This document shows positions 1 through 64,000 of a stretch of 64,000 bases of DNA, one piece after another. The notes below the pieces were generated by a model that ran no database searches, was not told the DNA's origin, and saw only the letters and a list, made by a program, of their open reading frames with translations. The stretch lies in NCBI GenBank assembly GCA_039028615.1, contig JBCCHT010000027.1, positions 139,873 to 203,872 of the forward strand, in the 5' to 3' direction. Within the stretch, counting starts at the first letter, position 1, and the number at the start of each line of letters is the position of its first letter. A program made the translations under genes and the position numbers. The DNA is from Myxococcota bacterium (GTDB lineage Bacteria > Myxococcota_A > Polyangia > Nannocystales > Nannocystaceae).

Positions 1-68
1 GGCGCGCCCGTAGGCTCGTCCCGGGTTCGGTCGGGAGTATCGTTGTGGGCCCGTTTACGGCCGAATCC

Positions 69-1226
69 ATGCGTGCATCCACCGCCCAGCCCGCCACGCG
101 GCGACGTCTCGATCGCATCGTCGGCGTCTACGAAGGGGCCCGCCCCGGCAAGACGGTCATCGCGATCGGGGGCATGCACGGCAACGAACCGGCGGGCATC
201 GAGGCCATTCGTTCCGTCTTGGGACAACTGCGGGAACGCGGCACCGACGTGGCGGGCAAGCTGGTGGGCGTCGCCGGAAACCTGCAGGCCCTGCAAGCCG
301 ACCAGCGCTTTTTGACGCGCGACCTCAACCGCGGCTGGACCGTCCGCGACTGCGAGCGCCTGGCCACACCGAGCGCCGCCGACACCCCCGAAGACCTCGA
401 GCAACGCCAGCTGCTCGAAGTGTTCGGGCCGCTCGAGGCCGAGTCCGACGAGCCTCTGGTCTTCGTCGACCTGCACAGCACCTCGGGACCGGCCGCGCCC
501 TTTTCGATCATCCCCGACGTCGAGCGCAACCGTCGGCTCGCCTTGTCGCTGCCCATTCCCACCGTGCTCGGTCTCGAGGAGATCCTCGAAGGGGCGATGT
601 TCGGCTACCTCTGCGACCGCGGCCACATGGGCCTGGCCGTCGAGGGCGGACAGCACCGCGATCCCGAGACCGCCGCCCGACTCGAAGCCGTCGTGTGGTT
701 GACCATGCTCGCCGCGGGCACCATCACCGCCCACGACGTGCCCGACCTACGGGGCCAACGAAAGTGTCTGCGGGATGCCACCGCCGGACTCCCCACCGCC
801 GTCCGGGTGCGACACCGCCACGGCCTCGACGACGAGCAGTCGTTCGAGATGGTGCCCGGCTTCGACAACTTCTCCCCCGTGCGTCGCGGCGAGCGACTCG
901 CCCAAGACGAAGACGGACCCGTGCACGCCGACTTCGACGGGCTGGTCATGCTTCCCCGCTACCAGGGCCAGGGCAACGACGGGTTCTTCCTCGCCAGCCG
1001 AGTCACGCGACGCTGGCTGACGCTGTCGGCCGCGGCTCGCCGCGGGAAGATGGAGCGCTGGCTCGCGCTGTGGCCCGGCCTCGCGCGCGTGCCGTCCGAG
1101 CCCAACCGGCTCCGGTATCGAGGCACCGAGCCGCCGCCGCTCATGCTCCAGACCCTGCGCCTGCTCGGCTTCCACGGCATGAGGGCCAAGGCCGCCGGCC
1201 TCGAGTTCTTCCGCCGTCGTCCCTGA
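69..1226 (+). CDS. Succinylglutamate desuccinylase/aspartoacylase family (M14-type Zn hydrolase)
   Basis: GGMHGNEPAG, DLNR, VDLHSTS and VEGGQH motifs. Start taken at ATG 69; the ORF track starts at 45. Confidence 0.85.
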   Translation: MRASTAQPATRRRLDRIVGVYEGARPGKTVIAIGGMHGNEPAGIEAIRSVLGQLRERGTDVAGKLVGVAGNLQALQADQRFLTRDLNRGWTVRDCERLATPSAADTPEDLEQRQLLEVFGPLEAESDEPLVFVDLHSTSGPAAPFSIIPDVERNRRLALSLPIPTVLGLEEILEGAMFGYLCDRGHMGLAVEGGQHRDPETAARLEAVVWLTMLAAGTITAHDVPDLRGQRKCLRDATAGLPTAVRVRHRHGLDDEQSFEMVPGFDNFSPVRRGERLAQDEDGPVHADFDGLVMLPRYQGQGNDGFFLASRVTRRWLTLSAAARRGKMERWLALWPGLARVPSEPNRLRYRGTEPPPLMLQTLRLLGFHGMRAKAAGLEFFRRRP

Positions 1227-1289
1227 AATTCCCCGACGTCCTCCTGGACAACTCAATCCGGCCTGCTACGTTTGTCGGCTCGTGCGGTC

Positions 1290-1721
1290 ATGGCCGATCA
1301 ACTTCCCATCGCCGACGGGGTGTGCATCCCCGCGTCGGACCTCGAGTGGTCGGCCGCGCGTGCGGGTGGCCCCGGTGGGCAGAACGTAAACAAGGTCGCC
1401 ACCAAGGTCGATCTTCGCTTCGATCTGCCCGGCACCCGGGCGCTCAGCGAAGCGGTCAAGGCCCGCCTGCGCGGTCTCGTTGCCAATCGGCTCGATGCCA
1501 CCGGTCGCGTGGTCATCACCAGCCAGGCCGGTCGCTCGCAGGCCGACAACCTCGAGGATGCGCGTCGCAAGCTCGCCGCGCTCATCGAGCGCGCGCTGCA
1601 TCCACCCAAGCGTCGTCGGGCCACCAAGCCCACCGCCGGGTCCAAGCGGCGGCGGCTCGAAGCCAAGCGTCAGCGTAGCGACACCAAGAACGGGCGCGCC
1701 CGCGTCCGAAATCACGACTGA
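1290..1721 (+). CDS. arfB: Alternative ribosome rescue factor ArfB (YaeJ), peptidyl-tRNA hydrolase
   Basis: ARAGGPGGQNVNKVATKVDLRF GGQ motif and basic C-tail PKRRRATKPTAGSKRRRLEAK. Confidence 0.93.
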   Translation: MADQLPIADGVCIPASDLEWSAARAGGPGGQNVNKVATKVDLRFDLPGTRALSEAVKARLRGLVANRLDATGRVVITSQAGRSQADNLEDARRKLAALIERALHPPKRRRATKPTAGSKRRRLEAKRQRSDTKNGRARVRNHD

Positions 1722-1782
1722 GGTCGGCGGGGGCTGGTGACCCCGAGGTCGCTCGGCGACCGTTGCTAGGCTGGACCCCGCG

Positions 1783-4713
1783 ATGGGGGACCCGACCCAG
1801 CGGCGCCATGCGACCCGACCGCTCGAGGATCCCCGAGCGAACGCCAGCGCCTCCGGGTCCCGGGCGATTCCCAGCCGGGTCGGTCGCTTCGTCGTGCTCG
1901 AAGCCGCGGGCGAAGGCGGCATGGGGCAGGTCCTCGCCGCGTACGATCCCGTGCTCGATAGGCGGGTCGCTCTCAAGCGTGTGCTCGCGCGGCAGGCCAC
2001 CGCCGTCGCCCGAGCGCGCCTGCACCGAGAGGCGCGCGCGATGGCCCAGCTGTCGCATCCCGGGGTCGTCGCGGTCCACGACGTACTCGAGGTCGATGGT
2101 GATCTGTACGTGGCGATGGACTACGTCGAAGGGCGAACCCTGCGGGCGTGGCTCGCTCAGCGCCCGCGCCCCTGGTCCGAGCTGTTGCCCCTACTCGTCG
2201 CCGCCGGTCGGGGCCTCGCCGCCGCCCACGACCAAGGCTTGGTGCATCGCGACTTCAAGCCGGACAACGTGCTCGTCGACGAGCAGCAGCGGGTTCGGGT
2301 CACCGACTTCGGGCTCGCCACCACCGTCGCCGACGAGCACGACGAGACACCGCGCGGTCCATCACCCGCCGAGGCCCTGGGCTCGATCACGCGTACGGGC
2401 GCGCTGCTCGGCACGCCTCGCTACATGGCCCCCGAGCTTCTGCGGGGCGAGCCGGCCGATCCCCGCTCCGATCAATTCGCGTTCTGCGTGACGCTGTACG
2501 AAGCGCTGTATGCCTGCGATCCCTTCGATGGCGAAGCAACGGCCAGCGACCGTCCCACGCCCGCCCCTCGGGCCGGGGCCGCTCCCGAGTGGCTGGCCTC
2601 GGCCGTCCTGCGGGGGCTCGCGCTGGAGCCTCGGGATCGCTGGCCATCGATGGCCGACCTGCTCGCCGAGCTCGAGCGACCCCGTACCCGAGGACGACGC
2701 TTCATCGCCGCCTCGGCGCTGGTCGGCGCCACGTTGACCGGATGGTGGGCCCTGAGCGACCGCGAGTCCTGCGAAGGCGCCGAGCAAGCCCTGTCCCAGC
2801 ACTGGAACGATCAACGACGCGCCACCCTTCGCGACGCCATGCTCGACACCGAGTTGCCGCTGGCATCCGAGTCCTGGTCGAGGGTGGAACGAGAACTCGA
2901 CGACTGGGCACAGCGATGGCGAGCGGGCTACACCGCGGCCTGCGAATCCCATCGGCGATCCGAACAATCAGATGGCCTCTTCGATCGCCGGGTCGCCTGC
3001 CTGCACCAGCAGCGCTGGGCCCTGGCCGCCGCCACCCGCGTGCTCGAGGCCCCGGATGCCCGCGTCGTGCAGCGAGCGGCCCGAGCCGGAGGCGAGCTTC
3101 CTCCGCCCGAAGCGTGCGCGCGCGTCGAAGTGCTGCTGTCGGGCGCGGCCGTGCCCGAAGATCCCGAAGTCGCCCGAGCGACCCACGCCCTGCGCGAGCG
3201 CTTCATCGAGGCCCGCACGCGGGCGGACTTTCGCGGACACCACGACGAAGCGGTCGCCGCCTACGACGAGCTGATCGCCGCGCTCGATACAGAAGCCCTG
3301 CAGGCGACCTCGCTGCACGCCGAGCTGCTGCATGCCCGGGGCAACGCCCGCTCGGGCACCAACGCGGTCGAAGCCGCCAAGGCCGATCTACTGGCGGCCT
3401 ACACCGCCGCCGAGCGGGTCGACGACGAGGTCCTCAAGGCCCGAGCCGCCTCCACTCTGGTCGACTTGGTGGCGCGCCGTGGCCTCGCCCTCCCCGACGT
3501 CGAAGCCTGGGCGCAGCTCGCCGAGGTCATCGTGCAGCGAGCCGAGCCCGAGGGGCGGACCCACGGCACCGTGATGTCCGTCCTCGCCAAGCTGCGGCTG
3601 CACCAAGGTCGCTACGACGACGCCATCGCCCTGGCTCGTCGCGCCCACACCCTGCTCGCGGCCAGCTACGGTCGCGAGCACGCGCGCGTCGTGGTGCCGC
3701 TGACCACCGAAGCCACCGCGCAGGCGGGCCTCGGCGACCTCGATCGCGCCCTGGCCCTGCACCGACGCGCCGCAGAGCAGCTCGCGGTCGCCCTCGGCCC
3801 TTCTCACCCCGAAGTCGCTGCCGCCGAGTTCAACCTCGGTAGCTTGGAGCTCGAGACCGGCCACCCCGAAGCCGCCATCGCCCGCTTCGAGCGAGCCCTG
3901 AGTCGATGGCGTGAGGTCTTGGGCGAAGACCACACTCGCGTCGCGGGGGCGCTGTTCGGGCTCGGCTCCGTCTACGACGCCCAAGGCCGGCTCGACGACG
4001 CCAAGCGCCACTACGAGCAGGCCAGGGCCATCTGGGAGGCTCAGCCCGCGATCGAAAAGGGCAACCTCTCCGTCGTCTACAACAACCTCGCATCGCTCGA
4101 GGCTCGGCACGGTCGCTTCGAGCAGGCCTTGCCGCTATTCGAACGTTCGGCTGCCCTCGAGCAGGAGTTCCGTGGGCGCGAGCATCCGGCCTACGCCGAA
4201 GCACTCGGCTCCTTGGCGGCCATCCACCTCGACCTCGGACACCTGCCGCAAGCGGAGGCCCATGCCCGCGAGGCGATCGCGTTGCTGCGCAAGACGGTGG
4301 GCTCCGATCACCCGCGGCTCGTGTCCATGCTCGCCAACCTCGCTCAGGCCCAGTCTGCACGTGGGGCGCACGTCGAGGCCCAGGCCAACGTCGAAGAGGC
4401 CATGGCTCTGGCCGAAGACGAGCCACGACACCTCGATCTGTGGGGGCGCCTCGCCTCTTTGCGGCTGGACCAAGGAGACCCAGCCGGGGCCCGCGAGGCC
4501 CTCACTCAGCTCCAACAGCGCCTGCGTAGCGCCGACGTCGAGCTGCCCGCGGCCGAGCAGGCTCGCGTGCTCTTCGTGCAGGCTCGGCTCGCCGAAGATC
4601 CCAAGGCCGGCCGCGCCCTGGCCCAGCAAGCCCTCGATCGGCTGAGCGCCGACGACTCGGCCCCCACCGCCGCCCAAGACGAAATCCGAGCCTGGATGGC
4701 GGAGACCTTCTGA
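1783..4713 (+). CDS. Hanks-type Ser/Thr protein kinase with TM segment and C-terminal TPR repeats
   Basis: GEGGMGQV, VALK, HRDFKPDN, DFG and GTPRYMAPE motifs; hydrophobic segment; repeated LGPxHPxVA TPR units. Confidence 0.93.
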   Translation: MGDPTQRRHATRPLEDPRANASASGSRAIPSRVGRFVVLEAAGEGGMGQVLAAYDPVLDRRVALKRVLARQATAVARARLHREARAMAQLSHPGVVAVHDVLEVDGDLYVAMDYVEGRTLRAWLAQRPRPWSELLPLLVAAGRGLAAAHDQGLVHRDFKPDNVLVDEQQRVRVTDFGLATTVADEHDETPRGPSPAEALGSITRTGALLGTPRYMAPELLRGEPADPRSDQFAFCVTLYEALYACDPFDGEATASDRPTPAPRAGAAPEWLASAVLRGLALEPRDRWPSMADLLAELERPRTRGRRFIAASALVGATLTGWWALSDRESCEGAEQALSQHWNDQRRATLRDAMLDTELPLASESWSRVERELDDWAQRWRAGYTAACESHRRSEQSDGLFDRRVACLHQQRWALAAATRVLEAPDARVVQRAARAGGELPPPEACARVEVLLSGAAVPEDPEVARATHALRERFIEARTRADFRGHHDEAVAAYDELIAALDTEALQATSLHAELLHARGNARSGTNAVEAAKADLLAAYTAAERVDDEVLKARAASTLVDLVARRGLALPDVEAWAQLAEVIVQRAEPEGRTHGTVMSVLAKLRLHQGRYDDAIALARRAHTLLAASYGREHARVVVPLTTEATAQAGLGDLDRALALHRRAAEQLAVALGPSHPEVAAAEFNLGSLELETGHPEAAIARFERALSRWREVLGEDHTRVAGALFGLGSVYDAQGRLDDAKRHYEQARAIWEAQPAIEKGNLSVVYNNLASLEARHGRFEQALPLFERSAALEQEFRGREHPAYAEALGSLAAIHLDLGHLPQAEAHAREAIALLRKTVGSDHPRLVSMLANLAQAQSARGAHVEAQANVEEAMALAEDEPRHLDLWGRLASLRLDQGDPAGAREALTQLQQRLRSADVELPAAEQARVLFVQARLAEDPKAGRALAQQALDRLSADDSAPTAAQDEIRAWMAETF

Positions 4714-4717
4714 TAGC

Positions 4718-6088
4718 GTGCCTTCGACGATGGGCTCTCGATCCTCCGCTCCGCCGCCCGCCACCCGCCAGCTCGGTGAGCACGAACAGCTCCACCAGCG
4801 CTTGGGGCGAGGCCTCGTGCGGGTGCTCAGCGGGCCCGATCGCGGTGCCGAGGCCGAGTTCCGCGGTCGCCGGCTCACCGGAGGCCGAGCTTCCGTCAAC
4901 GATCTGCGCCTTCGCGACGATGCGGTCAGCGGCGCGCACTTCGAGTTGGTACTGGGCGATCGCGGCGTCTGCCTGCGCGACCTCGGCAGCACCAACGGCA
5001 CCTTCGTCGGCAACGCGCGACTCGGCGAGGCCTGGATCGAAGCCGGCGGCATCTTTCGTGTGGGCACCACCGAGATTCAGCTGGTCGCGGCCGAGCCCAT
5101 CGACGTCGCGCTCTCCCCGGACGACCGCTTCGAAGACCTGCTCGGTCGCAGCCCGATCATGCGCGAGCTGTTCGCCCTGCTGTCGCGGATCGCCCCCACC
5201 CCCATGGACGTGTTGATCGGCGGCGAGACCGGGACCGGCAAGGAGCTCGTCGCCCGTGCCCTGCATGCGCGCTCCGAACGAAGCGAAGGCCCGTGGGTCG
5301 TGCTCGACTGCGCCTCGCTGCCCCGCGAGCTGGCCGAAGCCGCAATCTTGGGGCATCGGCGCGGCAGCTTCACCGGAGCCATCGAGGACCGCGCCGGGTG
5401 CTTCGAGCGGGCCGACGGCGGCACCGTCTTTCTCGACGAAGTCGGCGAGCTGTCGCTCGAACTCCAGCCCAAGCTCCTGCGCGTGCTCGAGCAACGCCAG
5501 GTCCTCCGCATCGGGCACGACCAGCCCCGCTCGGTGGACGTGCGGGTCATCGCCGCCACCCACCGCGACCTACGGAAGATGGTCGCCGACGGGGAGTTCC
5601 GCGAAGACCTCTATTTCCGGCTCGCCGACGTCACCGTGGAGCTGCCCCCGCTGCGCAACCGCGGGGACGATCCCGTGATGCTCGCCGAGCGCTTCATCGC
5701 CGAGCTCGCGGGTGACCGCGAGCTTCCGCTGTCGAGCGGGGCCAAGGCCGCCCTGCGCAGCGAAGCCTGGCCCGGCAACGTACGCGAGCTTCGCCGAGCC
5801 ATCCGCCGTGCCGTGTTCCTCGCTCCCGGTCCGCAGATCGAGCGCAGCGACCTCTCGCCTGGCTTGCACGGCCCGCACGCCCAAGATCGAGGAGGCGCCG
5901 CCGACGAGCTGTTCGCCCTGCCCTTCCGCGAGGCCCGACAGGACTTCGAGCTGCGCTACTTCCGAGCGCTGCTCGCCCAGACCGACGGCAACCTCAGCGA
6001 AGCCGCCCGCCGCAGCGGATACTCGCGACAAGGCCTGCGGGAGCTGTTGCGACGCCTGGGGCTGTACGAAGACCACGAAGACGCATGA
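4718..6088 (+). CDS. FHA-domain sigma54-dependent activator (AAA+, Fis-type HTH)
   Basis: FHA VSGAH...DLGSTNGT; Walker A GETGTGKE; GSFTGA; LDEVGE; FREDLYFRL; WPGNVREL; C-terminal GNLSEAARR. Start uncertain (4718 or 4730). Confidence 0.92.
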   Translation: MPSTMGSRSSAPPPATRQLGEHEQLHQRLGRGLVRVLSGPDRGAEAEFRGRRLTGGRASVNDLRLRDDAVSGAHFELVLGDRGVCLRDLGSTNGTFVGNARLGEAWIEAGGIFRVGTTEIQLVAAEPIDVALSPDDRFEDLLGRSPIMRELFALLSRIAPTPMDVLIGGETGTGKELVARALHARSERSEGPWVVLDCASLPRELAEAAILGHRRGSFTGAIEDRAGCFERADGGTVFLDEVGELSLELQPKLLRVLEQRQVLRIGHDQPRSVDVRVIAATHRDLRKMVADGEFREDLYFRLADVTVELPPLRNRGDDPVMLAERFIAELAGDRELPLSSGAKAALRSEAWPGNVRELRRAIRRAVFLAPGPQIERSDLSPGLHGPHAQDRGGAADELFALPFREARQDFELRYFRALLAQTDGNLSEAARRSGYSRQGLRELLRRLGLYEDHEDA

Positions 6089-6139
6089 GCCGCGGCCCGG
6101 GCGAGTGAGCCCGAGCCGCGACCGGATACCCGCCGCCGC

Positions 6140-7399
6140 TCAGCAGCTGACGTTGTCGAAGTACGAGCTCTGGTTGTCCGGGTTGGTGACCACGTTGCAC
6201 AGCACGTTGTAGCTGGCGGGCCGAATGCGATGGAAGAAGTGGTTGCCGCCCAGCGCTCCGCGAATCACTCCGAGCACCGTGCGCTCGCCCGTCGCCGCGT
6301 TCCATTTGTACAGCGGGCCGCCGCTCTGCCCGCCGCTACCGTCATGACACGACAGCAACGCGTCCGTGAAGCACTGCTGGACCGGCGCGTTCTCGGTGAA
6401 CGCATAGCCGCCGCACTTGTCCCCGTCCTCGGGCCACGCATCCGCACAGTCGTTGTTCGGGCCCGGATAGCCACGAACGTTGACGTTGTCCCCCACGATG
6501 TCCGTGCAGGACTCGGTGGCGAACGAAGCCGGCGTAGGATCCCACTGCACCGGGCCCGTCGCATCGGGGGCCAGATCGCCGATGACCAGCAGTGCATAGT
6601 CGAAGCGCGCCGTCGTGGGCCCCGAACCGCTCCCGCCGTCCCACGGCACCGGCTTGATGTAGCGGATGATCTGCCGCGCGCCGAAGGGCGTGTCGTCGGA
6701 GTCCAGGATCGTGTCGTCCCCCGAGAAGGTCTTGCCGCGCACCGCCGGCATCACCACCTGGGGCAAGTTCGTCGACCAGTTCCCGTTGCCGTCGGTGACA
6801 CAGTGCGCCGCCGTCAGGAACACCCGCGGAGAGATCATCGACGCCGAGCAAATGCCCCCGGTGGACGTTGCCGTGTTCGCCAAGCGCACCGTCACTTCCT
6901 GCTCGGACGCGCTGGTCACGATCGTACGGTCATCGGGCGTGCCCACCGATTGGCGAAAGCCCTGCTCCTTTGCCTCGCGGTCCGTATCCACCCCCAAGTC
7001 GAAGCCCGGGCGCGGCTCGCCCTCGATGTGACTACGTCGGCTCTCGTAGTGAACCGTGGTCCCCACGCGTTGGCGGAAGGTCCGACCGTCACGGGTCAGC
7101 ACGTCCATGCGATCGTCCTCGGGTTCGGCCTCGGCCGTGAGCCGGAGCCCTCGCGTCGCCTCATGCCGCCACGCCGCGCTCTCGTCGTCGATGCGACCGG
7201 TGTATTCGAAGCGCTCCGGCGACGGCGTGTACTCCAGCGACTCGGCAATCGCCGCCTCGCGATCCGACTCGACCTGGTTTGGATCCAGAGCGTGAACCTC
7301 CTCCGCAACGTCGGAATGATCGCAGCCGGTCATCGTCGTGCATGCGACGAGAGCGAGTGAAGTGAGCGAGAAAAAAAGGGGGGCTTGGGGGGTCTTCAT
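6140..7399 (-). CDS. Secreted trypsin-like (V8/glutamyl endopeptidase-like) serine protease with propeptide, probable lipoprotein
   Basis: TAAHC, FDYAL and GGQSGGPL triad motifs; N-terminal hydrophobic stretch with LVAC after MKTPQ (7399). Confidence 0.85.
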   Translation of the reverse strand: MKTPQAPLFFSLTSLALVACTTMTGCDHSDVAEEVHALDPNQVESDREAAIAESLEYTPSPERFEYTGRIDDESAAWRHEATRGLRLTAEAEPEDDRMDVLTRDGRTFRQRVGTTVHYESRRSHIEGEPRPGFDLGVDTDREAKEQGFRQSVGTPDDRTIVTSASEQEVTVRLANTATSTGGICSASMISPRVFLTAAHCVTDGNGNWSTNLPQVVMPAVRGKTFSGDDTILDSDDTPFGARQIIRYIKPVPWDGGSGSGPTTARFDYALLVIGDLAPDATGPVQWDPTPASFATESCTDIVGDNVNVRGYPGPNNDCADAWPEDGDKCGGYAFTENAPVQQCFTDALLSCHDGSGGQSGGPLYKWNAATGERTVLGVIRGALGGNHFFHRIRPASYNVLCNVVTNPDNQSSYFDNVSC

Positions 7400-7518
7400 C
7401 GATTCGGTGTCTTCCGTGGTCAGTGGCAGGACTGGTGTCGTCGTGCCTCGAAGCCCCCATTGAGCAAACCTCAGTCCGGCCTTCCGCACTCATGATTTCA
7501 AACACTTGGCCGCTGGGC

Positions 7519-7535
7519 TGCCGCTCCCCTGCCAA
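7519..7535 (-). promoter_or_regulatory. Possible sigma54 (-24/-12) promoter for the protease
   Basis: Minus strand TTGGCAGGGGAGCGGCA has exact GG-N10-GC spacing but lacks the TT before GC; the protease gene lies next to a sigma54 activator gene. Confidence 0.25.
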
Positions 7536-7664
7536 GGCGACACGGACCAGCCCTGGTCCGTCCACTGTCCACCATCCGGCCACATCGACCTGCGACTACT
7601 GCCACCGAGGGATGGTTCCGTCGGTTTTTTTCGCCCGTGCAGCCGCCCCTATATCGTCCGCGAC

Positions 7665-8513
7665 ATGAGACGTGGATCTTGCCTCCTTGTCCCCGTCGTT
7701 GGTGCAACGGCGATGTTGGCCTTCACCGGGACCGCCTTTGGCGCCGAAGACGACCCCGCCACCCCGACGGAACGAGTCGCGGAGCCCGAGACCACCGTGT
7801 CCACCCAAGAGGGCACCAAGGTCGCCGGCACTCAAGTCGAAGGCGAAGCCAGCGTCTCGACCGACGGCGGATTCGCAGCCTCGGGTTCCGGCTCCGGCAT
7901 GCAGGGCACCTTCGGTGTCGGTGCCATTCGGACCCTCAGCGGTCTCACCGGCGTCAACTTCCGCTACTTCATGCTCGAGAAGCTCGCCGTCGGCGTCAAC
8001 GTCGGCGTCGGCACCTTCACCTTCAGCGAGAACGACCCCGCCTCCACCGACATGTGCCCGGGCGCGGACTGTACGTTCGAGAACACCCGCACCGTCGCCA
8101 CCCTCGGCATGGGCTTCGAAGGACTCTACTTCCTTCACCAGGGCAACCCCGCCGGTCAGCTCCCCTTCCGAGCCGACTTCGCCATCGGCGGCCGCTTCAC
8201 CTACTTCCAGGTCGTCAACTCCGCCGACGTCCCCGACAACCTCGACGACAACACCGAGTTCGACATCGAAATCCCCGCCGTCGTCCAACTCCGCTTCGGC
8301 GACCACTTCGTCCTGTCCCCCGAGTTCGGCGTGAACTTCATCATCGTCCCCGGCAACCGTGAAGAGGGCGATGTGAACCCGGGTACCTTCAAGCCGGACA
8401 CCACGCTGGCGCCGGGTGATCCGAACGGACCGTTGTCTGGACCTGGGTTTGGGTTTCAGATCACGAACGGGGTCGGGATCTTTGGTGGTGCGAGCATGCA
8501 CTACTACTTCTAG
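7665..8513 (+). CDS. Putative outer-membrane beta-barrel protein
   Basis: Signal peptide (MRRGSCLL...AFG), alternating amphipathic strands, C-terminal aromatic signature MHYYF. Confidence 0.65.
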   Translation: MRRGSCLLVPVVGATAMLAFTGTAFGAEDDPATPTERVAEPETTVSTQEGTKVAGTQVEGEASVSTDGGFAASGSGSGMQGTFGVGAIRTLSGLTGVNFRYFMLEKLAVGVNVGVGTFTFSENDPASTDMCPGADCTFENTRTVATLGMGFEGLYFLHQGNPAGQLPFRADFAIGGRFTYFQVVNSADVPDNLDDNTEFDIEIPAVVQLRFGDHFVLSPEFGVNFIIVPGNREEGDVNPGTFKPDTTLAPGDPNGPLSGPGFGFQITNGVGIFGGASMHYYF

Positions 8514-8534
8514 CGGCGCGTAGCGCTGCTAGAA
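8508..8534 (+). terminator. Terminator-like hairpin
   Basis: TTCTAGCGGCGC-GTA-GCGCTGCTAGAA 12-bp stem over the stop codon between convergent genes; no U-tract. A second hairpin (CGGCCACGC-TT-GCGTGGCCG) follows. Confidence 0.45.
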
Positions 8535-8778
8535 CTCGAGATCGCTGGAACTCGGCCACGCTTGCGTGGCCGTTTCCACGAGGTCTCCAAGTATGCGCTC
8601 ACGCGAGACCCAATCGCTCGCCGCGGCGCCCTCTTGCAGCTCAACAGAGTCGCGAGGCCGGGAGCAGTAGCGCCATCAAACGCCGGACCGGCCGTCCCCG
8701 CCCCCTCTACGTCCTCTGGCCAACCGAACTCCAGCTGCGGTGACGGACGCGCTCGGCGTCCGTGAGCACTCCTTTACG

Positions 8779-9987
8779 TCAGCGCCCCTGCGATGCAACC
8801 GGAACACTCGCATCGATCGTCGGCACGATCTGCGTCATCACAGCCTCCGTGGCTGAGCGGGCGGGCGGCTCGAGGTTCCACGCTTGTAGCATCATCACGA
8901 CGTCGAGTTCGGGAAGTACGATGGGGAACTGGCCACCATAGCCGTTGCCGGCGAATAGGTACGGTTCGTCGGGCCTGTGTCCATCGATCCACCACTGGTA
9001 GCCGTACCCCGGACTGGTCGCGACTTCAGGGTCGATCCTGGGCACGACCGGGGACGTCGACCGCTCGACCCAGTGTTTGGACACGAGCTGTCGACCCTCC
9101 CACTGACCTCCCTGCAACATGAGCTGGGCGATGCGGGCCATGTCGAGGGGGCGAAGATAGAGGCCACCTTCGGTGTCCACTTCGCCCTTCGGGGTCCGTT
9201 TCCAGTAGAACTCGGTGATCCCCAGCGGGGCGAAGAGGCGAGCTTGCGCGAACTCGTCGGCGGGTTGTCCTGTCGCCTCGCGGACGATCTTGCCCAACAG
9301 AACGCTGGCGCCGGAGTTGTAGTCGAAGCGTTCACCGGGCGCTTCACGCATCGGGCGATCGACGACGAAGGAGATCCAGTCGTCACTGAGCTCGAGCTGA
9401 GTGCACGTGTTGTCCGGATCGCTGTACGGTAGAGACTCGTTCCAGTCGATGCCCGAGCGCATCGTGAGCAGGTCCTCGAGGGTCATGGCCGCGCGACGTG
9501 GATCGGTGGCGTCGGGATCGTAGTCGCCGAACCACGACATGGCGGGGGTGCTGACACCATCGGGGATCGATCCGTCGTCGATCGCCATGCCCACGAGAAT
9601 GGAAGTCACCGACTTGGTCACCGACTGTTGGGTGTGAAGATCGCCAGCGCGATAGTACGGGTGCCAGCCTGGATCTTCGTAGTCGTACTGATGGTCGGCA
9701 GTGGCTTCGCGGGGCCCCTGCGGCGCCCCGACATCGAGCCGCTCGTCAACGAGGAGTCGCCCGTGCCGCATCAGGATGAAGTGGTCGAATCGTCCGAACG
9801 CACCCGCGCGCGCATCGTCGAGAAACCGTGTGACGGCGTTCGGATCGATCCCGGCGTCTCGCAAGGCGGTGGCTCGGTCCGCGCGCCTGGTTTCGGCCGG
9901 AGGGTCCGGGTCGTTGGGCGGGCCCGAGTGCCGACAGCCGGCAGCCGAGAACGCGAGGATGAGGAGGAGGGGGGACGTGCGGATCAT
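8779..9987 (-). CDS. Serine hydrolase, beta-lactamase class C / NylB-like family, lipoprotein
   Basis: QSVTKS (SxxK), LLTMRSG, FDYNSG, YGYQWW, GYGGQ; lipobox-like AAGC. Confidence 0.88.
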   Translation of the reverse strand: MIRTSPLLLILAFSAAGCRHSGPPNDPDPPAETRRADRATALRDAGIDPNAVTRFLDDARAGAFGRFDHFILMRHGRLLVDERLDVGAPQGPREATADHQYDYEDPGWHPYYRAGDLHTQQSVTKSVTSILVGMAIDDGSIPDGVSTPAMSWFGDYDPDATDPRRAAMTLEDLLTMRSGIDWNESLPYSDPDNTCTQLELSDDWISFVVDRPMREAPGERFDYNSGASVLLGKIVREATGQPADEFAQARLFAPLGITEFYWKRTPKGEVDTEGGLYLRPLDMARIAQLMLQGGQWEGRQLVSKHWVERSTSPVVPRIDPEVATSPGYGYQWWIDGHRPDEPYLFAGNGYGGQFPIVLPELDVVMMLQAWNLEPPARSATEAVMTQIVPTIDASVPVASQGR

Positions 9988-10416
9988 CGTGGCGTGCGCG
10001 AGCGTGGCGGTCGTCGGGCGGTCGGCGGTGGGCTGCAAAATGGGGCCGCTGAGCGCCAGGTCCTTCCCGCGGACAGGCCGGTGCAATCGCCGCTCGTGAG
10101 CGCCCCCGGCTCCTTATATACGCCGCGCGTTCCAGGTCATAGACGACCCGCTCCGTGCCCACGATGCAGCGGTGGCCCGCGAACTCTTGGATGACTCGGC
10201 CGCGTGCGCCTCGCATGGCGAGCGACGAGCAGCCCGGCGGAGATTTTCGACCCGACGCGAAAATATTTCGATCCGAGCGGGCGCGTCGACCGACTTTGCA
10301 GATGCCGAGCCTCGGGCTGCCGTTGGCGCTTCATCGAGGGGGTGCGGGTTGCGGCCGGACCGGTTCTCCAGGCGAGACGCTCCGCTCATCCGCACGCGAA
10401 CAAACAAGAACGAACC

Positions 10417-11016
10417 ATGCACCACCGCAGCTACATCCTTCGTGACCCCGTCGACACCGACGAGGTGTTCCTCGAGCTTGGCAAGCTCGTTCACGAGGTG
10501 AACCGAGTGACGCGCAAGGGCTTCTCCTATTCTCACCCAGAAACACGCGGACCGATGCAGCTGTGGTACTGGCCCGATCACTTCGAGCAGCAGAGCGTGA
10601 TCTCGCTGGTCCTCGACTCGATGACCCAGACCACCTACCTGCAAGTCGATGCCGTGAGTGCTTCCGAGGGCGAGCAGATCGTGGCCGAGCTCGGCAAGGG
10701 GCTCGACTTCCTGTCCCCAGACGAGGTTCGAGAAGAGGTGAGCGGGAACAATCCCCCGACGGGAGCGGGGCTGTCTCGCTTGGGGATGGTGACGAACCCA
10801 GAGGACTACGACGCTCGGACTAAGGACATACTCGCGTCAGCGCTCGAGCACGACGATCCACAGGTCCGCAACGGGGCCTGCGCGGCAATTTTTCTGCTCA
10901 AGTGGCCGCAGTTCGTGCCCGCACTCGAGGACGCGCTCGCCAAGGAAACGGTCGTCCAGATCCGTCGCGTTCTCGATGCAACATTGCAGCTGTGCAATGG
11001 AACGCTGCGAATCTAG
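10417..11016 (+). CDS. Hypothetical protein with C-terminal HEAT-like repeat
   Basis: LEHDDPQVRNGACAAIFLL...LEDALAKE HEAT pattern; start chosen at MHHRSY. Confidence 0.6.
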   Translation: MHHRSYILRDPVDTDEVFLELGKLVHEVNRVTRKGFSYSHPETRGPMQLWYWPDHFEQQSVISLVLDSMTQTTYLQVDAVSASEGEQIVAELGKGLDFLSPDEVREEVSGNNPPTGAGLSRLGMVTNPEDYDARTKDILASALEHDDPQVRNGACAAIFLLKWPQFVPALEDALAKETVVQIRRVLDATLQLCNGTLRI

Positions 11017-11301
11017 CCCACGGGCGGAAAACCCGGGAAACTCGATCAACGCCGACGAGGTCGGCCGACTCCTCGATCTCGATGGCCACGGCGTAGTCTC
11101 CGGCGAGGAGCCAGCAGAACCCGTGCCGCAGGATATCTGGACCACAGGCAGTACGCCCCGTGAGACGACGCCTTCGCTGCGCCCGCCGGTCCTGAAACCG
11201 ATGATGCGAGGGCGTGAACGGCCGCAGATGCAATCGAATTGCGAAAAATGCAGCCGCGGGCTGGCGAACGCCCCCCGGCAAGCGCGATAGTTCGAGTGCC
11301 C

Positions 11302-14300
11302 ATGCGCCGGTTCATACATCTGCTGACCTGGTCGTTCTTTCTCTTGGTTGCCTGTGCGGCCACGAAACCCAATCGCAAGGGCCCGCAAGGTATCCAGGCG
11401 AAGGGGCCGATGTCCCCCGAGACCTTCGCGGGGCTGGCGTTGCGGAGCATCGGCCCGGCGTTCATGTCCGGTCGCATCGCGGACGTCGCCTTCGACCCGG
11501 ACGACCCCAACGTCTGGTACGTGGGAGTCGGCTCGGGCGGAGTGTGGAAGACCGACAATGCGGGCACGACCTGGAGCCCGATCTTCGACGGCCAGGGGTC
11601 ATACTCCATCGGCTGCATCACGATCGATCCGTCGAACCCCCACGTGGTGTGGGTGGGCACGGGGGAGAACGTGGGCGGTCGACACGTTGCGTACGGTGAC
11701 GGGGTGTACCGGTCCGGGGACGGCGGCAAGTCGTGGGACAACGTCGGCCTCGCTCGCAGCGAGCACATCTCCAAGATCATCGTGCACCCCGAGGACCCGA
11801 ACACCGTGTGGGTCGCCGCGCAGGGGCCCCTGTGGTCGTCGGGCGGAGAGCGAGGCCTGTACAAGACGACCGATGGAGGAAAGATCTGGACGCAGGTGCT
11901 CAGCGCGGGACCATGGACCGGCGTGACGGACCTGGTCATCGACCCACGAGATCCGGACGTGCTGTATGCGGCAACGTGGCAACGTCACCGGACCGTTGCG
12001 GCCTACGTGGGCGGCGGACCCGAGTCCGGCATTCACAAGTCCGAAGACGGGGGCAAGACGTGGACTCGCCTGGTGCGAGGCCTGCCTGGCGACCCGAAGC
12101 GAAAGATCGAGCCGGATCCGGCGCGCAAGGACCAGCTGCGACCCCCCGCAAAGCCCATCGATGACGGCAACATGGGCAAGATCGGCCTGGCGATCTCACC
12201 GCAGAATCCCGACGTGCTCTACGCGGCGATCGAGCTCGACCGGCGGACGGGGAGCGTGTTCAGGTCGACCGATCGGGGTGCATCCTGGGAGAAGCGCTCG
12301 GATACGGTCGCGGGCGGCACCGGGCCTCACTACTACCAGGAGCTCTACGCGTCGCCCCACGCCGAGGGCCGCATCTACCTGGCCGATGTGCGCATGCGAG
12401 TCTCGGACGACGGCGGCAAGACGTTTCGCATCATGTCCGAGGAGTTCAAACACTCCGACAATCACGCGATGGTCTTCCGTGCCGACGATCCCGACTACAT
12501 GATGGTCGGCACCGACGGTGGCCTGTATGAGAGCTTCGACCTGGCCAAGAACTGGCGGTTCGTCGACAACCTCCCCATCACGCAGATTTACAAGGTGGCG
12601 CTCGACGATGCCGCGCCGTTTTACAACGTCTACGGCGGTACCCAGGACAACAACACGCAAGGTGGCCCCTCTCGTACGGACAGCGCCCACGGGATTCGCA
12701 ACGCGGACTGGCGAGTGGTGCTGGGCGGCGATGGACACCAGCCCGCGACGGAGCCGGGCAACCCCGACATCATGTACGCCGAGTCGCAGCAGGGGCACCT
12801 GTACCGCGTGGACACGACGACGGGTGAGCGCGTATTCATCCAGCCCCAGGGCGCGCCGGGTGACCCCGCGGACCGCTTCAACTGGGACTCTCCCATTCTC
12901 GTCAGCCCCCACGAGTCCTCCCGCTTGTTCTTTGCATCCCAGCGCGTGTGGATGTCGGAGAACCGGGGCGACTCGTGGACGCCGGTCTCGGGCGACCTGA
13001 CGAGGAACGAAGAGCGGCTGATGACGCCGCATATGGGCCGCAAGTGGAGCTACGACGCCCCCTGGGACCTGTATGCGATGTCCCAGTACAACACGATCAC
13101 CTCGCTGGCCCAGTCTCCTCTCGAGTCCGGTCTGCTCTACGCGGGTACCGACGACGGTCTCATTCAAATCTCCGAAAACGGTGGAAAGAGCTGGCGAGAG
13201 ATCGATGTCAGCTCGCTGCCGGGTGTCCCCGAGAGGGCCTTCGTCAACGACATCAAGGCCGATCTGTTCGACGCCGACACCGTGTACGTCGCGCTCGACA
13301 ACCACAAAAGCGGTGACTTCAGGCCCTATCTGGCGGTCAGTCGCGATCGCGGAAAGAGCTGGCGCTCGATCGTGGGTAACCTACCGGATCGCCACCTGGT
13401 GTGGCGAGTCGTGCAGGACCACGTCCGCAAGGACCTGTTGTTCGCGGGGACCGAGTTCGGGGTGTTCTTCACCGTGGATGGAGGCCGCACGTGGATCGAG
13501 CTCACGGGGGGGACGCCCACCATCTCGTTCCGGGATCTCGCCATTCAGCGGCGCGAGAGCGACTTGGTCGGCGCGACGTTCGGCCGTGGATTTTGGATCC
13601 TCGACGACTACTCCCCGCTTCGCCAGGTCGACGCCAAAGCACTGAGCAAGCCCGCGCTGCTGTTCTCTCCGCGGCGAGCGCTGTGGTACATCGAGCGGCA
13701 GAACATGGCTTCGCGGCGCGAGAAGAAGGCGTCGCAGGGTAACGGGTACTACGCGGCCGACAACCCGCCGTTCGGGGCCGCGCTCACGTACTACCTGGCG
13801 CAGGATCTGACGACCCGTAACCGCACTCGACGCACGAAGGAAATGGAACGTGCGGCGCAGGGCAAGGACACGCCGTTCGCGGGATGGGACGCGATCGATG
13901 GCGAGAAACGCGAGCGAGAGCCCGCCATCATCCTGACCGTGCGTGACGCGAAGGGCGAGGTCGTGCGGCGCCTCTACGGTCCCACGACCGCTGGCATCCA
14001 TCGCGTGACCTGGGATCTTCGTCTACCCGCCGAGGCCGCACTCGGGCTGAAGCCCTCCTACGCGTACGCGAAGCCGGAGAAGCCCGAGGGGTTCCTGGTC
14101 GGTCCAGGGCACTACACCGTGACCCTCTCGCAGCGACACGACGGCAAGACGGTGGAGCTCGCAGGCCCCGTCGACCTGGAGGTGGTGCCGATGCGCAAGG
14201 GCGGAGCGCTTCCGGGAGCCGATCCGAAGGTGGTCGCCGCGTTCTGGAAGCGCGTCGCGATGCTCTCGCGCAGCATGTCGGCAGCCTCCCAATCCATGAA

Positions 14301-14715
14301 GGACACCCACGAGCGCCTGCAGAAGCTCGAGCAGGCGCTCGATCGCTCGCTCGCCGAGTCGGGCCAGTTCGACGACGAACTCGACGCGCTGCGCACGACC
14401 CTCGAGGACCTTCGCGAGACCCTCTACGGCAGCCCGACGAAGGGAGAGCTACGCAAGCCGGAGCCTCCGACCGTCAGCAGCCGCCTGAGCTTCGCGGCGG
14501 AGGGCACCCGCGGCTCCACCTACGGACCGACCCCCGCCCACGAAGAAAACCTGCGGCTCGCCGAGCAGGGGTTCGAAGACGTACGCAAGCGGCTGAACCG
14601 GCTCACCCAGGAGCAGCTGCCTGCGTTCGAGAAGCGCCTGCAAGACGCCGGTGCCCCGTGGTCGAGCGGCCAGCCGATCCCCAGCCCCGGGCAGGTGCAG
14701 GGAACCCGTCGGTGA
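11302..14715 (+). CDS. BNR/VPS10 (sortilin-like) beta-propeller protein, 'glycosyl hydrolase' family
   Basis: LRSIGPAFMSGRIADV start, many SxDxGxTW Asp-box repeats, C-terminal helical region; signal/lipobox LLVAC. Confidence 0.88.
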   Translation: MRRFIHLLTWSFFLLVACAATKPNRKGPQGIQAKGPMSPETFAGLALRSIGPAFMSGRIADVAFDPDDPNVWYVGVGSGGVWKTDNAGTTWSPIFDGQGSYSIGCITIDPSNPHVVWVGTGENVGGRHVAYGDGVYRSGDGGKSWDNVGLARSEHISKIIVHPEDPNTVWVAAQGPLWSSGGERGLYKTTDGGKIWTQVLSAGPWTGVTDLVIDPRDPDVLYAATWQRHRTVAAYVGGGPESGIHKSEDGGKTWTRLVRGLPGDPKRKIEPDPARKDQLRPPAKPIDDGNMGKIGLAISPQNPDVLYAAIELDRRTGSVFRSTDRGASWEKRSDTVAGGTGPHYYQELYASPHAEGRIYLADVRMRVSDDGGKTFRIMSEEFKHSDNHAMVFRADDPDYMMVGTDGGLYESFDLAKNWRFVDNLPITQIYKVALDDAAPFYNVYGGTQDNNTQGGPSRTDSAHGIRNADWRVVLGGDGHQPATEPGNPDIMYAESQQGHLYRVDTTTGERVFIQPQGAPGDPADRFNWDSPILVSPHESSRLFFASQRVWMSENRGDSWTPVSGDLTRNEERLMTPHMGRKWSYDAPWDLYAMSQYNTITSLAQSPLESGLLYAGTDDGLIQISENGGKSWREIDVSSLPGVPERAFVNDIKADLFDADTVYVALDNHKSGDFRPYLAVSRDRGKSWRSIVGNLPDRHLVWRVVQDHVRKDLLFAGTEFGVFFTVDGGRTWIELTGGTPTISFRDLAIQRRESDLVGATFGRGFWILDDYSPLRQVDAKALSKPALLFSPRRALWYIERQNMASRREKKASQGNGYYAADNPPFGAALTYYLAQDLTTRNRTRRTKEMERAAQGKDTPFAGWDAIDGEKREREPAIILTVRDAKGEVVRRLYGPTTAGIHRVTWDLRLPAEAALGLKPSYAYAKPEKPEGFLVGPGHYTVTLSQRHDGKTVELAGPVDLEVVPMRKGGALPGADPKVVAAFWKRVAMLSRSMSAASQSMKDTHERLQKLEQALDRSLAESGQFDDELDALRTTLEDLRETLYGSPTKGELRKPEPPTVSSRLSFAAEGTRGSTYGPTPAHEENLRLAEQGFEDVRKRLNRLTQEQLPAFEKRLQDAGAPWSSGQPIPSPGQVQGTRR

Positions 14716-14901
14716 CGACGACTTGAGCCCGCGGGGCGGCCGGGGGCGGCTCACTGCCTGACGCGCCAGGCGGTGACGCCCCCCGGGCACGATCGCAGCG
14801 CCGACGGACTTGCCTCGCCGAGGATGTAGCGACGGACGTTCGACCGCAGGCGCGGGCATCGGGAGGGCAGCGACGGTGAGTCTCTCCGTGGCGGCCGCTC
14901 G

Positions 14902-15708
14902 TCAGCCCACGGGGGGAAAGCACGGGAACTTGATCACCCCGTCGACCTCGCCCCAGTTGAGGCTGACGGGCAACGACCGCATTCCGAGCGGGGCCAGGAT
15001 GCGATTGACGCTGTCGATGTCGGCGGGGGTGAGATAGCCGCCGCCCGGCGTCGCGTATTCGGAGCTCACCACCAAGCCTCCACCCGCGTCGGTGAACTCG
15101 AGCACGGTCTGCAGCTCGGCGTTGCTCGGCTGCTCGCCTCCGTCGAGGTAGGCCGACTCCTCGAAGTAGATGACCACGTCGTAGTCGTCGGCGAGGAGCG
15201 CGGGGGCGCCGACGTAGCGGGCCGGGAGGTGGATGGAGGCGGGGAACACGTGGTCGCCGAGCTCGATCTCGTCGGCCCAGCCGAAGGCGAGCAGCCGGGG
15301 CTCGGGCTCGTACCCACCCGCCAGCCACGGAAGCAGGGGGCACTCGGTTACTTCTTGCAGAGGCAGCGAGCTGTCGGCGGCGGCGATGAAGCGGCCCCGG
15401 CCGAACGTGCCCATCGCATACACGACGCTTCCCTCGAGCTCCGCGGTGGCGAACACCTGCTCGCCCGTGACTTCGAGCTGCCCCGACTGCATGGAGTCGA
15501 TTTGCACCGAGCAATCGACACACTCCCCCGGGCCCGCAGGGCCCACGTCGAGCACTGGCATGGAACCCGAACTCGAGGGGTCGTCCTCGCCGGTACTCTG
15601 CGACGGGGTCGCGGGGCCCGTGCTGGCGGCAGGGGGCAGCATGGGCTCGGAAGCGACCGTGCAGGCGACACTCGCGAGTAGCAGTGAACCGACGACGAGC
15701 CGCACCAT
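14902..15708 (-). CDS. Hypothetical lipoprotein
   Basis: LLLASVAC lipobox, S/T/P-rich linker, globular C-terminus. Confidence 0.65.
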   Translation of the reverse strand: MVRLVVGSLLLASVACTVASEPMLPPAASTGPATPSQSTGEDDPSSSGSMPVLDVGPAGPGECVDCSVQIDSMQSGQLEVTGEQVFATAELEGSVVYAMGTFGRGRFIAAADSSLPLQEVTECPLLPWLAGGYEPEPRLLAFGWADEIELGDHVFPASIHLPARYVGAPALLADDYDVVIYFEESAYLDGGEQPSNAELQTVLEFTDAGGGLVVSSEYATPGGGYLTPADIDSVNRILAPLGMRSLPVSLNWGEVDGVIKFPCFPPVG

Positions 15709-15880
15709 CCCATTTCCTTGGTGTCGGGACCGCTGCGGAAGGTTTCGCCGCCGATGCGACCAAGATGGTCACCCACTGCACCGAAAAATGGTTGATGATC
15801 GGAGTCGATCGAGTTGGCGGTCCGAACTATGCGACGATGGCCATCGTACTGAAGTCACCACTTCACCCTCGTACGTCGAC

Positions 15881-18800
15881 ATGAACGACGACCTCAGCAA
15901 CCAGAGCACGTTGGCGGGAGACCTCTCCACCGAAGTCCCCGCCACGGAGCATTCCAAGGGGCACCGCGTCGAGGTCGAGAGCCCGGCGCAACTCGTCGGT
16001 CGACGCTACGGTCGCTACGTGGTGCTCAGCGTGCTCGGTCACGGTGGGATGGGCATCGTCCTCGAGGGCTATGACGAAGAGCTGGACCGTCGGGTCGCGC
16101 TCAAGCTCCTGCACGACCATCTGGGCAGGCGGCACCGGGACCGCCTGCGACGGGAAGCCCAGGCGATGGCGAAGCTCTCGCACCCCAACGTCGTGCAGGT
16201 CTACGAGGTCGGGGACGCCGACGGCCAGACGTTCGTAGCAATGGAGCTGTTGCGGGGCCCGACGGTACGGTCGTGGATGGAACAGGAGCCACGGCCGGGC
16301 TGGCGAGCGAGTGTCGAAGTGTTCGTGCAGCTGGGAGCGGGCTTGGCCGCCGCGCACGAGCGAGACTTGGTGCATCGAGACTTCAAGCCGGACAACGCGA
16401 TGCTCGACGAGGACGGGCGGGCTCGGGTGCTCGACTTCGGGCTGGTGCGGCAGTGGGGGGACGAGGATTTCGAGTCTTCGACCGCCGCGGACTCCAACGG
16501 CTCGGACTCGATGTCCGCTCGAGAAGGCTCGCTGACCAAGACGGGAGCGCTGCTGGGGACGCCCGCGTACATGTCCCCCGAGCAAATGAGCGGAGCCGCG
16601 GTCGATGCTCGAAGCGACCAGTTCAACTTCTGCGTGGCGCTATACGAGGCGGTGTACGGCGAGCGGCCCTACGAGGGGGACTCGGTGGCGCAATTGATCA
16701 CGTCGATGGAGCGCGAGTCGTTGCGCGGGGCGCCCCCCAAGAGCAGCGTGCCCGCGCGGCTGCGCCGGGTGTTGAGCCGCGGGCTGGCCTACGATCCGGC
16801 GCAGCGCTGGCCATCGATGGAAGCCCTGCTCGCTGAGCTGCGGGTGCAGATTGCCCCACGAGGTCGGGCCCGTACCACGCTCGCGGTGGGAGTGCTGGCG
16901 CTCGGCCTGGGAGGAAGCTGGGCGTTTGCGGAATATGTGCAGGTCAAGGACCGGTGCACGGGCGCGGAGGCGAAGCTGGACGGGGTCTGGGACGATGAAC
17001 GCCGGGCCACGGTGAAGACCGCGATCCTGAATACCGCGCTGCCCTATGCACCGGACACCGTGGAGCGAGTGGAGGCGCGGCTGGATGCCGTTGCCGCGGC
17101 GTGGGTGGACAAGCACACCGAGGTCTGCGAGGCGACCGCAGTGCGGCAGGAGCAATCGGCTCAGACGCTGGAGCTGCGGATGGGGTGCCTGCAACAGCAG
17201 GCCTCTGAAGTCCGCGCCGCGGTCGACGTGCTCGCCAATGCAGACGCCACCGTGGTGCCCAACGCGATCACCCTGGCGTCCGGGTTGCCCGATGCCAGCC
17301 GATGCGACGACGTCGAGGCGCTGCGGGCTACGGTTGCGCCGCCCGAGCCCGCGAAGCAGGCCGAGGTGGAGGCGCTGCGCGGGCGCCTACAAGAGCTACG
17401 CGCGGAGCAGGACGCGGGACGCTACGCGGTCGCATTGAAGCAGATCGAGCCGGTGGTGGCCGCAGCCACAGACCTGGACTATGCGCCGCTGGTGGCCGAG
17501 GTCATGCAGCGACGGGGATCGCTGCAGCGAAGCAACGGTCACCACGACGCCGCGGAGAAGGACCTGCGCAAGGCCTACGCACTCGCGATCGAGCATCAAC
17601 ACGACGCCGCCGCCCTCGACGCGGTCGCGGAGCTGACCTTCGTCGTCGGCAGTACGATGGCCCGGTTCTCCGAGGGCCGGGTTTGGGGCGAGACGGCGAT
17701 GGCCCACGCCCGACGGAGTCGGGACGACGAGGAGCTCGCATCCGCCTTCCACACGATGGGCGCCGTGCTCTACACCGAGGGCGACTATGAGGGCTCCATG
17801 CGCCACAACGAACGCGCAGTGGAACTCGTGGAGCGGGCACGGGGCCCCGAGCATTTCGAGGCCGCGCCCTTCGTCAGCAGCATCGGCAACGCGCTCACTG
17901 CGATCGGAAAGCACGAGGAAGCCACGCAGCAGTACGAGCGAGCGCTTCGCATTCTCGAGCAGGCACTGGGTCCAGATCATCCCACCGTCGCCGGAACTCT
18001 GAGCAACCTGGGGGTGGCGCTGCGCCGTCTCGGCGAACTCGACCGGGCCAAGGCGGTGACCGAACGCGCACTGAAAATCCGCGAGGATTCCCTCGGATCC
18101 GATCATGCTCTCACGGCCGGTACGTTGGCCAATTTGTGCGTGCTGCTCAATTTGCGGAATGACAACGAGCAAGCGCGGACCTGCCACGAGCGCGCGCTCC
18201 GGGCCACCGAGAACGCCCTGGGACCCACGCACCCCGACGTCGCCCATTCCGCGACCAACCTGGCCATCACGCTGCAGCGGCTCGGTAAGGCCGAGCAAGC
18301 CGAGCCGCTGTTCGAGCGAGCATTGCGGGTCAAGGAGGAGGCACTGGGTCGCGAGCATCCCGATGTCGCCCTCGCCCTGGGCAACCTGGGCATGGTGCAC
18401 TGGGGCCGCGGGGAGTATGCGAGTGCTCGGCCGCTATACGAACGAGCGCTGGCGATTCTCGAAGCAGAGCGGGGACCCGAACATCCGCAGGTTGCATCGA
18501 CCGTGTCCACGCTCGGGGAGGTCTACCAACGGCAAGGGGACGATGTGCGGGCACGGCAAATGCACGAGCGCGCGCTGGCGATCATGGAGAAGGCGCTCGG
18601 ACCGGACGATCCGAAGCTGGCCAAATACATGCACAGCCTCGGGATGGTGCTGCTCGATCTGGGCGAGCGGGACGAGGCCAGGGCGTATTGGGAACGGGCG
18701 GTCGGGCTATCGCCGGAGCCGGAGAAAGACCCCGTGGACCTGGCGTATCCGCTGGTGGAGCTGGCGAAGCTCGCGGTCGCCGACGGGCAGATGTCACAGG

Positions 18801-19048
18801 CGCGTGGGTACGCCGAGCGGGCAGTGGCGATTCGGGAGAAACACGAGGCGGACGCGATGCCGTTGGCGATCGCCCGGTTCACGCTGGCGCGAGCCCTGTG
18901 GGTAACCCCGGGGGAACGAGTGCGGGCGCGAGCGCTGGCGCGAGAGGCTCGGGAAGTGCTCGAGCCAAGCGAAGAGCATGACGAGCAGGTGCAGGAGATC
19001 GAGCGTTGGCTGCAGCGCCACGGCTCGCCGGCCAGAGCCCGAGGCTGA
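15881..19048 (+). CDS. Hanks-type Ser/Thr kinase with TM and TPR repeats
   Basis: GHGGMGIV, VALK, HRDFKPDN, DFG, GTPAYMSPE and many LGPxHPxVA TPR units. The upstream part of the 15233 ORF overlaps the opposite-strand lipoprotein gene, so the start is placed at 15881 (or 15788). Confidence 0.92.
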   Translation: MNDDLSNQSTLAGDLSTEVPATEHSKGHRVEVESPAQLVGRRYGRYVVLSVLGHGGMGIVLEGYDEELDRRVALKLLHDHLGRRHRDRLRREAQAMAKLSHPNVVQVYEVGDADGQTFVAMELLRGPTVRSWMEQEPRPGWRASVEVFVQLGAGLAAAHERDLVHRDFKPDNAMLDEDGRARVLDFGLVRQWGDEDFESSTAADSNGSDSMSAREGSLTKTGALLGTPAYMSPEQMSGAAVDARSDQFNFCVALYEAVYGERPYEGDSVAQLITSMERESLRGAPPKSSVPARLRRVLSRGLAYDPAQRWPSMEALLAELRVQIAPRGRARTTLAVGVLALGLGGSWAFAEYVQVKDRCTGAEAKLDGVWDDERRATVKTAILNTALPYAPDTVERVEARLDAVAAAWVDKHTEVCEATAVRQEQSAQTLELRMGCLQQQASEVRAAVDVLANADATVVPNAITLASGLPDASRCDDVEALRATVAPPEPAKQAEVEALRGRLQELRAEQDAGRYAVALKQIEPVVAAATDLDYAPLVAEVMQRRGSLQRSNGHHDAAEKDLRKAYALAIEHQHDAAALDAVAELTFVVGSTMARFSEGRVWGETAMAHARRSRDDEELASAFHTMGAVLYTEGDYEGSMRHNERAVELVERARGPEHFEAAPFVSSIGNALTAIGKHEEATQQYERALRILEQALGPDHPTVAGTLSNLGVALRRLGELDRAKAVTERALKIREDSLGSDHALTAGTLANLCVLLNLRNDNEQARTCHERALRATENALGPTHPDVAHSATNLAITLQRLGKAEQAEPLFERALRVKEEALGREHPDVALALGNLGMVHWGRGEYASARPLYERALAILEAERGPEHPQVASTVSTLGEVYQRQGDDVRARQMHERALAIMEKALGPDDPKLAKYMHSLGMVLLDLGERDEARAYWERAVGLSPEPEKDPVDLAYPLVELAKLAVADGQMSQARGYAERAVAIREKHEADAMPLAIARFTLARALWVTPGERVRARALAREAREVLEPSEEHDEQVQEIERWLQRHGSPARARG

Positions 19049-19178
19049 CACTCGAGGTCAACGGCACAGTCGCTCTCGAACGCTGCGGGGGCACGGCGGT
19101 GAACTTGGTCCGCCACACGAGCGCCTCGAAGCACGACCCAGTGCGACCGGAGCTCGAATTTATTTGTCACCGACTTGC

Positions 19179-19207
19179 TTGACGAGGCCCCGCTCGTGCC
19201 CTAAAGA
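19179..19207 (+). promoter_or_regulatory. Candidate sigma70 promoter of leader/tRNA-Asp/tRNA-His unit
   Basis: TTGACG-N17-TAAAGA preceded by an AT-rich tract; the same -35 box occurs upstream of the tRNA array. Confidence 0.45.
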
Positions 19208-19242
19208 CAAAGAACCGCGTCACTTCGACGCGTGCATTCGTC

Positions 19243-19320
19243 ATGAACCGCTCCGCGCAGACTCATCGCCACCATCATGTGGTGATCGTGCATTCGATGC
19301 ACGATATCTGCCCGTGTTGA
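19243..19320 (+). CDS. Putative His-rich leader peptide MNRSAQTHRHHHVVIVHSMHDICPC (25 aa)
   Basis: Translated by hand; 6 His (4 CAT); overlaps hairpins; homologous in layout to the leader at 32597-32692. Confidence 0.6.
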   Translation: MNRSAQTHRHHHVVIVHSMHDICPC

Positions 19321-19400
19321 GCGGTTCCCGGCGTTTGTACCCAACTTGATGGACTTCGCCGGGCCTCTCGGCACGGGCGACCCCTCACCCATTCGTTGGC
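19285..19400 (+). promoter_or_regulatory. Structured leader/attenuator-like RNA element
   Basis: 9-bp triloop hairpin 19285-19305; long hairpin 19310-19378 (GCCCGTGTTGAG/CTCGGCACGGGC and CCCGGCG/CGCCGGG); CATTCGTTGGC motif 19390-19400. Confidence 0.6.
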
Positions 19401-19441
19401 CATGTCGACCGAGCCCCATTTGGCTCGAAGACGGGGCCCAC

Positions 19442-19513
19442 GGGGTCGTGGCGCAGTGGTAGCGCACCCGGTTGTCAGCCGGAAGGTCGCGGGTTCGAAT
19501 CCCGTCGGCCCCG
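19442..19513 (+). tRNA. tRNA-Asp(GTC)
   Basis: GGGGTCG/CGGCCCC acceptor, GCGC D-stem, loop TT-GTC-AG, T-loop TTCGAAT, G73; C27-A43 mismatch; followed by CCG rather than CCA. Confidence 0.9.
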
Positions 19514-19628
19514 CCGAGTCGTTGTCTGTCGACTCTCACCATCTTCTTACTCAACCACTCAACGACAAACACATCATGAACAACATCGAGCAATCCAACG
19601 GCGAGGACGACTCGACCCATCATCCGAT

Positions 19629-19705
19629 GGCGGGTGTAGCTCAGTAGGTAGAGTGCCGGAATGTGACTCCGGTGGGCGCCGGTTCGAGCCCGGCCACTCG
19701 CCCCA
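19629..19705 (+). tRNA. tRNA-His(GTG)
   Basis: Encoded G-1 opposite C73, GCGGGTG/CACTCGC acceptor, CCGGA-AT-GTG-AC-TCCGG anticodon arm, encoded CCA. Confidence 0.92.
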
Positions 19706-19746
19706 CAAATTCCTCCCCATGCGGTCTCATCGGCTGGCCACCTCGG

Positions 19747-20457
19747 CTAGATCCGAGGACCGCGAGACTTCGACCGGTCGTAGATGACCTCGGTCACCGC
19801 GTAGGTCGGCGTGTACTCCAGCACGTTCACCACCGGGTTCTTCGCGCCCGAGAGGCCGTACACGGTCCTCAATCCCCGCAGCAATACATCGAGGTACAGG
19901 CGTTCGTAGAGGTTCTCGGGGTAGGTGATCCGTCCGAGATTCCCGTTTTGGTTGCGCTCCAAGTGCTCGCGCTCGGTGCCGCGACGGAGCGCCCTCCAAC
20001 GCTTCGATGCACCCCTGGACAGCCTACCGGGCGAAAGCACGGCAAAGATGACCCGATACAGCGGTCCTGAGAGCGTCGCGCGTAGGTTGCGTTCGCCCCA
20101 GTCGAGATAGTCCTCATCGCTCCCGAAGAACGCCTCCCGCAGCGTGCCGTTCAGCGCGATCATATGAGCCTCCGGCACCCACCCCGAAGGCAGCGGCAAC
20201 GGATCGAACATGGCCTGCACCGGCTCCGGCAGCCGACTCAGGTCGAAGCCTTCGGGCGGGTTCTCGAGCACCCCGCGAACAAACGAGCCTTTGACCACCG
20301 CCTCGGGGTAGGAATCGAGGCCGTCGGGCAGCGTGCTCAGCCACTCGTCCGTCCGCGGAAAACCCTCGAACTGCCCCACCCGATCACGATACCGCGACGG
20401 CGACTTTTCCCTGTGGCCCGGGCCGGGCCATGGACCGCGGGTTTTCCCCGCGTTCAT
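19747..20457 (-). CDS. Hypothetical protein, possibly myxobacterial TIGR02265/DUF2378-like
   Basis: VVKGSFVRG...LPSGWVPE pattern recalled from this family; true start probably downstream of 20457. Confidence 0.5.
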   Translation of the reverse strand: MNAGKTRGPWPGPGHREKSPSRYRDRVGQFEGFPRTDEWLSTLPDGLDSYPEAVVKGSFVRGVLENPPEGFDLSRLPEPVQAMFDPLPLPSGWVPEAHMIALNGTLREAFFGSDEDYLDWGERNLRATLSGPLYRVIFAVLSPGRLSRGASKRWRALRRGTEREHLERNQNGNLGRITYPENLYERLYLDVLLRGLRTVYGLSGAKNPVVNVLEYTPTYAVTEVIYDRSKSRGPRI

Positions 20458-20557
20458 CGGCGGTTCTACTACAGCACTCGCGCCCAGCCATGGTTGGCAG
20501 TGATCTCGGGTTCGCAGATCATGCGAGACCAGTCCGCGAGCAACACGGCACTGCCGA

Positions 20558-21508
20558 TCAGTCGGCGCGAAGCGTGCACGTGTCGAACCCCGCGCTCAGG
20601 ATCTCGGCGTCGAGATCGAGCCCCAGAATCACGAGCCGGCTCGTCCGATCGGCATCGGCCCAGGGCAGCCCCAGCGTGACCTCGATCGCCTCGCCGACCC
20701 CCTGGAGGATCACGCGTTCATCGACGCCATGCACGGCGAGAATCCCCTTGATTCTCGCGATCTTCGTCTGAATCGCGCCCAGCGTGGTCTCCACCCAGTG
20801 CCCGAAGCGGTCCTCGTCCAGCTCCCCGTCGTGGACCAGGGACACGGCCTTGATCCCACGGTGTTGGCCTCGGGCTTCTTTCGGCACGACTCGAAGCACC
20901 CCGGCCCGCGCCGCGAGCAGTTCCTCGAGTGAGCCTGCGTTCGGATCGTCCAAGCGTCCTCTCCGCGCTCGCGCGAACACGGCTCCGGGGGCATAGGGGG
21001 TCAGCTCCTCCGCCCGCGCGGTCACATCTGATTCCGTGCACTCGTCCACATGCGACATCACGACGACATCCGCGAACCCGAGCTGCTCGATCGTCAGGTC
21101 GTACCGTAGCGCGCGGTGGGCCCGCGCCACGTCGATGACTGTGACCACCCCGTCGAGTCGAAGCCGGTCCCGCGCCGTGCCCCAGGTGAGCGCTCGGATG
21201 ACACCAGCGGGCGAGGCCGCCCCCGAGGTCTCGACCACGATCCGTGACGGCCGGGGCGTGGCGTGAGCGAAGCCGGTCAACGCGGCATCGAGCGCGGCCT
21301 GGGTCGTGCAGCACACGCAGCCCCCGGTGATCTCGAGGATCTGCGATGCACGCGAGGCCAACAGGGCCCCATCGATCCCGACCTCGCCCTGCTCGTTGAC
21401 GATCACCGCCGTATCGGAAGGCAGAGCCAATAGCCAACGGTCGAGCAGCGTGGACTTGCCCGCTCCAAGAAAGCCCGTGACGACGGTGACGGGGATCGGC
21501 GAGTCCAC
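20558..21508 (-). CDS. CobW/COG0523 family G3E GTPase (putative metallochaperone)
   Basis: TGFLGAGKST, NExGEVGID, GGCVCC, ETSGAA, C-terminal RIKGIL...QGV domain. Confidence 0.92.
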   Translation of the reverse strand: MDSPIPVTVVTGFLGAGKSTLLDRWLLALPSDTAVIVNEQGEVGIDGALLASRASQILEITGGCVCCTTQAALDAALTGFAHATPRPSRIVVETSGAASPAGVIRALTWGTARDRLRLDGVVTVIDVARAHRALRYDLTIEQLGFADVVVMSHVDECTESDVTARAEELTPYAPGAVFARARRGRLDDPNAGSLEELLAARAGVLRVVPKEARGQHRGIKAVSLVHDGELDEDRFGHWVETTLGAIQTKIARIKGILAVHGVDERVILQGVGEAIEVTLGLPWADADRTSRLVILGLDLDAEILSAGFDTCTLRAD

Positions 21509-21710
21509 CTGGCCAGTTTAGCAAGCCACGGTCGATGCTCGTAGGCGAAGGGAGCGCTGCGTCGTCCCGACGTCTCTGGCCGCTGCGGAGCCCTCTCGGG
21601 CACACGCGCCGCGATGGCCGGGCTCGGGCGTTCCACGTTGTCTAGATCGGGCAACACTGTGACGCCATTGGCCACTGCCGCCGTCGGGGTTCTCGCCGCA
21701 CGCTCGGAGC

Positions 21711-22673
21711 ATGCACTCGAGACCGAGATTGTGCTCCCTCTTCGCGTCGTTTCTGGTGATGGCGACGGCGTGCGGCGAGTTCGGATCGATCGACAACCCC
21801 GACATGGACGAACTCGACGCGACCGCACTCGCCCAGGTCCGGCTCGGGCACGCGCTATTCTTCGACCCCGGACTCTCTGGGACGGGGGACGTGTCGTGTG
21901 CGTCATGCCATGACCCGGCCGCCTTCGGTGTGGATGGGCTCGCGCGATCCGAGGGAACCGGAGGCGCGACCGTGAGCCGCAACGCACCGTCGACGTTCAA
22001 CGCGGCGCTCAAGGACCTCCAGTTCTGGGACGGCCGCGCACAGAGCCTGGAAGAGCAAGTCGTGGGGCCCCTGTTCGCTCCGAACGAAATGGGCCAAACC
22101 GAGGAAGGACTGCTCGAGCACGTGCGTGAAACCTGGGCGGACGCGTTCGCGGCGGCGTTTCCCGCCGAAGATGGGCCCACGCTCGAGCAGGTCACCCGCG
22201 CCATCGCGGCCTACGAGCGGATGCTCCCGCGTCGGTCTGCGTTCGACCGCTTCGTCGACGGCGAGCGCGAGGCCCTGTCGGCGCAGGCGCGTCGCGGCTA
22301 CAGAATCTTCCGCCGTAACTGCTCCAACTGCCACGATGGCCCTGCGCTCGGACACGGACTGCAGAAGCTCGGGGACAAAGTACCCTGGCCCGACGACCGA
22401 CGGACGGACCTCGGGAGGCTCGAGGTCACGGGGAACCCCGACGACGCAATGGTGTTCGCCGTCCCCTCGCTCCGCAACGTGGCCGAGACCGGTCCGTGGT
22501 TTCACGATGGCAGCGTCGAGACGCTCGAAGAAGCGGTCCGGCTGATGGCGCGCCACCAGGTGGACCGACGCTTCACGGAGGCGCAGGAGGGCGCGGTCGT
22601 GGCCTTCCTTCGCTCGCTGACCGCCGAGGACGTGCAGCCCTGGGCGTTCGAGGACTGGGAGGGCGGACTATAG
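21711..22673 (+). CDS. Di-heme cytochrome c peroxidase (CCP/MauG family), lipoprotein
   Basis: CASCH and CSNCH heme motifs, RNAPS, QFWDGRA, VPSLRNVAETGPWFHDG. Confidence 0.92.
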   Translation: MHSRPRLCSLFASFLVMATACGEFGSIDNPDMDELDATALAQVRLGHALFFDPGLSGTGDVSCASCHDPAAFGVDGLARSEGTGGATVSRNAPSTFNAALKDLQFWDGRAQSLEEQVVGPLFAPNEMGQTEEGLLEHVRETWADAFAAAFPAEDGPTLEQVTRAIAAYERMLPRRSAFDRFVDGEREALSAQARRGYRIFRRNCSNCHDGPALGHGLQKLGDKVPWPDDRRTDLGRLEVTGNPDDAMVFAVPSLRNVAETGPWFHDGSVETLEEAVRLMARHQVDRRFTEAQEGAVVAFLRSLTAEDVQPWAFEDWEGGL

Positions 22674-23696
22674 GTCTCGACGAAACACGGCGGGCGTGGT
22701 GCCGAACCAGCGTCGAAACGCCCGATGAAACGAGGCCTGGTCCCGATAGCCGAGCAAGAACGCGACCTCCGCCTGCGACACCTTCGGATCGGAAAGCAGC
22801 GTGCGGGCGCGTTCCTGCCGGACCGCGGAGAGGAGCCCGCCGAACGTCTCACTCTCTTCTTTGAGGCGCCGGGCCAGCGACCGTGACCCGAGCCCGAGGT
22901 CGCGGGCGATTGCATCGGCGGTCGGCGTTCCATCCGACAGCCGCCGCTCGATCATCGCGCGGACCTTGTCCACCCAGCCGAGTTCGCTGACGTCCGGGGC
23001 AGCCTGCTCGAGGATGCCGCGAAAGTAGGCGGACAGCTCCAGGTCGTGGGAAGGCAGGGGCCGCACAGCGAGTGCGGCCGGAATGACGAGCGCCGCCTTG
23101 GCATGCCCCGCTTCGATGGGGGCCCCGGCGAACGCTTCCCACGAGCGTCGCTGTGCCTCTGGGATCTCCGCCCGGCGCGAGCGCAGCCGTTGAACCGGGA
23201 CGTCCGGGCCGACCAGCGTCCGAATTAGCTGAACGGCAACGAGGAGCGTGTAGTCGGACAACAGCTGCGAGCCGGGCGTAGCCGGACCGAAACGCGTCTC
23301 CTCGATGAAGACGGCCTCGCCCTCGAGCCGAGCGTCGTATCGCGCGGTCCGATTGGTGAGTTCCTGGTAGCGACCATGCCGGGCCATCGCTTCGCCCAAG
23401 AACGCGGACGTTTTACACGCCAGCCCTACGACGCCCAGGCTCGTGGCGGTGTGTCGCTGCACGGCATCGAGCACGAACTCCGGGAAGCCTGGCCGTGTGG
23501 CCATCCACGTCATGTGCTCATACGTCGACGCGCCCGAGACCGTGGCGCCATCCCGCGCGATGAGTTCCGCCGTCCAACCGAGCCGGGCTTCGAGCTCCGA
23601 CTCGGTTACCCCGGCCTCGAGCGACGCCTCGAAGGCGGGGCGCACGTTGCAGACGTCGATGTCCAGCTCGGCCAACGGGTGGTCAGAGTCGGGCAT
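22668..23696 (-). CDS. AraC family regulator (arabinose-binding-like N-domain, OruR-type)
   Basis: C-terminal IARDLGLGSRSLARRL and VAFLLGYRDQASFHRAFRRWFGTTP; start MPDSD. Confidence 0.88.
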   Translation of the reverse strand: MPDSDHPLAELDIDVCNVRPAFEASLEAGVTESELEARLGWTAELIARDGATVSGASTYEHMTWMATRPGFPEFVLDAVQRHTATSLGVVGLACKTSAFLGEAMARHGRYQELTNRTARYDARLEGEAVFIEETRFGPATPGSQLLSDYTLLVAVQLIRTLVGPDVPVQRLRSRRAEIPEAQRRSWEAFAGAPIEAGHAKAALVIPAALAVRPLPSHDLELSAYFRGILEQAAPDVSELGWVDKVRAMIERRLSDGTPTADAIARDLGLGSRSLARRLKEESETFGGLLSAVRQERARTLLSDPKVSQAEVAFLLGYRDQASFHRAFRRWFGTTPAVFRRDL

Positions 23697-23880
23697 GCGC
23701 GCGCCCGAGGTCAAGCCGCTGCGTCTGCGACGGCGGTTCCAGCACTGCGTGCGGCTCTCCTCGTTCCGAGCCCAGACGAGCTCGACCGATCGCACCGAGC
23801 GCCAAGGCTCGATCCTGCACACTGCCGAAGCATTGTCGCCGTGTGTCGGAAATTTGAGGGTGTTACGGTCGAACCTGCTC

Positions 23881-24705
23881 ATGAAGGCTTCGACCACCCG
23901 CCCATGTGTTCTCGTTTGGATGCTCTCGATGGGCCTCGCGGGATGCGACGCGCCCCCCGAGCCCGACCACCAGCAGTTTCGAGTGGGGGAAGAGACGAAC
24001 GAGGATGATGGAGGGGAAGACGGAGGCAACGAAGGAGCCGTGAACAACGCTCCTCCATCGGGCTGGGGCACGTACGTCCCCTGTCCGAGCGGAGACCCAC
24101 TCGCGACACCGATGTTCATCCCGATGACGCCGATGCCTTCATTGAGCGGCAGCGTCCTGGACAGCGAAGGGGCACCAGACGCCTTCATTGCGGGCTGCAT
24201 CCAGGAGTTCAATGGCGGCGCGTGCGGAGACTTCCGAAAGTCCACGCCCGACGAATGTATCGACGACACGATGCTGCGGGAGTTCGATGGCGGCAACGGA
24301 GCGTGCTCGCTGAACCTGTACGCCAAGTCGTACGACTGCGATGCGTTGTGCAAGGCCCTGGGTGCGCTCGGTGGTGAGTGCCGACAAGACCAGCCGGTCG
24401 TGTGCAAACCGGACGGGACAACCGTCGACTCGGCCTATTGCGCTTGCAACGGTCTCATTGCCGGCAGCGGCACGGACGACGGCGGTACCGGGGGCGACGA
24501 TGCTACGACCGGCATGGCGACCATGGGCGGCACGGGAACGGGCTCCATCGAGTGCGACTACGAGCCCGAAACGGGCACTTGGGGCGGCTTCACGTCCTCG
24601 GGCACCACGGGCGGCACCACGTCGACAGGCACGACAGGCGGCACTACGTCATCGGGCACCAGTTCATCGGGCACCACAGGCGGCACTTCTTCATCGGGTT
24701 CCTGA
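23881..24705 (+). CDS. Cys-rich lipoprotein with Ser/Thr/Gly tail
   Basis: LAGC lipobox, about a dozen Cys, C-terminal SGTTGGTTS repeats; divergent from the AraC gene. Confidence 0.65.
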   Translation: MKASTTRPCVLVWMLSMGLAGCDAPPEPDHQQFRVGEETNEDDGGEDGGNEGAVNNAPPSGWGTYVPCPSGDPLATPMFIPMTPMPSLSGSVLDSEGAPDAFIAGCIQEFNGGACGDFRKSTPDECIDDTMLREFDGGNGACSLNLYAKSYDCDALCKALGALGGECRQDQPVVCKPDGTTVDSAYCACNGLIAGSGTDDGGTGGDDATTGMATMGGTGTGSIECDYEPETGTWGGFTSSGTTGGTTSTGTTGGTTSSGTSSSGTTGGTSSSGS

Positions 24706-24711
24706 GCCCCG

Positions 24712-25311
24712 CTACGTTTTCCTCGAAGCTCTACGATCGCCCACGAGTGGTGAGGACCGGTCGATTTTCACCACCCTCGATGCTCGGGTGCCGATCCGGA
24801 TCTTCACTGCGTCGACCTGGGACCGGTCCGCGACGAGCCCGAGACTATGGAAGCCAATCGCCGTGAGCCCAATGCCGGCGACCTTGATTTGGACGCGCAC
24901 CTGCACTGTCCGCCCTGTGAGCGTCGGTGGCTTGCGGCGCACCCGATCGGAGATTGAAGCGGTGGTCCACAAGACGACGACCAGTGACTCTCGGCGGAAA
25001 TCGACCCCGACGCTCTCGAACCAGGACTGCCACGCGTCCTGGTCATTCACTTTGTACCGCTCGCTGATTTCGCCGATGCGCTCGTGAAATCGCTTCCAGC
25101 TGCGGGGGGTGGTGAACACCGCGGGGGAGATGAGCACGTCCGACGTCAGGCCCGACTCCGGGGGCTGCGGCGTCGATCGGAAGGCAGGGCCTCCGGGGGC
25201 GGTCGGGCCTTCACCGACTCGGCACGCGGACACGACGGCCGTGCTCGCGATCCCCAGCGCGAAATGTCGCCGGGGTAGAGCCTCACGAGGTTTGTTGGAG
25301 AACAGGCTCAT
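24712..25311 (-). CDS. Hypothetical Tat lipoprotein
   Basis: PRRHFALGIASTAVVSAC twin-arginine signal plus lipobox. Confidence 0.55.
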   Translation of the reverse strand: MSLFSNKPREALPRRHFALGIASTAVVSACRVGEGPTAPGGPAFRSTPQPPESGLTSDVLISPAVFTTPRSWKRFHERIGEISERYKVNDQDAWQSWFESVGVDFRRESLVVVLWTTASISDRVRRKPPTLTGRTVQVRVQIKVAGIGLTAIGFHSLGLVADRSQVDAVKIRIGTRASRVVKIDRSSPLVGDRRASRKT

Positions 25312-25381
25312 GTCGGTATGCCAAGCCATGCTGCAGAAGCGACGCTGTCTGGGGACGATGGGCGCGCGGCGTGACTGCGCT

Positions 25382-25684
25382 TCAGCTCAGGTGCCCCTCG
25401 ATGGAGGCGAGCACCTGCTGTCGTTCACTCTCGGAAAGCCGCTCGTTCCACCACTCCGCGAACGCCTTGGGCACCCCCTCGGGTAATCCCTCGTCGAGTA
25501 GCGTACGCGCGGGGACCTCGTAGCTCGCTCCGAAGTTTCCGAAGCTCGAGCGTGCGTTGAGCTGGATGACACCGACGCCGAACGACACCGTCCCGTCTGG
25601 CCGAATCCAGACCGTGAGATCTTCGAGGACCTGTTCCGAGACCTGCACCTTCTTTTCGAACAGCCGGATCTGATCGGGGGGCAC
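25382..25684 (-). CDS. Hypothetical protein (100 aa)
   Basis: Protein-like composition and GC3-biased codons; no motif recognised. Confidence 0.5.
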   Translation of the reverse strand: MPPDQIRLFEKKVQVSEQVLEDLTVWIRPDGTVSFGVGVIQLNARSSFGNFGASYEVPARTLLDEGLPEGVPKAFAEWWNERLSESERQQVLASIEGHLS

Positions 25685-25788
25685 ACCTTCAACCTAGCAC
25701 GCCCGAAGACGCGGACCCTTGGAAACGATGAACACAAAGAGCGTAGTATCCCGGCTCCGCCCCGCTCACCATTTCTCTAGGACAACAC

Positions 25789-26610
25789 GTGCGCCCACTC
25801 GAAGAACTGCCTCATCGCTTCTGGCCCAAAGACCGACTCCCCGAGGGCGTCAAACCGCGGAGCAAGTTCAGCAACCAGAAGATCGCCAAGCTCAAGAGCG
25901 CGTACGGTAAAGCGGTGAGCCCGGTGCTGCGGGCCGAGGGTTTTCGCTGTGTGGGCACCAAAGGCAGCCGCCAGCAGGACTGGCTATGGCAAGGCACTTG
26001 GCTGCTCGGTGGCAAGTACGGAGGCAAGGCGTGGATCTTGATGTGTGCGCATCCCCCGGGCTTCCCCGCGCGCAACGAGTACGAGGTGCGCGCGCCTTTC
26101 GAGGTGCCCCAGTGCCTGTTCAAGCGCACCGTTCGCTTCTTCGACGGCCCGTCGGGCGACGAGTTCGATCTGGGCACTGCCGCGGAGACACCGGAGACGG
26201 TGGCGATCATGGCCGAGGCGGTTGCCGCCGATGGGTTGGCGTACCTGAGTCGCCTGGAGAATGCCCGGGAGCGCTTGCTGTCGGTCACGGCGGAGACCTA
26301 CGACACCCTGATGCCCGAGACCCACACCGAGCTCGGCCTTTCGGTCACCGACAGCGCCTTCGAGGATTCCGAACGCGCGCGGCTCGAGCTTTGCCTGTTC
26401 CTGCTGAGGATCCATCGAGAGGCGGGCACCGACGCCGTACGAGGGCTAGCCGACGCCGGACTGGCCGCGTTCGACCAACAACCCGAGCTGCGAGGCACCA
26501 AGCACTACCTCACGCGGATCCTGCTGGAGCGACTTCCCAGCGGCGGCCCGCTGCATGCCACCGACGAAGAAAAGCAAGCGGCCGAGGCAGCGTGGAGGGC
26601 CGACCAATAG
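25789..26610 (+). CDS. Hypothetical protein (DUF4304-like N-terminal pattern)
   Basis: VSPVLRAEGFR pattern resembles DUF4304 proteins (from memory); good codon bias. Confidence 0.55.
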   Translation: MRPLEELPHRFWPKDRLPEGVKPRSKFSNQKIAKLKSAYGKAVSPVLRAEGFRCVGTKGSRQQDWLWQGTWLLGGKYGGKAWILMCAHPPGFPARNEYEVRAPFEVPQCLFKRTVRFFDGPSGDEFDLGTAAETPETVAIMAEAVAADGLAYLSRLENARERLLSVTAETYDTLMPETHTELGLSVTDSAFEDSERARLELCLFLLRIHREAGTDAVRGLADAGLAAFDQQPELRGTKHYLTRILLERLPSGGPLHATDEEKQAAEAAWRADQ

Positions 26611-26614
26611 CCGA

Positions 26615-26860
26615 GAAAGGCCGGCCGCGGCCGCTCGCTCAGGCGCACCGTCACCCAACCGGCCTCGTCGGCATAGACGGCCCCAGCCAAGACCGCTCCG
26701 AGTCCGCCGCCGAGTTGCCCCACCGAGAGAGGTGCCTGCACACGACACGATGATCAGTGGTTTGCGGCCGAGACGTTCGCTGAGCCGACCCGCTCGAGGA
26801 CCGAAGGACACGCTCGCGATCCCACCGATCACGAACACCATCGCTCGATTCCGGTTCAGG
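26615..26860 (-). pseudogene. MFS transporter remnant
   Basis: MFS motif A GRLSERLGRKPLII in one frame and SVGQLGGGLGAVLAGAVY in another; far too short for a full MFS. Confidence 0.6.
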
Positions 26861-26863
26861 CCC

Positions 26864-27739
26864 TCACCGAAGTGACACGCCCAACGACACCGCGACGAAG
26901 TGCAGCCAGTTTCGGTTGAAGCCGTCGGAGAGCGGGTCGGGATCACTCGAGGTTCCGCGAGCTCCACCCGCGAGGTAGCGAACGTTGAGGAACGTATCGA
27001 CGCCGCGCTTCCAGGCCAACCCAGCCCGAAGCGAAGTGTCGAGGATTGCTCCCTCGACGTCGGAGCGACCGCCATTCAGGTACCGAATCGGAGCGTAGAA
27101 GCCGGTCGCTTCGGCGCCCATCCAGAAGTTGCGATGGACGAACCCACGGCCACGAAAGGCCAGCAGGGGCACGGGCCCGACATCTCGGACGCTGCGAAAC
27201 GCACTGCCGTCTTGCGCTGCGTACTCGAGGTTGGCGTTGCGGATCTGAAGCGCGACTCCAACCGCGACCTCCCGGTCATCCTCGAGAAAGTCGTACAGAT
27301 AGGTCCCGCGCCAAAACGGAAAACCGTAGCGAAAGTCGAGCGCGGTACCGGCGGGGAACACCACGTCCTCGACCCGCAGGTCGCGGTCCGTCACCGCTCG
27401 GGTCTGGAGGTCGAGCGGCTGATAGAGCAGCGCAATCGTGTGTCGACGTTTGCGTCCGATGTCGAGATCCGCGGAGAAACGCGCGAAGGGGAACAGAGTG
27501 TCTTGCCCCAGATCGCGCCGGAGGTCGACATAGGTGCCTTCGCGTCCCAGCTGTAGGCGATGAGACGCGACGGCCAAGAACCCGAGCTCTGCCTGCAGAC
27601 GGACGGCGACGGGCCGTTCCGGATCGTTGATGACCGAGTCCTTCGCCTCAGGGCTACCTGCGTGGGCGTAGGTGGGACACAGCAGGGACCACGAGGTCAC
27701 CGCGAGCAGGAGGACGAGGAATCGAATCGAGGAAGACAT
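26864..27739 (-). CDS. Putative outer-membrane beta-barrel protein
   Basis: Signal peptide ending AHA, amphipathic strands, C-terminal VAVSLGVSLR. Confidence 0.65.
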   Translation of the reverse strand: MSSSIRFLVLLLAVTSWSLLCPTYAHAGSPEAKDSVINDPERPVAVRLQAELGFLAVASHRLQLGREGTYVDLRRDLGQDTLFPFARFSADLDIGRKRRHTIALLYQPLDLQTRAVTDRDLRVEDVVFPAGTALDFRYGFPFWRGTYLYDFLEDDREVAVGVALQIRNANLEYAAQDGSAFRSVRDVGPVPLLAFRGRGFVHRNFWMGAEATGFYAPIRYLNGGRSDVEGAILDTSLRAGLAWKRGVDTFLNVRYLAGGARGTSSDPDPLSDGFNRNWLHFVAVSLGVSLR

Positions 27740-28265
27740 GATGGTGGGTCGACTGTGTGGGGGTCGATCACAACGTTGACCAAAACCCCCGAGGTGCAAC
27801 GACCTGGCCTTCCATGCTCCTCGTACGCGACGCTACGGTCATTGCGCGCCCCCGACTTCGCGCAGGCAAGCCCAACACCGCGCCGTCTCGGCCCTGCGTG
27901 GAAACAGCGAGTCGGTGGTTGCCAGCGAACGCGAAGCACCAGCCGTGTCGTCGTTCCCTTTATTGGGAAGTGACCCATCGCTCTCGCTCCGAATGACTGC
28001 GTCTCCGTGAAGCGAACGGAGCGCGAATTGGACACCATACGCCGCTCAGCGGCCCGTAGCGGCCAGTTGTTTGACAGCGGAGAACCCTCCGTCAAACCAA
28101 GGGAGGACTCGAGATCCTCGGGTTCGTCCGGGACGCGGCTCGCACGGCGATGGGTTGCTGCGACGCCGAGTGGACTGGCGATCGCGGGACCTTCGACCCG
28201 TTTCGTGCGTGCGTCTCGTCGTCTGCCCAGGCATCGAGGCCCCAGGTCTCGAGAAGGATGCGTTC

Positions 28266-28442
28266 ATGCAAAAGGTAAAGTTCTACACGGGCCTTTCGGC
28301 CTTCGTCTCTCTCGTTTTCTCCGTGACGTTGTGGTTCTCGGGGCACAAGGACCAGGGGGTCTTCGTGGGCTTGTGGGTGCCCTCCATTCTCTCCCTGGGT
28401 GCCTTCATTCTCTCTGGATGGAATCACTACGATGGAAAGTGA
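28266..28442 (+). CDS. Small two-helix membrane protein (58 aa)
   Basis: AAGGA RBS; two hydrophobic helices; GVFVGLWVPSIL motif. Confidence 0.7.
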   Translation: MQKVKFYTGLSAFVSLVFSVTLWFSGHKDQGVFVGLWVPSILSLGAFILSGWNHYDGK

Positions 28443-28542
28443 TCTCTTCATCTTTGGCGTGGGAGTCTCCGTACTCTCCCCCGTGCTCTTGTCCGTGGGC
28501 ATGCTGTTGTGGGTCGGAGGGCGCCCCACGAGACGCCGTTGA
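28432..28542 (+). CDS. Small single-pass membrane protein MESDLFIFGVGVSVLSPVLLSVGMLLWVGGRPTRRR (36 aa)
   Basis: Overlaps the end of the upstream small gene; one TM helix plus basic tail; below the ORF-track cutoff. Confidence 0.5.
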   Translation: MESDLFIFGVGVSVLSPVLLSVGMLLWVGGRPTRRR

Positions 28543-28663
28543 CCTTCGCGGCCGACGAGCAACGGGTGGGGCGTGGGCTCCGGTATGCCCGGCCCCATTC
28601 GGCCGTTCACGTCCAGAGAGTCGAAAACCCCGCCCTCACCCGCTGCATCCCCTCCGCTTCGCC

Positions 28664-29638
28664 TCACGCCCCCGCTGCACACAGCGACGCGTAGCGCACC
28701 TCGTCGCCGCGCCGGGCGACCTGACCGGCCAGCTCGGGACTGGCGACCGTGGTCAGGACGATGCGAGCACGCCAACGACCGAGCTGGTCGTCGACCGCCC
28801 CCTGGCTGAGGACCAGTCCGGCGAGACGCCGCACGACCGCCTCCACGTCGGCGCGCTCGCGCGACGTCGCTTCGGCGAGCGCTGCCTCTAGGCCCTCGAG
28901 GCGGTCGTCGATCACCCGTAGCGGCCGAGCGACGGACGCACGCTCACCGAGCGCCCGTGCGACCTCGATCGCGAGCGAGCCGTAGCAGACCCGCACCAGG
29001 GGCTCCCACACGTGACGCCAGAAGGCCTGGTTGGGCGCCAGCTCGACCCCCACCACCCGACCACCGATGAGGATGATCGCGCCACGCTGATCGGGGACCA
29101 ACTCGAACTCGGCGACGAACTCGTCGAGTTGCTTGGCGAAGTGACGGAGGAAGTACTCGAGGTGTCCACCGCCGCCCCCCGTGGACGCGCCCAGCCGGGT
29201 GTTGAAGCGCGTGATGTCGGGCCACAGCTTGTCGTAGCCCGTCTCGTTGCGCATCGCGAGCGCACGGCCACGCAGGGCAGCGGGGAGCACCACCATCGGA
29301 TGCTTGTCTCGCCCGATGTAGCCCCCCTGCGACTGCTGAATGCAACGCGCAGTGTCGATCTTGACCGACTGCCCCGCCCGCATCAGCTTGCCGCTGCCGA
29401 TCGCGTGATCCTGCGCCGCTTGCCGGACCACCCACCCCGCGCCCGGAGGCACGATGGTGGGACGGTCGTCGTCGTTGCGCAGATCGACGGTACCGTAGTG
29501 ACTCGTGCCGACCTCGACGTGGGGCGGGGCGAACGTCTCGTCGTCCTCGCCGAGCAGAGGGATCACCTCCATCACGCCGACGCTCTGACGTCGACCCGTT
29601 CGGGTTCCACGCAGGATGTCTTCAACGGTGAGTCTCAT
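28664..29638 (-). CDS. ARPP-1/DUF6569-like protein (324 aa)
   Basis: QSVGVMEVIPL...LRN..DRP.IVP.G......QDH...ARCIQQSQGG and QRGAIILIGGRVVGVE match my recollection of the ARPP-1 family; ATGA overlap with the vWA gene. Confidence 0.65.
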   Translation of the reverse strand: MRLTVEDILRGTRTGRRQSVGVMEVIPLLGEDDETFAPPHVEVGTSHYGTVDLRNDDDRPTIVPPGAGWVVRQAAQDHAIGSGKLMRAGQSVKIDTARCIQQSQGGYIGRDKHPMVVLPAALRGRALAMRNETGYDKLWPDITRFNTRLGASTGGGGGHLEYFLRHFAKQLDEFVAEFELVPDQRGAIILIGGRVVGVELAPNQAFWRHVWEPLVRVCYGSLAIEVARALGERASVARPLRVIDDRLEGLEAALAEATSRERADVEAVVRRLAGLVLSQGAVDDQLGRWRARIVLTTVASPELAGQVARRGDEVRYASLCAAGA

Positions 29639-31251
29639 CTCAGCACCTCTCGATCTGCCCTCGGGGGCAGCGACGTCATGCGCAGTAGCGCATCGATCAC
29701 ACGCTTCGGCTCGTGGTCGAGCATGGCTCGCAGCAGCGAGATTCCGGACGCGTCCGGCTTGGTCATGGGTAGGGTGGGCACCAGTCCCGGCGCCAGCTCT
29801 CGCACCCCCGAGGTCTCTGCCGCGACCACGGGATTGATATGGACGATCGGAGCCCGAATGCCGATCCGCTTCAGGTGCGCGCACACGTCCGCGAACCTCC
29901 CGGCGGGAGCGTTCTCGTAGCCGTCGGAGATCACGTAGATCACGTCGGGCCGCAGTCGGAGCATCTGCAGCAAAGCGCTGGCGAGGTTGGTCTCGCCCTG
30001 CGGACGAACGAGCCGGCCGAGGTCGGGATTCGCCACACCGCCCACGTAGCGCACATGCCCGTGACCGGCCGTGTGCAGCAGCATGTCTCGAGTCGCCAGG
30101 GCGGTGGCCATGGGCCGCAGCTTCTGAGTCGTCGAGCCGAACATGGACGCCGAGCCGTCGACGATGACCCCCACCGACTCGTAGTGGAACGGGAACTGAA
30201 GCGCGGCCTTGCGAGCCTTGTCGTCCAGCGCTCGCTCGATCGGCGAGGTCATGCCCATTTCGAATGCGTAGATGTAGAGCTTCACTGCCTCCAGTCGTGT
30301 CGGGTCCATCTCGACGTCGACACCAGCGTCCTTGGCCTGACGCTGCACGGCCATGCGTTGGCCGGCCGACATGCTTCCCTTGCTCAGCTCGAGGAGCTGA
30401 GCCTTGCCCACCTTCGAGTGGTAGGTCGCGGCGATGCCTTGTAGCACCTCGAGCGGCAGCCCCTGGCCCGCGGCCAGGTCGGTCTTTGCGGCTTGCGCCT
30501 TGTAGAAGACCGGGATGGACCATGCCGTACGCTCCGCGCCCAGGATGTAGGCCACGCACTCGCGCAGCCACGCGACGGGAGCCCTGGGCGCCCATCGGTC
30601 GACCTCCTCACGCAGGATCTTGTGTTCCTTGTCGCCGATGCGCGCCGGCTCCTTGCCGAGGATCGAGCGCAGGATGCCCGTCTTCCGCACGCCCCACGCG
30701 TGGGTCAGCGCCGTGCTGAGCTTGTCGCGGTACTTGACCGCCCACCAGTCCAGCGAGCGTGCCCGCAGGAGCGTCCGTAGTACGAGCTTCCGTGCCCGGT
30801 TGGTGTTGACCCGACCGGAGCCCAGCGACTCGTCCTTACCGCGCAGCGAGACCAGCAGCCGCAGCATTCGCGTGGCCGGTAGCTCGTGCAGCAGGTCGTC
30901 GACCAGAGCGAGTTCCTGCCCGGCGCTCACGATGGAGCCCGTGCCCATGCGCGGTCGCATGAGCAGGCTACGTACGCCGAGCTGACGCGTCCGGTCCGTC
31001 ACTCCGGGCAGAGTGAGGAACGCGGCGTACAGGCCACGATCCAGCGCGAGCATGTCCCCGTGGGACCTCTGCTCCGCCGCCCGGACCTCGCCCTCGTCGT
31101 TGTAGTGCGTCGCCCGGCCCAGCCCGGTTGCCGCGTGGTCGAGGAACGAGCGTACGACGTCGCGCACTCGCTCATCGGCCACCCCAACGGGCGTCGCCCA
31201 CGTGGGCGTCACGGCCTTGCGACTCAGCTCCGTGGTCTGCATCGTATCCAT
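29635..31251 (-). CDS. Ro60/TROVE-like protein: helical N-terminal region plus C-terminal vWA domain (538 aa)
   Basis: MIDAS VIVDGSASM...GETNL...ISDGYEN; basic helical N-terminal region; size and layout like Ro60; adjacent Y-like RNA. vWA is well supported; TROVE homology is inferred. Confidence 0.65.
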   Translation of the reverse strand: MDTMQTTELSRKAVTPTWATPVGVADERVRDVVRSFLDHAATGLGRATHYNDEGEVRAAEQRSHGDMLALDRGLYAAFLTLPGVTDRTRQLGVRSLLMRPRMGTGSIVSAGQELALVDDLLHELPATRMLRLLVSLRGKDESLGSGRVNTNRARKLVLRTLLRARSLDWWAVKYRDKLSTALTHAWGVRKTGILRSILGKEPARIGDKEHKILREEVDRWAPRAPVAWLRECVAYILGAERTAWSIPVFYKAQAAKTDLAAGQGLPLEVLQGIAATYHSKVGKAQLLELSKGSMSAGQRMAVQRQAKDAGVDVEMDPTRLEAVKLYIYAFEMGMTSPIERALDDKARKAALQFPFHYESVGVIVDGSASMFGSTTQKLRPMATALATRDMLLHTAGHGHVRYVGGVANPDLGRLVRPQGETNLASALLQMLRLRPDVIYVISDGYENAPAGRFADVCAHLKRIGIRAPIVHINPVVAAETSGVRELAPGLVPTLPMTKPDASGISLLRAMLDHEPKRVIDALLRMTSLPPRADREVLR

Positions 31252-31274
31252 CGTCTCGGTCTCCGTCGTCAGGG

Positions 31275-31429
31275 GATCGTTCGCAAAAAGCAGCCCGGGC
31301 CAAGGTCGGGGCCAACTATGGGTTCCAGAACAGGAATCGAACCTGCCCTCTTCGTTTCCAACGAAGTGCGCTCCAAATGCGCCATCTGTAATGGCTCCAG
31401 AGTCCCCGAGCTACTCTTTGCGATCGATC
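31275..31429 (-). ncRNA. Y-RNA-like ncRNA enclosing a full tRNA-like cloverleaf (anticodon GGA)
   Basis: Terminal stem GATCG-A-TCGCAAAGAGTAGCTCGGG / CCCGGGCTGCTTTTTGCGA-A-CGATC, internal loop with GACCTTG, inner stem TGGAGCCA/TGGCCCCG; cloverleaf at 31319-31391. Confidence 0.7.
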
Positions 31430-31439
31430 GTAGTTGTCG

Positions 31440-31469
31440 TGGAGACCCGAATTCAGCCTCGGGTCTCCA
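31440..31469. repeat. Perfect 11-bp inverted repeat (hairpin)
   Basis: TGGAGACCCGA-ATTCAGCC-TCGGGTCTCCA between tRNA-Ile and the Y-like RNA. Confidence 0.8.
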
Positions 31470-31487
31470 GCAATTTTCATCGTTCTA

Positions 31488-31564
31488 TGGTGGGCGCGGC
31501 AGGATTTGCACCTGCGACCTCTCGGTTATCAGCCGAGTGCTCCAACTCCCTGAGCTACGCGCCC
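31488..31564 (-). tRNA. tRNA-Ile(GAT)
   Basis: GGGCGCG/CGCGCCC-A-CCA; CTCGG-CT-GAT-AA-CCGAG; non-canonical T-loop TGCAAAT. Confidence 0.9.
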
Positions 31565-31633
31565 AGGGTAATCATCGCGGGCTCGTCGAGCGAGCCCATA
31601 CCGTACATGTCCATGATGTCCTCAATCTGTCTT

Positions 31634-31708
31634 TGGTACCGGGTGAGGGAGTCGAACCCCCAACCATCAGTGTGTAAAACTGCTGCTCTACCGTTGAGCC
31701 AACCCGGC
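31634..31708 (-). tRNA. tRNA-Val(TAC)
   Basis: GCCGGGT/ACCCGGT-A-CCA; loop TT-TAC-AC; T-loop TTCGACT; G27-A43 mismatch. Confidence 0.88.
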
Positions 31709-31760
31709 GTGGGTCCAGCGGGTCGCAATCCGGCGACCCTGCGTGGGACTCACGACGGTA

Positions 31761-31835
31761 TGGAGGGCGGTGCGGGATTCGAACCCGCGATCTCCTGGGT
31801 TGCAGCCAGGCGCCTTGCCACTCGACCAACCGCCC
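31761..31835 (-). tRNA. tRNA-Cys(GCA)
   Basis: GGGCGGT/ACCGCCC-T-CCA (U73); CCTGG-CT-GCA-AC-CCAGG; TTCGAAT. Confidence 0.92.
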
Positions 31836-31838
31836 TTG

Positions 31839-31909
31839 CGGCAGGTCGCCGGGGGATCGAACCCCGTCTCGTGGAGTTGGAGTCCACGGTCTCCTCCAGG
31901 AAGCGACCC
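31839..31909 (-). tRNA. tRNA-Trp(CCA) with shortened D-arm
   Basis: GGGTCGC/GCGACCT-G-CCG; CGTGGA-CT-CCA-AC-TCCACG; intact T-arm; only about 15 nt between acceptor and anticodon stems. Confidence 0.8.
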
Positions 31910-31987
31910 ATACGAACCGAAGTACGTACAACATCGCCAGGAGCGACCGAGGATGTGAAGTGGTTGGATCATCGTCCTCGTCCTTTT

Positions 31988-32063
31988 CGGTGGACCGGGT
32001 GGGAGTCGAACCCACGACCTTCTGCGTGCAAGGCAGTTGCTCTCCCAGCTGAGCTACCGGCCC
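31988..32063 (-). tRNA. tRNA-Ala(TGC)
   Basis: GGGCCGG/CCGGTCC with G3:U70 and A73; loop CT-TGC-AC; ends CCG. Confidence 0.92.
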
Positions 32064-32190
32064 ATGGGGGTCGCATGCCCTCCTGACCGGAGGGCCTACC
32101 TCGCGGCAGCGTCCTTTCGTGAAATGTTCATGATGTCACCCGTAAAAATTGGACAGTGGGTCAAGTTTGAAGAGATGAATTGGATCCCCT

Positions 32191-32265
32191 TGTCGGGGAT
32201 CGTTGGTTTCGAGCCAACGAATGGAGGCGTTTTCAGTGCCCTCTGTAGTCTCTTCGTAGTTCCCG
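32191..32265 (-). pseudogene. Degenerate tRNA-Phe(GAA)
   Basis: Loop CT-GAA-AA; T-arm GTTGG-CTCGAAA-CCAAC; acceptor with two mismatches; no proper D-stem; ends G-ACA. Confidence 0.6.
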
Positions 32266-32270
32266 TCGTC

Positions 32271-32403
32271 CGGTGGCGAGGGCTGGAGTCGAACCAGCAA
32301 ACTTCCGTTTTCGAGACAGACGCCTTTACCTGAAACCCCTCAGTAGCCCCCGGATCGCATCCGGGCCAGGTGTCGAGGGGTTGAACCATTTGGCTACCTC
32401 GCC
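32271..32403 (-). tRNA. Atypical 133-nt tRNA-like RNA, anticodon CGA (Ser), with ~50-nt hairpin insert in the D-loop
   Basis: GGCGAGG/CCTCGCC-A-CCG; D-stem GCC/GGC; TCTGT-CT-CGA-AA-ACGGA; 5-nt variable loop; GCTGG-TTCGACT-CCAGC; insert at 32334-32382. Confidence 0.8.
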
Positions 32404-32450
32404 GTATGTGATGTGCAGTTGATCGGGTCGTGAGAAGTGAAGTTCGTGAA

Positions 32451-32632
32451 GCCAACGATGGCCACACGGGCGTACGAAGCCCTCTCGGCGTAGGGCCGAG
32501 TCAGCGTGGCTCCGCGTGGAGCCAAAGCGTCGCGGGGGCTATGCCCTCGAGCGTCCCGATGCTCGTCGTATGAATGGATTCACACCGGGAGAACGCTCAA
32601 CACGCGACAATCTCGCCCGCAAGGCGGACGAG
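32451..32632 (-). promoter_or_regulatory. Structured leader/attenuator-like RNA element of the tRNA array
   Basis: 9-bp triloop hairpin 32612-32632; long hairpin 32529-32608 over the leader stop codon; CATCGTTGGC motif 32451-32460. Confidence 0.6.
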
Positions 32633-32692
32633 CGACCACAAGGCGGCGGCCTGGGCCGACGCTGGGGTCGAGATGTTCGTGAAACGTTCCAT
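32597..32692 (-). CDS. Putative leader peptide MERFTNISTPASAQAAALWSLVRLAGEIVAC (31 aa)
   Basis: Same end (I-x-x-C, TGT TGA GCG) and similar start context as the 19243 leader. Confidence 0.6.
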   Translation of the reverse strand: MERFTNISTPASAQAAALWSLVRLAGEIVAC

Positions 32693-32732
32693 GGCGTGAA
32701 CTCGTCGATCGCCCTTTGCAGGGCGTTTGAGA

Positions 32733-32760
32733 GATGTACACGAGATTTTTGAGTCGTCAA
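32733..32760 (-). promoter_or_regulatory. Candidate sigma70 promoter of the tRNA array operon
   Basis: TTGACG-N16-TACATC with upstream A-tract (AAAAAAAATGCACAAAT). Confidence 0.45.
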
Positions 32761-32883
32761 AGACATTTGTGCATTTTTTTTTCGCCGCGCACGAGGTGCG
32801 ACTATCCAAAACTCGAAGAGGCCACTCGAAATCGTGAGTTCCGCCTGAGCTTCGCCGCCCTACGATGGAGAGGTGGTGATGCC

Positions 32884-33696
32884 ATGGGCGACGATGCAAC
32901 CAACCGCTGGCTCTTTGCCGGCGATTCAACGCAGGCGCAATACTCCATGCGCCTTCGCCTTCAGGCGTTCCTGAGAGAACACCTGTCCCGGCACGGCTAC
33001 GAGCGAGCGCCGGGCGATCGAGTGGCCGATCGCAGCTTCGTGCTGGGACCTCCCGCGCGCTGGATTTGGATCGGCGACAGCTTCGACTCGCTCGATGGCG
33101 AGTACTGTCGGAACAGCCCGTCCGCATTGACCCATCAGCTCGACCTTCGACGCGCACTCGAGGCGCTCGGCCCCGATGCGGTGCATCCGGGGACGACCCC
33201 TCGCGCGAGCGGACCGGGAGAGCTCGCGCCCTTGCTCTCGCACCTGGGCCCGGTGGCCAAGGTGGAGATCTCGGACAGCTCGATCGTTCACATCGAGTTG
33301 TTCGAGCGCGGCCGCGAGATCGATCGCTTCGCCAACGGCGTGAACCCCTTCTACTGCTTCCCGGACGCGAAAAGGGCGGCGCCCTGGCGTGGGCATCCCG
33401 AGCGTTGGGAGCCTCTGCTCCGCCCCGGGCGAACCGTCGACGAACTTCGGGCCGCATGGACGCAGGCCATCGGACGCTGGCCGGAGGGCAGGTCGGCGAG
33501 TTGCGACACCATCACGGCAGCCTGCATCGAGCTGCTGGGGTTCAGCGAGCTCGTCGATCGGGGCTATACCTGGAATCCCGAGGGCCTCGACTACCGATAC
33601 ACGGCGTACCTGGATCCGGCGACACGTCATGCATGCTTCGAGCTGCACTTCCGTTGGCCGGGCAGCCCCGGCCGCGGCCGCTGGGACCGCGAGTGA
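32884..33696 (+). CDS. Hypothetical protein (possibly immunity-like)
   Basis: GAGGTG RBS before MGDDAT; VEISDSSIVHIELFERGREIDRF segment; no firm family. Confidence 0.55.
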   Translation: MGDDATNRWLFAGDSTQAQYSMRLRLQAFLREHLSRHGYERAPGDRVADRSFVLGPPARWIWIGDSFDSLDGEYCRNSPSALTHQLDLRRALEALGPDAVHPGTTPRASGPGELAPLLSHLGPVAKVEISDSSIVHIELFERGREIDRFANGVNPFYCFPDAKRAAPWRGHPERWEPLLRPGRTVDELRAAWTQAIGRWPEGRSASCDTITAACIELLGFSELVDRGYTWNPEGLDYRYTAYLDPATRHACFELHFRWPGSPGRGRWDRE

Positions 33697-33788
33697 CGGT
33701 GGGAACGCAGCGGCGGGACTCGGGCACACCTGCGGCGGATCAGCGGTGCTGGCTTACGCCGGTCATCGGTGGTGTAGTCCTGGTCGCG

Positions 33789-34409
33789 GTGAGACACGAA
33801 CGCCTCGACCCGACCGATGACACCTCCGCCACCGAGGTGTCCGACGTGCTCGCTCGCGCGTTCCAGAACGACGAGTTCTTCGTGCGTGCGTACGGGAACC
33901 CAAGCAACCGTACGCGAGCGCTTCGCGTGCTCTTCCGCGGGCTCGTCAGGCTGCACCTACCGCTGAACGCCTGCTTCGCAGCGTACGACGGAGATCAGAT
34001 CGTGGGCGCCAGCTTCTGGGCACCGTGCTCGTTTCACGCGGGATTCCTCGACAGCATCCGAGCGGGCATGGGCGGGCTGTTCCGGTATCCGATCTCACTG
34101 CTCCGCCTCATGCGCTGCGACGACCTTTACATCGGCGAGATGCAGCGCCGCGCGACGCCTGAGGCCCACTACCTCAACAGCATCGGCGTGCTCCCTGAAC
34201 ACCAGGGACGCGGCATCGGCAGTGCAATGCTGCGACACCAGCTCGAGGCCCTCGTCGATCCCACGGGCCTCGATGCGTGGCTGTGGACCAACAACGACCT
34301 CAACGAGCGACTCTATGGTCGCTTCGGCTTCGAGGTCGTGCACCGGGAGTCAATCCCCCCTCCTCGACCATTCACGGCCCGGCTGATGCACCGCGCTTTG
34401 GCGCGTTGA
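33789..34409 (+). CDS. GNAT family N-acetyltransferase (puromycin acetyltransferase-like)
   Basis: LARAFQND, HYLNSIGVLPEHQGRGIGSAML, NERLYGRFGF. Confidence 0.88.
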   Translation: MRHERLDPTDDTSATEVSDVLARAFQNDEFFVRAYGNPSNRTRALRVLFRGLVRLHLPLNACFAAYDGDQIVGASFWAPCSFHAGFLDSIRAGMGGLFRYPISLLRLMRCDDLYIGEMQRRATPEAHYLNSIGVLPEHQGRGIGSAMLRHQLEALVDPTGLDAWLWTNNDLNERLYGRFGFEVVHRESIPPPRPFTARLMHRALAR

Positions 34410-34437
34410 TCCCGAGGACCGACGGCGGATCTCGCCC

Positions 34438-37400
34438 TCAGTCTAGGCGAGCAGGATCGGGCAGGAACTTCACCCCCATCATCACCTGGTCGCTCCGAGG
34501 GTCGGCCAAGAGCCCCGCCCACTCCGCGAAGTACTGTCGCACGGGGCTTTGCAGAGTCAGCGCCTGTTCGATGAAGGTGGCCACGGTTTGGAGCGCGCCC
34601 TCATCGTCGAGGTTGCGCCCCGCGGCGATCAAGGCCTCCGAGGCTTCACGCACCCGGTCACCGCTGGCCGTCAGCGGCTCGATCCAGGGCCGAGTCTTGC
34701 CCTCGGGATTCGCGGACAGCGACGGTGTCCCCACGGTGAGCAGCTCCTGCCAGGTGTTCGCGCCCTCGGTCACGAATACCGAAGAATGGCGCTGGAACTG
34801 GGTCATCGCGTTGGTTCGACCGATGTGCACGAGCTCGACGGCCACATTCTCATCGGCGGCCGCATCGTCGTTGCGTGCGATGACCGTTCCGTCGGTGGTC
34901 TCGGCCGCGACGGTGTCATGGACTCCGCGCATCTCGTCGCCGAGCAACGCGACGACGAGTGGTTGGGCGAGCTGAAGCCGTCCGGCCACGCGCACCATCA
35001 CTCGCAGGAGCCCGGCGTAGTCGATCTGGGAGACGGATCCCCCGAAATACGCGGAGACGAGCGCAATTTCGGTATTCCGAGCCCGAGTGAGCACTGATCG
35101 CGGCACCGGATCCTGGGCAGCGATGGCCGCAGCGTCCTGATCCTCGGGGGGCAACGCCAGGCGGTAGACGGCCGTGCCGCCCGCGTCGCGTACTCTATCT
35201 TCCACGTCTACCGGATCGATGACGGTGTCTTGCCGAACCTGCATGACGTGCCCCGAGCGCCACAAGAAGGGCTGGAAGATCATGGCGGCGGGATGTTGCT
35301 CCGCGGTCATTCTTCGCAACACGGGCAACCAGTGACGGTCGAAGAAGGCCTCGGCGAAGTCCTCTCGAGCCATCTCTTCGTGGTCGGCAGCGATCAAGTC
35401 CATGGCACCGAACGCAGTCAATGTGCGGTCGACCGGAGGCTGGATGGCCAGCAGTTGGTCGTATTGAGCCAGGACCGCGCTGACATCTTGCCGCAGGACC
35501 CTGTCCCGCCAGGCTTCCTGGTTGTTCTGCAGTCGCGGATGATTGCCCGACCACTTGTGCCGTGCGCCCCATTCCGCAGCGGCGCCGCCGAATCCGGCCG
35601 GTCTTGGTTCCTCGAAGGGCTGCGGTTGTGCCCCGGGCCAGCAGTGCTGAGTCCAGAACTCCTGGATGTTCTCACCGAAGACCCGCTGTTCGGCCCCCGA
35701 GAGCCCGAGGTCGAGCTCACCCACCGGTCGACAGCGAACCTGTAGCTGGTGACGCCCGGCGGCGCCCGCTGGATACTGACCGTTCCATTCGTCGTGGTAG
35801 AGCGCGTACGAACGCACCGGGTCGTTCAGGTCTTCCTGCACCCCGAACTTCCGCGCGTAGATCCGAGTCTTCCGTTTGTTGTAGGTCAGGACGACCTCAC
35901 CACCGAACCCGATCCTCGCCAATCCGTCGAGCAGCTTGATCACTGCGGCTTGGTGACCGCTGCCGGGACCACCGAGATCGACGACGCTGATGCGATCGTA
36001 CTCGTCCAGGGGCTGCGTCACGCGGAATTCCACGACATCTGCGGCGTCTTCGAAGTCGACGATGTCGACCAACAGCTCGTGCCGCTGCTCGCCGGTCGTG
36101 GCCTGTCCCTCGATCCAGTAGCTGATCCCTTCGTCGTCCTCGATCGCGTCGGCCGGCAGATTGATCGGGAGATCGACGGGAGCTTCACCCTCTACGTGAT
36201 TCTGAAGCGGTGTCTCATTCCCGTTCACGTCGAAGGTCTCTGGAAACACCCGCACGGCCCCGGGACCATCGGTGCGAAGGCGAAGCGAGCACGGGGCATC
36301 GGGGGGATCCTTGACCAGCTGGACTCGCGCTCGATCCCACCACCAGGTGTCTTCGTTTTGCTGGTACAGCCGGCGCCCCGGGTCGCGTTTTTCGTCCTCG
36401 GGCAGCTGCTGCGCGGGATCGGAGGGGCCGGGCGTGCCCCCGTACACACACAGGGTGACGTCGGCCACCGTGAGCCGGAGTTCGTCCGCTTCATCGAGGT
36501 GTCCTACGAGACCCACGAAGAAACTGTTGTCGCGCGGCGCATCGCTGACGACCTTCCCTTCGAGCCAATAGCTCGGCACGACCTCATCGGGGCCCAGGTC
36601 GACGAGGAGCTCGGAGCCCAGGGGCTCTCCCCCCTTCTTCTCCTCGAAGATTTCGATGCCGTCTCCCACGGTGGTCAACCGGAGCTGCCCCGGCAACTCC
36701 GCGGGCAGGCAACGAGGCGTGACCTGCAGGCGAGCACGGGTCTTGTCGTCGTTTTGCCGAAGCACCACGCCGCCGGCCCCATGCATGACCTCGGGCGACA
36801 ACGTCAGGCCCGCGGCCGTCTTCGCGACCAGCTCCACCTTGGCCACCGTGAGGCTGCCGACCGCGTCCCCGGACACGCGATGAGTCGCCGATTCGAGCGT
36901 CCACTGCAGCTTCACTCCCTCGAGCTCGCTGGCGTCGACCGCTTCGATCTCGAGGTCGAGTCCCCCCGCCGGTACGGACTCCATGGTCACCGCGCCACCG
37001 TTCAAGGTCAGCGCTGCACCGGAGCGAACCAGTCGAATTCGATCGGTGCCCTGGGTCACTCGCAGCGTGCCCGTGCATCCCTCGGGCGAGGTCGGCTCCG
37101 CACCGAGAGTCAGTTTCACCCGAGGGCCCCCGACGACCGCAACCGGCTCGGCGAGCTGCATCCGGGCCGCGACGACCGGCGCCAGCGCGAAACGGACGAA
37201 GGTGATCTCCCCCGTCTGGACGGTTGCCGGGCTCCGAGCGGCGTGCGGGAGCTCGAACGCGTTCCGGCGCGGCTGCGGGACCGACACCACTTCGACCTCG
37301 TAGACTCCGTCGTCCAGCGGATCGACGCTCACCAGGCCTACGGCATCCGTGCGCTTTGTTTGTCCCGCAACTCGGACCTCGACGTCGCCGACCCCCGTGC

Positions 37401-37524
37401 CATCGCCCGTGACCTCGACCCAGATCGCGCCCCGGTGAGAGGGGCAACCTTGGACCGTGCCTCCGACCCCCGCCTCGGATCGGTGTTGGTGACTGACCTC
37501 GACTCCACAGCTCCGACACAGCAT
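34438..37524 (-). CDS. Large multidomain protein: beta-sandwich N-terminal domains plus C-terminal GT-B glycosyltransferase-like domain
   Basis: N-terminal TVQGCP...IWVEV...TDAVG carboxypeptidase-regulatory-like domain; duplicated module; GGPGSGHQAA and VFVTEGANTWQELLTVGTPSL. Confidence 0.65.
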   Translation of the reverse strand: MLCRSCGVEVSHQHRSEAGVGGTVQGCPSHRGAIWVEVTGDGTGVGDVEVRVAGQTKRTDAVGLVSVDPLDDGVYEVEVVSVPQPRRNAFELPHAARSPATVQTGEITFVRFALAPVVAARMQLAEPVAVVGGPRVKLTLGAEPTSPEGCTGTLRVTQGTDRIRLVRSGAALTLNGGAVTMESVPAGGLDLEIEAVDASELEGVKLQWTLESATHRVSGDAVGSLTVAKVELVAKTAAGLTLSPEVMHGAGGVVLRQNDDKTRARLQVTPRCLPAELPGQLRLTTVGDGIEIFEEKKGGEPLGSELLVDLGPDEVVPSYWLEGKVVSDAPRDNSFFVGLVGHLDEADELRLTVADVTLCVYGGTPGPSDPAQQLPEDEKRDPGRRLYQQNEDTWWWDRARVQLVKDPPDAPCSLRLRTDGPGAVRVFPETFDVNGNETPLQNHVEGEAPVDLPINLPADAIEDDEGISYWIEGQATTGEQRHELLVDIVDFEDAADVVEFRVTQPLDEYDRISVVDLGGPGSGHQAAVIKLLDGLARIGFGGEVVLTYNKRKTRIYARKFGVQEDLNDPVRSYALYHDEWNGQYPAGAAGRHQLQVRCRPVGELDLGLSGAEQRVFGENIQEFWTQHCWPGAQPQPFEEPRPAGFGGAAAEWGARHKWSGNHPRLQNNQEAWRDRVLRQDVSAVLAQYDQLLAIQPPVDRTLTAFGAMDLIAADHEEMAREDFAEAFFDRHWLPVLRRMTAEQHPAAMIFQPFLWRSGHVMQVRQDTVIDPVDVEDRVRDAGGTAVYRLALPPEDQDAAAIAAQDPVPRSVLTRARNTEIALVSAYFGGSVSQIDYAGLLRVMVRVAGRLQLAQPLVVALLGDEMRGVHDTVAAETTDGTVIARNDDAAADENVAVELVHIGRTNAMTQFQRHSSVFVTEGANTWQELLTVGTPSLSANPEGKTRPWIEPLTASGDRVREASEALIAAGRNLDDEGALQTVATFIEQALTLQSPVRQYFAEWAGLLADPRSDQVMMGVKFLPDPARLD

Positions 37525-37541
37525 GCTTGGCTCAACTCCGA

Positions 37542-37919
37542 TCACGCGCCGACCACAAACTCCACCACCGCTCGGCCTGCCGTACGCACCCGCAGCCGCT
37601 CCGCGAGCAGCTGCACCTTGAGGGTGCCGGGCAGTCGACGGTGCTCGAGCACCGAGCACGCCCACGCCCGCTCGGGGCTCCGTTCGAATCGGTCTCCGAA
37701 CTCGAGCAAGAGCTCGGCCAAAGTCACGAGGCTCTCCTCTCCTTGGATGCCGTGGTCGACCCCCGCTTCGATGGCCTCGACCACATGCCGTCGAAGTCCA
37801 TGCTCGCCGTCCCCCGCCGAACGACGCGGGTAACGCTCAGCCAAGTGCGTCTCGACGCGGTCGACATATCCCTCGAACTCGCCGAGAGCCAGCAGTTGTG
37901 CGCGACGAATCGTCAGCAT
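37542..37919 (-). CDS. Hypothetical protein of the 'MLTIRxxQ' type, recalled from secretion-system effector loci
   Basis: MLTIRRAQLLAL...HLAERYP...HGI; GAGG RBS; directly upstream of the large protein. Confidence 0.6.
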   Translation of the reverse strand: MLTIRRAQLLALGEFEGYVDRVETHLAERYPRRSAGDGEHGLRRHVVEAIEAGVDHGIQGEESLVTLAELLLEFGDRFERSPERAWACSVLEHRRLPGTLKVQLLAERLRVRTAGRAVVEFVVGA

Positions 37920-37973
37920 CGGAACACCTCGCCCCCGACAGTCCGGCGAGCGCCGATTTCAATTGCGTCGAAA

Positions 37974-38228
37974 ATGACCGAGCTGACGCTTTGTTCGAGA
38001 AGCGTCGAATTCGAGCACGTGTGGTCGCTCCTGACGGCGATCGAGAACGGGCGCACTACGGCGGAGCGCGTGCGGAGGGCGATGCCGGACCAAGAGGTCA
38101 CCATCGCGCGCAATCCGCACGCCCCCTCACTTCGGTGGTGGCGGAGCGGGATGGCATACCCAGCCCTTGGGAGCGCTCTCGTTCGGCGCCTCGTTGGCAC
38201 CAACCACGAGCCGCATGATGCTGCATGA
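37974..38228 (+). CDS. Small hypothetical protein or fragment
   Basis: ATG 37974 within ORF 37527; weak support. Confidence 0.3.
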   Translation: MTELTLCSRSVEFEHVWSLLTAIENGRTTAERVRRAMPDQEVTIARNPHAPSLRWWRSGMAYPALGSALVRRLVGTNHEPHDAA

Positions 38229-38534
38229 CGCGAGCAGCAGGACAGAGCAGGCAACGATGCGGACGCGGGCTCCTGCGACCCACAGCCTGGGAGGACTGGT
38301 CATGTGCGCCGATCTGTCGGTGGTCATGGCGTGGGCTCCCGGTAGAGACCGAGTCATGACGGTCAGTGACCGCCCAGGCGCAAACCGTCAGAGGATTCGG
38401 TTCCCAACACCGGCGTCGTACGCACCTTCCGACCCCGCAGCTCCACGAACCGGAGGCCTCCTCTTCTCCGATCGAGCGCGTACGGGTCCCGATTGCGTTC
38501 ACATCCGGGGTCGCTCGCACGTCAGTACCAGGAC

Positions 38535-39194
38535 GTGAAGCTCCCCGTACTGATCCATCGGGCCGTGGCGAGCGAGAGCCGAGCGTGGCGCGAGCTACAG
38601 GCGTCGCGGGTGGTGCGAACCCACCATCGACTGACGACGGCGACCTCTACCGAGTCGAAGCTGGATCGTGAGAAGCGAACCCTGACCGTCGACTTCCGAG
38701 ACGGAGCCGGCCGGAGAAGGACCAACCTGTTCGAGATCCTGGTGAACGCGTACCTGGTGGTCAATGGCCTCCGCCCCGCGTTTCTCATTCAGTGGATCGA
38801 CTACCAAGACTCCGACCGCGCGGAGGTACGGCGTCGAATCTTCGAGGTCCTCGACGGTTTTCCAGACAACACGTTCGTGTTCAAGGACATCGACCAGGGC
38901 ACCTTGGTCCTGGATGGCCGAGCGATCGAGACACTGTCCAAGCTGGTCTCGGTCTACGAAAAGACGAGCGACGACAAGGTCCTCGGCACGATCCTGGGGT
39001 ATCCGTGCGCAGGCGAGCTCAATGACACGACGGGCACGAGGCTGTTCCGGCACATCGTGACCAATGACGGGGGCGATGTGATGTCGAACATCTGCTCGAG
39101 TCGAGACTCGGCCGGCCGCTTCGACGAGTTCGCGAATACCGTGGTTCGATTCGCGCGCGACACACTGGGTGTCACGGTCCGTCTACAAGCCTGA
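38535..39194 (+). CDS. Hypothetical protein
   Basis: AGGA RBS before GTG; protein-like sequence (GLRPAFLI...LGTILGYPC). Confidence 0.6.
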   Translation: MKLPVLIHRAVASESRAWRELQASRVVRTHHRLTTATSTESKLDREKRTLTVDFRDGAGRRRTNLFEILVNAYLVVNGLRPAFLIQWIDYQDSDRAEVRRRIFEVLDGFPDNTFVFKDIDQGTLVLDGRAIETLSKLVSVYEKTSDDKVLGTILGYPCAGELNDTTGTRLFRHIVTNDGGDVMSNICSSRDSAGRFDEFANTVVRFARDTLGVTVRLQA

Positions 39195-39944
39195 GCCCGG
39201 GTCGCCCCCAAACTCGCGGCGGCCGACCACAATTGGCACGCGGCGCCCCTCGACGTGCAGCAGCGGATGGTCGCTCTTCGGCGTCCGCAGCTGTAGCTCA
39301 CCGTCGAGGACCTTCAGCGCACCCCGCTCCACGTACGCACGCAGCTCGAAGTCTCGATCTCCTTCAGCGGGACGCCAACCGCCGCCATCCAGGTCCTGGT
39401 ACTCCAAGGCACCACGCGCCCAAGGAGCGAAGCGATCGCGGGGCGGGGGCCGACGAGGCGCAAAGTAACCGATGGGATACGCGGTACAGCCGTTGTCCAT
39501 CCGTAGCTCGCGTACGACGGCGACGACCCCCGGCAGCGCCATCAGGCGTGGCACGACGAACGGGACCTCGGGGCCAGGATGCACGTCCAAGCGCCCGGCC
39601 CGATGGGCGTGGCCATGGTGATGCACCGCTCCCAGCACCCCCATGAAGTGCGGACAGCGACCGGGCTCCTTGGGTGCCACGAAATCGGGGTGCCACCACG
39701 GGCCGAAGAAGTCCGCGGCATCGAAGCGCTGTAGCGCAGGCTTGTCGCACAACGGGCAGCGGGACAGCGCGACGGTGGGTAGCGCTTCGGCGTAGCGCAG
39801 TTCGAGCGCGACCAGCTCGCGAAACGACCGAACACAGTGATGCTCGAAGGAGCCGTCCGTGGGCGTGGCGGCATTCATCCACCGCGAGTACGCCTGCGCC
39901 GATGCGGTGTACTCCGCGACCCACTGCTCGCGGTCGAGCTTCAT
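39183..39944 (-). CDS. Hypothetical Cys/His protein (253 aa), candidate immunity/accessory factor
   Basis: ATGA-coupled to the upstream gene; SRCPLC...GPWW...CPHF...PGPEVPFVVPRL. Confidence 0.65.
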   Translation of the reverse strand: MKLDREQWVAEYTASAQAYSRWMNAATPTDGSFEHHCVRSFRELVALELRYAEALPTVALSRCPLCDKPALQRFDAADFFGPWWHPDFVAPKEPGRCPHFMGVLGAVHHHGHAHRAGRLDVHPGPEVPFVVPRLMALPGVVAVVRELRMDNGCTAYPIGYFAPRRPPPRDRFAPWARGALEYQDLDGGGWRPAEGDRDFELRAYVERGALKVLDGELQLRTPKSDHPLLHVEGRRVPIVVGRREFGGDPGSGL

Positions 39945-41161
39945 CGTCGTGCCCCCAAGCCAGGATACAGCGCGTCCCAGTCGATGCCGCGCGCGAGGTA
40001 GAGCTCGCGCCACTCGTTCACCGTGTCGACGATCGTCCACTGCCCGGCCTGCCATACGCAGATCGGCAGCAGCACGTCGGGAACGATGGCCTCGCGCACC
40101 TCGGCCAGCCCCGCATCCAAGGCAGGATGCGTGAAGACGTTCGCCCCCAGCCGAGCGTTGAGCGAACCCGTGAGGCCACCGTGCCGGAGCGGCTTCCAAC
40201 GTTCGGCTTCGCCACGCCCCTTCGCTATGTAGTGACCGAGCAGCGTGTAGCTGTCGTGGATGTACTCGTCCGCCAGACCGCGCAGCATGAACCCCGAGGA
40301 CTCCGGCTCCACTCGGATTCCGTCGCGCAGCAGAGCTTGCACATAGCGCTGGTAGGTCCACCCGCGACCGCCCAGCCACGAGTTCAAGCGCGGGTCGTCT
40401 GGCGGAGCGCACAAGAAGCCCTCGCTCGGTCCCGCGGGAGCTCTGGGCGCGAACAGGAAGGGTGGCAAGGCATGGGCGCCGCGGGTCGGGAAGGCCTGGC
40501 AAGCGCCGAGCACCAGCGTCGGCAATCCGTCGGTGCGACCGAGCGCTTGCAGGAACGCGTACCCATCACGCAGCGTTCGCGGAGCCCAAGGGGCCACGAA
40601 GCCGCCGGGCGAATCGAAGGTCACGCGGCGGATCGTGGACCCGAGAAAATTGGCCCCGCGAAGATCGGCCTGCGTGAAGCCGACGCTATCCAGCTGCGAC
40701 TCGCGGAAGTCGGCGTCGACCACCGAGCTGTCGTGGAACGATGCGTTGCTCAGCCGAGCCCCTCGAAAATCGGCACCGTGGGCTCGGAGCGACATGAAGT
40801 CGCTTCGGGTGCCGAACTCGACGCCGCGAAACGATGTCTGGGCGGCGACGGCTTCCTGCCACGAGGTCTCGCTGAGGTCGGCGCGGTCGAACGACGCGAA
40901 CGATACGTCGCAGCGAAAGAAACTCGTTCCAGCGAGCCGCGCATCGGTGCCGTCGACGCCTCGAAGGTCGACCAGCGGCCCGCCTTCCTCGCCGGAGACC
41001 AGGCCGGCAGCGAACGGAAAGTCCCGCTGGAGCGCGACCAGCTCGTGGACCTCGGCATCCGCCCGGCTGACGCCGAGGTCTCGCAGGCGCTCCCAATGTC
41101 GCGTCCCGGCCTCGGTGCGCCACCGCTCGCGGAGCTGCTCGACTGTAGGTTCAGTGGTCAT
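39941..41161 (-). CDS. Pentapeptide-repeat protein (406 aa)
   Basis: DLRGV/ARLAG/ASFDR/ADLSE/ADFRG/ARLSN/ADFRE/ADLRG/ANFLG repeats; overlaps the toxin stop. Confidence 0.85.
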   Translation of the reverse strand: MTTEPTVEQLRERWRTEAGTRHWERLRDLGVSRADAEVHELVALQRDFPFAAGLVSGEEGGPLVDLRGVDGTDARLAGTSFFRCDVSFASFDRADLSETSWQEAVAAQTSFRGVEFGTRSDFMSLRAHGADFRGARLSNASFHDSSVVDADFRESQLDSVGFTQADLRGANFLGSTIRRVTFDSPGGFVAPWAPRTLRDGYAFLQALGRTDGLPTLVLGACQAFPTRGAHALPPFLFAPRAPAGPSEGFLCAPPDDPRLNSWLGGRGWTYQRYVQALLRDGIRVEPESSGFMLRGLADEYIHDSYTLLGHYIAKGRGEAERWKPLRHGGLTGSLNARLGANVFTHPALDAGLAEVREAIVPDVLLPICVWQAGQWTIVDTVNEWRELYLARGIDWDALYPGLGARR

Positions 41162-43220
41162 ACGGATAGATCTGGATCCGTCGTCCACGACGACCGATGC
41201 GGAACACGGCCACGATCTGCTCGGGAAACACCCGAGCCAGGATCGCGAACTCCGTCTCCCCGGTGGTGTCGATCCCAGCGAAGGGCCGCGAGGGGTCGGC
41301 CGAGGGCACGCGCCCTTCGAGCTCGCGGGCGACATCCCAGCCGTCGACGTTTCGGAGTTCGAAGACGAAGCCGCCCTCGTCGGCCAACCCTGCGGCCAGT
41401 CGGAAATCGCGGGTGGTCCCGCGAAACGCCGAGTCCGTGGCGCCACCCACCCGACCAGCGCCGAGCTGGTGCGCGAGCAGATCCATGTTGGACCCCCGCT
41501 CGGGCAAGCCGTTTTCGATCCAAGCTCGTATGGTCGCCTCGTCGACATCGGTCCCGTGAAAGACGTTGGAGCCGAGACGCGTGGGTGCGATCTCGGTCCC
41601 GTCGGGCAGCGTGGCCATGCGAACTTCGGGCGCGGCTCCGGCGGGCGGGCGGGTATGCACGGTGGTCCTGCGGCCTCCGTCGTCGGTGTGGCCCTCGCTG
41701 CCCGGCACTCGGTCGAGCTCGACCTCGGCGTCCTCGTCCGCGAGCTCCGAGCGACGTGTCTCGATGTCGCGCGCATCACCTTCGTTCGGCACATGGTTGG
41801 GCGGTCCGTCCAAGTCCCTCAGGTCTCGCCGAGAGCCCCGAAAGCTGAAGATCGCGAGCCCCCCGGCGGCCGCCTGATTCGCGAAGAGGCGAATCATCCG
41901 AAGCATACGGTCCTGGGGCGTGGCTCGAGGGTCTTCGAGAATCCGCTGATACTCCTCGTAGGTCTCGTACGCCAGCAGCAGGCCCTCGGAGACCGAGGTC
42001 GCACTCTCGGCCATCACCACGTACCGCAAGCGCGCGACGTCGGGCGTCCGCCCCGGAGCACTCACCATGGCGCGTCGCATCCATCGCGCTCCCGCCAGAC
42101 CGAGTAGGTTGCCCAACACGCCCACGAGATCGATCGAGTCGGTGGTGCTCCAGTTCCGCCCCTCCGTGACCCACCGCTGGTCGATGCTGATCACGCCCGC
42201 AAGCGAGCTGCTGCTCGTGGACACTACGAGCGCGCGTGCTGCCCACACCGCACGCCCGGCCAGGCCGAGCCCGAGCGAGACGGGCAAGAGCACCAGGCTC
42301 GCCCACGACAACCACCGGATCAGCGTGTCGGCATCGGTCTCGCCGTCGGTTCGGAAGCGGGTCTGGATCAACGGGGTCAGCTCCGTATCCGGGACTTCGA
42401 CCGAGATGAAGCCTTCGGCGTAGCGATTCCCCCGGTTCCAGCTCTGGATCGCTTCTCGAATGGCCGTGTGGTCGTCGTTGGCCTCCCCGTCGTGGAAGGA
42501 GTTGCCGACATTGCCGTCCCGCGACGAGTAGTCCACGAGGCGCCAGCGACGTCGATTCCCCCGCCTCCCCATCGGCGAAAGAAACACGTGGAGGGCCTTT
42601 TCCTGCTGGGTCTCGGTGTTGAGATACCGCGCCTGGATCGGGATCCGTTCGAAATCATCCGTCGGCTCGAACAGCTCCTCCATCCGCTCTTCCTGGCGCC
42701 GGAGCCAACGCATCGTCCGCTCGTGTGCTTCTCTAACGGTGCGGCCTACCCCTCCCTCTTCAGCGATCTTCTCGAGCAGACCGATGTGGTTCCTGAGAGA
42801 TTGCAGCTCGTCGGCGGGCTCCACCAACCCCTGCTCACGCATACGCCGGCCCATGGCATGCAGCGCGGGAACCAGCCCTACGGTCTGGAACGTGGTCGCC
42901 CAGTGGGCGCCGGGAGGCTCATTGTCCGTACGAGTGATCTTGCATGTGATCCGATGCCGGATGCTCGGCGGCGTCTCATCGGAGTCGGGGTCCTCGGCGT
43001 CCTCCCACGTGATCTCGAGACGGTTCCCCGCATACTCTCGCCGCCGCAGCGTGCTTTCCGAGAACGGAGTGATGATGAACCACTCGCGTCGGTATCCATC
43101 GGGCGAGTTCCGCGGAATCACCTGGGGCGGGTTCGTCAACGAATAGACGACCTTGGCCCCCGGGGTGACGAGCTCCTGGTTCGGCCGACGCAATAGCCGG
43201 GGTTCCCACGGAAAGGTCAT
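41151..43220 (-). CDS. Polymorphic toxin-like protein with hydrophobic helices and C-terminal ADP-ribosyltransferase-like domain
   Basis: C-terminal VFHGTD...GL...NMDLLAHQ...SAFRGTT...ETEFAILARVFPEQI resembles the scabin/pierisin/pertussis-S1 layout. Confidence 0.65.
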   Translation of the reverse strand: MTFPWEPRLLRRPNQELVTPGAKVVYSLTNPPQVIPRNSPDGYRREWFIITPFSESTLRRREYAGNRLEITWEDAEDPDSDETPPSIRHRITCKITRTDNEPPGAHWATTFQTVGLVPALHAMGRRMREQGLVEPADELQSLRNHIGLLEKIAEEGGVGRTVREAHERTMRWLRRQEERMEELFEPTDDFERIPIQARYLNTETQQEKALHVFLSPMGRRGNRRRWRLVDYSSRDGNVGNSFHDGEANDDHTAIREAIQSWNRGNRYAEGFISVEVPDTELTPLIQTRFRTDGETDADTLIRWLSWASLVLLPVSLGLGLAGRAVWAARALVVSTSSSSLAGVISIDQRWVTEGRNWSTTDSIDLVGVLGNLLGLAGARWMRRAMVSAPGRTPDVARLRYVVMAESATSVSEGLLLAYETYEEYQRILEDPRATPQDRMLRMIRLFANQAAAGGLAIFSFRGSRRDLRDLDGPPNHVPNEGDARDIETRRSELADEDAEVELDRVPGSEGHTDDGGRRTTVHTRPPAGAAPEVRMATLPDGTEIAPTRLGSNVFHGTDVDEATIRAWIENGLPERGSNMDLLAHQLGAGRVGGATDSAFRGTTRDFRLAAGLADEGGFVFELRNVDGWDVARELEGRVPSADPSRPFAGIDTTGETEFAILARVFPEQIVAVFRIGRRGRRIQIYPYDH

Positions 43221-44611
43221 GCCGCCCCTCCGCCCCGCTCGAGCCCCGCCTCGGCCAGCAGATGGCGAACGAGCCCGAGTTCTTCATCGTCGGCCACGGT
43301 GAGCCGAATGTCCTCCACCAGCCCCTCCCCGGAAAAGTCGTTGTAGTCGCGATCGTACGCTCCCTGCACCGCCTGCACGAGCTCGGGGCGCATGGAGAGC
43401 AGGTCGATGATGCTGCCCCGCTGCTCCTGCCCGAAGTCGTAGCGCAGCTGAGCCGCGACCCCTTTGATGAAGATGTCGTCGCGATCGGGGTAGCGCACCA
43501 AGTACCAGCCGGGTGGAGGGTCCATCACGTAGCCGACCCCGCGGGGCCCCAGCATGCCGCGCTGGGTGGACCCGTTCTCGAAATCGATCTCGAAGGCGGT
43601 GCCCCCGATGGGCAGCCCATCTTCCGTGATGAGCGAGACGTACAGCGGCTTCGCTGGTTGTACGGGCCACACATGCTCACGACCGGTAGACAGCCCGTGG
43701 AGCGCGAGGTCCCGCGGGATCCACAACACGCCCGGATCGGCGCGGTCGGTCAGGGCCGGCGCCCCATCGTCATCGAGGTCGACGCATCCGACCTCTTCCC
43801 GTAGCCGCTCCTGCACGATGTCCTCGTCGGTCGTCCCCCAGTTGAACTCCGCCAGGCGCTCCGCGGTGAGCCCGTGGGACTCCGCGATACCGTCGAGCGT
43901 CTCCCCCGTGCGGACGCGATGCGGAACGACCGAGATCAATGCCGGAGCGTCGCCGCCGGGCTTCTCGTCGTCGAGTGCTTCGTCGGGCGGCGGCCCGGAG
44001 GTCCGAACCAGCGCCGACGCCATGGTCACGCCCTCGTGTGCGCCCCTGACCGCACACGAGCCGCCCCGGATGCCATCGATGCGCACCTTGCCGTCCGCAT
44101 CCGTCTGTACGCTCTGCACCCGTCCGTCCGAGAGCGTCAGCTCGAGGGAGACTCCGGCCACGCCCACGCCCGTTCGTCGGTGCACCACCTGCAACGCAAA
44201 GAATGTGGTCTGCTGCTCCGCGGGCTCCTCCACGGGCTCGGTCTGCGCGACCTTCAGCGTGGGCGGCCTCGACTGGTCCTCGAAGACGAGGAAGGGCGGC
44301 ATGTGGTCGGAAAACGCATCCTGCCCGAGATAGCGACGCCACTGCCCTGGGGTCGCCCATGGCGATCGAAGGTGGCATGCGCTGGTCGGCGGGTGGCCGT
44401 CGTTGAGCACGAACTGCTCGAGCCGCTCGCGGAACCGCCAATCTCGCTGGTAGGCGAGTTCGACCTGCCACGCCGCTTGCAGCCCCGAAAGCCGCTTCCA
44501 TGCCTCGGGAAGGGCCTGTCCCGACGAGCGCCCCTGGAGGTCGGCGTTCCTGACGATGACGAAATCGGAAGGGCTGGAGCGGAAGCGCAGAGTCTCCAGG
44601 CGAAGCGACAT
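43217..44611 (-). CDS. LysM-domain protein with carboxypeptidase-regulatory-like domains (putative effector carrier)
   Basis: HRVRTGETLDGIAESHGLTAERLAEFNW LysM; TDADGKVRIDGI; ATGA overlap with the toxin gene. Confidence 0.8.
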   Translation of the reverse strand: MSLRLETLRFRSSPSDFVIVRNADLQGRSSGQALPEAWKRLSGLQAAWQVELAYQRDWRFRERLEQFVLNDGHPPTSACHLRSPWATPGQWRRYLGQDAFSDHMPPFLVFEDQSRPPTLKVAQTEPVEEPAEQQTTFFALQVVHRRTGVGVAGVSLELTLSDGRVQSVQTDADGKVRIDGIRGGSCAVRGAHEGVTMASALVRTSGPPPDEALDDEKPGGDAPALISVVPHRVRTGETLDGIAESHGLTAERLAEFNWGTTDEDIVQERLREEVGCVDLDDDGAPALTDRADPGVLWIPRDLALHGLSTGREHVWPVQPAKPLYVSLITEDGLPIGGTAFEIDFENGSTQRGMLGPRGVGYVMDPPPGWYLVRYPDRDDIFIKGVAAQLRYDFGQEQRGSIIDLLSMRPELVQAVQGAYDRDYNDFSGEGLVEDIRLTVADDEELGLVRHLLAEAGLERGGGAA

Positions 44612-44719
44612 CGGCGTTGATCCAATACCATACCGATCGATGCAAAGCCGTCGAGGCGAACCGGACCCCCCCACGACGCTCGTTTGACATCCGGCCTCCC
44701 GCCGGTCAGGTTTTCGGCC

Positions 44720-45130
44720 GTGTCCGAGAAATCCATCCTGGCCGAGCTGGAGGCCCGCGCACAGACAGACCCGCACGCGTGCTACCAGCTGGCAGAGGCC
44801 CTGCTCACCGGTGACCACTGGGGCGTGACGATCACCAAAGACGAGCCGCGCGCAGCCCACTGGTACGGCAAAGCAGCTGAAGCGGGGCACCGAGACGCCC
44901 TGTACGAGCTCGGCTTCATGCACCTGCTGGGCGAGGGCATTCCCCACAACCCGGCCCGTGGCGTCGAGCTGATGATCGCCGCCGCCGAGCACGACTACGA
45001 TGTACCCATGCGTGTGCTGGCCGACAGCTTCCGCACGGGCCAGTTCGGGGTGACCCCCGACGAAGCGCTGGCCAAGAAGTGGGCGGACCGGCTGGAGGCC
45101 CACCGCCGCGCGAACCCATCCGGCGACTGA
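44720..45130 (+). CDS. Sel1-repeat protein
   Basis: AAHWYGKAAEAGHRDALYELGFMHLLGEGIPHN. Confidence 0.85.
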   Translation: MSEKSILAELEARAQTDPHACYQLAEALLTGDHWGVTITKDEPRAAHWYGKAAEAGHRDALYELGFMHLLGEGIPHNPARGVELMIAAAEHDYDVPMRVLADSFRTGQFGVTPDEALAKKWADRLEAHRRANPSGD

Positions 45131-45233
45131 CGGTACGAGCGCGGCCGAGCCGTTGCGGCCTCGTCCGGGACTCCAAATGCTCTATGGGGTGACGAGGCCA
45201 GAAGGGGTTGCGGGCCCAAGCGACGCGATGGCG

Positions 45234-45944
45234 CTACGCCTCTTCGTCGACCTCTTCGATGGTCATCCGATATTCGATCATCATTTGCCCCCCGTCGTAG
45301 CTGGGGAACCGGTAGTCGTACATGGCCTGACGAGCGCAGGCGACCACGCTCGGATGATCGAGCCCGGGCGAGGGCTGCACCGAGACGGCCGCGACCCGCC
45401 CGTTGGGGCTGAGCTCGAAGTCGAAGTCGAGATCGCCACCACCGCTGAGTCGAGACCCGTCTTCGTAGCAGGCGGCCAGATCGACACATGCGAAGATCTG
45501 CCCCTGCACTCCCATGAGGTGTTGGTGCAGGTCGACGTCTTGGAGGCGCTGGTTGCCCCGGTTCATGTTGGAGGCTCGGTTGCGGCCGGCGTTGAACTCG
45601 GGGATGGTGCTGTCGACCAGGGTCTCGACGGCGGGGACCTCGTGCGGGAGATAGGGACAGCCCTCGGGCAGCTCGGTGTAGCTCGCGGCCGCCTCGCTGT
45701 GCTGGCGAATGGTGGAGGACTCGAACAGCTCGTTACAGTCCTCGGCCGGATTGCAGCCGGGATCGACCCAGGCGGACGACGGCTCTACCGTCGCCTCTTG
45801 CTGCCGATTGCAGCCGATCAGCGTACCGCCCACGGTCGCGACGACCATCAACATCGTTGTCACGCGCGTCATCGAAGCCAAAACCACCACAACCATGGCG
45901 CGAGTCGAGGGCCCGGTCGAGCTTTTGACACAGCAAGCGATCAT
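45234..45944 (-). CDS. Lipoprotein with AgmX/PglI C-terminal (TonB-C-like) domain
   Basis: LIGC lipobox; ACYE...G...FELSPNGRV...VVACA...FP; start probably downstream of 45944. Confidence 0.65.
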   Translation of the reverse strand: MIACCVKSSTGPSTRAMVVVVLASMTRVTTMLMVVATVGGTLIGCNRQQEATVEPSSAWVDPGCNPAEDCNELFESSTIRQHSEAAASYTELPEGCPYLPHEVPAVETLVDSTIPEFNAGRNRASNMNRGNQRLQDVDLHQHLMGVQGQIFACVDLAACYEDGSRLSGGGDLDFDFELSPNGRVAAVSVQPSPGLDHPSVVACARQAMYDYRFPSYDGGQMMIEYRMTIEEVDEEA

Positions 45945-46021
45945 TCTCGTAGGAGGCTGTGGGATGCCTCCTCCTCACGATCTGAACTCTTCGTAGGAAC
46001 GCTGACGACCTCGGCGCGGCC

Positions 46022-46399
46022 TCAGCGGAACAACCATTCCCGGGCCGCGTCTTCGCTCGTGAAGATCTTGGTCTCCACGGGCGGGCGGTTGAGCTTGACG
46101 AAGAGATTGCCCGCGATCGCCGTCACCGTGCTGCCCTGCAGGAGCGCCACTCGGGTGGACAGATGCGCCGCGTCTTCTCCAGCGTACAGCGCCCTCGCCT
46201 CCGCGCTGATCGACGCGGGCTCGCGAATGTCGACCATGAGCGGATAGCGTCCGCCCTGATTGACGGTGGCAATATTCTCCAGGCTCACGCGTGCCGCGGC
46301 GGCATCGACGGTCGCGTAGCGCTTGATCTTCTGGACGGTCAGTCCGCCTTCTCGCCACGTCTCGAAGCACTCGGATTCCACCCGCTCCCCCGAACTCAT
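46022..46399 (-). CDS. STAS/SEC14 (SpoIIAA-like) domain protein
   Basis: LMVDIRE...SAEAR...RVALL...TKIFTSEDAAREWL. Confidence 0.7.
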   Translation of the reverse strand: MSSGERVESECFETWREGGLTVQKIKRYATVDAAAARVSLENIATVNQGGRYPLMVDIREPASISAEARALYAGEDAAHLSTRVALLQGSTVTAIAGNLFVKLNRPPVETKIFTSEDAAREWLFR

Positions 46400-46513
46400 G
46401 GCCCATAGGATACCAATCACGATGGTGTTGGGATCATCGGGTGCCGCTCGTCGCGAAGGAGGCCCAGTGCGATATCGACCCCAAAGCTCTACTTGTCGGA
46501 GTCGATGCCACAC

Positions 46514-47245
46514 TCATCGAACGAGTGTATCGATCTGCGTTTGACTCAACACCGTCGGCAATTGGGGCGGGCTCGGCACTTCGCCGTGTTCGTGCTCGAC
46601 GACGATCGACGCGAGCCATCCCGTCGGCGCGGGCAGGTCCCACAAACAAAGCCTGCGCCTTTCGGGCAACCCGGGTCGCAATACGATCCCATCGAGTGGG
46701 GCTTCGACCCCAATCGGGACGTCAATCGTCGCCAGACTTCGAGACAGCCCCGTGCCCAACGCTTTGATGACCGCTTCCTTGCGCACCCACAATCGATAGA
46801 AGGCATACGCCTGCTCAGCGGCCGAAAGTCGAGAGAACTCGATTTGTTCCGCACTCGAGGTCACGGTGCGGATCAACCCGGGAGTGACTCGAGCCGGACG
46901 TACGACGTCGATATCGACGCCCAAGCGACGCCGAGCACCGATCGCGAGCAGTCCCCACCCGCCCGCGTGACTGAGGTTGAACTCCACGGGATCGTCGCTC
47001 AGCCGAGGCTTGCCCTGAGGTCCCGTGTGCCATTGCAGCGAAGCGGGAGGTCGTCCGAGGTGCTGCCCCAACACACACCGTAAGACCGCGTGCGCGACGA
47101 TGTATTGGACTCGCAGGTACGGGAACACGAAGCGATCCGCCCGCGCCCGCTCTTCGGGGTCGAGGCATCGCGAGAGCCGAGCGATCACCTCCGGGCTCGC
47201 CCACTGCCGGAACAGCCACAGCTGCGGACCCGTCATGACCCCCAT
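46514..47245 (-). CDS. Sfp-type 4'-phosphopantetheinyl transferase
   Basis: GKPRL, FNLSHAG, LGVDID, WVRKEAVIKALGTGL. Confidence 0.92.
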   Translation of the reverse strand: MGVMTGPQLWLFRQWASPEVIARLSRCLDPEERARADRFVFPYLRVQYIVAHAVLRCVLGQHLGRPPASLQWHTGPQGKPRLSDDPVEFNLSHAGGWGLLAIGARRRLGVDIDVVRPARVTPGLIRTVTSSAEQIEFSRLSAAEQAYAFYRLWVRKEAVIKALGTGLSRSLATIDVPIGVEAPLDGIVLRPGLPERRRLCLWDLPAPTGWLASIVVEHEHGEVPSPPQLPTVLSQTQIDTLVR

Positions 47246-47251
47246 GGGGTA

Positions 47252-48439
47252 TCACGAGGTCCGGCGAAACCCCATCAGCAGCAGCGTCAGGGCCATCCAG
47301 GCGAGAGGCCGAGGCGCGCCGTCGATCTGGCAGCCGACGGCCGCGGCCGGCTCCGACGGCGAACCGGTCGGCACGGTGCTCGGTTCGTCTTCGTCGTCAT
47401 CTTCCCGGGACTCGGTGCACCCACGGCCGCCTCGCTCCACCGTCACGTCGGGCGCAGGGTTCGACCCGACGCCACACAGATCCGACGAGACCCGGTGCCC
47501 TCCCTCGGGCGACGCACAGCCGGCCAGGAACACGACCGGCTCCGGCGAGTAGGCGACGAAGCTACGGCCCTGGGGATCTCGCGCCTCCGCCCGCAAGAAC
47601 ACCGCCTGGTATTCCAGCGACGACGGGGGCACGAACACCACCTCGAACTCGGATTGGTCGACCCCCTCGGCGAAGACCTCCCACGCGTCGTCTCCCCTCG
47701 CGTCGAGCTCGGCCGCCGTCACCCACGACAGCGACCACGCGGTACCGGCCATGCCCGCCATACACCCGCTGACCGTGATGCCTTCGTCGAGCCCCGCCAC
47801 CACCTCCGTCAGCGGCCAGGAGATGGACACCGCCGGGCCGGCCGAGGCGTCGTCGCCATCGATGACACGGACGACACCATCCCGCGAAGTCCACGAGTTC
47901 TCGGCGGGCTCGTAGGTATGGCCCCAGACGACATAGCTTCCCGCCGAGACCTCCCGCGTGTCCCAGACCTCTCCCGCTGCGGTGGCTTCACACGAGATCG
48001 GCATGCGAGCGTCGACGGGCGTGATGGCGTGCGCACAGCCGGCCCACGCCTCGCTGTGCTCGAGGATCTCGGACGACGGCGGGCGCTCCAGCGTGGGGTC
48101 GGCCTCGGTCGCCGCCTCGACATCGGCGGCTGCGACCCACGACGGCAGCTCCTCCAGGGGCCCCGGCGATCGGCACAAGGCAAAGAACTGAAACGTCCGG
48201 CTGTCGGCGGGCTCGTCGGGGCCGGGGGCTCCGCTCTCGAAGGGAATGCCGACGTCGAAGCTCCATTCGGGGTCGCGCGACCGGTCGATCGTCTCGATGC
48301 AGCTCGCCCCGAGAAACGACGGAGGGACCCTCGCTCGCCCCGTATTGGCGGCGAGGGCCGGCCGCGGCGCCAGGACCACAGACGCCGCGACCAGGCCCCA
48401 CCACGGGGACATCGAGCCCGCATTAGAAGATGATTCCAC
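47252..48439 (-). CDS. Secreted protein with MYXO-CTERM-like sorting signal
   Basis: Signal peptide; C-terminal GCQIDGAPRPLAWMALTLLLMGFRR. Confidence 0.75.
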   Translation of the reverse strand: MESSSNAGSMSPWWGLVAASVVLAPRPALAANTGRARVPPSFLGASCIETIDRSRDPEWSFDVGIPFESGAPGPDEPADSRTFQFFALCRSPGPLEELPSWVAAADVEAATEADPTLERPPSSEILEHSEAWAGCAHAITPVDARMPISCEATAAGEVWDTREVSAGSYVVWGHTYEPAENSWTSRDGVVRVIDGDDASAGPAVSISWPLTEVVAGLDEGITVSGCMAGMAGTAWSLSWVTAAELDARGDDAWEVFAEGVDQSEFEVVFVPPSSLEYQAVFLRAEARDPQGRSFVAYSPEPVVFLAGCASPEGGHRVSSDLCGVGSNPAPDVTVERGGRGCTESREDDDEDEPSTVPTGSPSEPAAAVGCQIDGAPRPLAWMALTLLLMGFRRTS

Positions 48440-49871
48440 AGTTCCGATTGCTCAGTTGATCGATGGGATACGCGAGCACGAAATTGAAACACATCTCGTC
48501 ATTCGTGCCTTCGCCGAACAGCACCGTCTCTTCGCCGGGGTTGTCGAAGACACATGTGCTCCTCAGCGTATCTCCCGGGTTCACCGTGATCGGAGCATCG
48601 TGCAGGTACATGCCCTGGCTCTCGTAGTCGAACACGGGGATGTCGGTCACCACTTCGGTGCCGGCGGCAAAGCGCTCGAGCACGGTCCGAAAACCACGCC
48701 CCAGCTTGTGCATGTGGGGGCTGCTCGCGATCAGGTGCATCGGGCCCGGCCACGAGAGGGTGGAGAGGAACCCGCAGGTACCCTTTTCCTCGTGCCCGAC
48801 CGCTCCGGGCGGAATGGCGAGGCTGGTCGTGCCCAGGGTGAGGACGCCGGCCGTCTTCGGTCGTGGGTTGGGCGTACTGCAGAAGGCAACGCCGCTGGAG
48901 TCGAAGGCATCGGAGTAGTTCGCCGAGTTGTTGTAGTGAATCTGCAGCAGGTACCAATCGTTCGGCGTGCCCAGCTCCAGGCCCACGTCGGGCGGCAGGA
49001 TCACGTTCTCGCCCCCCGGGGCCCAGCCCGCCACGAACTCGGTGGAGATCTGCAGGCCGACGTCGCAGGGGATGACCGAGCCGTCTTGATAATTGCCCGA
49101 GTCGGCCCGGTAGAGGATCCAGTGGTGCACCACGCGTTGGTCGTCGATGATCGGCGCCCAGGCGGTGGCTTGCTCGCCCGCGGCGAAGGGCGAGCGGAAC
49201 ACGAAGCACTGGTACAGGTTGTCCGCCCCCTGCTGCGGCACGGCGTAGGGCTGCTGCAACGAGCCATGCGCGTGTGCGGTCATCTGCTGGGTGACCTCGC
49301 AGGGGAGGTGCTCGGGGCCCACGTCGACATCGCTGCCGTCGGGGGGAGGCTCGTCCCCGCAGCGTTGTTCCGAGCGCTCGGCCCCTTGGTCGATCCACTC
49401 GAGGATCACCGCGGCATCCTCGTCGGTGATGTCACCGTCGGGCGGCATCATGCCGACCTCGGCCGTCATGCGCTCGGCCATCAGCTCGTAGACGGGGCGC
49501 GTCGGGTCGCTGCCCGCCGGGACCTTGAGCTCGTCGTAGCGCGTGAGCGGCATCGGGGCGCCGAAGGCCGGCGCGGCGCCATGACACTCGCCGCAGCCGC
49601 GCGCCAGCGCATCGCGAACGTCACACGGCAAGCCGTGGTCGGCCGTGTCCCCGGCCGAATCGGCGCCTCCGGGCTCGTCGGGATCCGGCTCGTCCTCGTC
49701 GCCATCGTCCCCCACGGAGCCGCCTTCGTCTCCGCCCGCGCCCCCGCCCCACGGTCCGCAGCCTCCGAAGGCGGTGCAGCGAGGATCGTCGGGCTCGGCC
49801 GCGAGGCAGCCGCCCATCAATCCCGCAAACGTCAGTATCAGCAGTCCCCTCAGCCGCATGCCGAAGGACAC
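48423..49871 (-). CDS. Type II copper monooxygenase-like (PHM/DBH family) lipoprotein with N-terminal c-type cytochrome domain
   Basis: CGECH...MMPP heme c; VVHHWIL, GWAPG, QIHY, PHMH and DEMC copper ligands. Confidence 0.85.
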   Translation of the reverse strand: MSFGMRLRGLLILTFAGLMGGCLAAEPDDPRCTAFGGCGPWGGGAGGDEGGSVGDDGDEDEPDPDEPGGADSAGDTADHGLPCDVRDALARGCGECHGAAPAFGAPMPLTRYDELKVPAGSDPTRPVYELMAERMTAEVGMMPPDGDITDEDAAVILEWIDQGAERSEQRCGDEPPPDGSDVDVGPEHLPCEVTQQMTAHAHGSLQQPYAVPQQGADNLYQCFVFRSPFAAGEQATAWAPIIDDQRVVHHWILYRADSGNYQDGSVIPCDVGLQISTEFVAGWAPGGENVILPPDVGLELGTPNDWYLLQIHYNNSANYSDAFDSSGVAFCSTPNPRPKTAGVLTLGTTSLAIPPGAVGHEEKGTCGFLSTLSWPGPMHLIASSPHMHKLGRGFRTVLERFAAGTEVVTDIPVFDYESQGMYLHDAPITVNPGDTLRSTCVFDNPGEETVLFGEGTNDEMCFNFVLAYPIDQLSNRNCGIIF

Positions 49872-49999
49872 TGCAATCGACGTGCCTGGGCCACAGCGGC
49901 CGGTTCACCGCGAGTTCGGCCGCACAGGCCGAATGCGGCGAGCAAGTTGCCCAGGTGCTCCCCCGGGCAATTGGGCAACTTGCCCGCGCAACGCAGCGC

Positions 50000-50800
50000 T
50001 CAGCGTCCGTTGAAACGGGGGGCCCGCTTACCCAAGATCGCGTCCACGGCCTCTTTGTGGTCCTCGGTGTTCTGCACCATGCCCTGGAAGCTCGCGGCCA
50101 GCTCGAGCGCCGTGTCGATGTCGAGATCCCAGCTGCGATAGGCGGCGCGCTTGGTCAGCTGCACCGCCAGCGGAGCATTGGCCGCGATCATCCGGGCGCG
50201 GGACTTGGCCTCGTCGAGCACGGCCTCGCGCTCGACCGCCGCGTGCACCAGCCCCATGGACAGCGCCTCGTCGGCCAGCACGATACGACCGGTCAGCACC
50301 ATCTCGAGCGCGCGGGAGAACCCGATGGTGCGCGCCAGGAAGTAGGCCCCGCCGTCACCCGGCACCAAGCCGACCTTGACGAAGGTCGAGCCGAGCTTGG
50401 CCTCCTTGGCGGCCACCCGAACGTCGCACATGCAGGCCAGGTCGAGCCCGGCTCCGATCGCGGCGCCATTGATCGCGGCGACGATCGGCTTGTCGCAGGC
50501 GGCCAGCCGCCGCGGCACCCGCTGGATCCCCTCGATGTACTGCCGACGCAGCGCGACCGGGCCGCCTTCGAACATGCCGCTGCCGTCGCGCATGCGCTTG
50601 AGGTCGCCGCCCGCGTGAAACGAGCGCCCCGCTCCAGTGAGCACGATGCATCGCACCTCGGCGTCGGCCTCCGCCGCATCGAACGCGCGCACCAGGCTCT
50701 CGACCATCGCCTCGCTATAGGCGTTGCGTGCGTCGGGCCGGTCCAGAGTGATGATGGCGAGCTGGTCGTCGCGTTCGTAGCGGAGGTCCTGGAACTCCAT
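50000..50800 (-). CDS. Enoyl-CoA hydratase/isomerase family
   Basis: LDRPDARNA, FHAGGDL, AAINGAAIGAG, GLVPGDGG. Confidence 0.92.
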   Translation of the reverse strand: MEFQDLRYERDDQLAIITLDRPDARNAYSEAMVESLVRAFDAAEADAEVRCIVLTGAGRSFHAGGDLKRMRDGSGMFEGGPVALRRQYIEGIQRVPRRLAACDKPIVAAINGAAIGAGLDLACMCDVRVAAKEAKLGSTFVKVGLVPGDGGAYFLARTIGFSRALEMVLTGRIVLADEALSMGLVHAAVEREAVLDEAKSRARMIAANAPLAVQLTKRAAYRSWDLDIDTALELAASFQGMVQNTEDHKEAVDAILGKRAPRFNGR

Positions 50801-50877
50801 GGCGCGTGCAATACCACGGGTTCGCCCGTCGGGGCATCGCGGTGGCCAAGCCCACCTGCCCGTGGTCCAATGCCGAC

Positions 50878-53759
<2,882 letters not shown>

Positions 53760-53766
<7 letters not shown>

Positions 53767-54665
53767 ATGAAGGCGTCGTCGCCGTGGGTCACGGTGACGA
53801 CCAAGACCGTGTCTCCCACCGTCTCGGCCGGCATCGCCGCGTAGGCGGTCGCGATGCTGGCCGCGTGCATGTCGGAGTAGGCGATGACGTGGAGGATCTG
53901 CTTGACCCACTCGTGGCGGGGCGCGACGTTGGCCGTGCTCGCGACCACGTCCTCGAACTTGCCGAGCAGCAGCTCGTTGGCCTGCTCGACGGTGTAGGGG
54001 TCCTCGAAGGGGAACCCGATGGCCCGGGTGACGCTCACGCCCACGGTGAGTCCATCGATCTCGACGAGCAGGTCGGTCTTGGTCCCCATGTCGTCGAGGT
54101 ACTGCACCTCGCCCTCGGTCGCGAGCAGGCTCGCCCCTTCGCACCGCGCCAGGACCTCGTAGGCGATGACCTCGGAGTGCAGCGAGCTTCCGCCCAGGTT
54201 CCCCGCATCGAAGACCTCTTGGCCGCCGGGCGTGAGTTCGTCGTAGTCGAAACCCAGCTCGCGGAAGTCGATCGATCCTTCGAAGGTGAAGGGGCTGCTC
54301 GACTCGAGCTCCATCGCATCGATGAGGCCACACTGCCCCTCGATGACCCCGAGTCCGCCGTCGTCCCCGGTGGACTCGCCCGAAGAGCCCTCGGTCGTCG
54401 CCCCGCTCGTGGTGGCGGTGGTGCTCCCCGTGTCGGCGGCGTCCGTGCTCGTGCCCGAGTCGGACGTCGCGACGGCGGTGGTGTCCCCGGGGCCAGGCCC
54501 GGTGCTGCCTCCGGTCGTGCCGGCATCCGTGCCCGGGGTCGGCGCGCTCGTGCTGCCCGTCTCGCTGGAGCTCCCCGAGGACGAAGTCGAGCCGGACTCG
54601 GTGGTGCACGCGAACGCCAGCCCACCGACCCACGGGAGGAGTCGTCGCCATCGGGAGGAAGTCAC
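53760..54665 (-). CDS. Lipoprotein with S/T/G linker and AAC4-like (PD-(D/E)XK-like) C-terminal domain
   Basis: LAFAC lipobox; NLGGSSLHSE..YEVL...KTDLL...GVSVTRA. Confidence 0.65.
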
Positions 54666-54745
54666 CCCGAAAGCTTGGCGCGGCGGTGCCCGGGATGGCA
54701 AGCGACAGGTTCGTCGCCTCATCCCGGGCTCCGAGCGTGCGGGGC

Positions 54746-55942
54746 TCAGCCCGCGGACAGGACCTCGCTGGCCGCAGCCAGGCCGGCCCCGGCGGGAGCG
54801 GAATGCCCCTGCCCTCGCAGTGCCTCCTCGAGACCGGCGAGCAGCAGCATCAGGTTGCGACGCGAGCACGACGCGCCCATCAGACCGATGCGCCAGATCT
54901 TGCCCGCCAAGGGACCCAGGCCTCCCGCGATCTCCACCCCGTACTCGGCCATGAGGTGCGCGCGGACCTTGGCCTCGTCGATCCCCTCGGGGACCTTGGC
55001 CGCGGTGAGCGTGGGCAGGCGATGCTCGGCCGCGACCAGCATCGGCACACCGAGCGCCTCGAGTCCGGCCCACAGCGCCTGCGCCGTCTTGGATACCCGC
55101 GCCACCCGAGCCTCGAGCCCCTCTTCTTCGATGATGTTGAGCGCCTCGTGCATCGCGTACACGAGGTTGATGGAGCCGGTGTGGTGGTACTTGTGCGGGC
55201 GCTCCCACACCGCGAGGTTGCCGTGCAGGTCGAGGTACCAGCTGGCGCACTTGGTCTTGCGCGCGCGCACCACATCCATCGCGCGAGCGCTGAAGGTCAC
55301 GGGAGACAGACCCGGCACCGCGCTGATGCACTTTTGGGCGCCGGTGTAGACCACGTCGACGCCCCAGTCGTCGGTGCGGAACTCGGTGCCGCCCAGCGAG
55401 GCAACGGTGTCGATCACCAGCAGCGCGCCGTGATCGTGGGCGGCCTTGGCCAGCTCGGGGATGGGCTGGCGGACACCGGTGGAGGTCTCGCCGTGCGGCG
55501 CACAAACCACCTTGACGCCGGACATCCCCGCGAGCTTGGCCTCGATGGCCTCGGGCGAAGTGGGCTGGCCCCACGGGGCCTCGACCACGTGCACCTCGGC
55601 CCCCGCCCGCTCGGCCACCTGCCGCATGCGATCACCGAAGTACCCGTGCACGCCCGCCACGACCTTGTCGCCGGGCTCGAGCACGTTGTACAGCGCGGCC
55701 TCCATGGCGGCCGTGCCCGCACCGGTCACCGCGAGGGTCTCGGCGTTGTCGGTCAAAAAGAGCCCGCGCAGCTGATCTTGGAGCCGCTCGAGCAGCGCGG
55801 TGTAGCTGGCGTCGAGATAGCCGACGGTCGGTCGCGCCAGCGCGCTGAGCACTCGAGCCGGCACATCGCTGGGCCCGGGGCCCAGCAAGACTCGGGCGGG
55901 AGGATCGAAGCGGAACTGCGCGGGAGTCTTGGCGTCGGACAT
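54746..55942 (-). CDS. Alanine-glyoxylate/serine-pyruvate aminotransferase (class V PLP enzyme)
   Basis: [35 protein letters not shown]. Confidence 0.92.
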
Positions 55943-56034
55943 CTGCGCCGGATCATTCGAACGAGACCCGACGCCTGTCAAGTCGCGGCTCTTCGCCGCA
56001 ACGGCCGCGTTTCGGCGCCCGCGCTCTTTTCACC

Positions 56035-57579
56035 TCAACGTGAGGGATCGAAGCCTGCGTATTCAATGCCCGCGAGCTCGGCCACGTCGCGCTTCCACGA
56101 GGTGACGTCGTCGCGCGAAAACTGACCGAGGTGCGAGTGCCCGCACGCGCGCGCCAAGACCTGCATCAGCTCCGTCGCCGCGCCCAGGAAACGCGTCAGG
56201 CGCTGTGCCGCGGCGTCGACATCGAGACGGGCGCGCAGCTCGGGCTTCTGCGTCGCGATGCCAGCCGGACAATTGTTGCTGTTGCACATGCGCGCGGCAA
56301 CACACCCCACCGCCTGCATCGCCGAGTTCGCGATCGCGACTCCGTCCGCCCCGACGCACATCGCCTTGACGAAGTCCTCGGGCATGCGGAGGCCACCGGT
56401 CGCGATCAACGTCATGTACGGGGCGTGCTCGTCGAGGTAGTGCCGCGCCCGGGCGATGGCCGCCATCGTCGGCACCGAGATATGGTCGCGGAAGATCTTC
56501 GGCGCGGCCCCGGTCCCTCCGCCCCGACCATCGAGGATGATGTAGTCGGCGTCCGCCTCGATCGCGAACGCGATGTCCTTCTCGATGCGGTTGGCCGACA
56601 GCTTCATGCCGATGGGGATTCCCCCGCTCACCTCGCGCACGCGATCCGCGAAGCGGCGGAAGTCCTCCGGTGTGGTCAGGTCGGTGAAGGTCGCGGGGGA
56701 GATGGCAGAGGTGCCCGGCGTCAGCTTGCGAACCTCGGCAATCTTGCCCACGACCTTGTTGCCCGGCAGGTGCCCCCCCGTGCCCGTCTTGGCCCCCTGC
56801 CCTCCCTTGAAGTGAAAGGCCTGGACCTTGGTGAGCAGAGACTCTTCGTAGCCGAACTTCGCCGAGGCCAGCTCATAGAAGTAGCGGCGGTTGCTGGCCT
56901 GTTCCGTAGGCAGCATCCCGCCCTCGCCCGAGCAGATGCCCGTGCCCGCCCCGTCGGCGCCTCGCGCCAGCGCGACCTTGGCCTCCTCGGACAGCGCCCC
57001 GAAGCTCATGTCCGACACGAAGATCGGGATCTCGAGCCGCAGCGGCTTGCGAGCGCGCGGCCCGATGACCAAGTCCGTGCCCACCTCGGCGTCGTCGAGC
57101 AGGGGCTTGGTGGACAGCTGCCCCGGCAGGATCTGGATGTCGTCCCACTGCGGCAACGTGGGCCGCGGCACGCCCATCGCCGCGACTTCGCCGTGGTGAC
57201 CGGTGCGCGACAGGCCATGGGCGGCCAGCTCGTGGATCCGCGCGACGGTGGGCTCTTCGGGGGTCGGGACCGCGGCCGGGGGCCCATCCGAGGGCAGCAC
57301 GGGCAAGTGCCCCTTCTCGTCGATGCGCGCGTGGGTGCCATCGCAGAAGGGCGGGTTGCTGCTGCGCTTGCACATGCACAGGTAGGACTCGCCGTCCTCC
57401 TCCGCGGTGAACATGACCGGGGCGAACCCGGTCCCCACGTGCGAGCCGTCGCAAAACGGCTGGTTGTTCGAGCGGCCACACGCACACCACGCGTAGCTCT
57501 CGCCCTTGGTCAACGTGACGCCCTTGGGCTTCCGCCCCGCAATCTGCGGCGTCTCCCCTTGCTCCCCTGTGCTCGCCAT
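56035..57579 (-). CDS. Double CDGSH Fe-S domain fused to FMN-binding glutamate synthase-like domain
   Basis: [82 protein letters not shown]. Confidence 0.92.
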
Positions 57580-57660
57580 GGCCCCAAGATGGCACGAGGA
57601 GCCTTCATTCGGCGGACCACGGGCGGGAAGCAGCTTCCCACCCGTGGGTCACGGGCCGAG

Positions 57661-58563
57661 CTACTTCACGGGCCAGATGACCTGGGTCTTCCAGTCCTCG
57701 GGGTTCGGCACCTCTCCCGGATCGGTCAGGTAGACCTCGCGCGGCGGGGCGCTGCTCTCGAGCCCGTGCTCGTGCAGGTACTGCTCCACCGCGGCGTGGG
57801 CATCTCCCAGCCCATCGTATGCGCCGCTATGGATGGTGACCGCGGCGGGCCCGGCCGGGTGCACGCAGACCTCGATGTCGTCGGCGCCCACCGACCCCGC
57901 CTTGACCGGCATGCCCGCGTGAAAGGTCACCATGCCCGGCCCGTGCTTGACGTAGACCGTCGTGGGCGGGCCCACCATCTCGATGCCCTCCTTCATGGCG
58001 TACTGAAAAATGGCAGGGAGGATCTGGGCCAGGTGGGCGGAGACCTGGGCGTGCTCGCAGCGGGCCGCCTTGTACAGGAAGGTGATCTCGGGGAAGTCCT
58101 GTTGGGTGATGTCGTAGTTCATGACCGGGTGACCTCGGGTTGCGGAGGGGTTTTGGAGCGATGCACGGAACAGCCCGATGCACGGGCCCACGTGGGTGAT
58201 GAGGGAAGAGTGGAGGCCGTCGACGATCCCCGAGCCGGCGTACTCGGCCCGGAACTCGGTGGGCGGGCGGTCGAACTGGCCGACGAAGGCACGCGTCAGA
58301 CCCTCGTGGCTCTCGAAGCCCACGCGAATGGCGATGTCGAGGACGGTGTCATCGGTGGTGAGCAACAAGACCGCCGCATACTCCAGGCGGAGGCGCTTGG
58401 TATATTGCTTCGGGCTCTCCCCTACCAAGCGGGAGAAGGCACGCTGGAAGGTGGAGGCGGAACGTCCAGACTGACGGGCGAGCGAGGCCAACGAGTGTCG
58501 CTCGTCCCGCGAGCGGCTCAGCTGCGCCAGGACGGGCAGCAGCTCATCGAGCGTCGTAGCCAC
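57661..58563 (-). CDS. AraC family regulator with GyrI-like effector domain
   Basis: N-terminal AraC HTHs (GFESHEGLTRAF); C-terminal HSGAYDGL...REVYLTDP. Confidence 0.88.
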   Translation of the reverse strand: MATTLDELLPVLAQLSRSRDERHSLASLARQSGRSASTFQRAFSRLVGESPKQYTKRLRLEYAAVLLLTTDDTVLDIAIRVGFESHEGLTRAFVGQFDRPPTEFRAEYAGSGIVDGLHSSLITHVGPCIGLFRASLQNPSATRGHPVMNYDITQQDFPEITFLYKAARCEHAQVSAHLAQILPAIFQYAMKEGIEMVGPPTTVYVKHGPGMVTFHAGMPVKAGSVGADDIEVCVHPAGPAAVTIHSGAYDGLGDAHAAVEQYLHEHGLESSAPPREVYLTDPGEVPNPEDWKTQVIWPVK

Positions 58564-58668
58564 GTGGCGACCCTAGCAGACGCGGTCGCGCCGACCTTGA
58601 CCGTTCTTGCAAAACGACCCGCGAACAATTGTGTCGAGTCGGGACGCTTCGTATCGTGCGGGTCCCCC

Positions 58669-59664
58669 GTGCAACCCGACGCTACCGACGACACTCGCGC
58701 CCGCCTGGACACCAAGAGCAACCGCATCTGGATGCTCGTGTCCCTGGCGATGGCCAGCGGCGGCATCACGCTGGTGGTGCTCGGCCTGCGGCGCGACTGG
58801 GGCTTCGTGGCCGTGTTCTGGAGCAGCGTGCTATCCGTGCTCGGCCTGGGCTGGGTGGTGGGGCTGCTCAAGGGCGGCGGCACGGCCGTCGCCGCGTGCC
58901 CGCACTGCGGCGCGCACATGACCTTTTCCCATATCGCGTCGGCACGCACCGAGCAGTGTGAATCCTGCGGGCAGTGGTCGGCCGGCACCGAGCGGATGGA
59001 GCCCCTGGCAGCCGATCATGTCGCCGGCCTGCCCGTGTTCTCCGCTCCGGTTCCCGAGCACGAGGTTCGCTGGCCCACCAACGACAGCGGCATGCAGCGC
59101 TGCCCCGTCTGCGATGGGCCCTCCGTCCGCGGCATCGAGCTCCAGGCCTCGAGCGTGCTGGGCAGTGCGTTCGCGGCCCTGTCCCCCATCAGCATCCAGC
59201 GCGTCGAGTCGATGCGAGTGCCGGGGTGCCGAGAGCACGACGACGGCGTCATGCTGGACATGGACGAAGACGACCGCGGGGTGGTGCTGCTGTTTCGCTC
59301 GTGGCGCTACTTCAACGACTTCGTGGCCCTGAACGCGGAGCCCCCCGAGGACACGATGAGATCGCAAGTCCAACCCCTCACCGAGTTCCTCCAGGACAAC
59401 CGCCGCCCCGTCGACCTGCGCGCGCCCGAGACCTGCCCCATGCATGCCTGCCCCGTGCTCACCACCATGGGCTGGGTCTCGCGGATGGACCTGCTGCCCT
59501 CGGGTGACTGGATGGACGATGCGGCTCGTAACCCGGTGTGCCTGGAGCTGGGCCACCACGTCGACAAACCTCGCCGAGGCAACCACGACCACCAGCGCGT
59601 CGCCTGGTGCCCTCAGTGCGAGGCGGGCATGGCCCAGCTCCAAGCGGCGCGCCACGGCACCTAG
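58669..59664 (+). CDS. Hypothetical membrane protein with multiple CxxC zinc-ribbon motifs
   Basis: Two TM helices, then CPHC, CESC, CPVC, CxxH, CPMH and CPQC. Confidence 0.6.
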   Translation: MQPDATDDTRARLDTKSNRIWMLVSLAMASGGITLVVLGLRRDWGFVAVFWSSVLSVLGLGWVVGLLKGGGTAVAACPHCGAHMTFSHIASARTEQCESCGQWSAGTERMEPLAADHVAGLPVFSAPVPEHEVRWPTNDSGMQRCPVCDGPSVRGIELQASSVLGSAFAALSPISIQRVESMRVPGCREHDDGVMLDMDEDDRGVVLLFRSWRYFNDFVALNAEPPEDTMRSQVQPLTEFLQDNRRPVDLRAPETCPMHACPVLTTMGWVSRMDLLPSGDWMDDAARNPVCLELGHHVDKPRRGNHDHQRVAWCPQCEAGMAQLQAARHGT

Positions 59665-59714
59665 GGAGAGCGTACGGCGTGGCTCGGCGATGCGAGCCAC
59701 GCCCTTGCCCACCG

Positions 59715-61433
59715 CTATTGGGTCGGCGGCGGCGGACAGGTCATGCTGCCCGCCGGGCACACCGCGAACTGGCCCATCATCCCGCCGTCTTCGTGCGGGA
59801 GGATGTGGCAGTGATACATGTACGCCGCGTCGGCGATGCCTCCCGGCCCCTCGGGGTCGTTCGCGAAGTCGGAGAACTGGCCGATGAAGCGTAAGTCCTC
59901 GCCCGGCGGCACCATCACCGTGTCCTTGGGGCCCGCCTCCCACGGCTCGGGCGCCACGGGGGCCATCGGACCCGGGCCGTCCGGATCGCGATCGAGGATG
60001 TGGAAGTGGATGTCGTGGATGTGGAAGGGGTGGCCGAGCGGAGTGAGGTTGGTGAGGGTCCAGACCTCGACCGCGTCTTCCTCGACGTACTCGTCGATCA
60101 CCATCATGTCCATCTGATTGCCGTTGAGTTCGAAGCCCATGGCCGGCGGCACCGCCACGGTCATCACCATCGGATGCGGCACCGCACCGACCTCCGAGGG
60201 GATATCGGCGGGGACCAGAGCATCGGGCATCGTGGTCGTGCCGTTCTCGGTCGGGCCCTCGACGTCGAAGCGGATGACGTCGAAGTCCGTGCCCTCGACG
60301 CCCATCATCATCGGGTTCGGACCGCCGATGATGTCCATGGGAAGCTCGCTGTTGTTGGCCCGCAGCGTCACCGACTCGCCCTCGTCGCCCGACAGGTCGA
60401 CCAAGATCTCGAAGCGCTCGCCCGGTGAGTGCCTCAGGCTGGTGACCGCCACGGGGGCTTCCAGCAGGCCGAGGTCGTTGCCGATGACATGGAAGGTACG
60501 CCCGTCGGCGAACTCGAGGTTGAAGGTCAGCTCGAGCGAGCCGTTGAGCAGGCGCAGGCGCACCATCTGGGCCGGCACCTCGCGGTAGGCTTCCGCGGCG
60601 CCGTTGACCGTCATCGTGTTGCCGCGAGGCGCGTCCTGGAGCACACCGTTGTCATCGAGCTGCTTGTCCTGGAGCACGAGCGGGAGGTCGTCGATGCCGT
60701 ACTCCCGGGGCAGGTCGAGGGCCGCTTCGACGTCGTCGCGCACGATGATGAAGCCGGACAGCCCGATCCGTACCTGGTTGGCCGTGTCCTCGTGAAGATG
60801 CGGGTGGTACCACATCGTCGACGCCGCGTTCATCACCTCGAACGCCGGCTCCCAGACGCCGCCGCCCGCCGCGATCATCTGGTGCGGGCCACCGTCGTTG
60901 GCGGGAGAGACGTGAGCGCCGTGCCAGTGGGTCGTGCTCGGACCGGCGAGCTCGTTGGTGACGGAGATGGTGATGTCCTCACCGTCCACCCACACCATGG
61001 TCGGTCCCAGGATGTCGCCGTTGTAGCCCGCGGTGTCGCTGGGCTGGCCATCGGCGGTGAAGGTGTGCGTGCCCTCGTCCATCACGAGCTCGAAGTCGTT
61101 CCCCTCGAGCAGCTCTGGAATGATGATGTTGCCCTGGTAGCCGTCGTCCTCGCCGCCGGACGAGGTCGAGTCGTCCTCGGTCTCACCGGGATCGGTCGTG
61201 GTCGCGCTGGTGGAATCCGCGACCGCATCGGTGGTGTCCACTCCACTGTCGGTCGTCGAGGTCAGTGGGGTCCCGGCCGTCGTGTCGCTCCCGTCGGAGC
61301 CGGTCGTCGCCGAGTCGTCACCGCAGGCCGCCGTGGCCAGTAGCAGCGCCGCCCCGATGAGCAGCTTGGGTGGGGGGCGGACGAATGAAGTCCAGCCGGA
61401 GGAAACCAAGGGGGAATCTATGAGAGTGGCCAT
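59715..61433 (-). CDS. Multicopper oxidase (CueO/laccase-like) lipoprotein
   Basis: HWHG, WYHPH, HPFHIH, HCHILPHEDGGMM; TAAC lipobox and S/T linker. Confidence 0.93.
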   Translation of the reverse strand: MATLIDSPLVSSGWTSFVRPPPKLLIGAALLLATAACGDDSATTGSDGSDTTAGTPLTSTTDSGVDTTDAVADSTSATTTDPGETEDDSTSSGGEDDGYQGNIIIPELLEGNDFELVMDEGTHTFTADGQPSDTAGYNGDILGPTMVWVDGEDITISVTNELAGPSTTHWHGAHVSPANDGGPHQMIAAGGGVWEPAFEVMNAASTMWYHPHLHEDTANQVRIGLSGFIIVRDDVEAALDLPREYGIDDLPLVLQDKQLDDNGVLQDAPRGNTMTVNGAAEAYREVPAQMVRLRLLNGSLELTFNLEFADGRTFHVIGNDLGLLEAPVAVTSLRHSPGERFEILVDLSGDEGESVTLRANNSELPMDIIGGPNPMMMGVEGTDFDVIRFDVEGPTENGTTTMPDALVPADIPSEVGAVPHPMVMTVAVPPAMGFELNGNQMDMMVIDEYVEEDAVEVWTLTNLTPLGHPFHIHDIHFHILDRDPDGPGPMAPVAPEPWEAGPKDTVMVPPGEDLRFIGQFSDFANDPEGPGGIADAAYMYHCHILPHEDGGMMGQFAVCPAGSMTCPPPPTQ

Positions 61434-62618
61434 CGGCGAGCAGCGTAGCAACGGCGAGGGGCCGTGTTCGCTCCTTCGCCGTACACAAGGTGGGCCACTC
61501 ATGTCGCCCCTCGCCCTGTCGCGGGAAGGTGTCTCGACCGTGCTGCTCGTCTCGCAGTCCACTCGATTCCAAGGAGGGGAACGCTGCTCCGGTGATGTTC
61601 TTTCCAAAAGAAACGATGTAGCTCCAGCGAGGGCGAGCCACCTCGAGGGGCGCGGAACGTCGATTACCGGTGCATGCAAATACGACCTGCGTATTTCGCA
61701 GTGGAGACGCAGGCAGTGTCGCAACCGATGTAGCGCCGCAACTGAGCGGTCGATTTCGAACGGCGGCCGCGCCAAAGACCGAGTGCGCAGATGGTGCTCG
61801 CCCGTAGGTGCGAGCCGCATCCTCCCCCGAGGGAACGAGACGTCGGTGCTTCCATTCGCAGCGGCGCCCGACTCGATCGGCAAGTCGTCACCCCTCGTCG
61901 AAAAAATCGTTCGCCGACCGACACCGTGAAGCCGACGTCACGGTCGAGCACGGCAAGGGGTTTCGCACCGAGTCATCACGTTCGCGATCGACGATCGACG
62001 ATCGAAAAATTCTCGCCTCCCGATCGAAGGAGGAACGACCGCGTCGGTGTGACCCAACACGACGAATTGCTCTCACTCACCGTGCATTGGAGCCCGAGGC
62101 ATCGCAGCCGCTGGGCTCCTTTTTTTTGGTTCGAGATTCCACGCGTCGCGAAAAGCCCGTGCAACTGTCCCCACGACGACGTTTCGTAGGCGTTTTGCAC
62201 TTCTCTTCACGACGCGGTGACGAATGGCGCTCTCGCAGCACTATTAGTACACGAGCCCGACAATGAAGCCGGGTGAGTGGTCGCTCTTCTCCGAATGGTC
62301 GTAGAAGCGCAAGTCGTAGTCCCATCAACTACCCGAAGGAAACAGGTAACCGGAACACGATTGACGACCCACCATAGCCGGTAAACGAGAGGAACCTTCG
62401 CGTTCACGACCGAGTCGTGCCATTCGCACGATGCGATCGAGACGTCGATCTGGACCCGACCACGACTCTCAGTGCTCGCGTGAGCGCTGAATCGGGGTCG
62501 CTACGGCCTCTTGCGCGCCGGATCTGACCGATGCGCCGCTTTTCGGGCGTGTCGTGCAGGTTGCCGGCTGCATGGGCGCAGTGGAGTCGGTCACGTTCGC
62601 TCTGCGCCACGCTGAACA

Positions 62619-63071
62619 GTGCAACATTCGAATAGTGGAACTGCCACCTCCATTGCCGCTCTGATCTTCGCCGCCAGCTTCGCCACTCCGACAGTGGCAC
62701 AAGCCAACACTGGCGCATTCGATGAAAACAATGCGACTCCGGCAATGGCACAAGCGTCCGTCCTCACGAAGGTCGATAGCCCCCCGCTGCCCGGCGATCC
62801 CTCGGGCGCGTGCAGCAAGTGCCGTGCGAGCACGATGACCGTCAATGGCCAGAACGAAGCCGACATCGAGCTGTACTACCAGGACGATGGCCAGAGCACC
62901 ACGGCCGACCTGCAGTTCGACCTGCACCTCAAGGACGGCTCGTGGCAGTACGTCACCATCTACAACCAGCAGCTCGTGGACCAAACGTCGACCAGCCACA
63001 CCATCGAGGGCGACAGCAGCTGGAACTGGGATGATGTCGAGGAGGTCTATGTCGAAGTCGTGCCCGGATAG
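62619..63071 (+). CDS. Secreted hypothetical protein
   Basis: Signal peptide ending VAQA; acidic beta-rich domain. Confidence 0.6.
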   Translation: MQHSNSGTATSIAALIFAASFATPTVAQANTGAFDENNATPAMAQASVLTKVDSPPLPGDPSGACSKCRASTMTVNGQNEADIELYYQDDGQSTTADLQFDLHLKDGSWQYVTIYNQQLVDQTSTSHTIEGDSSWNWDDVEEVYVEVVPG

Positions 63072-63094
63072 TGCCAGTCCTCCGCCCGCCCGTG

Positions 63095-64000
63095 TCAGGG
63101 TACATAGACCCGATAGTGAGCGATGGCTTCGGCTCTCATGCCGTGGTCGAGCGCCCAGCGTAGCCCATGAGCCATCCATTGGCCGGGGTCGGTCTCCGCC
63201 TCGGATCCGAGGCGCTGATGCAGGCCTCGACCCAGCACGTACGCATCGGCCGACTCCACGACGCGGGTGCTCGCGATGACGACGCGAGTACCCGCGCCGA
63301 GGAACGCGGCGGCGAGGCTGAGCCCGCCGCGGCTGGTGCGATCGTCGGTGACACCACTGGCACACGCCATGAGGACCACGGAGCGAGGAGCCGTGGGCAT
63401 CATGAGGATGTCGGGCACCTCGAGCCGACTCACCCCATCGAGCGGCAGGTACGAGGGCTCCGAGGCCGCGCCGCCGGGATACGGAGGCCACAAGCGCAGG
63501 CGCCGAGCCTCCGGCGCGTCGGAGTAGTAGCCATGACCCACGTAGTAGAAATGCTCGTTGAGCCCGAGCTGCTCGCGAATCTGTACGGCTTGCCCGTGGC
63601 TGGTGTCGAAGCGCTTCACCGCCCGGGTCTCGCTGGCCAGCAGCTCCTCCACCGCCAGCGCCTCCGCCGGAGCGCCCCCGGCTTCGTCGTCACTCAAGAT
63701 GAGGGCACCGCCTCGAGCGACCGTGCCCGTCCATCCCGCGGTGGGAAGGTCGAGACCGTAGACGACCGGGCGCTGCAGGATGAGCGGCTCCCCGCGCCAC
63801 GGGAGCGCATGCACGGGGATCGAAGCCCCCGGCCCGCTCGAGAGCACCCGTATCCGCTCGGCGCCGTCGAGCGCTTCATCCAAGGGTCCCAGTAGCTGGG
63901 TGGCGACCCGGGCGGGGTCGACCACGCCCGCGGGCAGCGCGAGGGCGCGATGCACCACCCCCCCCACACCCCAGGCCCGGCCGGTCAGCTCGCCCCCCCC
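63095..64000 (-). CDS. CHAT-domain (caspase-like) protein, 5' end probably outside the window
   Basis: IPVHALPW, YVGHG, LMACASG, LAAAFLGAGTRVVIAS. Confidence 0.85.
   Translation of the reverse strand, partial: GGGELTGRAWGVGGVVHRALALPAGVVDPARVATQLLGPLDEALDGAERIRVLSSGPGASIPVHALPWRGEPLILQRPVVYGLDLPTAGWTGTVARGGALILSDDEAGGAPAEALAVEELLASETRAVKRFDTSHGQAVQIREQLGLNEHFYYVGHGYYSDAPEARRLRLWPPYPGGAASEPSYLPLDGVSRLEVPDILMMPTAPRSVVLMACASGVTDDRTSRGGLSLAAAFLGAGTRVVIASTRVVESADAYVLGRGLHQRLGSEAETDPGQWMAHGLRWALDHGMRAEAIAHYRVYVP

What the first reader, a model, noticed from the sequence alone, without database searches (positions are those of the whole stretch)
19179..32760. Two distant tRNA loci share a homologous leader peptide + covarying RNA structure (candidate new attenuator class)
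Seen in both leaders (19179-19400 + and 32451-32760 -): (i) TTGACG box; (ii) similar start context, TCGACGcGTgCAttcgtcATG vs TCGACGaGTtCAcgccATG; (iii) a 9-bp triloop hairpin of different sequence but identical register (ATCGTGCAT-TCG-ATGCACGAT vs CTCGTCCGC-CTT-GCGGGCGAG), ending on the D/E codon 12 nt before the stop; (iv) peptide ends DICPC* vs EIVAC*; (v) CGTGTTGAGCG...CCCGGYGT forming the 5' arm of a long hairpin over the stop codon; (vi) CAT(T)CGTTGGC about 40-50 nt before the first tRNA. Neither hairpin has a U-tract. Inference: ribosome progress through the leader switches structure and controls read-through into the tRNA genes. I do not recognise this as a described family.
Basis: partly seen in the sequence, partly recalled or inferred. 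Interest (0 to 1): 0.92.

Follow-up and report, generated by a model that had tools for sequence, protein, structure and literature searches.

The report
Leader-peptide switches gating spare tRNA arrays
Each cluster of extra tRNA genes in this marine myxobacterial genome sits behind a tiny translated test gene spelled in the amino acids those tRNAs carry, which probably lets the cell adjust each tRNA set to how fast its codons are read, a kind of control not described for tRNA genes.

Summary
Leader A has 6 His and 1 Asp in front of tRNA-Asp and tRNA-His. Leader B is Ser/Ala/Trp/Cys/Val/Ile-rich in front of those tRNAs. The match recurs in 21 leader loci from five genera of one family. Named records carrying the element are Nannocystaceae and Enhygromyxa salina. 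The match changes as the arrays change (0 of 200,000 permutations reach the observed value).

The conserved 11-mer at the stop codon has two alternative partners. One is the start of the ORF, which explains the conserved N-terminus M-x-R-x-T. The other is a downstream arm, forming the long hairpin P2. This resembles the competing pairings of the trp attenuator. A ribosome stalled on the early regulatory codons is predicted to free the 11-mer to form P2.

There is no U-tract terminator, no Rfam match and no RNA-seq data. The output step and its direction are therefore inferred. Seven literature searches found no published account. This scan has noted the same principle before on other DNA, mostly phage tRNA arrays.

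The parts
19156..19207 (+). Leader A putative promoter: AT-rich stretch 19156-19169, -35 TTGACG 19179-19184, 17-nt spacer, -10-like TAAAGA 19202-19207
   Evidence: Read. The same layout (TTGAC-N16/17-TAnnnn after an AT-rich stretch) stands before 8 tRNA arrays of this genome. It is not called by the strict sigma-70 scan, so it is putative.
19216..19232 (+). 5'-UTR hairpin P0 (CGCGTC-ACTTC-GACGCG)
   Evidence: The scan picks up the same stem on the opposite strand.
19239..19257 (+). Segment 1: CGTC-ATG-AAC-CGC-TCC-GCG, the start codon region. It can pair with the stop-region motif.
   Evidence: Duplex of -27.0 kcal/mol, reached by 0 of 300 shuffles. The helix is counted on 15 loci.
19243..19320 (+). 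Leader ORF A, MNRSAQTHRHHHVVIVHSMHDICPC* (6 His, 1 Asp)
   Evidence: The related locus L023 reads MNRSTTDSHHHMRDHVVFVHSMHDICPC before Asp, Asp, His.
19285..19305 (+). P1 hairpin inside the ORF (9 bp, loop TCG). Its 3' end lies 12 nt before the stop.
   Evidence: 2 of 300 shuffles reach 9 bp
19311..19377 (+). P2 long hairpin. Its 5' arm (segment 2, 19311-19333) holds the conserved CGTGTTGAGCG with the Cys codon and TGA (19318-19320).
   Evidence: dG -34.7. With a ribosome on codons 2-10 the predicted P2 probability is 0.94-0.96, against 0.05 with no ribosome.
19390..19400 (+). CATTCGTTGGC motif, function unknown
19442..19515 (+). tRNA-Asp (GTC), 63% identical to the non-array tRNA-Asp
19576..19647 (+). 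Internal mini-ORF MNNIEQSNGEDDSTHHPMAGVAQ*, running into tRNA-His
   Evidence: His-rich counterparts stand before tRNA-His in L023 and L021.
19630..19705 (+). tRNA-His (GTG), 71% identical to the non-array copy
32733..32790 (-). Leader B putative promoter: A-run, -35 TTGACG 32760-32755, -10-like TACATC 32738-32733
   Evidence: Not called by the strict scan.
32710..32725 (-). 5'-UTR hairpin P0 (CGCCCT-GCAA-AGGGCG)
32678..32696 (-). Segment 1: CGCC-ATG-GAA-CGT-TTC-ACG
   Evidence: Duplex with segment 2 of -18.9 kcal/mol, reached by 10 of 300 shuffles
32597..32692 (-). Leader ORF B, MERFTNISTPASAQAAALWSLVRLAGEIVAC* (16 of 30 residues cognate to the array)
32612..32632 (-). P1 hairpin (9 bp, loop CTT), ending 12 nt before the stop
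   Evidence: 9 of 300 shuffles
32529..32608 (-). P2 long hairpin. Its 5' arm (segment 2, 32608-32583) holds CGTGTTGAGCG and TGA (32599-32597).
32451..32460 (-). CATCGTTGGC motif. A second copy, CATTCGTTGGC, lies at 32223-32213 before tRNA-Ala.
32272..32403 (-). tRNA-like gene with anticodon CGA. It has a 7-bp acceptor stem and a 49-nt extra stem-loop; ARAGORN calls only 32344-32272.
   Evidence: (27 bits, below the cut-off)
32096..32131 (-). Internal mini-ORF MNISRKDAAAR* before tRNA-Ala
31319..32063 (-). tRNA-Ala 32063-31989, Trp 31909-31840, Cys 31835-31761, Val 31708-31634, Ile 31564-31488, Ser(GGA) 31391-31319

Best explanation
Both leaders belong to a family of ribosome-mediated (leader-peptide) attenuators that stand in front of arrays of supernumerary, divergent tRNA genes.

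Proposed sequence of events:
1. A putative strong promoter makes a transcript of about 30 nt of UTR followed by a 24-66-codon ORF.
2. The ORF's codons are cognate to the tRNAs encoded downstream, often as rare T-ending codons. Its translation speed therefore reports the supply of exactly those charged tRNAs.
3. The conserved stop-region motif (segment 2: CGTG-TT-GAGCG-K-TTYC..GGYG) can pair in two ways. It can pair with the start of the ORF (segment 1: CRYC-ATG-RAM-CGY-WYC-RCG), or with a downstream arm to form the long hairpin P2.
4. A ribosome stalled on the first cluster of regulatory codons (about codons 6-14) covers segment 1, so P2 forms.
5. A ribosome that reaches the stop covers segment 2. 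After release, or with no translation at all, segment 1 takes segment 2.

My committed reading is negative feedback. P2 is the permissive (anti-termination) fold. Without it, the 3' half of P2 plus the spacer, about 80-110 nt, stay unpaired and transcription ends before the tRNAs. Termination is probably factor-dependent (Rho-like), because there is no U-tract. Slow decoding of the cognate codons would thus switch on the matching spare tRNAs.

Shown here: the ORF, the codon match, P1, P2 and the 1:2 helix. Inferred: that translation occurs, that transcription is the regulated step, the direction of the response, and a role for Rho. My odds: sensor of cognate decoding about 0.9; stall means ON about 0.65; Rho about 0.4.
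For: Codon match.
- Among 14 leaders defined only by the DNA motif, 132 of 427 residues are cognate to their own array. Permuted pairing gives a mean of 72 and a maximum of 119; 0 of 200,000 permutations reach 132.
- With one leader per related group (8 leaders), 82 of 237 residues are cognate against a mean of 41.6. Only the true pairing, 1 of 40,320, reaches 82.
- Per amino acid, with versus without the tRNA downstream: His 5.0 vs 0.55, Lys 2.9 vs 0.29, Asp 2.0 vs 0.22, Met 4.0 vs 1.2.
- Examples: L021 MKRSTKYDHASTVTVVVDIVTHVGDKIHTC stands before Thr, Thr, Val, Asp, Val, Asp, Val, Asp, Ile, Ile, His, Lys x5 (22 of 29 cognate). L180 has 29 of 35 residues cognate to Thr, Thr, Asp, Ala, Val, Ile, Met, Lys, Gly (my count).
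- Other arrays of the same genome have unrelated leaders with the same logic: Ser x4/Tyr, Cys/Gln, Arg/Leu, Met/Phe, Thr/Phe/Asn/Lys.
- The conserved housekeeping cluster Thr-Tyr-Gly(-Thr) has no comparable ORF in 4 relatives or in the window's own genome. The best found are 9 of 59 and 5 of 50 cognate.

Codon choice and position.
- Cognate NNY codons are T-ending in 39 cases and C-ending in 18. The genome's T-ending share is 0.09-0.33.
- Cognate density peaks at codons 6-14 (0.41) and in the P1 zone (0.39). Elsewhere it is 0.18-0.25.

RNA structure.
- P1 is a perfect stem of at least 7 bp in a fixed register in 11 of 15 loci, with at least 7 different sequences. Each is reached by 1-22 of 300 shuffles.
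- P2 closes over the stop codon in 15 of 15 loci, with dG of -25 to -51 kcal/mol.
- The 1:2 helix pairs 95.9% of 195 cells, against at most 60.5% in slid registers. Two pairs show compensatory changes, and 3 of 500 shuffles reach the covariation score. The duplex has the same architecture in 15 of 15 loci.
- With a ribosome footprint on codons 2-8, predicted P2 probability is 0.70-0.98. With no ribosome it is 0.05-0.57 in 5 of the 7 informative loci.

Independent ascertainment. A search with the segment-1 pattern alone recovered 12 leader-plus-tRNA loci among 30 sites examined. Six were new and carry variant stop motifs.

Spare status of the tRNAs. All 27 array tRNAs have a non-array gene with the same anticodon. 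They are only 40-77% identical to their best non-array counterpart.
Against: - No expression or translation data exist; no listed sequencing run is on record as RNA.
- There is no Shine-Dalgarno sequence before either ATG.
- No U-tract terminator lies on the sense strand.
- No consistent hairpin forms between the P2 3' arm and downstream sequence.
- The candidate small terminator hairpin inside the P2 3' half is no better than shuffles in most loci.
- C/G is only about 1.3 in the ORF 5' part, the spacer after P2 and the inter-tRNA spacers, which is a weak Rho-site signature.
- In 2 of 7 informative loci (L026 0.98, L021 0.77), P2 is predicted to dominate even without a ribosome. The two folds differ by only 0.7-4.5 kcal/mol in 5 of 6 loci, so any switch must be kinetic.
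- Covariation in the 1:2 helix is modest: 5 of 13 pairs never vary.
- Taken alone, leaders A and B are only moderately enriched (binomial p 6.7e-3 and 7.3e-3). A genome-wide count of units with p<1e-4 gives 3 observed, against a permuted mean of 0.48 and a maximum of 3.
- Some leaders of one genus are long and weakly enriched (L028, 1 of 40 cognate).
- Related loci are not independent of each other.
- The architecture fits the opposite logic equally well.
Confidence: 0.6

Rival explanations
1. The sensor is the same but the logic is opposite. P2 itself is the U-less terminator or block, and the 1:2 helix and a ribosome sitting on the stop codon both prevent it. Smooth translation, or none at all, would then allow read-through. 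Stalling on the cognate codons would shut the array off. This would be an amino-acid-specific, stringent-like brake on tRNA synthesis.
For: - P2 is the strongest and most constant hairpin (15 of 15 loci, -25 to -51 kcal/mol).
- The stop codon lies in its 5' arm, so a terminating ribosome melts it directly.
- No separate terminator was found downstream.
- In compact loci only 37-40 nt separate P2 from the first tRNA.
- The pyrBI attenuator, recalled from knowledge, works by a ribosome preventing a terminator hairpin.
Against: - P2 has no U-tract either.
- Switching off spare tRNAs when their codons are read slowly gives a self-reinforcing loss with no evident benefit.
- Every leader-peptide attenuator with cognate codons that I know of (recalled) induces on stalling.
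- Notes of this scan on AT-rich phage arrays report canonical switchable terminators read as stall = ON (unchecked here).
Confidence: 0.22
2. The conserved RNA (P0, P1, P2 and the 11-mer) is a processing, stability or anti-termination element of tRNA operons. It would act without translation, and the ORF would be incidental.
For: - Conservation is strongest at the nucleotide level (the invariant 11-mer).
- There is no Shine-Dalgarno sequence.
- Long stems are typical RNase III substrates in stable-RNA operons (general knowledge).
Against: - The ATG and the TGA are in frame with no intervening stop in all 21 loci, although lengths range from 24 to 66 codons.
- Peptide composition follows the downstream tRNA set.
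- Rare T-ending cognate codons are preferred.
- Unrelated leaders of other arrays share only the codon match.
Confidence: 0.06
3. The short ORFs encode functional small peptides, such as a RiPP precursor, a toxin or a signal with a C-terminal Cys, that merely neighbour tRNA genes.
For: A conserved N-terminus (M-x-R-x-T) and C-terminal Cys in the motif class.
Against: - Both conserved ends are explained by RNA pairing.
- The middle of the peptide is not conserved but tracks the tRNA content.
- No modifying enzymes or transporters lie nearby. The neighbours are a Ser/Thr kinase, CobW, a cytochrome c peroxidase, an AraC regulator and a GNAT acetyltransferase.
Confidence: 0.03

Closest known systems
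Leader-peptide transcription attenuators of amino-acid operons (trpL, hisL, leuL, thrL, ilvL, pheL) and of pheST (pheM leader); recalled from established knowledge, with abstracts of PMC1183508 and PMC3082878 seen in the listing
   Same: A short leader ORF enriched in regulatory codons cognate to what the operon supplies. A segment near the ORF competes for a downstream partner. A stalled ribosome masks segment 1. The leaders are multivalent, as in thr and ilv.
   Different: The regulated genes are tRNAs, not enzymes or synthetases. There is no U-tract terminator, and no 3:4 hairpin could be shown. The stop codon lies inside segment 2. Segment 1 is the start codon region itself. An extra hairpin, P1, sits inside the ORF. 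There is no Rfam leader-family match.
[quoted passage not shown]
   Same: Supernumerary, divergent tRNA genes in arrays. In Anabaena they are silent normally and induced when translation is impaired.
   Different: The Anabaena array is controlled by direct repeats in its promoter, a putative repressor site. The paper contains no occurrence of 'leader' or 'attenuat'. The arrays here are short (1-16 genes), sorted by amino acid, and each has its own codon-matched leader.
Rho-dependent leader-ORF attenuators (tnaC, mgtL; recalled), and uORF- and Rho-shaped conditional termination in Mycobacterium (10.1101/2022.06.01.494293; listing and abstract start only)
   Same: Ribosome position on a leader ORF decides whether unstructured RNA is exposed, with no need for a U-tract terminator. 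The organisms are GC-rich.
   Different: Rho involvement here is only inferred from geometry: about 80-110 nt are unpaired when P2 is open, against about 40 nt when it is closed. The C/G skew is weak.
T-box riboswitches (recalled)
   Same: They sense the supply of a specific tRNA and control genes of the aminoacylation pathway.
   Different: A T-box binds the tRNA directly without translation. No T-box match appears in the Rfam scan, and the present element has an ORF.
Codon-matched leader attenuators before tRNA arrays noted earlier in this scan (one bacterial case, seven phage cases); unpublished AI notes
   Same: The same principle: a leader ORF spelled in the amino acids of the downstream tRNA block.
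   Different: Those are on other DNA, mostly AT-rich phages with canonical switchable terminators. No sequence similarity to this leader was found in the scan's index or in viral contigs.

Membership tests
Classical leader-peptide (ribosome-mediated) transcription attenuator | Short leader ORF enriched in codons cognate to the regulated supply | tested here: met
   Permutation tests; examples
Classical leader-peptide (ribosome-mediated) transcription attenuator | Mutually exclusive RNA pairings, one of which is masked by a ribosome stalled at the regulatory codons | tested here: met
   Segment 2 pairs either with segment 1 or with the P2 3' arm. Footprint masking shifts the predicted fold. These are predictions only.
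Classical leader-peptide (ribosome-mediated) transcription attenuator | Rho-independent terminator (GC hairpin plus U-tract) as the 3:4 structure | tested here: not met
   No such site on the sense strand. The candidate small hairpin is not above shuffles.
Classical leader-peptide (ribosome-mediated) transcription attenuator | The leader is translated, and read-through responds to charged-tRNA supply | not testable with these tools
   No RNA holder was listed. Needs Ribo-seq, Term-seq or reporters.
Rfam leader families (His_leader, Leu_leader, Thr_leader, Trp_leader and others) and T-box | Match to the covariance model | tested here: not met
   cmscan of 17000-35000 at E<=1 returned only tRNA-type hits
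tRNA L-array (horizontally spread supernumerary tRNA operon) | Supernumerary tRNAs that diverge from the host's own set | tested here: met
   All 27 array tRNAs have a non-array gene with the same anticodon, and best identity is 40-77%
tRNA L-array (horizontally spread supernumerary tRNA operon) | One long array (up to 43 genes) covering most amino acids, with linked HNH endonuclease or mobile context | tested here: not met
   The arrays hold 2-7 genes in this genome and are sorted by amino acid. The neighbours are ordinary chromosomal genes.
Bacterial SECIS (UGA recoding) | Reading frame conserved beyond the UGA | tested here: not met
   Indels not divisible by three directly after TGA among the loci

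The most novel reading that the evidence does not exclude
These bacteria keep a second, divergent and partly non-canonical tRNA set. It is split into amino-acid-sorted arrays, and each array is gated by its own codon-matched leader. Some individual tRNAs have a further mini-ORF that runs into the tRNA body. The cell would thus measure the decoding speed of each codon class and top up exactly the tRNAs that run short. This would be a tRNA-specific feedback on tRNA gene expression. It may serve as a backup against loss of housekeeping tRNAs, for example to tRNA-cleaving toxins or phage attack. It would share its principle with phage tRNA arrays.
Probability: 0.5. Interest if true: 0.93.

Novelty: new variant of a known kind. 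Interest (0 to 1): 0.88.

Why it matters
How cells match the supply of each tRNA to codon demand is an open question. A paper of 2021 states that the mechanisms of differential tRNA gene regulation remain largely unknown (PMC8421152, passage read).

A leader ORF that reads out the decoding speed of particular codons and gates the matching tRNA genes would be a direct, isotype-specific feedback. It extends the attenuation principle from amino-acid supply to the decoding machinery itself.

It also gives a function to spare tRNA arrays. It suggests natural codon-specific biosensors. Because a named record of the cultured Enhygromyxa salina carries the element (L104), the idea is testable at the bench. 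The variant without a U-tract may show how attenuation works in GC-rich bacteria.

Tried and rejected
- RNA evidence: no RNA holder was listed for the stretch. I did not lay reads.
- RNAalifold on a MAFFT alignment of 15 leaders gave only 3 trivial pairs, because loop lengths differ. I used anchored, per-locus analyses instead.
- A global alignment of the two leaders and blastn show no extended similarity.
- trp-like terminator after P2: no consistent pairing of the P2 3' arm with downstream sequence. The small hairpin inside the P2 3' half is convincing only in one related group and is not above shuffles overall.
- Rho site by composition: C/G is only about 1.3.
- My P2 shuffle control (number of arm nucleotides paired) does not discriminate in GC-rich sequence.
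- Spread outside the family: the exact 15-mer hits 33 of 401 genomes of the class. Of 24 places outside the family I examined 12, and 0 of 12 lie before a tRNA.
Three of the 80 are true leaders.
- Viral contigs: 1 hit, with no tRNA.
- SECIS reading of Cys-UGA-hairpin: rejected, because the frame is not conserved after TGA.
- A Gly/Ala/Trp 'leader' in L047 lacks a promoter-like region and lies 277 nt from the array. I dropped it as doubtful.
- No matched ATG-ORF was found before a Pro x4 array (L046), a Met x2 array (L051) or a 15-gene Gly/Arg/Ala/Trp/Cys array (L053).
- Binomial scoring of all 60 tRNA units of the genome is only weakly above permuted sets.
- For leader B, the ribosome-mask analysis failed because only 4 reference pairs were found.
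- The function of CATTCGTTGGC was not found.

Full report
**Observation.**
- Leader A (+ strand) has TTGACG at 19179-19184. Its ORF runs 19243-19320 and encodes MNRSAQTHRHHHVVIVHSMHDICPC*. A 9-bp hairpin lies at 19285-19305, the motif CGTGTTGAGCG at 19313-19323, and CATTCGTTGGC at 19390-19400. tRNA-Asp and tRNA-His follow.
- Leader B (- strand) has TTGACG at 32760-32755. Its ORF runs 32692-32597 and encodes MERFTNISTPASAQAAALWSLVRLAGEIVAC*. The hairpin lies at 32632-32612, the same 11-mer at 32604-32594, and CATCGTTGGC at 32460-32451. Seven tRNA genes follow.
- The 11-mer occurs exactly twice in the window, once in each leader.
- An Rfam scan at E<=1 finds only tRNA-type hits.
- The two leaders are too diverged for blastn.

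The peptides are spelled in the amino acids of the tRNAs downstream.
- Leader A has 6 His and 1 Asp and stands before Asp and His.
- Leader B has 16 of 30 residues in Ser, Ala, Trp, Cys, Val or Ile. All three of its Ser codons are TCG, the codon read by the CGA anticodon of the first gene.

Other arrays of the same 12.3-Mb genome (86 tRNA genes) show the same thing:

| Leader peptide | tRNAs downstream |
|---|---|
| MKRTTTKTHTTTNPVAMGSFTASNSRKFGSC | Thr, Phe, Asn, Lys, Lys |
| MERFTTTTPMNTERMFGMGFMFGTC | Met, Phe |
| an Arg/Leu-rich leader | Arg, Leu |
| MVAHESLAHVFEFCHATAYDSSSSYAYVLGSRSSSRC | Ser x4, Tyr |
| MLRFPTELSTNAVCTAGVVVLIGCQQQCACVCG | Cys, Gln |

**Related loci.**
- The 15-mer CGTGTTGAGCGKTYY has 19 places in 12 of the 73 genomes of the family. 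Fourteen of the 19 are leader ORFs before tRNAs, and 5 are chance matches.
- An independent pattern taken from the ORF start found 43 places in 27 of the 73 genomes. Twelve of the 30 sites examined are leader plus tRNA, and six of those are new with variant stop motifs.
- A scan of all species genomes added one more locus, L135. That gives 21 loci in five genera.
- Named records with the element are titled Enhygromyxa salina strain SWB005, a Nannocystaceae MAG and a Myxococcota MAG.
- Outside the family, 0 of the 12 pattern hits examined (of 24) lie before a tRNA.

**Statistics.**
- With full arrays fetched, 132 of 427 residues of the 14 motif-defined leaders are cognate to their own array.
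  - Permuted pairing gives a mean of 72, and 0 of 200,000 permutations reach 132.
  - With 8 representatives, only the true pairing of 40,320 reaches the observed 82.
- The match shifts with the array. Related leaders gain Met codons where a tRNA-Met is present (L022, L026), compared with own_C23 and L024.
- The housekeeping Thr-Tyr-Gly(-Thr) cluster has no comparable ORF.
- Taken singly, A and B are only moderately enriched (p about 7e-3 each). A genome-wide binomial count is weak.
- Cognate NNY codons are T-ending in 39 cases and C-ending in 18, in a genome whose T-ending share is 0.09-0.33.

**Anatomy.**
- Promoter. All eight leaders of this genome follow an AT-rich stretch, then TTGAC, then 16-17 nt, then TAnnnn. 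The strict consensus scan does not call these, so the promoters are putative.
- A short hairpin, P0, follows in the UTR.
- P1 lies inside the ORF. It is a perfect stem of at least 7 bp in 11 of 15 loci, with at least seven different sequences, and ends 11-13 nt before the stop.
- P2 closes over the stop codon in 15 of 15 loci.
- The key result is a second partner for the P2 5' arm.
  - With the UTR included, the minimum-energy fold pairs the ORF start (CRYC-ATG-RAM-CGY-WYC-RCG) with the stop-region motif (CGTG-TT-GAGCG-K-TTYC..GGYG).
  - This duplex has the same architecture in 15 of 15 loci.
  - On an alignment anchored at both ends (A5), 95.9% of 195 cells pair, against at most 60.5% in slid registers. 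Two positions show compensatory changes.
  - For example, AAC-CGC pairs with GAGCGG in the MNRS leaders, and RAA-CGC pairs with GAGCGT in the MER and MKR leaders.
  - This explains both the conserved N-terminus and the conserved 11-mer.

**Switch.**
- Masking a ribosome footprint shifts the predicted fold.
  - With the A site on codons 2-8, the P2 probability is 0.70-0.98.
  - With no ribosome it is 0.05-0.57 in five of the seven informative loci, but 0.77 and 0.98 in the other two.
  - Leader B could not be scored.
- The two folds are nearly isoenergetic, so the order of folding during transcription would decide which forms.
- Cognate codons cluster at codons 6-14, where a stalled ribosome covers segment 1. 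A second cluster lies in the P1 zone.

**Output step.**
- I found no U-tract terminator.
- I found no consistent hairpin after P2.
- I found no robust small hairpin in the P2 3' half.
- The C-over-G skew is only modest.
- When P2 is open, about 80-110 nt are unpaired before the first tRNA. When it is closed, as few as 37-40 nt are unpaired.

From this I infer factor-dependent termination in the open state and read-through when P2 forms, so that stalling switches the array on. The reverse logic, with P2 as the block, fits the same anatomy. I give it about 0.2.

**The tRNAs.**
- All 27 array tRNAs of this genome have a non-array gene with the same anticodon. They are only 40-77% identical to their best non-array counterpart.
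- Together the arrays cover 18 amino acids; Gly and Glu are missing.
- Several are non-canonical.
- The neighbouring genes are ordinary chromosomal genes.

**Comparison and novelty.**
- The element works like a trp/his-type multivalent attenuator but fails the terminator criterion and matches no Rfam family.
- The Anabaena L-array is induced by translational stress, but through promoter repeats, and the paper does not mention leaders.
- Seven full-text searches found no account of leader-peptide control of tRNA genes.
- Earlier notes of this scan report the same principle on other DNA: one bacterium and several phages. I did not check them.
- I rate this a new variant of a known kind, of high interest. 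The mechanism downstream of the sensor remains unproven.

Noticed in passing
window 19576-19647 (+) and 32131-32096 (-); L023 and L021 spacers: Mini-ORFs inside the arrays match the next tRNA.
- MNNIEQSNGEDDSTHHPMAGVAQ* runs into tRNA-His.
- L023 has MNHARHTEADDESAHHPMAGVAQ.. before tRNA-His.
- L021 has MSHHDHHHRHTDEVASATDSPEHHPYGV.. (8 His) before tRNA-His.
- L021 also has three copies of MYTHVYIHDTHDSPAGDLL.. before tRNA-Asp.
- MNISRKDAAAR* stands before tRNA-Ala.

Both window ORFs start with ACATCATGAAC. This may be a second tier of control in which a ribosome either stalls before the tRNA body or invades it.
   Followed up: partly
window 32403-32272 (-): A tRNA-like gene with anticodon CGA. 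It has a perfect 7-bp acceptor stem (GGCGAGG/CCTCGCC) and a 49-nt extra stem-loop between the D arm and the anticodon arm. ARAGORN calls only the last 73 nt, and the Rfam tRNA score is 27 bits, below the cut-off.
   Followed up: partly
window 31391-31319, 31909-31840; genome C43:37444: Some array tRNAs are non-canonical. 'Ser(GGA)' is 73 nt and 'Leu(CAG)' is 77 nt, so both lack the long variable arm. The tRNA-Trp has a short D arm, and its best Rfam hit is tRNA-Sec at 27.8 bits, below the cut-off. Which synthetases charge them is open.
   Followed up: no
window 19390-19400, 32460-32451, 32223-32213: The motif CAT(T)CGTTGGC recurs in the leaders and inside array B. At 32223 it forms the 5' arm of the hairpin CGTTGG-CTCGAAA-CCAACG. 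With one mismatch allowed it has 5 matches against 1.1 expected. Its function is unknown.
   Followed up: partly
genome contigs C43:37444-37639, C3:258280-258723, C9:257702-257854, C1:247395-247548; L043, L048: Other leader classes lack the 11-mer but keep the codon match: Arg/Leu, Ser/Tyr, Cys/Gln and perhaps Pro. The Arg/Leu class has a conserved hairpin, CTCGCC-AGTTG-GGCGAG, directly after its TAA stop in two genomes.
   Followed up: partly
window 15233-19048 (+), 28664-30595 (-): The neighbours are a 1271-aa Ser/Thr kinase with many TPR repeats and a 643-aa protein with an ARPP-1 domain. Several ORFs of 200-1000 aa have no Pfam match.
   Followed up: no

Follow-up and report, generated by a model that had tools for sequence, protein, structure and literature searches.

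A codon-matched leader frame and a putative two-state RNA fold upstream of spare tRNA-Asp and tRNA-His genes in a Nannocystaceae bacterium

The classical attenuators hisL, trpL, pheL, thrL and ilv are characterized by a short translated frame rich in codons for the amino acid of the pathway concerned. In E. coli, the leader peptide of pheM-pheST controls a synthetase mRNA via a canonical terminator. T-box riboswitches, which are untranslated, bind uncharged tRNA directly and control synthetase or amino-acid genes, while translational attenuation of the erm/cat type responds to antibiotics by freeing the ribosome-binding site of a downstream protein gene. To our knowledge, all leader-peptide attenuators turn on genes that remedy the shortage. 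Control of tRNA genes is usually placed at the promoter, via growth rate and the stringent response. A duplicate tRNA set, the trn L-array of Anabaena sp. PCC 7120, is induced upon impaired translation and is under promoter control via direct repeats and the repressor TrcR, as PMC8421152 and PMC10272220 report; arrays of the trn type hold up to 43 genes according to the introduction of PMC8421152. In either text, the strings 'leader' and 'attenuat' occur 0 times, and a literature search found no paper describing leader control of tRNA genes of the kind presented below.

The window analyzed here is a stretch of 64,000 nucleotides from a Myxococcota bacterium of the family Nannocystaceae (contig JBCCHT010000027.1), and features lie on its forward strand unless stated otherwise. 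An earlier note, made from the sequence alone, had pointed to a His-rich open reading frame of 25 amino acids, with six His codons (four of them CAT) and one GAT, ahead of tRNA-Asp and tRNA-His genes. This description was confirmed: 25 codons and a TGA stop occupy 19243..19320, 122 bases ahead of tRNA-Asp. The His codons are CAT four times and CAC twice, a bias that is real since the long ORFs of the same genome favor CAC (0.66, against 0.34 for CAT), with GAC and GAT likewise at 0.66 and 0.34. A His run covers codons 8-12 (CAT CGC CAC CAT CAT; 19264..19278), and the codons His20 and Asp21 (CAC GAT; 19300..19305), the latter being the lone Asp codon, stand 6 and 5 codons ahead of the stop. Altogether, His or Asp accounts for 7/19 core residues, where a share of 0.09 was expected from the pooled leaders (p = 6.5e-4). 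The frame is followed by a spare tRNA-Asp(GTC) gene (19442..19515, Rfam 65.8 bits), by a spacer (19516..19629) whose 3' half is about 75-80% identical to that of G002, a genome of the same genus, and by a spare tRNA-His(GTG) gene with an encoded G at position -1, base 19629 (19630..19705, Rfam 64.3 bits). When 18900-19900 was scanned against Rfam at E <= 10, only these two tRNAs and one chance match were returned, with no leader family and no T-box. On the other strand, a GTPase gene with a CxCC motif, which we take to be COG0523-like, is found at 20558-21508.

Upstream of the frame, a putative promoter could be read. A -35-like hexamer starting with TTGAC lies at 19179..19184, and TTGAC was found at the same place in 45/45 leaders of the family described below. 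It is directly preceded by an A/T-rich, UP-like stretch (19157..19169), stretches of a similar kind being present in most of the 45 leaders, and is followed 17 bases further by a -10-like hexamer (19202..19207). With this fixed 17-base spacer, position 1 of the -10-like hexamer is T in 39/45 leaders and position 2 is A in 41/45. A generic consensus scan called no promoter at the window leader because its -10 lacks the final T. Transcription would start about 7 bases 3' of the -10, and the predicted 5' end of the transcript carries a small hairpin, P1 (19216..19232), that is part of the minimum-energy fold and is retained in G002 with a U-A to U-G change. No Shine-Dalgarno-like 4-mer precedes the window ATG, and family-wide such a 4-mer was seen in only 20/45 leaders. 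Among public runs on record as RNA, three contain 0.04 of the sampled words of the stretch and none contains more, the one run that covers it completely being a DNA run, perhaps that of the source sample.

Similar leaders were searched for with a covariance model, R2, in which the pairs of the P4 hairpin (see below) were set by hand, MAFFT and RNAalifold on P4 alone giving only 10 pairs. R2 replaced a two-sequence model, R1, that matched 10/73 genomes and missed two leaders of the own genome. In 29 of the 73 family genomes (records titled Nannocystaceae), R2 found 41 places at E <= 5.4e-5, and all 41 are directly upstream of tRNA genes on the same strand. Weaker matches were rejected as false: those in the own genome (E 0.001-0.3) are ordinary protein gene starts, and five in the family (L137 and L141-L144, E > 1e-4) lie within coding DNA with no tRNA behind. 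In parallel, 185,579 species were scanned with a pattern, and 12 of the 65 matches obtained are open in-frame frames, all with tRNAs behind (12/12); none of the other 53 has. Outside the family there was one weak match (E = 6.9e-5) among 133 genomes from other families of the class, so spread beyond the family is almost none. The frame is open and in register from the model start to the stop codon in 43/43 alignment rows, with lengths of 19-67 codons, and in the layout conserved promoter-like elements are followed by a 5' hairpin, the frame and the tRNAs.

One sibling leader lies in the window itself, on the reverse strand (32531..32712, R2 117.7 bits, E = 2.3e-28). It precedes a Ser-Ala-Trp-Cys-Val-Ile-Ser tRNA block (31319-32344), and 15/25 core residues of its frame (32597-32692) are cognate. 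In G002, a single orthologous Asp/His leader was found; it differs from the window by a 9-base in-frame insertion, retains the six His codons and has three Asp codons, so that the check which the earlier note had proposed, His enrichment in orthologous leaders, came out in its favor in the sole Asp/His orthologue. The same note had explained the pairing of His with Asp by queuosine-family GUN anticodons, the targets of colicin E5-type nucleases. This rationale found no support: no evidence bears on nucleases, and family members also gate, that is, precede in the same layout, tRNAs of Thr, Val, Ile, Met, Lys, Phe, Ser, Ala, Cys, Trp and Gly, and GUN anticodons are therefore not the common thread.

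Gated blocks comprise 1-14 tRNAs each; in the cultured Paraliomyxa miuraensis SMH-27-4 (by record title), for example, a family member precedes a Met-Phe-Lys-Lys-Asn block. Every anticodon in them also has an ungated copy, with none being gated-only, and gated and ungated copies are about 54-77% identical; for instance, the gated tRNA-Asp is identical at 54/75 positions to an ungated tRNA-Asp elsewhere in the genome and the gated tRNA-His at 56/76 to its ungated counterpart. The gated tRNAs are thus diverged duplicates and would therefore constitute an on-demand reserve. The spare tRNA-Asp and tRNA-His are the only genes that the His-rich leader can control. The Anabaena array resembles the gated blocks in that its spare tRNAs duplicate a housekeeping set and stand apart from it; unlike that array, the blocks here fall short of array size and each has its own codon-matched frame.

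The evidence that the frames are matched to the tRNAs behind them came from comparing the leaders with one another. Across 28 leader groups, the match between leader composition and the leader's own tRNAs was 0.356, against 0.182 +/- 0.018 after permutation, with 0/100000 permutations as high. The 14 groups fetched only after the idea had been formed gave 0.323 against 0.165 +/- 0.028, again with 0/100000 as high. All 15 amino acids that were compared (15/15) are commoner in leaders where their own tRNA follows. In the 28 groups, the His share of the core is 0.129 with tRNA-His behind and 0.017 without it, and the Asp share is 0.104 with tRNA-Asp and 0.011 without. Cognate codons are present all along the frame and not only close to the stop, with a hot spot 4 and 5 codons before the stop (17/28 and 16/28 groups, against about a third elsewhere). 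Rare A/T-ending codons were found in 90/259 cognate positions, where 41.8 were expected, against 131/533 for the others (116.7 expected). Near the stop, RNA structure may contribute to this bias because the A/T-rich pre-stop codons lie within or just past the P3 hairpin. For isoacceptor-specific codon choice there was no signal (185/221 codons readable, 180.3 expected). Some leaders match poorly, namely the single tRNA-Thr(TGT) units, in which 2-3 of 24-26 core residues match, and several Asp-only leaders that are 40-67 codons long (1/35 to 5/61). Taken from these comparisons, the His-rich frame is likely a translated leader frame, and the view that it behaves like a translated leader, with codons fitting the tRNAs behind it, is supported.

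The leader RNA is predicted to be strongly structured, the stretch 19214-19441 folding far better than shuffles (z = -5.60, 0/200 as good). P2 (19265..19286) holds the His run and P3 (19286..19304) lies in the last third of the frame; both belong to the minimum-energy fold and share one base, as expected from the overlap of hairpins that the earlier note had described. The G002 orthologue likewise has a hairpin at the P2 place, its stem being longer and its sequence different, and at the P3 place a hairpin beats shuffles (z < -2) in 14/26 leader groups (mean z = -2.2). Two further helices involve the ends of the frame. P0, seen as a pairing diagonal, has codons 2-5 as its 5' strand (Region 1, 19246..19257) and pairs them with bases around and just past the stop codon. 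P4 is a long hairpin (19309..19379) whose 5' arm contains the last codons and the stop. Region 2 (19315..19326), inside which the stop codon (19318-19320) lies, is common to both. Over 46 sequences, 89.9% of P0 cells pair and both-side changes occur in 6/11 pairs, the both-side-changed cells amounting to 20 against 7.0 +/- 2.2 in shuffles (0/500), while slid controls pair at 20-54%. For P4, 91.6% of cells pair, with both-side changes in 8/13 pairs and 42 such cells against 15.1 +/- 2.8 in shuffles (0/500 as high).

P0 and P4 are mutually exclusive since alignment columns 285-296 serve both. In the window the computed energies are -74.3 for the P0 state and -74.5 for the P4 state, and over 30 loci the mean difference is +1.4 +/- 6.4 kcal/mol, so that in the folding model the pair is a near-isoenergetic switch of two covarying helices. 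When a ribosome was masked at codon -5 or -4 of the window frame, P0 formed with 8/8 pairs and the base of P4 with 0/4; across loci, the masked fold gave P0 (at least 6/8 pairs) in only 10/30. As modelled, the choice of helix thus depends on ribosome position.

These observations are consistent with the following mechanism. A ribosome that arrives promptly at the stop codon would keep the shared strand covered up to the point at which the 3' arm of P4 is made, and P4 would form. A ribosome held at cognate codons 4-6 before the stop, which in the window would be His20 and Asp21, would leave the shared strand free, as would the absence of any ribosome. The free strand would then pair with the start region, so that P0 forms and P4 is unable to close. 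P4 would be the 'off' state, acting as a non-canonical transcription stop or as a decay or processing signal, and P0 the 'on' state. On balance we consider it probable that the translated leader reports the speed of His and Asp decoding and that the two-state fold raises the output of spare tRNA-Asp and tRNA-His when decoding is slow. The earlier note had proposed a feedback loop of this kind; the match between frame codons and downstream tRNAs now stands by comparison, while the direction, from stalling to more tRNA, is what the model would imply.

Like the classical attenuators (for pheL, PMC3082878), the leader has a short cognate-codon-rich frame, whose start and stop both lie 5' of the genes to be controlled, and mutually exclusive helices overlapping it, and like thr and ilv the family is multivalent, with several amino acids being read. 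Unlike them, it precedes tRNA genes and not enzyme genes, it has three pairing regions instead of four, the first being the frame start itself, and it shows no hairpin-plus-U terminator. The analogy with hisL drawn in the earlier note is therefore kept for the sensing principle only: a terminator of the hisL kind is absent, the His codons of the window are interrupted, tRNA genes follow in place of hisG, and no Rfam leader matches at E <= 10. In the trp leader, lack of translation leads to termination, whereas here it should equal the stalled state. The pheM-pheST system is closer in that ribosome sensing of cognate codons serves the decoding machinery and not biosynthesis; there, in contrast, the target is a synthetase mRNA and a terminator is used, while in the present case it is the tRNA that is targeted and no terminator was seen.

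The same ribosome sensor could also work with the opposite polarity, a stall for lack of charged tRNA shutting the spare tRNA genes off in an amino-acid-specific, stringent-like response, so that no tRNA is produced which could not be charged. With an early stall, for instance in the His run (codons 8-12), neither arm of P4 is occupied, no other structure closes immediately behind the polymerase, and cognate codons are spread along the whole frame. However, a ribosome stalled at the hot spot, codons -4 and -5, would cover the P4 base, the leader-peptide attenuators known to us all switch on shortage-remedying genes, and with the tRNA itself in limiting supply the loop would run away. Duplicate tRNAs behind strong consensus promoters also agree with a reserve that is usually kept silent. 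In favor of the opposite polarity, E. coli was described to remove tRNA early during amino-acid starvation (PMC5314770). Weighing these points, we regard a switch that shuts off on stalling as unlikely and retain the one in which stalling raises tRNA output.

How P4 could act was addressed through the known routes of termination. No U-tract was found after P4 at any of the 31 of 45 leaders in which the P4 end and the first-tRNA position are both placeable. In the same genome a T-rich tract ends 29/60 tRNA clusters, against 9/60 control stretches; canonical terminators thus exist there, and P4, without a U-tract, is not one of them. A 20-kb scan showed no excess of terminator-like sites (6 vs 9.1 +/- 3.3). 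Rho (PF07497) was detected in neither the own genome (0/1) nor the family (0/73 genomes), control genomes being positive in 9/14; a Rho-dependent read-out was rejected on this basis, which removes the second usual route. That the leader might pair with the first tRNA at its 5' end was also considered and rejected, the own mean being 4.86 against 4.88 for cross pairs, with 11881/20000 permutations as high. Absence of a terminator is shared with erm/cat attenuation, in which a ribosome stalled in a short leader frame likewise re-pairs a downstream hairpin, but nothing downstream is translated here.

These negative results leave some room for a switch acting after transcription, in which P0 and P4 would set the cutting or lifetime of the precursor, for example through a double-strand nuclease acting on a long helix, instead of deciding whether the polymerase reads on. 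The lack of both U-tract and Rho agrees with it, both P4 and the window's extended P0 form long helices, and the distance between P4 and the first tRNA, which varies from 22 to about 250 bases, speaks against a fixed termination point. Nevertheless, tRNAs are released from their precursors by RNase P and other nucleases irrespective of the leader, and the leader has no complementarity to the 5' end of the first tRNA, as the pairing values above indicate. A purely post-transcriptional switch is thus given a low probability, similar to that of the opposite polarity, and control by decoding speed with P4 as the off state, by whichever means, is still preferred.

A structured non-coding RNA would dispense with translation altogether. 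The open frame would then be a by-product of helices, in which CAC or CAT faces GTG and TTT faces AAA, or its triplets would bind anticodons in a T-box-like manner. Pairing in P0 and P4 does explain the conservation of the first five codons, the last codon and the stop, the His run in its hairpin faces Val codons, and the window start codon has no Shine-Dalgarno-like motif. On the other side, all 43 copies are open and in register over 19-67 codons, and the codon-tRNA match is confined to the reading frame, cognate triplets making up 410/1221 (0.336) in frame 0 against 78/1176 (0.066) and 101/1176 (0.086) in the other frames. T-box leaders are alike in reading the state of a specific tRNA through two folds; they differ in that the cognate signal here is frame-specific, and no Rfam family, T-box included, matches the leader at E <= 10. 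We therefore hold a non-coding RNA to be very unlikely. That the product of the frame is a small His/Cys-rich peptide with an independent function, such as metal binding, is hardly credible, for although six of its 25 residues are His and two are Cys and the GTPase gene is nearby, sibling peptides have no core sequence in common, their composition shifts with the tRNAs behind, and RNA pairing accounts for the conserved ends.

With a translated leader as the preferred reading, a broader picture can be drawn for Nannocystaceae, on which our opinion is evenly balanced. The reserve tRNA pool of the family would be held by dead-man's switches, each combining a strong promoter with a test frame composed of the block's own rare codons. 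Only a timely finish of the frame would close P4 and shut the block, while a stalled or absent ribosome would let the two ends of the frame pair and the tRNAs be made, all of this without Rho or a canonical terminator. If true, such a read-out points to a mechanism, not yet described, by which transcripts are stopped or discarded, and the missing terminator in a Rho-less lineage raises the question of how these bacteria end their transcripts. The parts are short and modular, and nature offers dozens of variants for at least 15 amino acids in all, so that they are suited to reporters and to synthetic codon-specific sensors. They also make testable how cells notice the shortage of one tRNA species. 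If the reading is correct, no earlier case has been shown of tRNA genes under the control of the decoding of their own codons, and a sensor in each block for exactly the codons of its tRNAs would be a new layer in the homeostasis of the translation machinery.

The reading frame upstream of tRNA-Asp and tRNA-His is very probably a translated leader that regulates the tRNA block and is matched to it in its codons. As the earlier note had stated, it is rich in His: its 25 codons (19243-19320, +) comprise six His codons, four CAT and two CAC, and a single Asp codon, GAT, at position 21, and it is followed by tRNA-Asp(GTC) at 19442-19515 and tRNA-His(GTG) at 19630-19705. The remark that CAT is favored here in a genome inclined to C-ending codons was correct, because CAC (0.66) and GAC (0.66) are the preferred codons in the genome's long ORFs. 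Folding of 19214-19441 gave z = -5.60, with 0/200 shuffles as stable, and contained both hairpins read by eye in that note, one around the His run (19265-19286) and one abutting it (19286-19304). An Rfam search of 18900-19900 at E <= 10 found only the two tRNAs. The neighbors are a 1271-codon ORF (15233-19048, +), presumably with a Ser/Thr-kinase-like region at its start followed by TPR-like repeats, and a GTPase-like ORF with a CxCC motif (20558-21508, -), taken to be COG0523/CobW-like. Right after tRNA-His, beside the end of a convergent ORF (19747-20457), lies a 6-bp hairpin without U-tract (19741-19758) which, read from the sequence by eye, may be the operon's end signal.

By BLAST in 40 relatives, the Asp-His leader was found in one genome only, G002, from the same genus. 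There the frame is kept with a 9-base in-frame insertion and holds three Asp codons, versus one in the window, and six His codons, so that the His enrichment expected of an orthologous leader is retained. An extra tRNA-Asp(GTC) is located between this leader and the Asp-His pair (L003:1332-1407, L003 being the G002 locus). In both genomes, the spacer between tRNA-Asp and tRNA-His contains an ATG-opened stretch of 18 codons (54 bases; 19576-19629 in the window, L003:1630-1683 in G002) that reaches right up to tRNA-His. Toward the 3' end of this stretch, two Asp and two His codons are kept, with third-position changes between the genomes; with two sequences at hand, the stretch may be either another small sensor or due to chance.

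The leader belongs to a family. A covariance model built from the Asp-His leaders of the window and G002 (R1) gave 10 matches in 73 family genomes, nine of which precede tRNA blocks of very different identity. In the present genome, where ARAGORN called 86 tRNAs in 60 clusters, four blocks are headed by leaders that share the start and stop motifs, namely Asp-His, Thr-Phe-Asn-Lys-Lys, Met-Phe and, in the window on the minus strand, Ser-Ala-Trp-Cys-Val-Ile-Ser (31319-32344, leader frame 32597-32692). At just 73 bases, both tRNA-Ser calls of this last block (31319-31391 and 32272-32344, -; anticodons GGA and CGA) are without the long variable arm that a tRNA-Ser should have. In addition, a block that combines four tRNA-Ser isoacceptors with tRNA-Tyr (258280-258723) has a motif-less frame of 37 codons in front (C3:258032-258145, +). 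This frame has nine Ser codons spanning all four isoacceptor classes, including the rare AGT, TCT and TCA, as well as three Tyr codons, ends with a Cys codon and TAG, and probably represents the same device in a second sequence type.

A degenerate start-gap-stop pattern was then scanned in one genome per species (185,579 species). It matched 65 times, 16 in frame and 12 of those open; same-strand tRNA genes were found behind 12/12 open matches versus 0/53 others. By record title, the open matches belong to Nannocystaceae, Nannocystales, Polyangia, Myxococcales or Myxococcota; the others are a single cultured strain, Paraliomyxa miuraensis SMH-27-4, and two MAGs labeled Gemmatimonadota and 'uncultured proteobacterium'. 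In parallel, a second covariance model (R2; 16 leaders, with the pairs of the hairpin P4 set by hand) recovered the four strong copies of this genome and 41 places in 29/73 family genomes (E <= 5.4e-5), all 41 with same-strand tRNA genes downstream. Among 133 genomes from other families within the class, it gave one weak match. Weaker matches in the family were mixed: L138 and L139 are real variants, while L137 and L141-L144 were rejected as coding DNA with no tRNA.

Two alternative helices are conserved in these leaders. P4, a long hairpin whose 5' arm contains the TGA stop and the two codons before it, pairs in 91.6% of cells over 46 sequences (slid controls 36-48%), and 8/13 of its pairs have changed on both sides (42 cells vs 15.1 +/- 2.8 shuffled; 0/500 as high). 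P0 joins codons 2-5 to a segment that begins immediately 5' of the stop codon and extends eight bases past it, with 89.9% of cells pairing in the same number of sequences (controls 20-54%) and 6/11 pairs changed on both sides (20 cells vs 7.0 +/- 2.2; 0/500). As both use the same strand they are mutually exclusive, which accounts for the conservation of the first five codons, the final Cys (or Arg) codon and TGA around a middle of the peptide that is free to vary. Their energies are nearly equal, with -74.3 for P0 and -74.5 kcal/mol for P4 in the window and a mean difference of +1.4 +/- 6.4 kcal/mol over 30 loci. One or two further hairpins lie within the frame, the last of which (P3) was better than shuffles in 14/26 groups. 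Upstream, a -35 element and a similar -10-like hexamer, 17 bases apart, are present in all 45 leaders, in most of them with an A/T-rich stretch before the promoter, and the predicted transcript start is followed by a small hairpin. A generic consensus scan made no promoter call at these elements. Of note, a near-identical 15-base hairpin motif, with a Shine-Dalgarno-like GGAG in its 3' half, lies between predicted transcript start and start codon in many members (L116, L123, L129, L132, L134, L135, L138, L004 and L101) and is absent from the window's Asp-His leader.

Codons cognate to the tRNAs behind peak four and five before the stop (17/28 and 16/28 groups, versus about one third elsewhere); in the window, His20 and Asp21 are six and five before it. 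When a ribosome footprint was masked four to five codons before the stop, the modelled window fold formed 8/8 pairs of P0 with the base of P4 open; masked at the stop codon, both helices were blocked. The mask led to P0 in only 10/30 loci, hence ribosome-driven switching is a model and not a result. In this model, a ribosome finishing on time would shield the common strand until the far arm of P4 has been made, and P4 would close. A ribosome held at the cognate codons would let the start and stop regions pair as P0 with P4 open, and the same would occur with no ribosome at all. P4 is taken as the 'off' signal because it is the only helix closing right behind the polymerase, P0 then being 'on'. 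To our knowledge, every leader-peptide attenuator follows the same logic. The whole statement, polarity included, is somewhat favored; the opposite polarity, in which a stalled ribosome would shut the tRNA genes off, is a rival.

Another rival is a post-transcriptional read-out. No U-tract follows P4 in any locus whose P4 end could be placed, and the first tRNA begins 22 to about 250 bases further on. This genome does have canonical terminators: over the 70 bases downstream of its 60 tRNA clusters, folding gave z < -2 in 31 cases vs 2/60 control stretches, and a T-rich window was present in 29 vs 9 controls. Terminator-like sites showed no excess in a 20-kb stretch of the window. The Rho RNA-binding domain was found in 0/73 family genomes, with 9/14 control genomes positive. 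Pairing of the leader with the 5' end of the first tRNA was looked for and not found. The effect of the two helices on tRNA output is putative.

The sensing part, a frame that would be read as codons and matches the tRNAs behind, is well supported by sequence comparison. Start and stop columns were both filled in 43 of the 46 rows of the R2 alignment, and all 43 were in frame with no internal stops (19 to 67 codons). For matching, the 45 non-identical leaders and their operons were placed in 28 groups by peptide similarity, and the residues that RNA pairing fixes (the initial five and the last) were excluded. Residues cognate to the operon behind reached 0.356 vs 0.182 +/- 0.018 with permuted operons (0/100000 as high), and 0.323 vs 0.165 +/- 0.028 (0/100000) in 14 groups retrieved once the hypothesis was already in place, permutation figures that overstate independence, the groups being related lineages. 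Very different blocks have their own amino acids in the leader (Asp-His, Met-Phe, Ser-Tyr, Asp-Cys, Lys-Asn, Met runs), and 15/15 amino acids were commoner where their tRNA follows, for instance His (0.129 vs 0.017), Asp (0.104 vs 0.011) and Met (0.140 vs 0.022). Cognate triplets numbered 410/1221 in frame 0 versus 78/1176 and 101/1176 in the shifted frames. A/T-ending codons were found at 90/259 cognate positions (41.8 expected from genome usage; GAT 24, GAC 7) and 131/533 non-cognate ones (116.7 expected). Isoacceptor-specific codon choice gave no signal (185/221 readable vs 180.3 expected). Counting against codon matching, leaders of a lone tRNA-Thr(TGT) matched at only 2-3 in 24-26 residues and several long Asp-only leaders at 1/35 to 5/61. 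The former are L034 (G052), L035 (G051), L037 (G006) and L120 (G022); all three Thr codons of L034 are ACA or ACG, although ACC is the preferred codon in the genome, and its unit is a single tRNA-Thr because a convergent ORF comes after it. Also counting against it, a Shine-Dalgarno-like 4-mer is present before only 20/45 starts and is missing at the window's Asp-His leader. An untranslated structured RNA, an unlikely rival, would account for the paired helices and is opposed by the open frames and frame-0 matching. A peptide acting in its own right, likewise unlikely, fits poorly with a free middle that follows the tRNAs. The core of the feedback proposed in the earlier note finds support in the comparative evidence; its queuosine/colicin E5 rationale is unsupported, most gated tRNAs, i.e. 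those behind a leader, falling outside the queuosine group.

Every anticodon of the four gated blocks and of the Ser/Tyr variant is also present in an ungated gene of the same genome, and gated and ungated copies are about 54-77% identical (Asp 54/75, His 56/76). This makes the gated genes a duplicate set that has diverged; the spare tRNA-His has an encoded G at position -1. The sensing principle resembles classical leader-peptide attenuation in multivalent form. The family differs from it in its target, which is tRNA genes, in having three pairing regions with the frame start as the first, in having no terminator, and in the state predicted without translation, which should be that of a stalled ribosome. 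The nearest physiological parallel is the spare tRNA operon of Anabaena, induced under translational stress, whose control lies with promoter repeats and the repressor TrcR; neither of the two papers on it speaks of a leader or attenuation (PMC8421152, PMC10272220). In the full-text literature, subscription journals and supplements aside, no paper was found that places tRNA genes under a leader peptide or an attenuator. An 'off' P4 and an 'on' P0 would fit with strong promoters before reserve genes, and the family would be a new form of a known kind of control, placed on a new class of genes.

What the first reader, a model, noticed from the sequence alone, without database searches (positions are those of the whole stretch)
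28664..32780. Leader-controlled operon: back-up tRNA array + Y-like RNA + Ro60/TROVE-like vWA + ARPP-1-like protein
Seen: co-oriented on the minus strand are a promoter box, a leader peptide, Ser(CGA)-like, degenerate Phe, Ala, Trp, Cys, Val and Ile tRNAs, a stem-enclosed tRNA-like RNA, a 538-aa helical+vWA protein, and an ATGA-coupled 324-aa protein. No integrase or phage gene is nearby. Known: bacterial Ro60 (Rsr) genes sit beside Y RNAs and act in RNA damage responses (Salmonella rsr-yrlBA-rtcBA), and cyanobacterial tRNA arrays are induced by translational stress. Inference: this is one stress-inducible unit supplying replacement or decoy tRNAs plus an RNP that handles damaged RNA, with an ARPP-1-like partner in place of RtcB/RtcA.
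Basis: partly seen in the sequence, partly recalled or inferred. Interest (0 to 1): 0.9.

Follow-up and report, generated by a model that had tools for sequence, protein, structure and literature searches.

The report
Ro60-like particle genes inside tRNA array
A small row of spare tRNA genes is followed by a structured Y-like RNA, a distant structural cousin of the RNA-binding protein Ro60 and an unstudied partner enzyme, and the same cassette recurs in many bacteria and giant phages, pointing to an undescribed RNA-protein machine tied to tRNA supply.

Summary
The core observation holds. On the minus strand lie four solid tRNAs (Ala, Cys, Val, Ile), a weak Trp, tRNA-like RNAs, a 538-aa protein and an ATGA-coupled 324-aa ARPP-1 protein.

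- **Protein fold:** the 538-aa protein matches no TROVE profile by sequence. Its model matches full-length Ro60 (Z 20.3, 401 residues).
- **Pairing:** an ARPP gene follows the Ro60-like gene in every locus that keeps sequence after the gene: 35 bacterial and 27 phage-like (ARPP-1), 5 of a paralogous clade (ARPP-2, one in this genome).
- **RNA:** just upstream sits a Y-like RNA family absent from Rfam. Its closing stem covaries (89% paired against 61% in shuffles, on 31 phage copies outside the training set).
- **Variable insert:** the stem encloses either hairpins or a tRNA mimic. Nine Pirellulaceae copies are 96% identical, yet their anticodon arm differs.
- **tRNA arrays:** co-oriented arrays flank the pair in 22 of 42 bacterial loci. 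All 528 tRNA calls lie on the gene strand.
- **Spread:** no orthologue was found in 40 relatives, so the cassette is probably horizontally acquired.

The promoter, leader peptide, stress induction and co-transcription are unsupported or untested. It is a new variant of the Ro60/Y-RNA system with ARPP as the likely effector. Its biochemistry is unknown.

The parts
28664..29638 (-). ARPP-1 protein gene (324 aa). Its start codon overlaps the stop of the upstream gene (ATGA).
   Evidence: Pfam PF20208 E 2e-27, 96.8 bits. Invariant C99, Q104, Q76 and H78 in 26 homologues. AF2 model pLDDT 92 with no PDB fold match (best Z 4.0).
29635..31251 (-). Ro60-like protein gene (538 aa): a helical region followed by a C-terminal vWA domain with an intact DxSxS..T..D motif.
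   Evidence: AF2 pLDDT 89.3. Foldseek: the 12 best listed rows are all Ro60/TROVE. VIA Z 20.3, rmsd 4.3, 401 aligned to 1yvr. Invariant D365, S367, S369, T421, D443. No Pfam TROVE match.
31294..31411 (-). Y-like RNA (Y3). A conserved closing stem (P1, internal loop, P2) encloses a tRNA-like body. The MFE fold extends the stem outward to about 31275-31430, and a U-run follows.
   Evidence: Covariance model R1: 42.6 bits, E 1e-6 over 500 kb, alignment shown. ARAGORN 'Ser(GGA)' 31319-31391. Fold z -6.16.
31440..31469 (-). Strong 12-bp hairpin between tRNA-Ile and the Y-like RNA.
   Evidence: MFE and centroid structures (positions 12-41 of the folded stretch).
31488..31564 (-). tRNA-Ile(GAU), spare copy.
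   Evidence: ARAGORN. Rfam 68 bits. 77% identical to the other genomic copy.
31634..31708 (-). tRNA-Val(UAC), spare copy.
31761..31835 (-). tRNA-Cys(GCA), spare copy.
31840..31909 (-). tRNA-Trp(CCA)-like, 70 nt, of doubtful function.
   Evidence: ARAGORN only. Best Rfam score 27.8 bits, below threshold.
31989..32063 (-). tRNA-Ala(UGC), spare copy.
32148..32268 (-). It has the 5' motif, a closing stem and three hairpins, one with a GAA-containing loop.
   Evidence: 5' motif hit. MFE closes P1 and P2, z -3.29. R1 scores it only as part of a chimeric 22.5-bit hit at 32193-32355.
32272..32344 (-). tRNA-like 'Ser(CGA)', 73 nt with no long variable arm. Possibly another degenerate Y-like module.
   Evidence: ARAGORN. 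Rfam tRNA 27.2 bits, under the cut-off of 29. 70% identical to the Y-like element L001:5630. Fold not better than shuffles.
32123..32690 (-). Three copies of a TTCACGAA-containing repeat in the 5' part of the array. Candidate regulatory or processing sites.
   Evidence: the repeat finder families D4, D8, D9. The only 3 occurrences of the 8-mer in the 64-kb window, both strands counted.
32597..32692 (-). Not supported.
   Evidence: no SD-like sequence upstream, GC2 0.59, and the ATG lies inside a repeat copy.

Best explanation
**What it is (shown).** This is a horizontally acquired cassette. It consists of a short, co-oriented row of spare tRNA genes, at least one and perhaps three Y-like RNAs, a Ro60-fold protein and a translationally coupled ARPP-1 protein. 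The core of Y-like RNA, Ro60-like protein and ARPP is conserved in several bacterial phyla and in giant phages, usually inside much larger tRNA arrays.

**How it most likely works (inferred).**
- The conserved closing stem of the Y-like RNA docks on the Ro60-like protein, as Y RNAs do on Ro60.
- The variable insert, often a tRNA mimic with a changeable anticodon arm, sets which RNA or which tRNA-directed enzyme the particle meets.
- ARPP, a predicted enzyme with invariant Cys, Gln and His, is held by the protein, possibly at the vWA metal site. It acts on the captured RNA, most likely on ribose- or phosphate-modified or ADP-ribose-linked RNA ends.
- The particle thereby guards or restores the tRNA pool, alongside the spare tRNAs, when tRNAs are attacked or translation is stressed.
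For: **Fold**
- Full-length Ro60 match: Foldseek's 12 best listed rows are all Ro60/TROVE (best E 3e-7, TM 0.53).
- VIA's top 10 rows are all Ro60/TROVE, Z 20.3 to 11.4, covering model residues 31-506. The next rows are vWA-only at Z 10 or less.
- The language-model look-up places TROVE-named clusters among its nearest hits (0.94-0.98).
- The metal-site residues are invariant in 40 homologues.

**Pairing**
- ARPP-1 lies directly downstream in 35 of 42 genome loci. Three misses are contig ends and four belong to a paralogous clade.
- It is downstream in 27 of 27 phage-like loci.
- The paralogous clade carries ARPP-2 instead in 5 of 5 loci that keep sequence after the gene, including an ATGA-coupled pair on contig C25 of this genome.
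- The complex prediction gave weak support: score 0.55 (runs 0.54, 0.61, 0.55), best of 3 controls 0.00. The mark was reached by 116 of 157 solved complexes and 2 of 215 mismatches. At 0.60 or under it was reached by only 18 of the 157 and by both passing mismatches. Runs agree in at least 67% of contacts and partner pLDDT is at least 85.

**RNA**
- RNAalifold finds a 12-pair closing stem, and all 12 pairs show compensatory changes.
- On the training set 86.0% of cells pair against 64.6 +/- 1.7 in shuffles (0 of 500 shuffles reach it).
- On 31 phage copies outside the training set 89.2% pair against 60.8 +/- 1.7. The covariation score is 0.796 against 0.240, and slid controls give 28-54%.
- Model R1 gives 57 hits at E<0.01 in the window plus 29 of 42 loci, and 44 hits in 24 of 26 phage-like loci. 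All lie on the gene strand, mostly within 1 kb upstream.
- Nine Pirellulaceae tRNA-mimic copies are 96% identical, with changes concentrated in the anticodon arm: UUU, CUU, UAG, AUU.

**tRNA arrays**
- 22 of 42 genome loci have 3 or more co-oriented tRNA calls, 16 have 10 or more, and one reaches 49 calls (one of them a tmRNA-like call) in 13.6 kb.
- All 528 ARAGORN tRNA calls in L001-L069 are on the gene strand.

**Horizontal origin**
- No orthologue-level match in 40 relatives, 5 of them the same genus and 19 more the same family.

**ADP-ribose lead**
- The authors who described ARPP predict that it acts on ribose moieties of ADP-ribose (PMC9503650, passages).
- NADAR and Macro genes flank the pair in phage LR756500.1. 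SLOG and NUDIX genes lie near it in 3 other phage loci.
Against: - No sequence-level link to Ro60. Pfam TROVE and vWA_Ro60 do not match. hhalign against a canonical Ro60 profile gives probability 15.7%, over the vWA part only.
- The Y-like RNA matches no Rfam Y RNA or YrlA model. RNA binding is inferred from position and layout only.
- Helix P1 in the training alignment is partly circular, because I chose each 3' end by complementarity. Independent support for P1 comes only from the model-fitted phage alignment.
- ARPP has no solved structural relative. Its activity is unknown.
- No RNA ligase, kinase, RtcB or RtcA was found in 79 + 19 + 131 flanking ORFs scanned, so 'repair' lacks the usual enzymes.
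- 18 of 42 genome loci have no tRNA within the flank, so the tRNA array is not obligatory.
- The window's array is small (7 calls, 4 solid) and may be a decayed remnant.
- A U-run after the Y-like stem could end transcription before the protein genes.
- No expression data exist.
Confidence: 0.55

Rival explanations
1. Decoy or sentinel. The tRNA-mimic Y-like RNAs act as baits for anticodon nucleases or tRNA-modifying toxins. The particle either soaks them up, or senses the cut mimic and triggers ARPP as an effector. It does not repair anything.
For: - The anticodon arm is hypervariable on an otherwise 96% identical scaffold.
- The phage-encoded mimics carry odd anticodons: ACA, UUA, UCA, AUC, AGU.
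- The usual RNA repair enzymes are absent from the flanks.
- The cassette occurs in both phages and bacteria.
Against: - Many copies of the Y-like RNA carry plain hairpins with no tRNA mimic.
- The paralogous ARPP-2 clade has only a short hairpin RNA upstream.
- No toxin or effector domain is recognisable in ARPP.
Confidence: 0.2
2. Housekeeping of the array itself. The particle processes, folds or limits the spare tRNAs, providing quality control or dosage control of a foreign tRNA set, with no role in conflict.
For: - The pair sits inside co-oriented arrays, with tRNAs on both sides in many loci.
- Canonical Ro60 genes lie in the same arrays (L002:879-2573, L007:10255-12141).
- A TROVE gene is reported in 20 of 29 archaeal tRNA gene clusters (PMC6333295, passage).
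Against: - 18 of 42 genome loci carry the pair without tRNAs in the flank. These include the Yinghuangia loci, which still keep two Y-like RNAs.
- The ARPP-2 branch in this genome has no tRNA cluster nearby.
Confidence: 0.15
3. Mobility function. The protein pair helps the array spread, for example by homing into tRNA genes, in the way the HNH endonucleases nearby are thought to.
For: - HNH or GIY-YIG endonucleases are embedded in several arrays.
- The distribution is patchy and the cassette was not found in relatives.
Against: - No nuclease, integrase or transposase fold appears in either protein.
- A Ro60 fold together with a structured RNA points to RNA rather than DNA.
Confidence: 0.04
4. 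Chance neighbourhood. An ordinary tRNA operon simply lies next to two unrelated genes.
For: In this window alone the array is short, and nothing shows co-transcription.
Against: The same order and strand recur in 35 genome loci of several phyla and in 27 phage-like loci, with a covarying RNA between the tRNAs and the genes.
Confidence: 0.02

Closest known systems
Bacterial Ro60 (Rsr) with Y RNAs: the Deinococcus Rsr/Y RNA/PNPase particle and the Salmonella rsr-yrlBA-rtcBA operon (PMC4201824: abstract and one passage seen. PMC7790460: search listing only)
   Same: - A Ro60-fold protein with a vWA domain.
- A structured RNA gene, whose ends pair into a long stem with an internal loop, lies next to it on the same strand.
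- A further enzyme gene sits in the same unit.
- There is a link to tRNA damage and tRNA mimicry.
   Different: - There is no detectable sequence similarity to TROVE.
- The partner is ARPP-1 or ARPP-2, not PNPase or RtcB/RtcA.
- No RtcR-type regulator was seen.
- The unit sits in tRNA arrays and in giant phages.
YrlA, the tRNA-mimic Y RNA (Rfam RF02553)
   Same: - Modular build: a protein-binding stem plus a tRNA-like module.
- Often several copies in tandem beside the Ro60 gene.
   Different: - It does not match the YrlA model. The best hit is 17.4 bits against a cut-off of 69, and it spans two adjacent tRNAs.
- Here the stem continues from the acceptor-stem side and the anticodon arm is kept and variable. 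In YrlA, as I recall it, the Ro-binding stem takes the place of the anticodon stem.
- Many copies have no tRNA-like part.
Long horizontally spread tRNA arrays (L-arrays, PMC8421152 passages; tRNA array units, PMC4758250 passage) and archaeal tRNA gene clusters with a TROVE gene (PMC6333295 passage)
   Same: - Spare, divergent, co-oriented tRNA genes with patchy distribution.
- HNH endonuclease genes are embedded in the arrays.
- RNA-processing genes lie nearby.
- A TROVE gene was noted in 20 of 29 archaeal clusters.
   Different: - The window's array has 7 calls, below the 20-gene definition.
- The passages I read and the searches I ran name neither the Ro60-like/ARPP pair nor the Y-like RNA family.
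- Induction by translational stress is shown only for Anabaena.
ARPP in ADP-ribosylglycohydrolase-centred systems (PMC9503650, passages)
   Same: The same Pfam family, with the conserved Cys and Gln that its authors took as signs of an enzyme acting on ribose moieties.
   Different: - That paper lists ARPP with ARG and rhodanese-phosphatase genes, and with HIRAN, WYL or a deacetylase.
- 'TROVE' occurs nowhere in its text.
- No ARG or rhodanese-phosphatase gene was found in the flanks scanned here.
ROT/TROVE proteins of jumbo phages beside phage tRNAs and RNA repair genes (PMC7824862, passages)
   Same: Giant phages carrying many tRNAs also carry a Ro60-type protein, described there as an RNA repair platform with a tRNA-like partner.
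   Different: That survey concerns TROVE proteins recognisable by sequence. The family here has no PHROG and no Pfam TROVE match, and it brings ARPP with it.

Membership tests
Ro60 / TROVE (Pfam PF05731 with PF25045 vWA_Ro60) | Sequence match to the TROVE and Ro60-vWA profiles | tested here: not met
   Pfam gives only VWA_CoxE at E 0.038, below its cut-off. A six-frame TROVE search of the genome hits C44 and C16 but not this gene. hhalign against a 15-sequence canonical Ro60 profile gives probability 15.7%, vWA part only.
Ro60 / TROVE (Pfam PF05731 with PF25045 vWA_Ro60) | Full-length architecture: a helical-repeat ring followed by a vWA domain | tested here: met
   VIA Z 20.3, rmsd 4.3, 401 aligned, model 31-506 on chain 28-530 of 1yvr. 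The top 10 rows are all Ro60/TROVE. Foldseek E 3e-7. Ring closure itself was not inspected.
Ro60 / TROVE (Pfam PF05731 with PF25045 vWA_Ro60) | Intact metal-ion-dependent adhesion site in the vWA domain (motif recalled) | tested here: met
   D365, S367, S369, T421 and D443 are invariant in 40 sequences.
Ro60 / TROVE (Pfam PF05731 with PF25045 vWA_Ro60) | Binds Y RNA on the outer surface and misfolded RNA ends in the cavity | not testable with these tools
   Only gene adjacency to a covarying stem RNA is shown.
Y RNA / YrlA (Rfam RF00019, RF02553) | Match to the family covariance model at its gathering score | tested here: not met
   No hit in the window or in 11 loci at gathering. At E up to 10 there is only a 17.4-bit YrlA hit across two tRNAs.
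Y RNA / YrlA (Rfam RF00019, RF02553) | The 5' and 3' ends pair into a conserved stem with an internal loop, encoded beside the Ro60 gene | tested here: met
   A 12-pair stem with covariation. Hits lie upstream on the gene strand.
ARPP-1 (Pfam PF20208) | Profile match above the curated cut-off | tested here: met
   96.8 bits against 27, residues 15-261.
ARPP-1 (Pfam PF20208) | Absolutely conserved Cys and Gln (as its authors describe) | tested here: met
   C99 and Q104 are invariant in 26 sequences, as are Q18, Q76 and H78.
ARPP-1 (Pfam PF20208) | Neighbourhood with ADP-ribosylglycohydrolase and rhodanese-phosphatase genes | tested here: not met
   Neither was found among the flanking ORFs scanned. 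NADAR, Macro, SLOG and NUDIX occur in some phage loci.
tRNA array unit / L-array | At least 20 tRNA genes at 2 or more per kb | tested here: not met
   The window has 7 ARAGORN calls in about 1.03 kb, 4 of them solid. The count of 20 is reached within the fetched flanks of related loci L001, L002, L003, L004, L007, L009 and L013.
tRNA array unit / L-array | Spare tRNAs acquired horizontally | tested here: met
   ARAGORN calls another copy of each isoacceptor elsewhere in the genome, at most 77% identical. The linked protein was not found in 40 relatives.
tRNA array unit / L-array | Induced by translational stress | not testable with these tools
   No RNA data could be laid on the locus.
Rsr-Yrl-RtcBA RNA repair operon | RtcB ligase, RtcA cyclase and RtcR regulator in the unit | tested here: not met
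   None appears among the window's 19 neighbouring ORFs or in the flanks of related loci.

The most novel reading that the evidence does not exclude
ARPP-1 and ARPP-2 are the catalytic effectors of a previously unrecognised class of Ro60-like particles. Their Y-like RNAs work as exchangeable adaptors: a fixed protein-binding handle carries a swappable tRNA anticodon arm. Giant phages and bacteria use the particle to detect, shield or mend particular tRNAs that are cut or chemically tagged (for example ADP-ribosylated) during conflicts. That would make it a programmable tRNA-protection device travelling with its own spare tRNA set.
Probability: 0.3. Interest if true: 0.88.

Novelty: new variant of a known kind. 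Interest (0 to 1): 0.76.

Why it matters
- **Ro60 biology.** What bacterial Ro60 particles do, and which enzymes they bring to RNA, is known for only a few cases. Here a Ro60-fold family that sequence profiles miss is coupled without exception, in every locus that could be judged, to ARPP.
- **ARPP biology.** ARPP is an enzyme-like family with no known activity and no solved relative. The coupling gives ARPP a concrete setting (RNA, tRNA-like) and gives Ro60 biology a new effector.
- **The RNA.** The accompanying RNA family is not in Rfam. It shows a fixed handle with a variable tRNA anticodon arm, which turns the idea of tRNA decoys or adaptors into something that can be tested directly.
- **tRNA arrays.** It offers a functional reason why Ro60-type genes keep turning up inside tRNA arrays of archaea, bacteria and giant phages.

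Tried and rejected
- **Sequence links to Ro60.** phmmer and a family profile against PDB sequences found no Ro60. hhalign against one canonical Ro60 gave 2% and against a 15-sequence profile 15.7%, both uninformative.
- **Other libraries.** NCBIfam, PADLOC and PHROGs have no family for either protein.
- **ARPP fold.** Foldseek's best E was 0.05 (PNPase, TM 0.11), which I treat as noise. The wide VIA search gave a best Z of 4.0.
- **Expression.** No RNA holder is listed for the locus.
- **Earlier notes of this scan.** Nothing for this place or this sequence.
- **First motif regex.** It had the wrong spacing and gave only noise. It was corrected.
- **Island borders.** DNA of window 21000-40900 against 5 same-genus genomes gave only scattered matches to flanking genes and tRNAs. 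The borders could not be set.
- **Origin of the array tRNAs.** They are no closer to tRNAs of other cassettes (49-84%) than to the genome's own (52-77%), so they give no sign of common descent.
- **Leader peptide and sigma-70 promoter.** No support.
- **Literature.**
  - Searches for ARPP with TROVE, for tRNA array with VWA, TROVE or Ro60, and for DUF6569, ARPP-1 or PF20208 found no paper joining ARPP to Ro60 or to tRNA arrays.
  - Burroughs and Aravind 2016 is not held. What I say of it is recalled, and it may bear on novelty.
  - Supplements were not opened.
- **Recalled resemblance.** I considered a likeness of the stem's 3' strand to the vertebrate Ro-binding stem from memory only. It was not tested, so it is not used.

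Full report
**1. What is in the window**

The window is about 67% G+C. It belongs to a 12.27-Mb genome in 94 contigs.

On the minus strand ARAGORN calls seven tRNAs between 32344 and 31319.
- Rfam supports Ala, Cys, Val and Ile at 64-68 bits, and the last element ('Ser-GGA', 73 nt) at 49.1 bits.
- 'Trp' and 'Ser-CGA' fall below the Rfam thresholds.

Downstream lie a 538-aa ORF (29635-31251) and a 324-aa ORF (28664-29638). They overlap by ATGA.

The genome has 86 tRNA calls. Every isoacceptor of the array has another copy called elsewhere, and the best of these is 52-77% identical, so the array is spare.

Neighbouring ORFs give ordinary or unknown families: CobW, cytochrome c peroxidase, AraC and a GNAT. 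None is an integrase or a phage gene.

**2. The two proteins**

The 324-aa protein is Pfam ARPP-1 (96.8 bits).
- Its describers found ARPP in ADP-ribosylglycohydrolase-centred systems and in pairs with HIRAN, WYL or a deacetylase.
- They predicted an enzyme acting on ribose moieties, with a conserved Cys and Gln (PMC9503650, passages).
- 'TROVE' does not occur in that paper.
- In 26 homologues C99, Q104, Q76, H78 and Q18 are invariant.
- The AF2 model is confident (pLDDT 92) but has no solved relative.

The 538-aa protein has only a sub-threshold vWA hit in Pfam, yet it belongs to a well-conserved family.
- 386 proteins scored at E<=0.001 among 8000 candidates.
- Its model (pLDDT 89.3, pTM 0.86) matches Ro60 over its whole length. 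Foldseek's 12 best listed rows are all Ro60/TROVE.
- VIA gives Z 20.3, rmsd 4.3 and 401 aligned residues. The top ten rows are all Ro60/TROVE, including the Deinococcus Rsr and a Thermus phage Ro60, and vWA-only hits follow at Z 10 or less.
- The vWA metal-site residues are invariant.
- The language-model atlas puts TROVE-named clusters among its nearest neighbours.
- By sequence, kinship to Ro60 cannot be shown.

I therefore call it Ro60-like by fold, not a TROVE family member.

**3. The pair is a unit**

In 42 genome loci found with the family profile, ARPP-1 follows directly in 35.
- The loci come from Myxococcota, Planctomycetota, Bacteroidota, Gemmatimonadota, Actinomycetota, Gammaproteobacteria, Magnetococcales and two archaeon-labelled bins.
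- Three misses are contig ends.
- Four misses are a distant clade (27-31% identity).

That distant clade, including a second pair on contig C25 of this genome, is followed instead by ARPP-2. The C25 pair is again ATGA-coupled, with PF22549 at E 8e-90. ARPP-2 is present in 5 of 5 loci that keep sequence after the gene.

The pair also occurs in a 462-kb uncultured phage genome and in 26 IMG/VR contigs of 36-436 kb and 24-62% G+C. ARPP-1 is downstream in 27 of 27.

Their flanks carry RecA, ThyX, dUTPase, helicases, a sigma factor and homing endonucleases.

A complex prediction gave weak support only: 0.55 against 0.00 for the best of 3 controls (full counts are in the For line).

**4. A Y-like RNA family**

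Upstream regions share a 5' motif: G-G/A-G/C-A(A)-C-U, about ten bases, then U-U/A-C-A-G. They also share a matching 3' strand.

An alignment of 31 elements gives a 12-pair closing stem under RNAalifold. It consists of P1, an internal loop, P2a, a bulge and P2b. All 12 pairs have compensatory changes.
- 86.0% of cells pair, against 64.6 +/- 1.7 in shuffles.
- The covariation score is 0.592 against 0.204.
- Slid controls give 25-59%.

One caveat applies. I set each 3' end by its complementarity to the first seven bases, so P1 is partly circular in this set. P2 is not.

A covariance model built from the alignment finds the following.
- 57 hits at E<0.01 in the window plus 29 of 42 loci, 26 of them not in the training set.
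- 44 hits in 24 of 26 phage-like loci.
- Every hit is on the gene strand. Most lie within 1 kb upstream of the Ro60-like gene, with one to three, rarely four, in tandem.

On 31 phage copies outside the training set, 89.2% of cells pair against 60.8 +/- 1.7. Covariation is 0.796 against 0.240, and 11 of 12 pairs have compensatory changes. That alignment is fitted to the model.

No Rfam family matches these RNAs.

The inside of the stem varies. It holds two or three hairpins in some copies and a tRNA-like body in others.
- ARAGORN reads the tRNA-like bodies as Lys, Leu, Asn, Ser, Glu, Ala, Thr, Cys, Met, Ile or Asp, or with unassignable anticodons.
- Nine such elements from different Pirellulaceae genomes are 96% identical over 117 nt.
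- Nearly all their changes lie in the anticodon arm: UUU, CUU, UAG, AUU, with compensated stem changes in one copy.

In the window the clear copy is 31294-31411 (42.6 bits). The MFE fold extends its stem outward and a U-run follows.

'Ser-CGA' is 70% identical to the Y-like element of locus L001. I regard both as probable degenerate modules.

**5. The link with tRNA arrays**

- 22 of 42 genome loci have three or more tRNA calls in the fetched flanks, and 16 have ten or more.
- One locus of Minicystis rosea reaches 49 calls (one of them a tmRNA-like call) in 13.6 kb.
- 18 loci have none.
- All 528 tRNA calls in loci L001-L069 lie on the gene strand. A few of these loci are duplicates of one another.

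Inside the same arrays lie other genes:
- canonical Ro60 genes (L002:879-2573; L007:10255-12141);
- HNH endonucleases;
- in one locus, an SPFH protein and endonuclease V.

This fits what is in print.
- Long horizontally spread arrays have HNH and rtcB neighbours and are induced by translational stress in Anabaena (PMC8421152, passages).
- A TROVE gene sits in 20 of 29 archaeal tRNA clusters (PMC6333295).
- Jumbo phages carry ROT/TROVE proteins with tRNAs (PMC7824862).

No orthologue of the Ro60-like protein was found in 40 relatives (completeness 71-100%). The cassette is therefore very likely acquired. With only four solid tRNAs it may be a reduced version.

**6. How it probably works**

Shown:
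- the fold of the protein;
- the strict gene pairing in two paralogous branches;
- the covarying RNA;
- its position and strand;
- the variable insert;
- the frequent embedding in tRNA arrays;
- the presence in phages.

Inferred:
- that the stem binds the Ro60-like protein;
- that ARPP is held by it;
- that the particle acts on tRNA-like RNA.

The ADP-ribose reading of ARPP rests on its describers' prediction and on a few phage neighbourhoods. NADAR and Macro lie beside the pair in the 462-kb phage. SLOG and NUDIX genes lie near it in three other phage loci.

The lack of ligase, kinase or RtcB/RtcA in 229 flanking ORFs argues against classical cut-and-seal repair. It keeps the decoy or sentinel reading alive.

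**7. What did not hold**

- No sigma-70-like promoter was found.
- The 'leader peptide' has no support. Its ATG lies in one of three copies of a TTCACGAA repeat, and these are the only occurrences of that 8-mer in the window. They look more like nucleic-acid signals.
- Co-transcription and stress induction remain untested.

**8. Verdict**

This is a real, conserved cassette. It is a new variant of the Ro60/Y-RNA kind, with a new RNA family and ARPP as the likely effector. The searches I ran found no paper that joins ARPP to Ro60 or to tRNA arrays. One key review is not held, and supplements were not read.

Noticed in passing
own genome contig C25, locus L072:251-2889 (minus strand): A second, paralogous pair in the same genome. 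A Ro60-like protein (508 aa, 28-33% identical to the first) is ATGA-coupled to an ARPP-2 protein (PF22549, E 8e-90). A short stem RNA carrying the GGGACUUCGG motif lies upstream, and there is no tRNA cluster nearby.
   Followed up: partly
L002:879-2573 and L007:10255-12141: Canonical Ro60 genes (TROVE plus vWA_Ro60) lie in the same tRNA arrays as the divergent Ro60-like/ARPP pair. Some arrays therefore carry two kinds of Ro60-type protein.
   Followed up: partly
own genome C44:100757-100972 and C16:127651-127851 (L073, L074): Two further open frames (570 and 554 aa) match Pfam TROVE just above its cut-off. Together with the two ARPP-coupled genes, this genome may hold four Ro60-type genes.
   Followed up: no
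window 32123-32690, minus strand: Three copies of a TTCACGAA-containing repeat, partly as tandem heptamers, lie in the spacers of the 5' part of the array. They may be operator or processing sites, by analogy with the direct repeats that control the Anabaena array.
   Followed up: partly
L002:10698-11207, L007:4737-5261, L027:1905-2489, L046:14217-14777, L061:12705-13268, L045:4117-5232: HNH or GIY-YIG homing-type endonuclease genes are embedded between tRNAs of the arrays, in both bacterial and phage-like loci.
   Followed up: no
L011:2963-3820 and 4117-4701: An SPFH/Band-7 gene and an endonuclease V gene sit inside the Stieleria tRNA array upstream of the cassette.
   Followed up: no
L054:4420-4794, L057:1841-2204, L058:4371-4726: ARAGORN calls tmRNA genes, co-oriented with the cassette, in three phage-like contigs.
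   Followed up: no
L061:5796-7169: A TnpB/IS605 OrfB-type gene sits between the Y-like RNAs and the Ro60-like gene of one phage-like locus. This explains the unusually long gap there.
   Followed up: no
window 33066-34406 (+); L003:11967-12737, L036:11509-11955, L008:5113-5532, L017:4424-5623: A GNAT acetyltransferase gene recurs near the pair. In the two loci that lack tRNAs it lies directly upstream. This could be chance.
   Followed up: no
L069 (phage LR756500.1) 168-641, 15084-15659, 7544-8023, 6504-7307: NADAR, Macro, CYTH and R2K ATP-grasp genes surround the pair in the 462-kb phage. The cluster has an ADP-ribose and nucleotide flavour.
   Followed up: partly
L054:10614-12806: A RecA-like gene with an intein splicing domain lies next to the cassette in a phage-like contig.
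   Followed up: no
window 19442-19705 (+): A separate tRNA-Asp/tRNA-His pair lies on the opposite strand about 12 kb away. Both score well and appear unrelated to the array.
   Followed up: no
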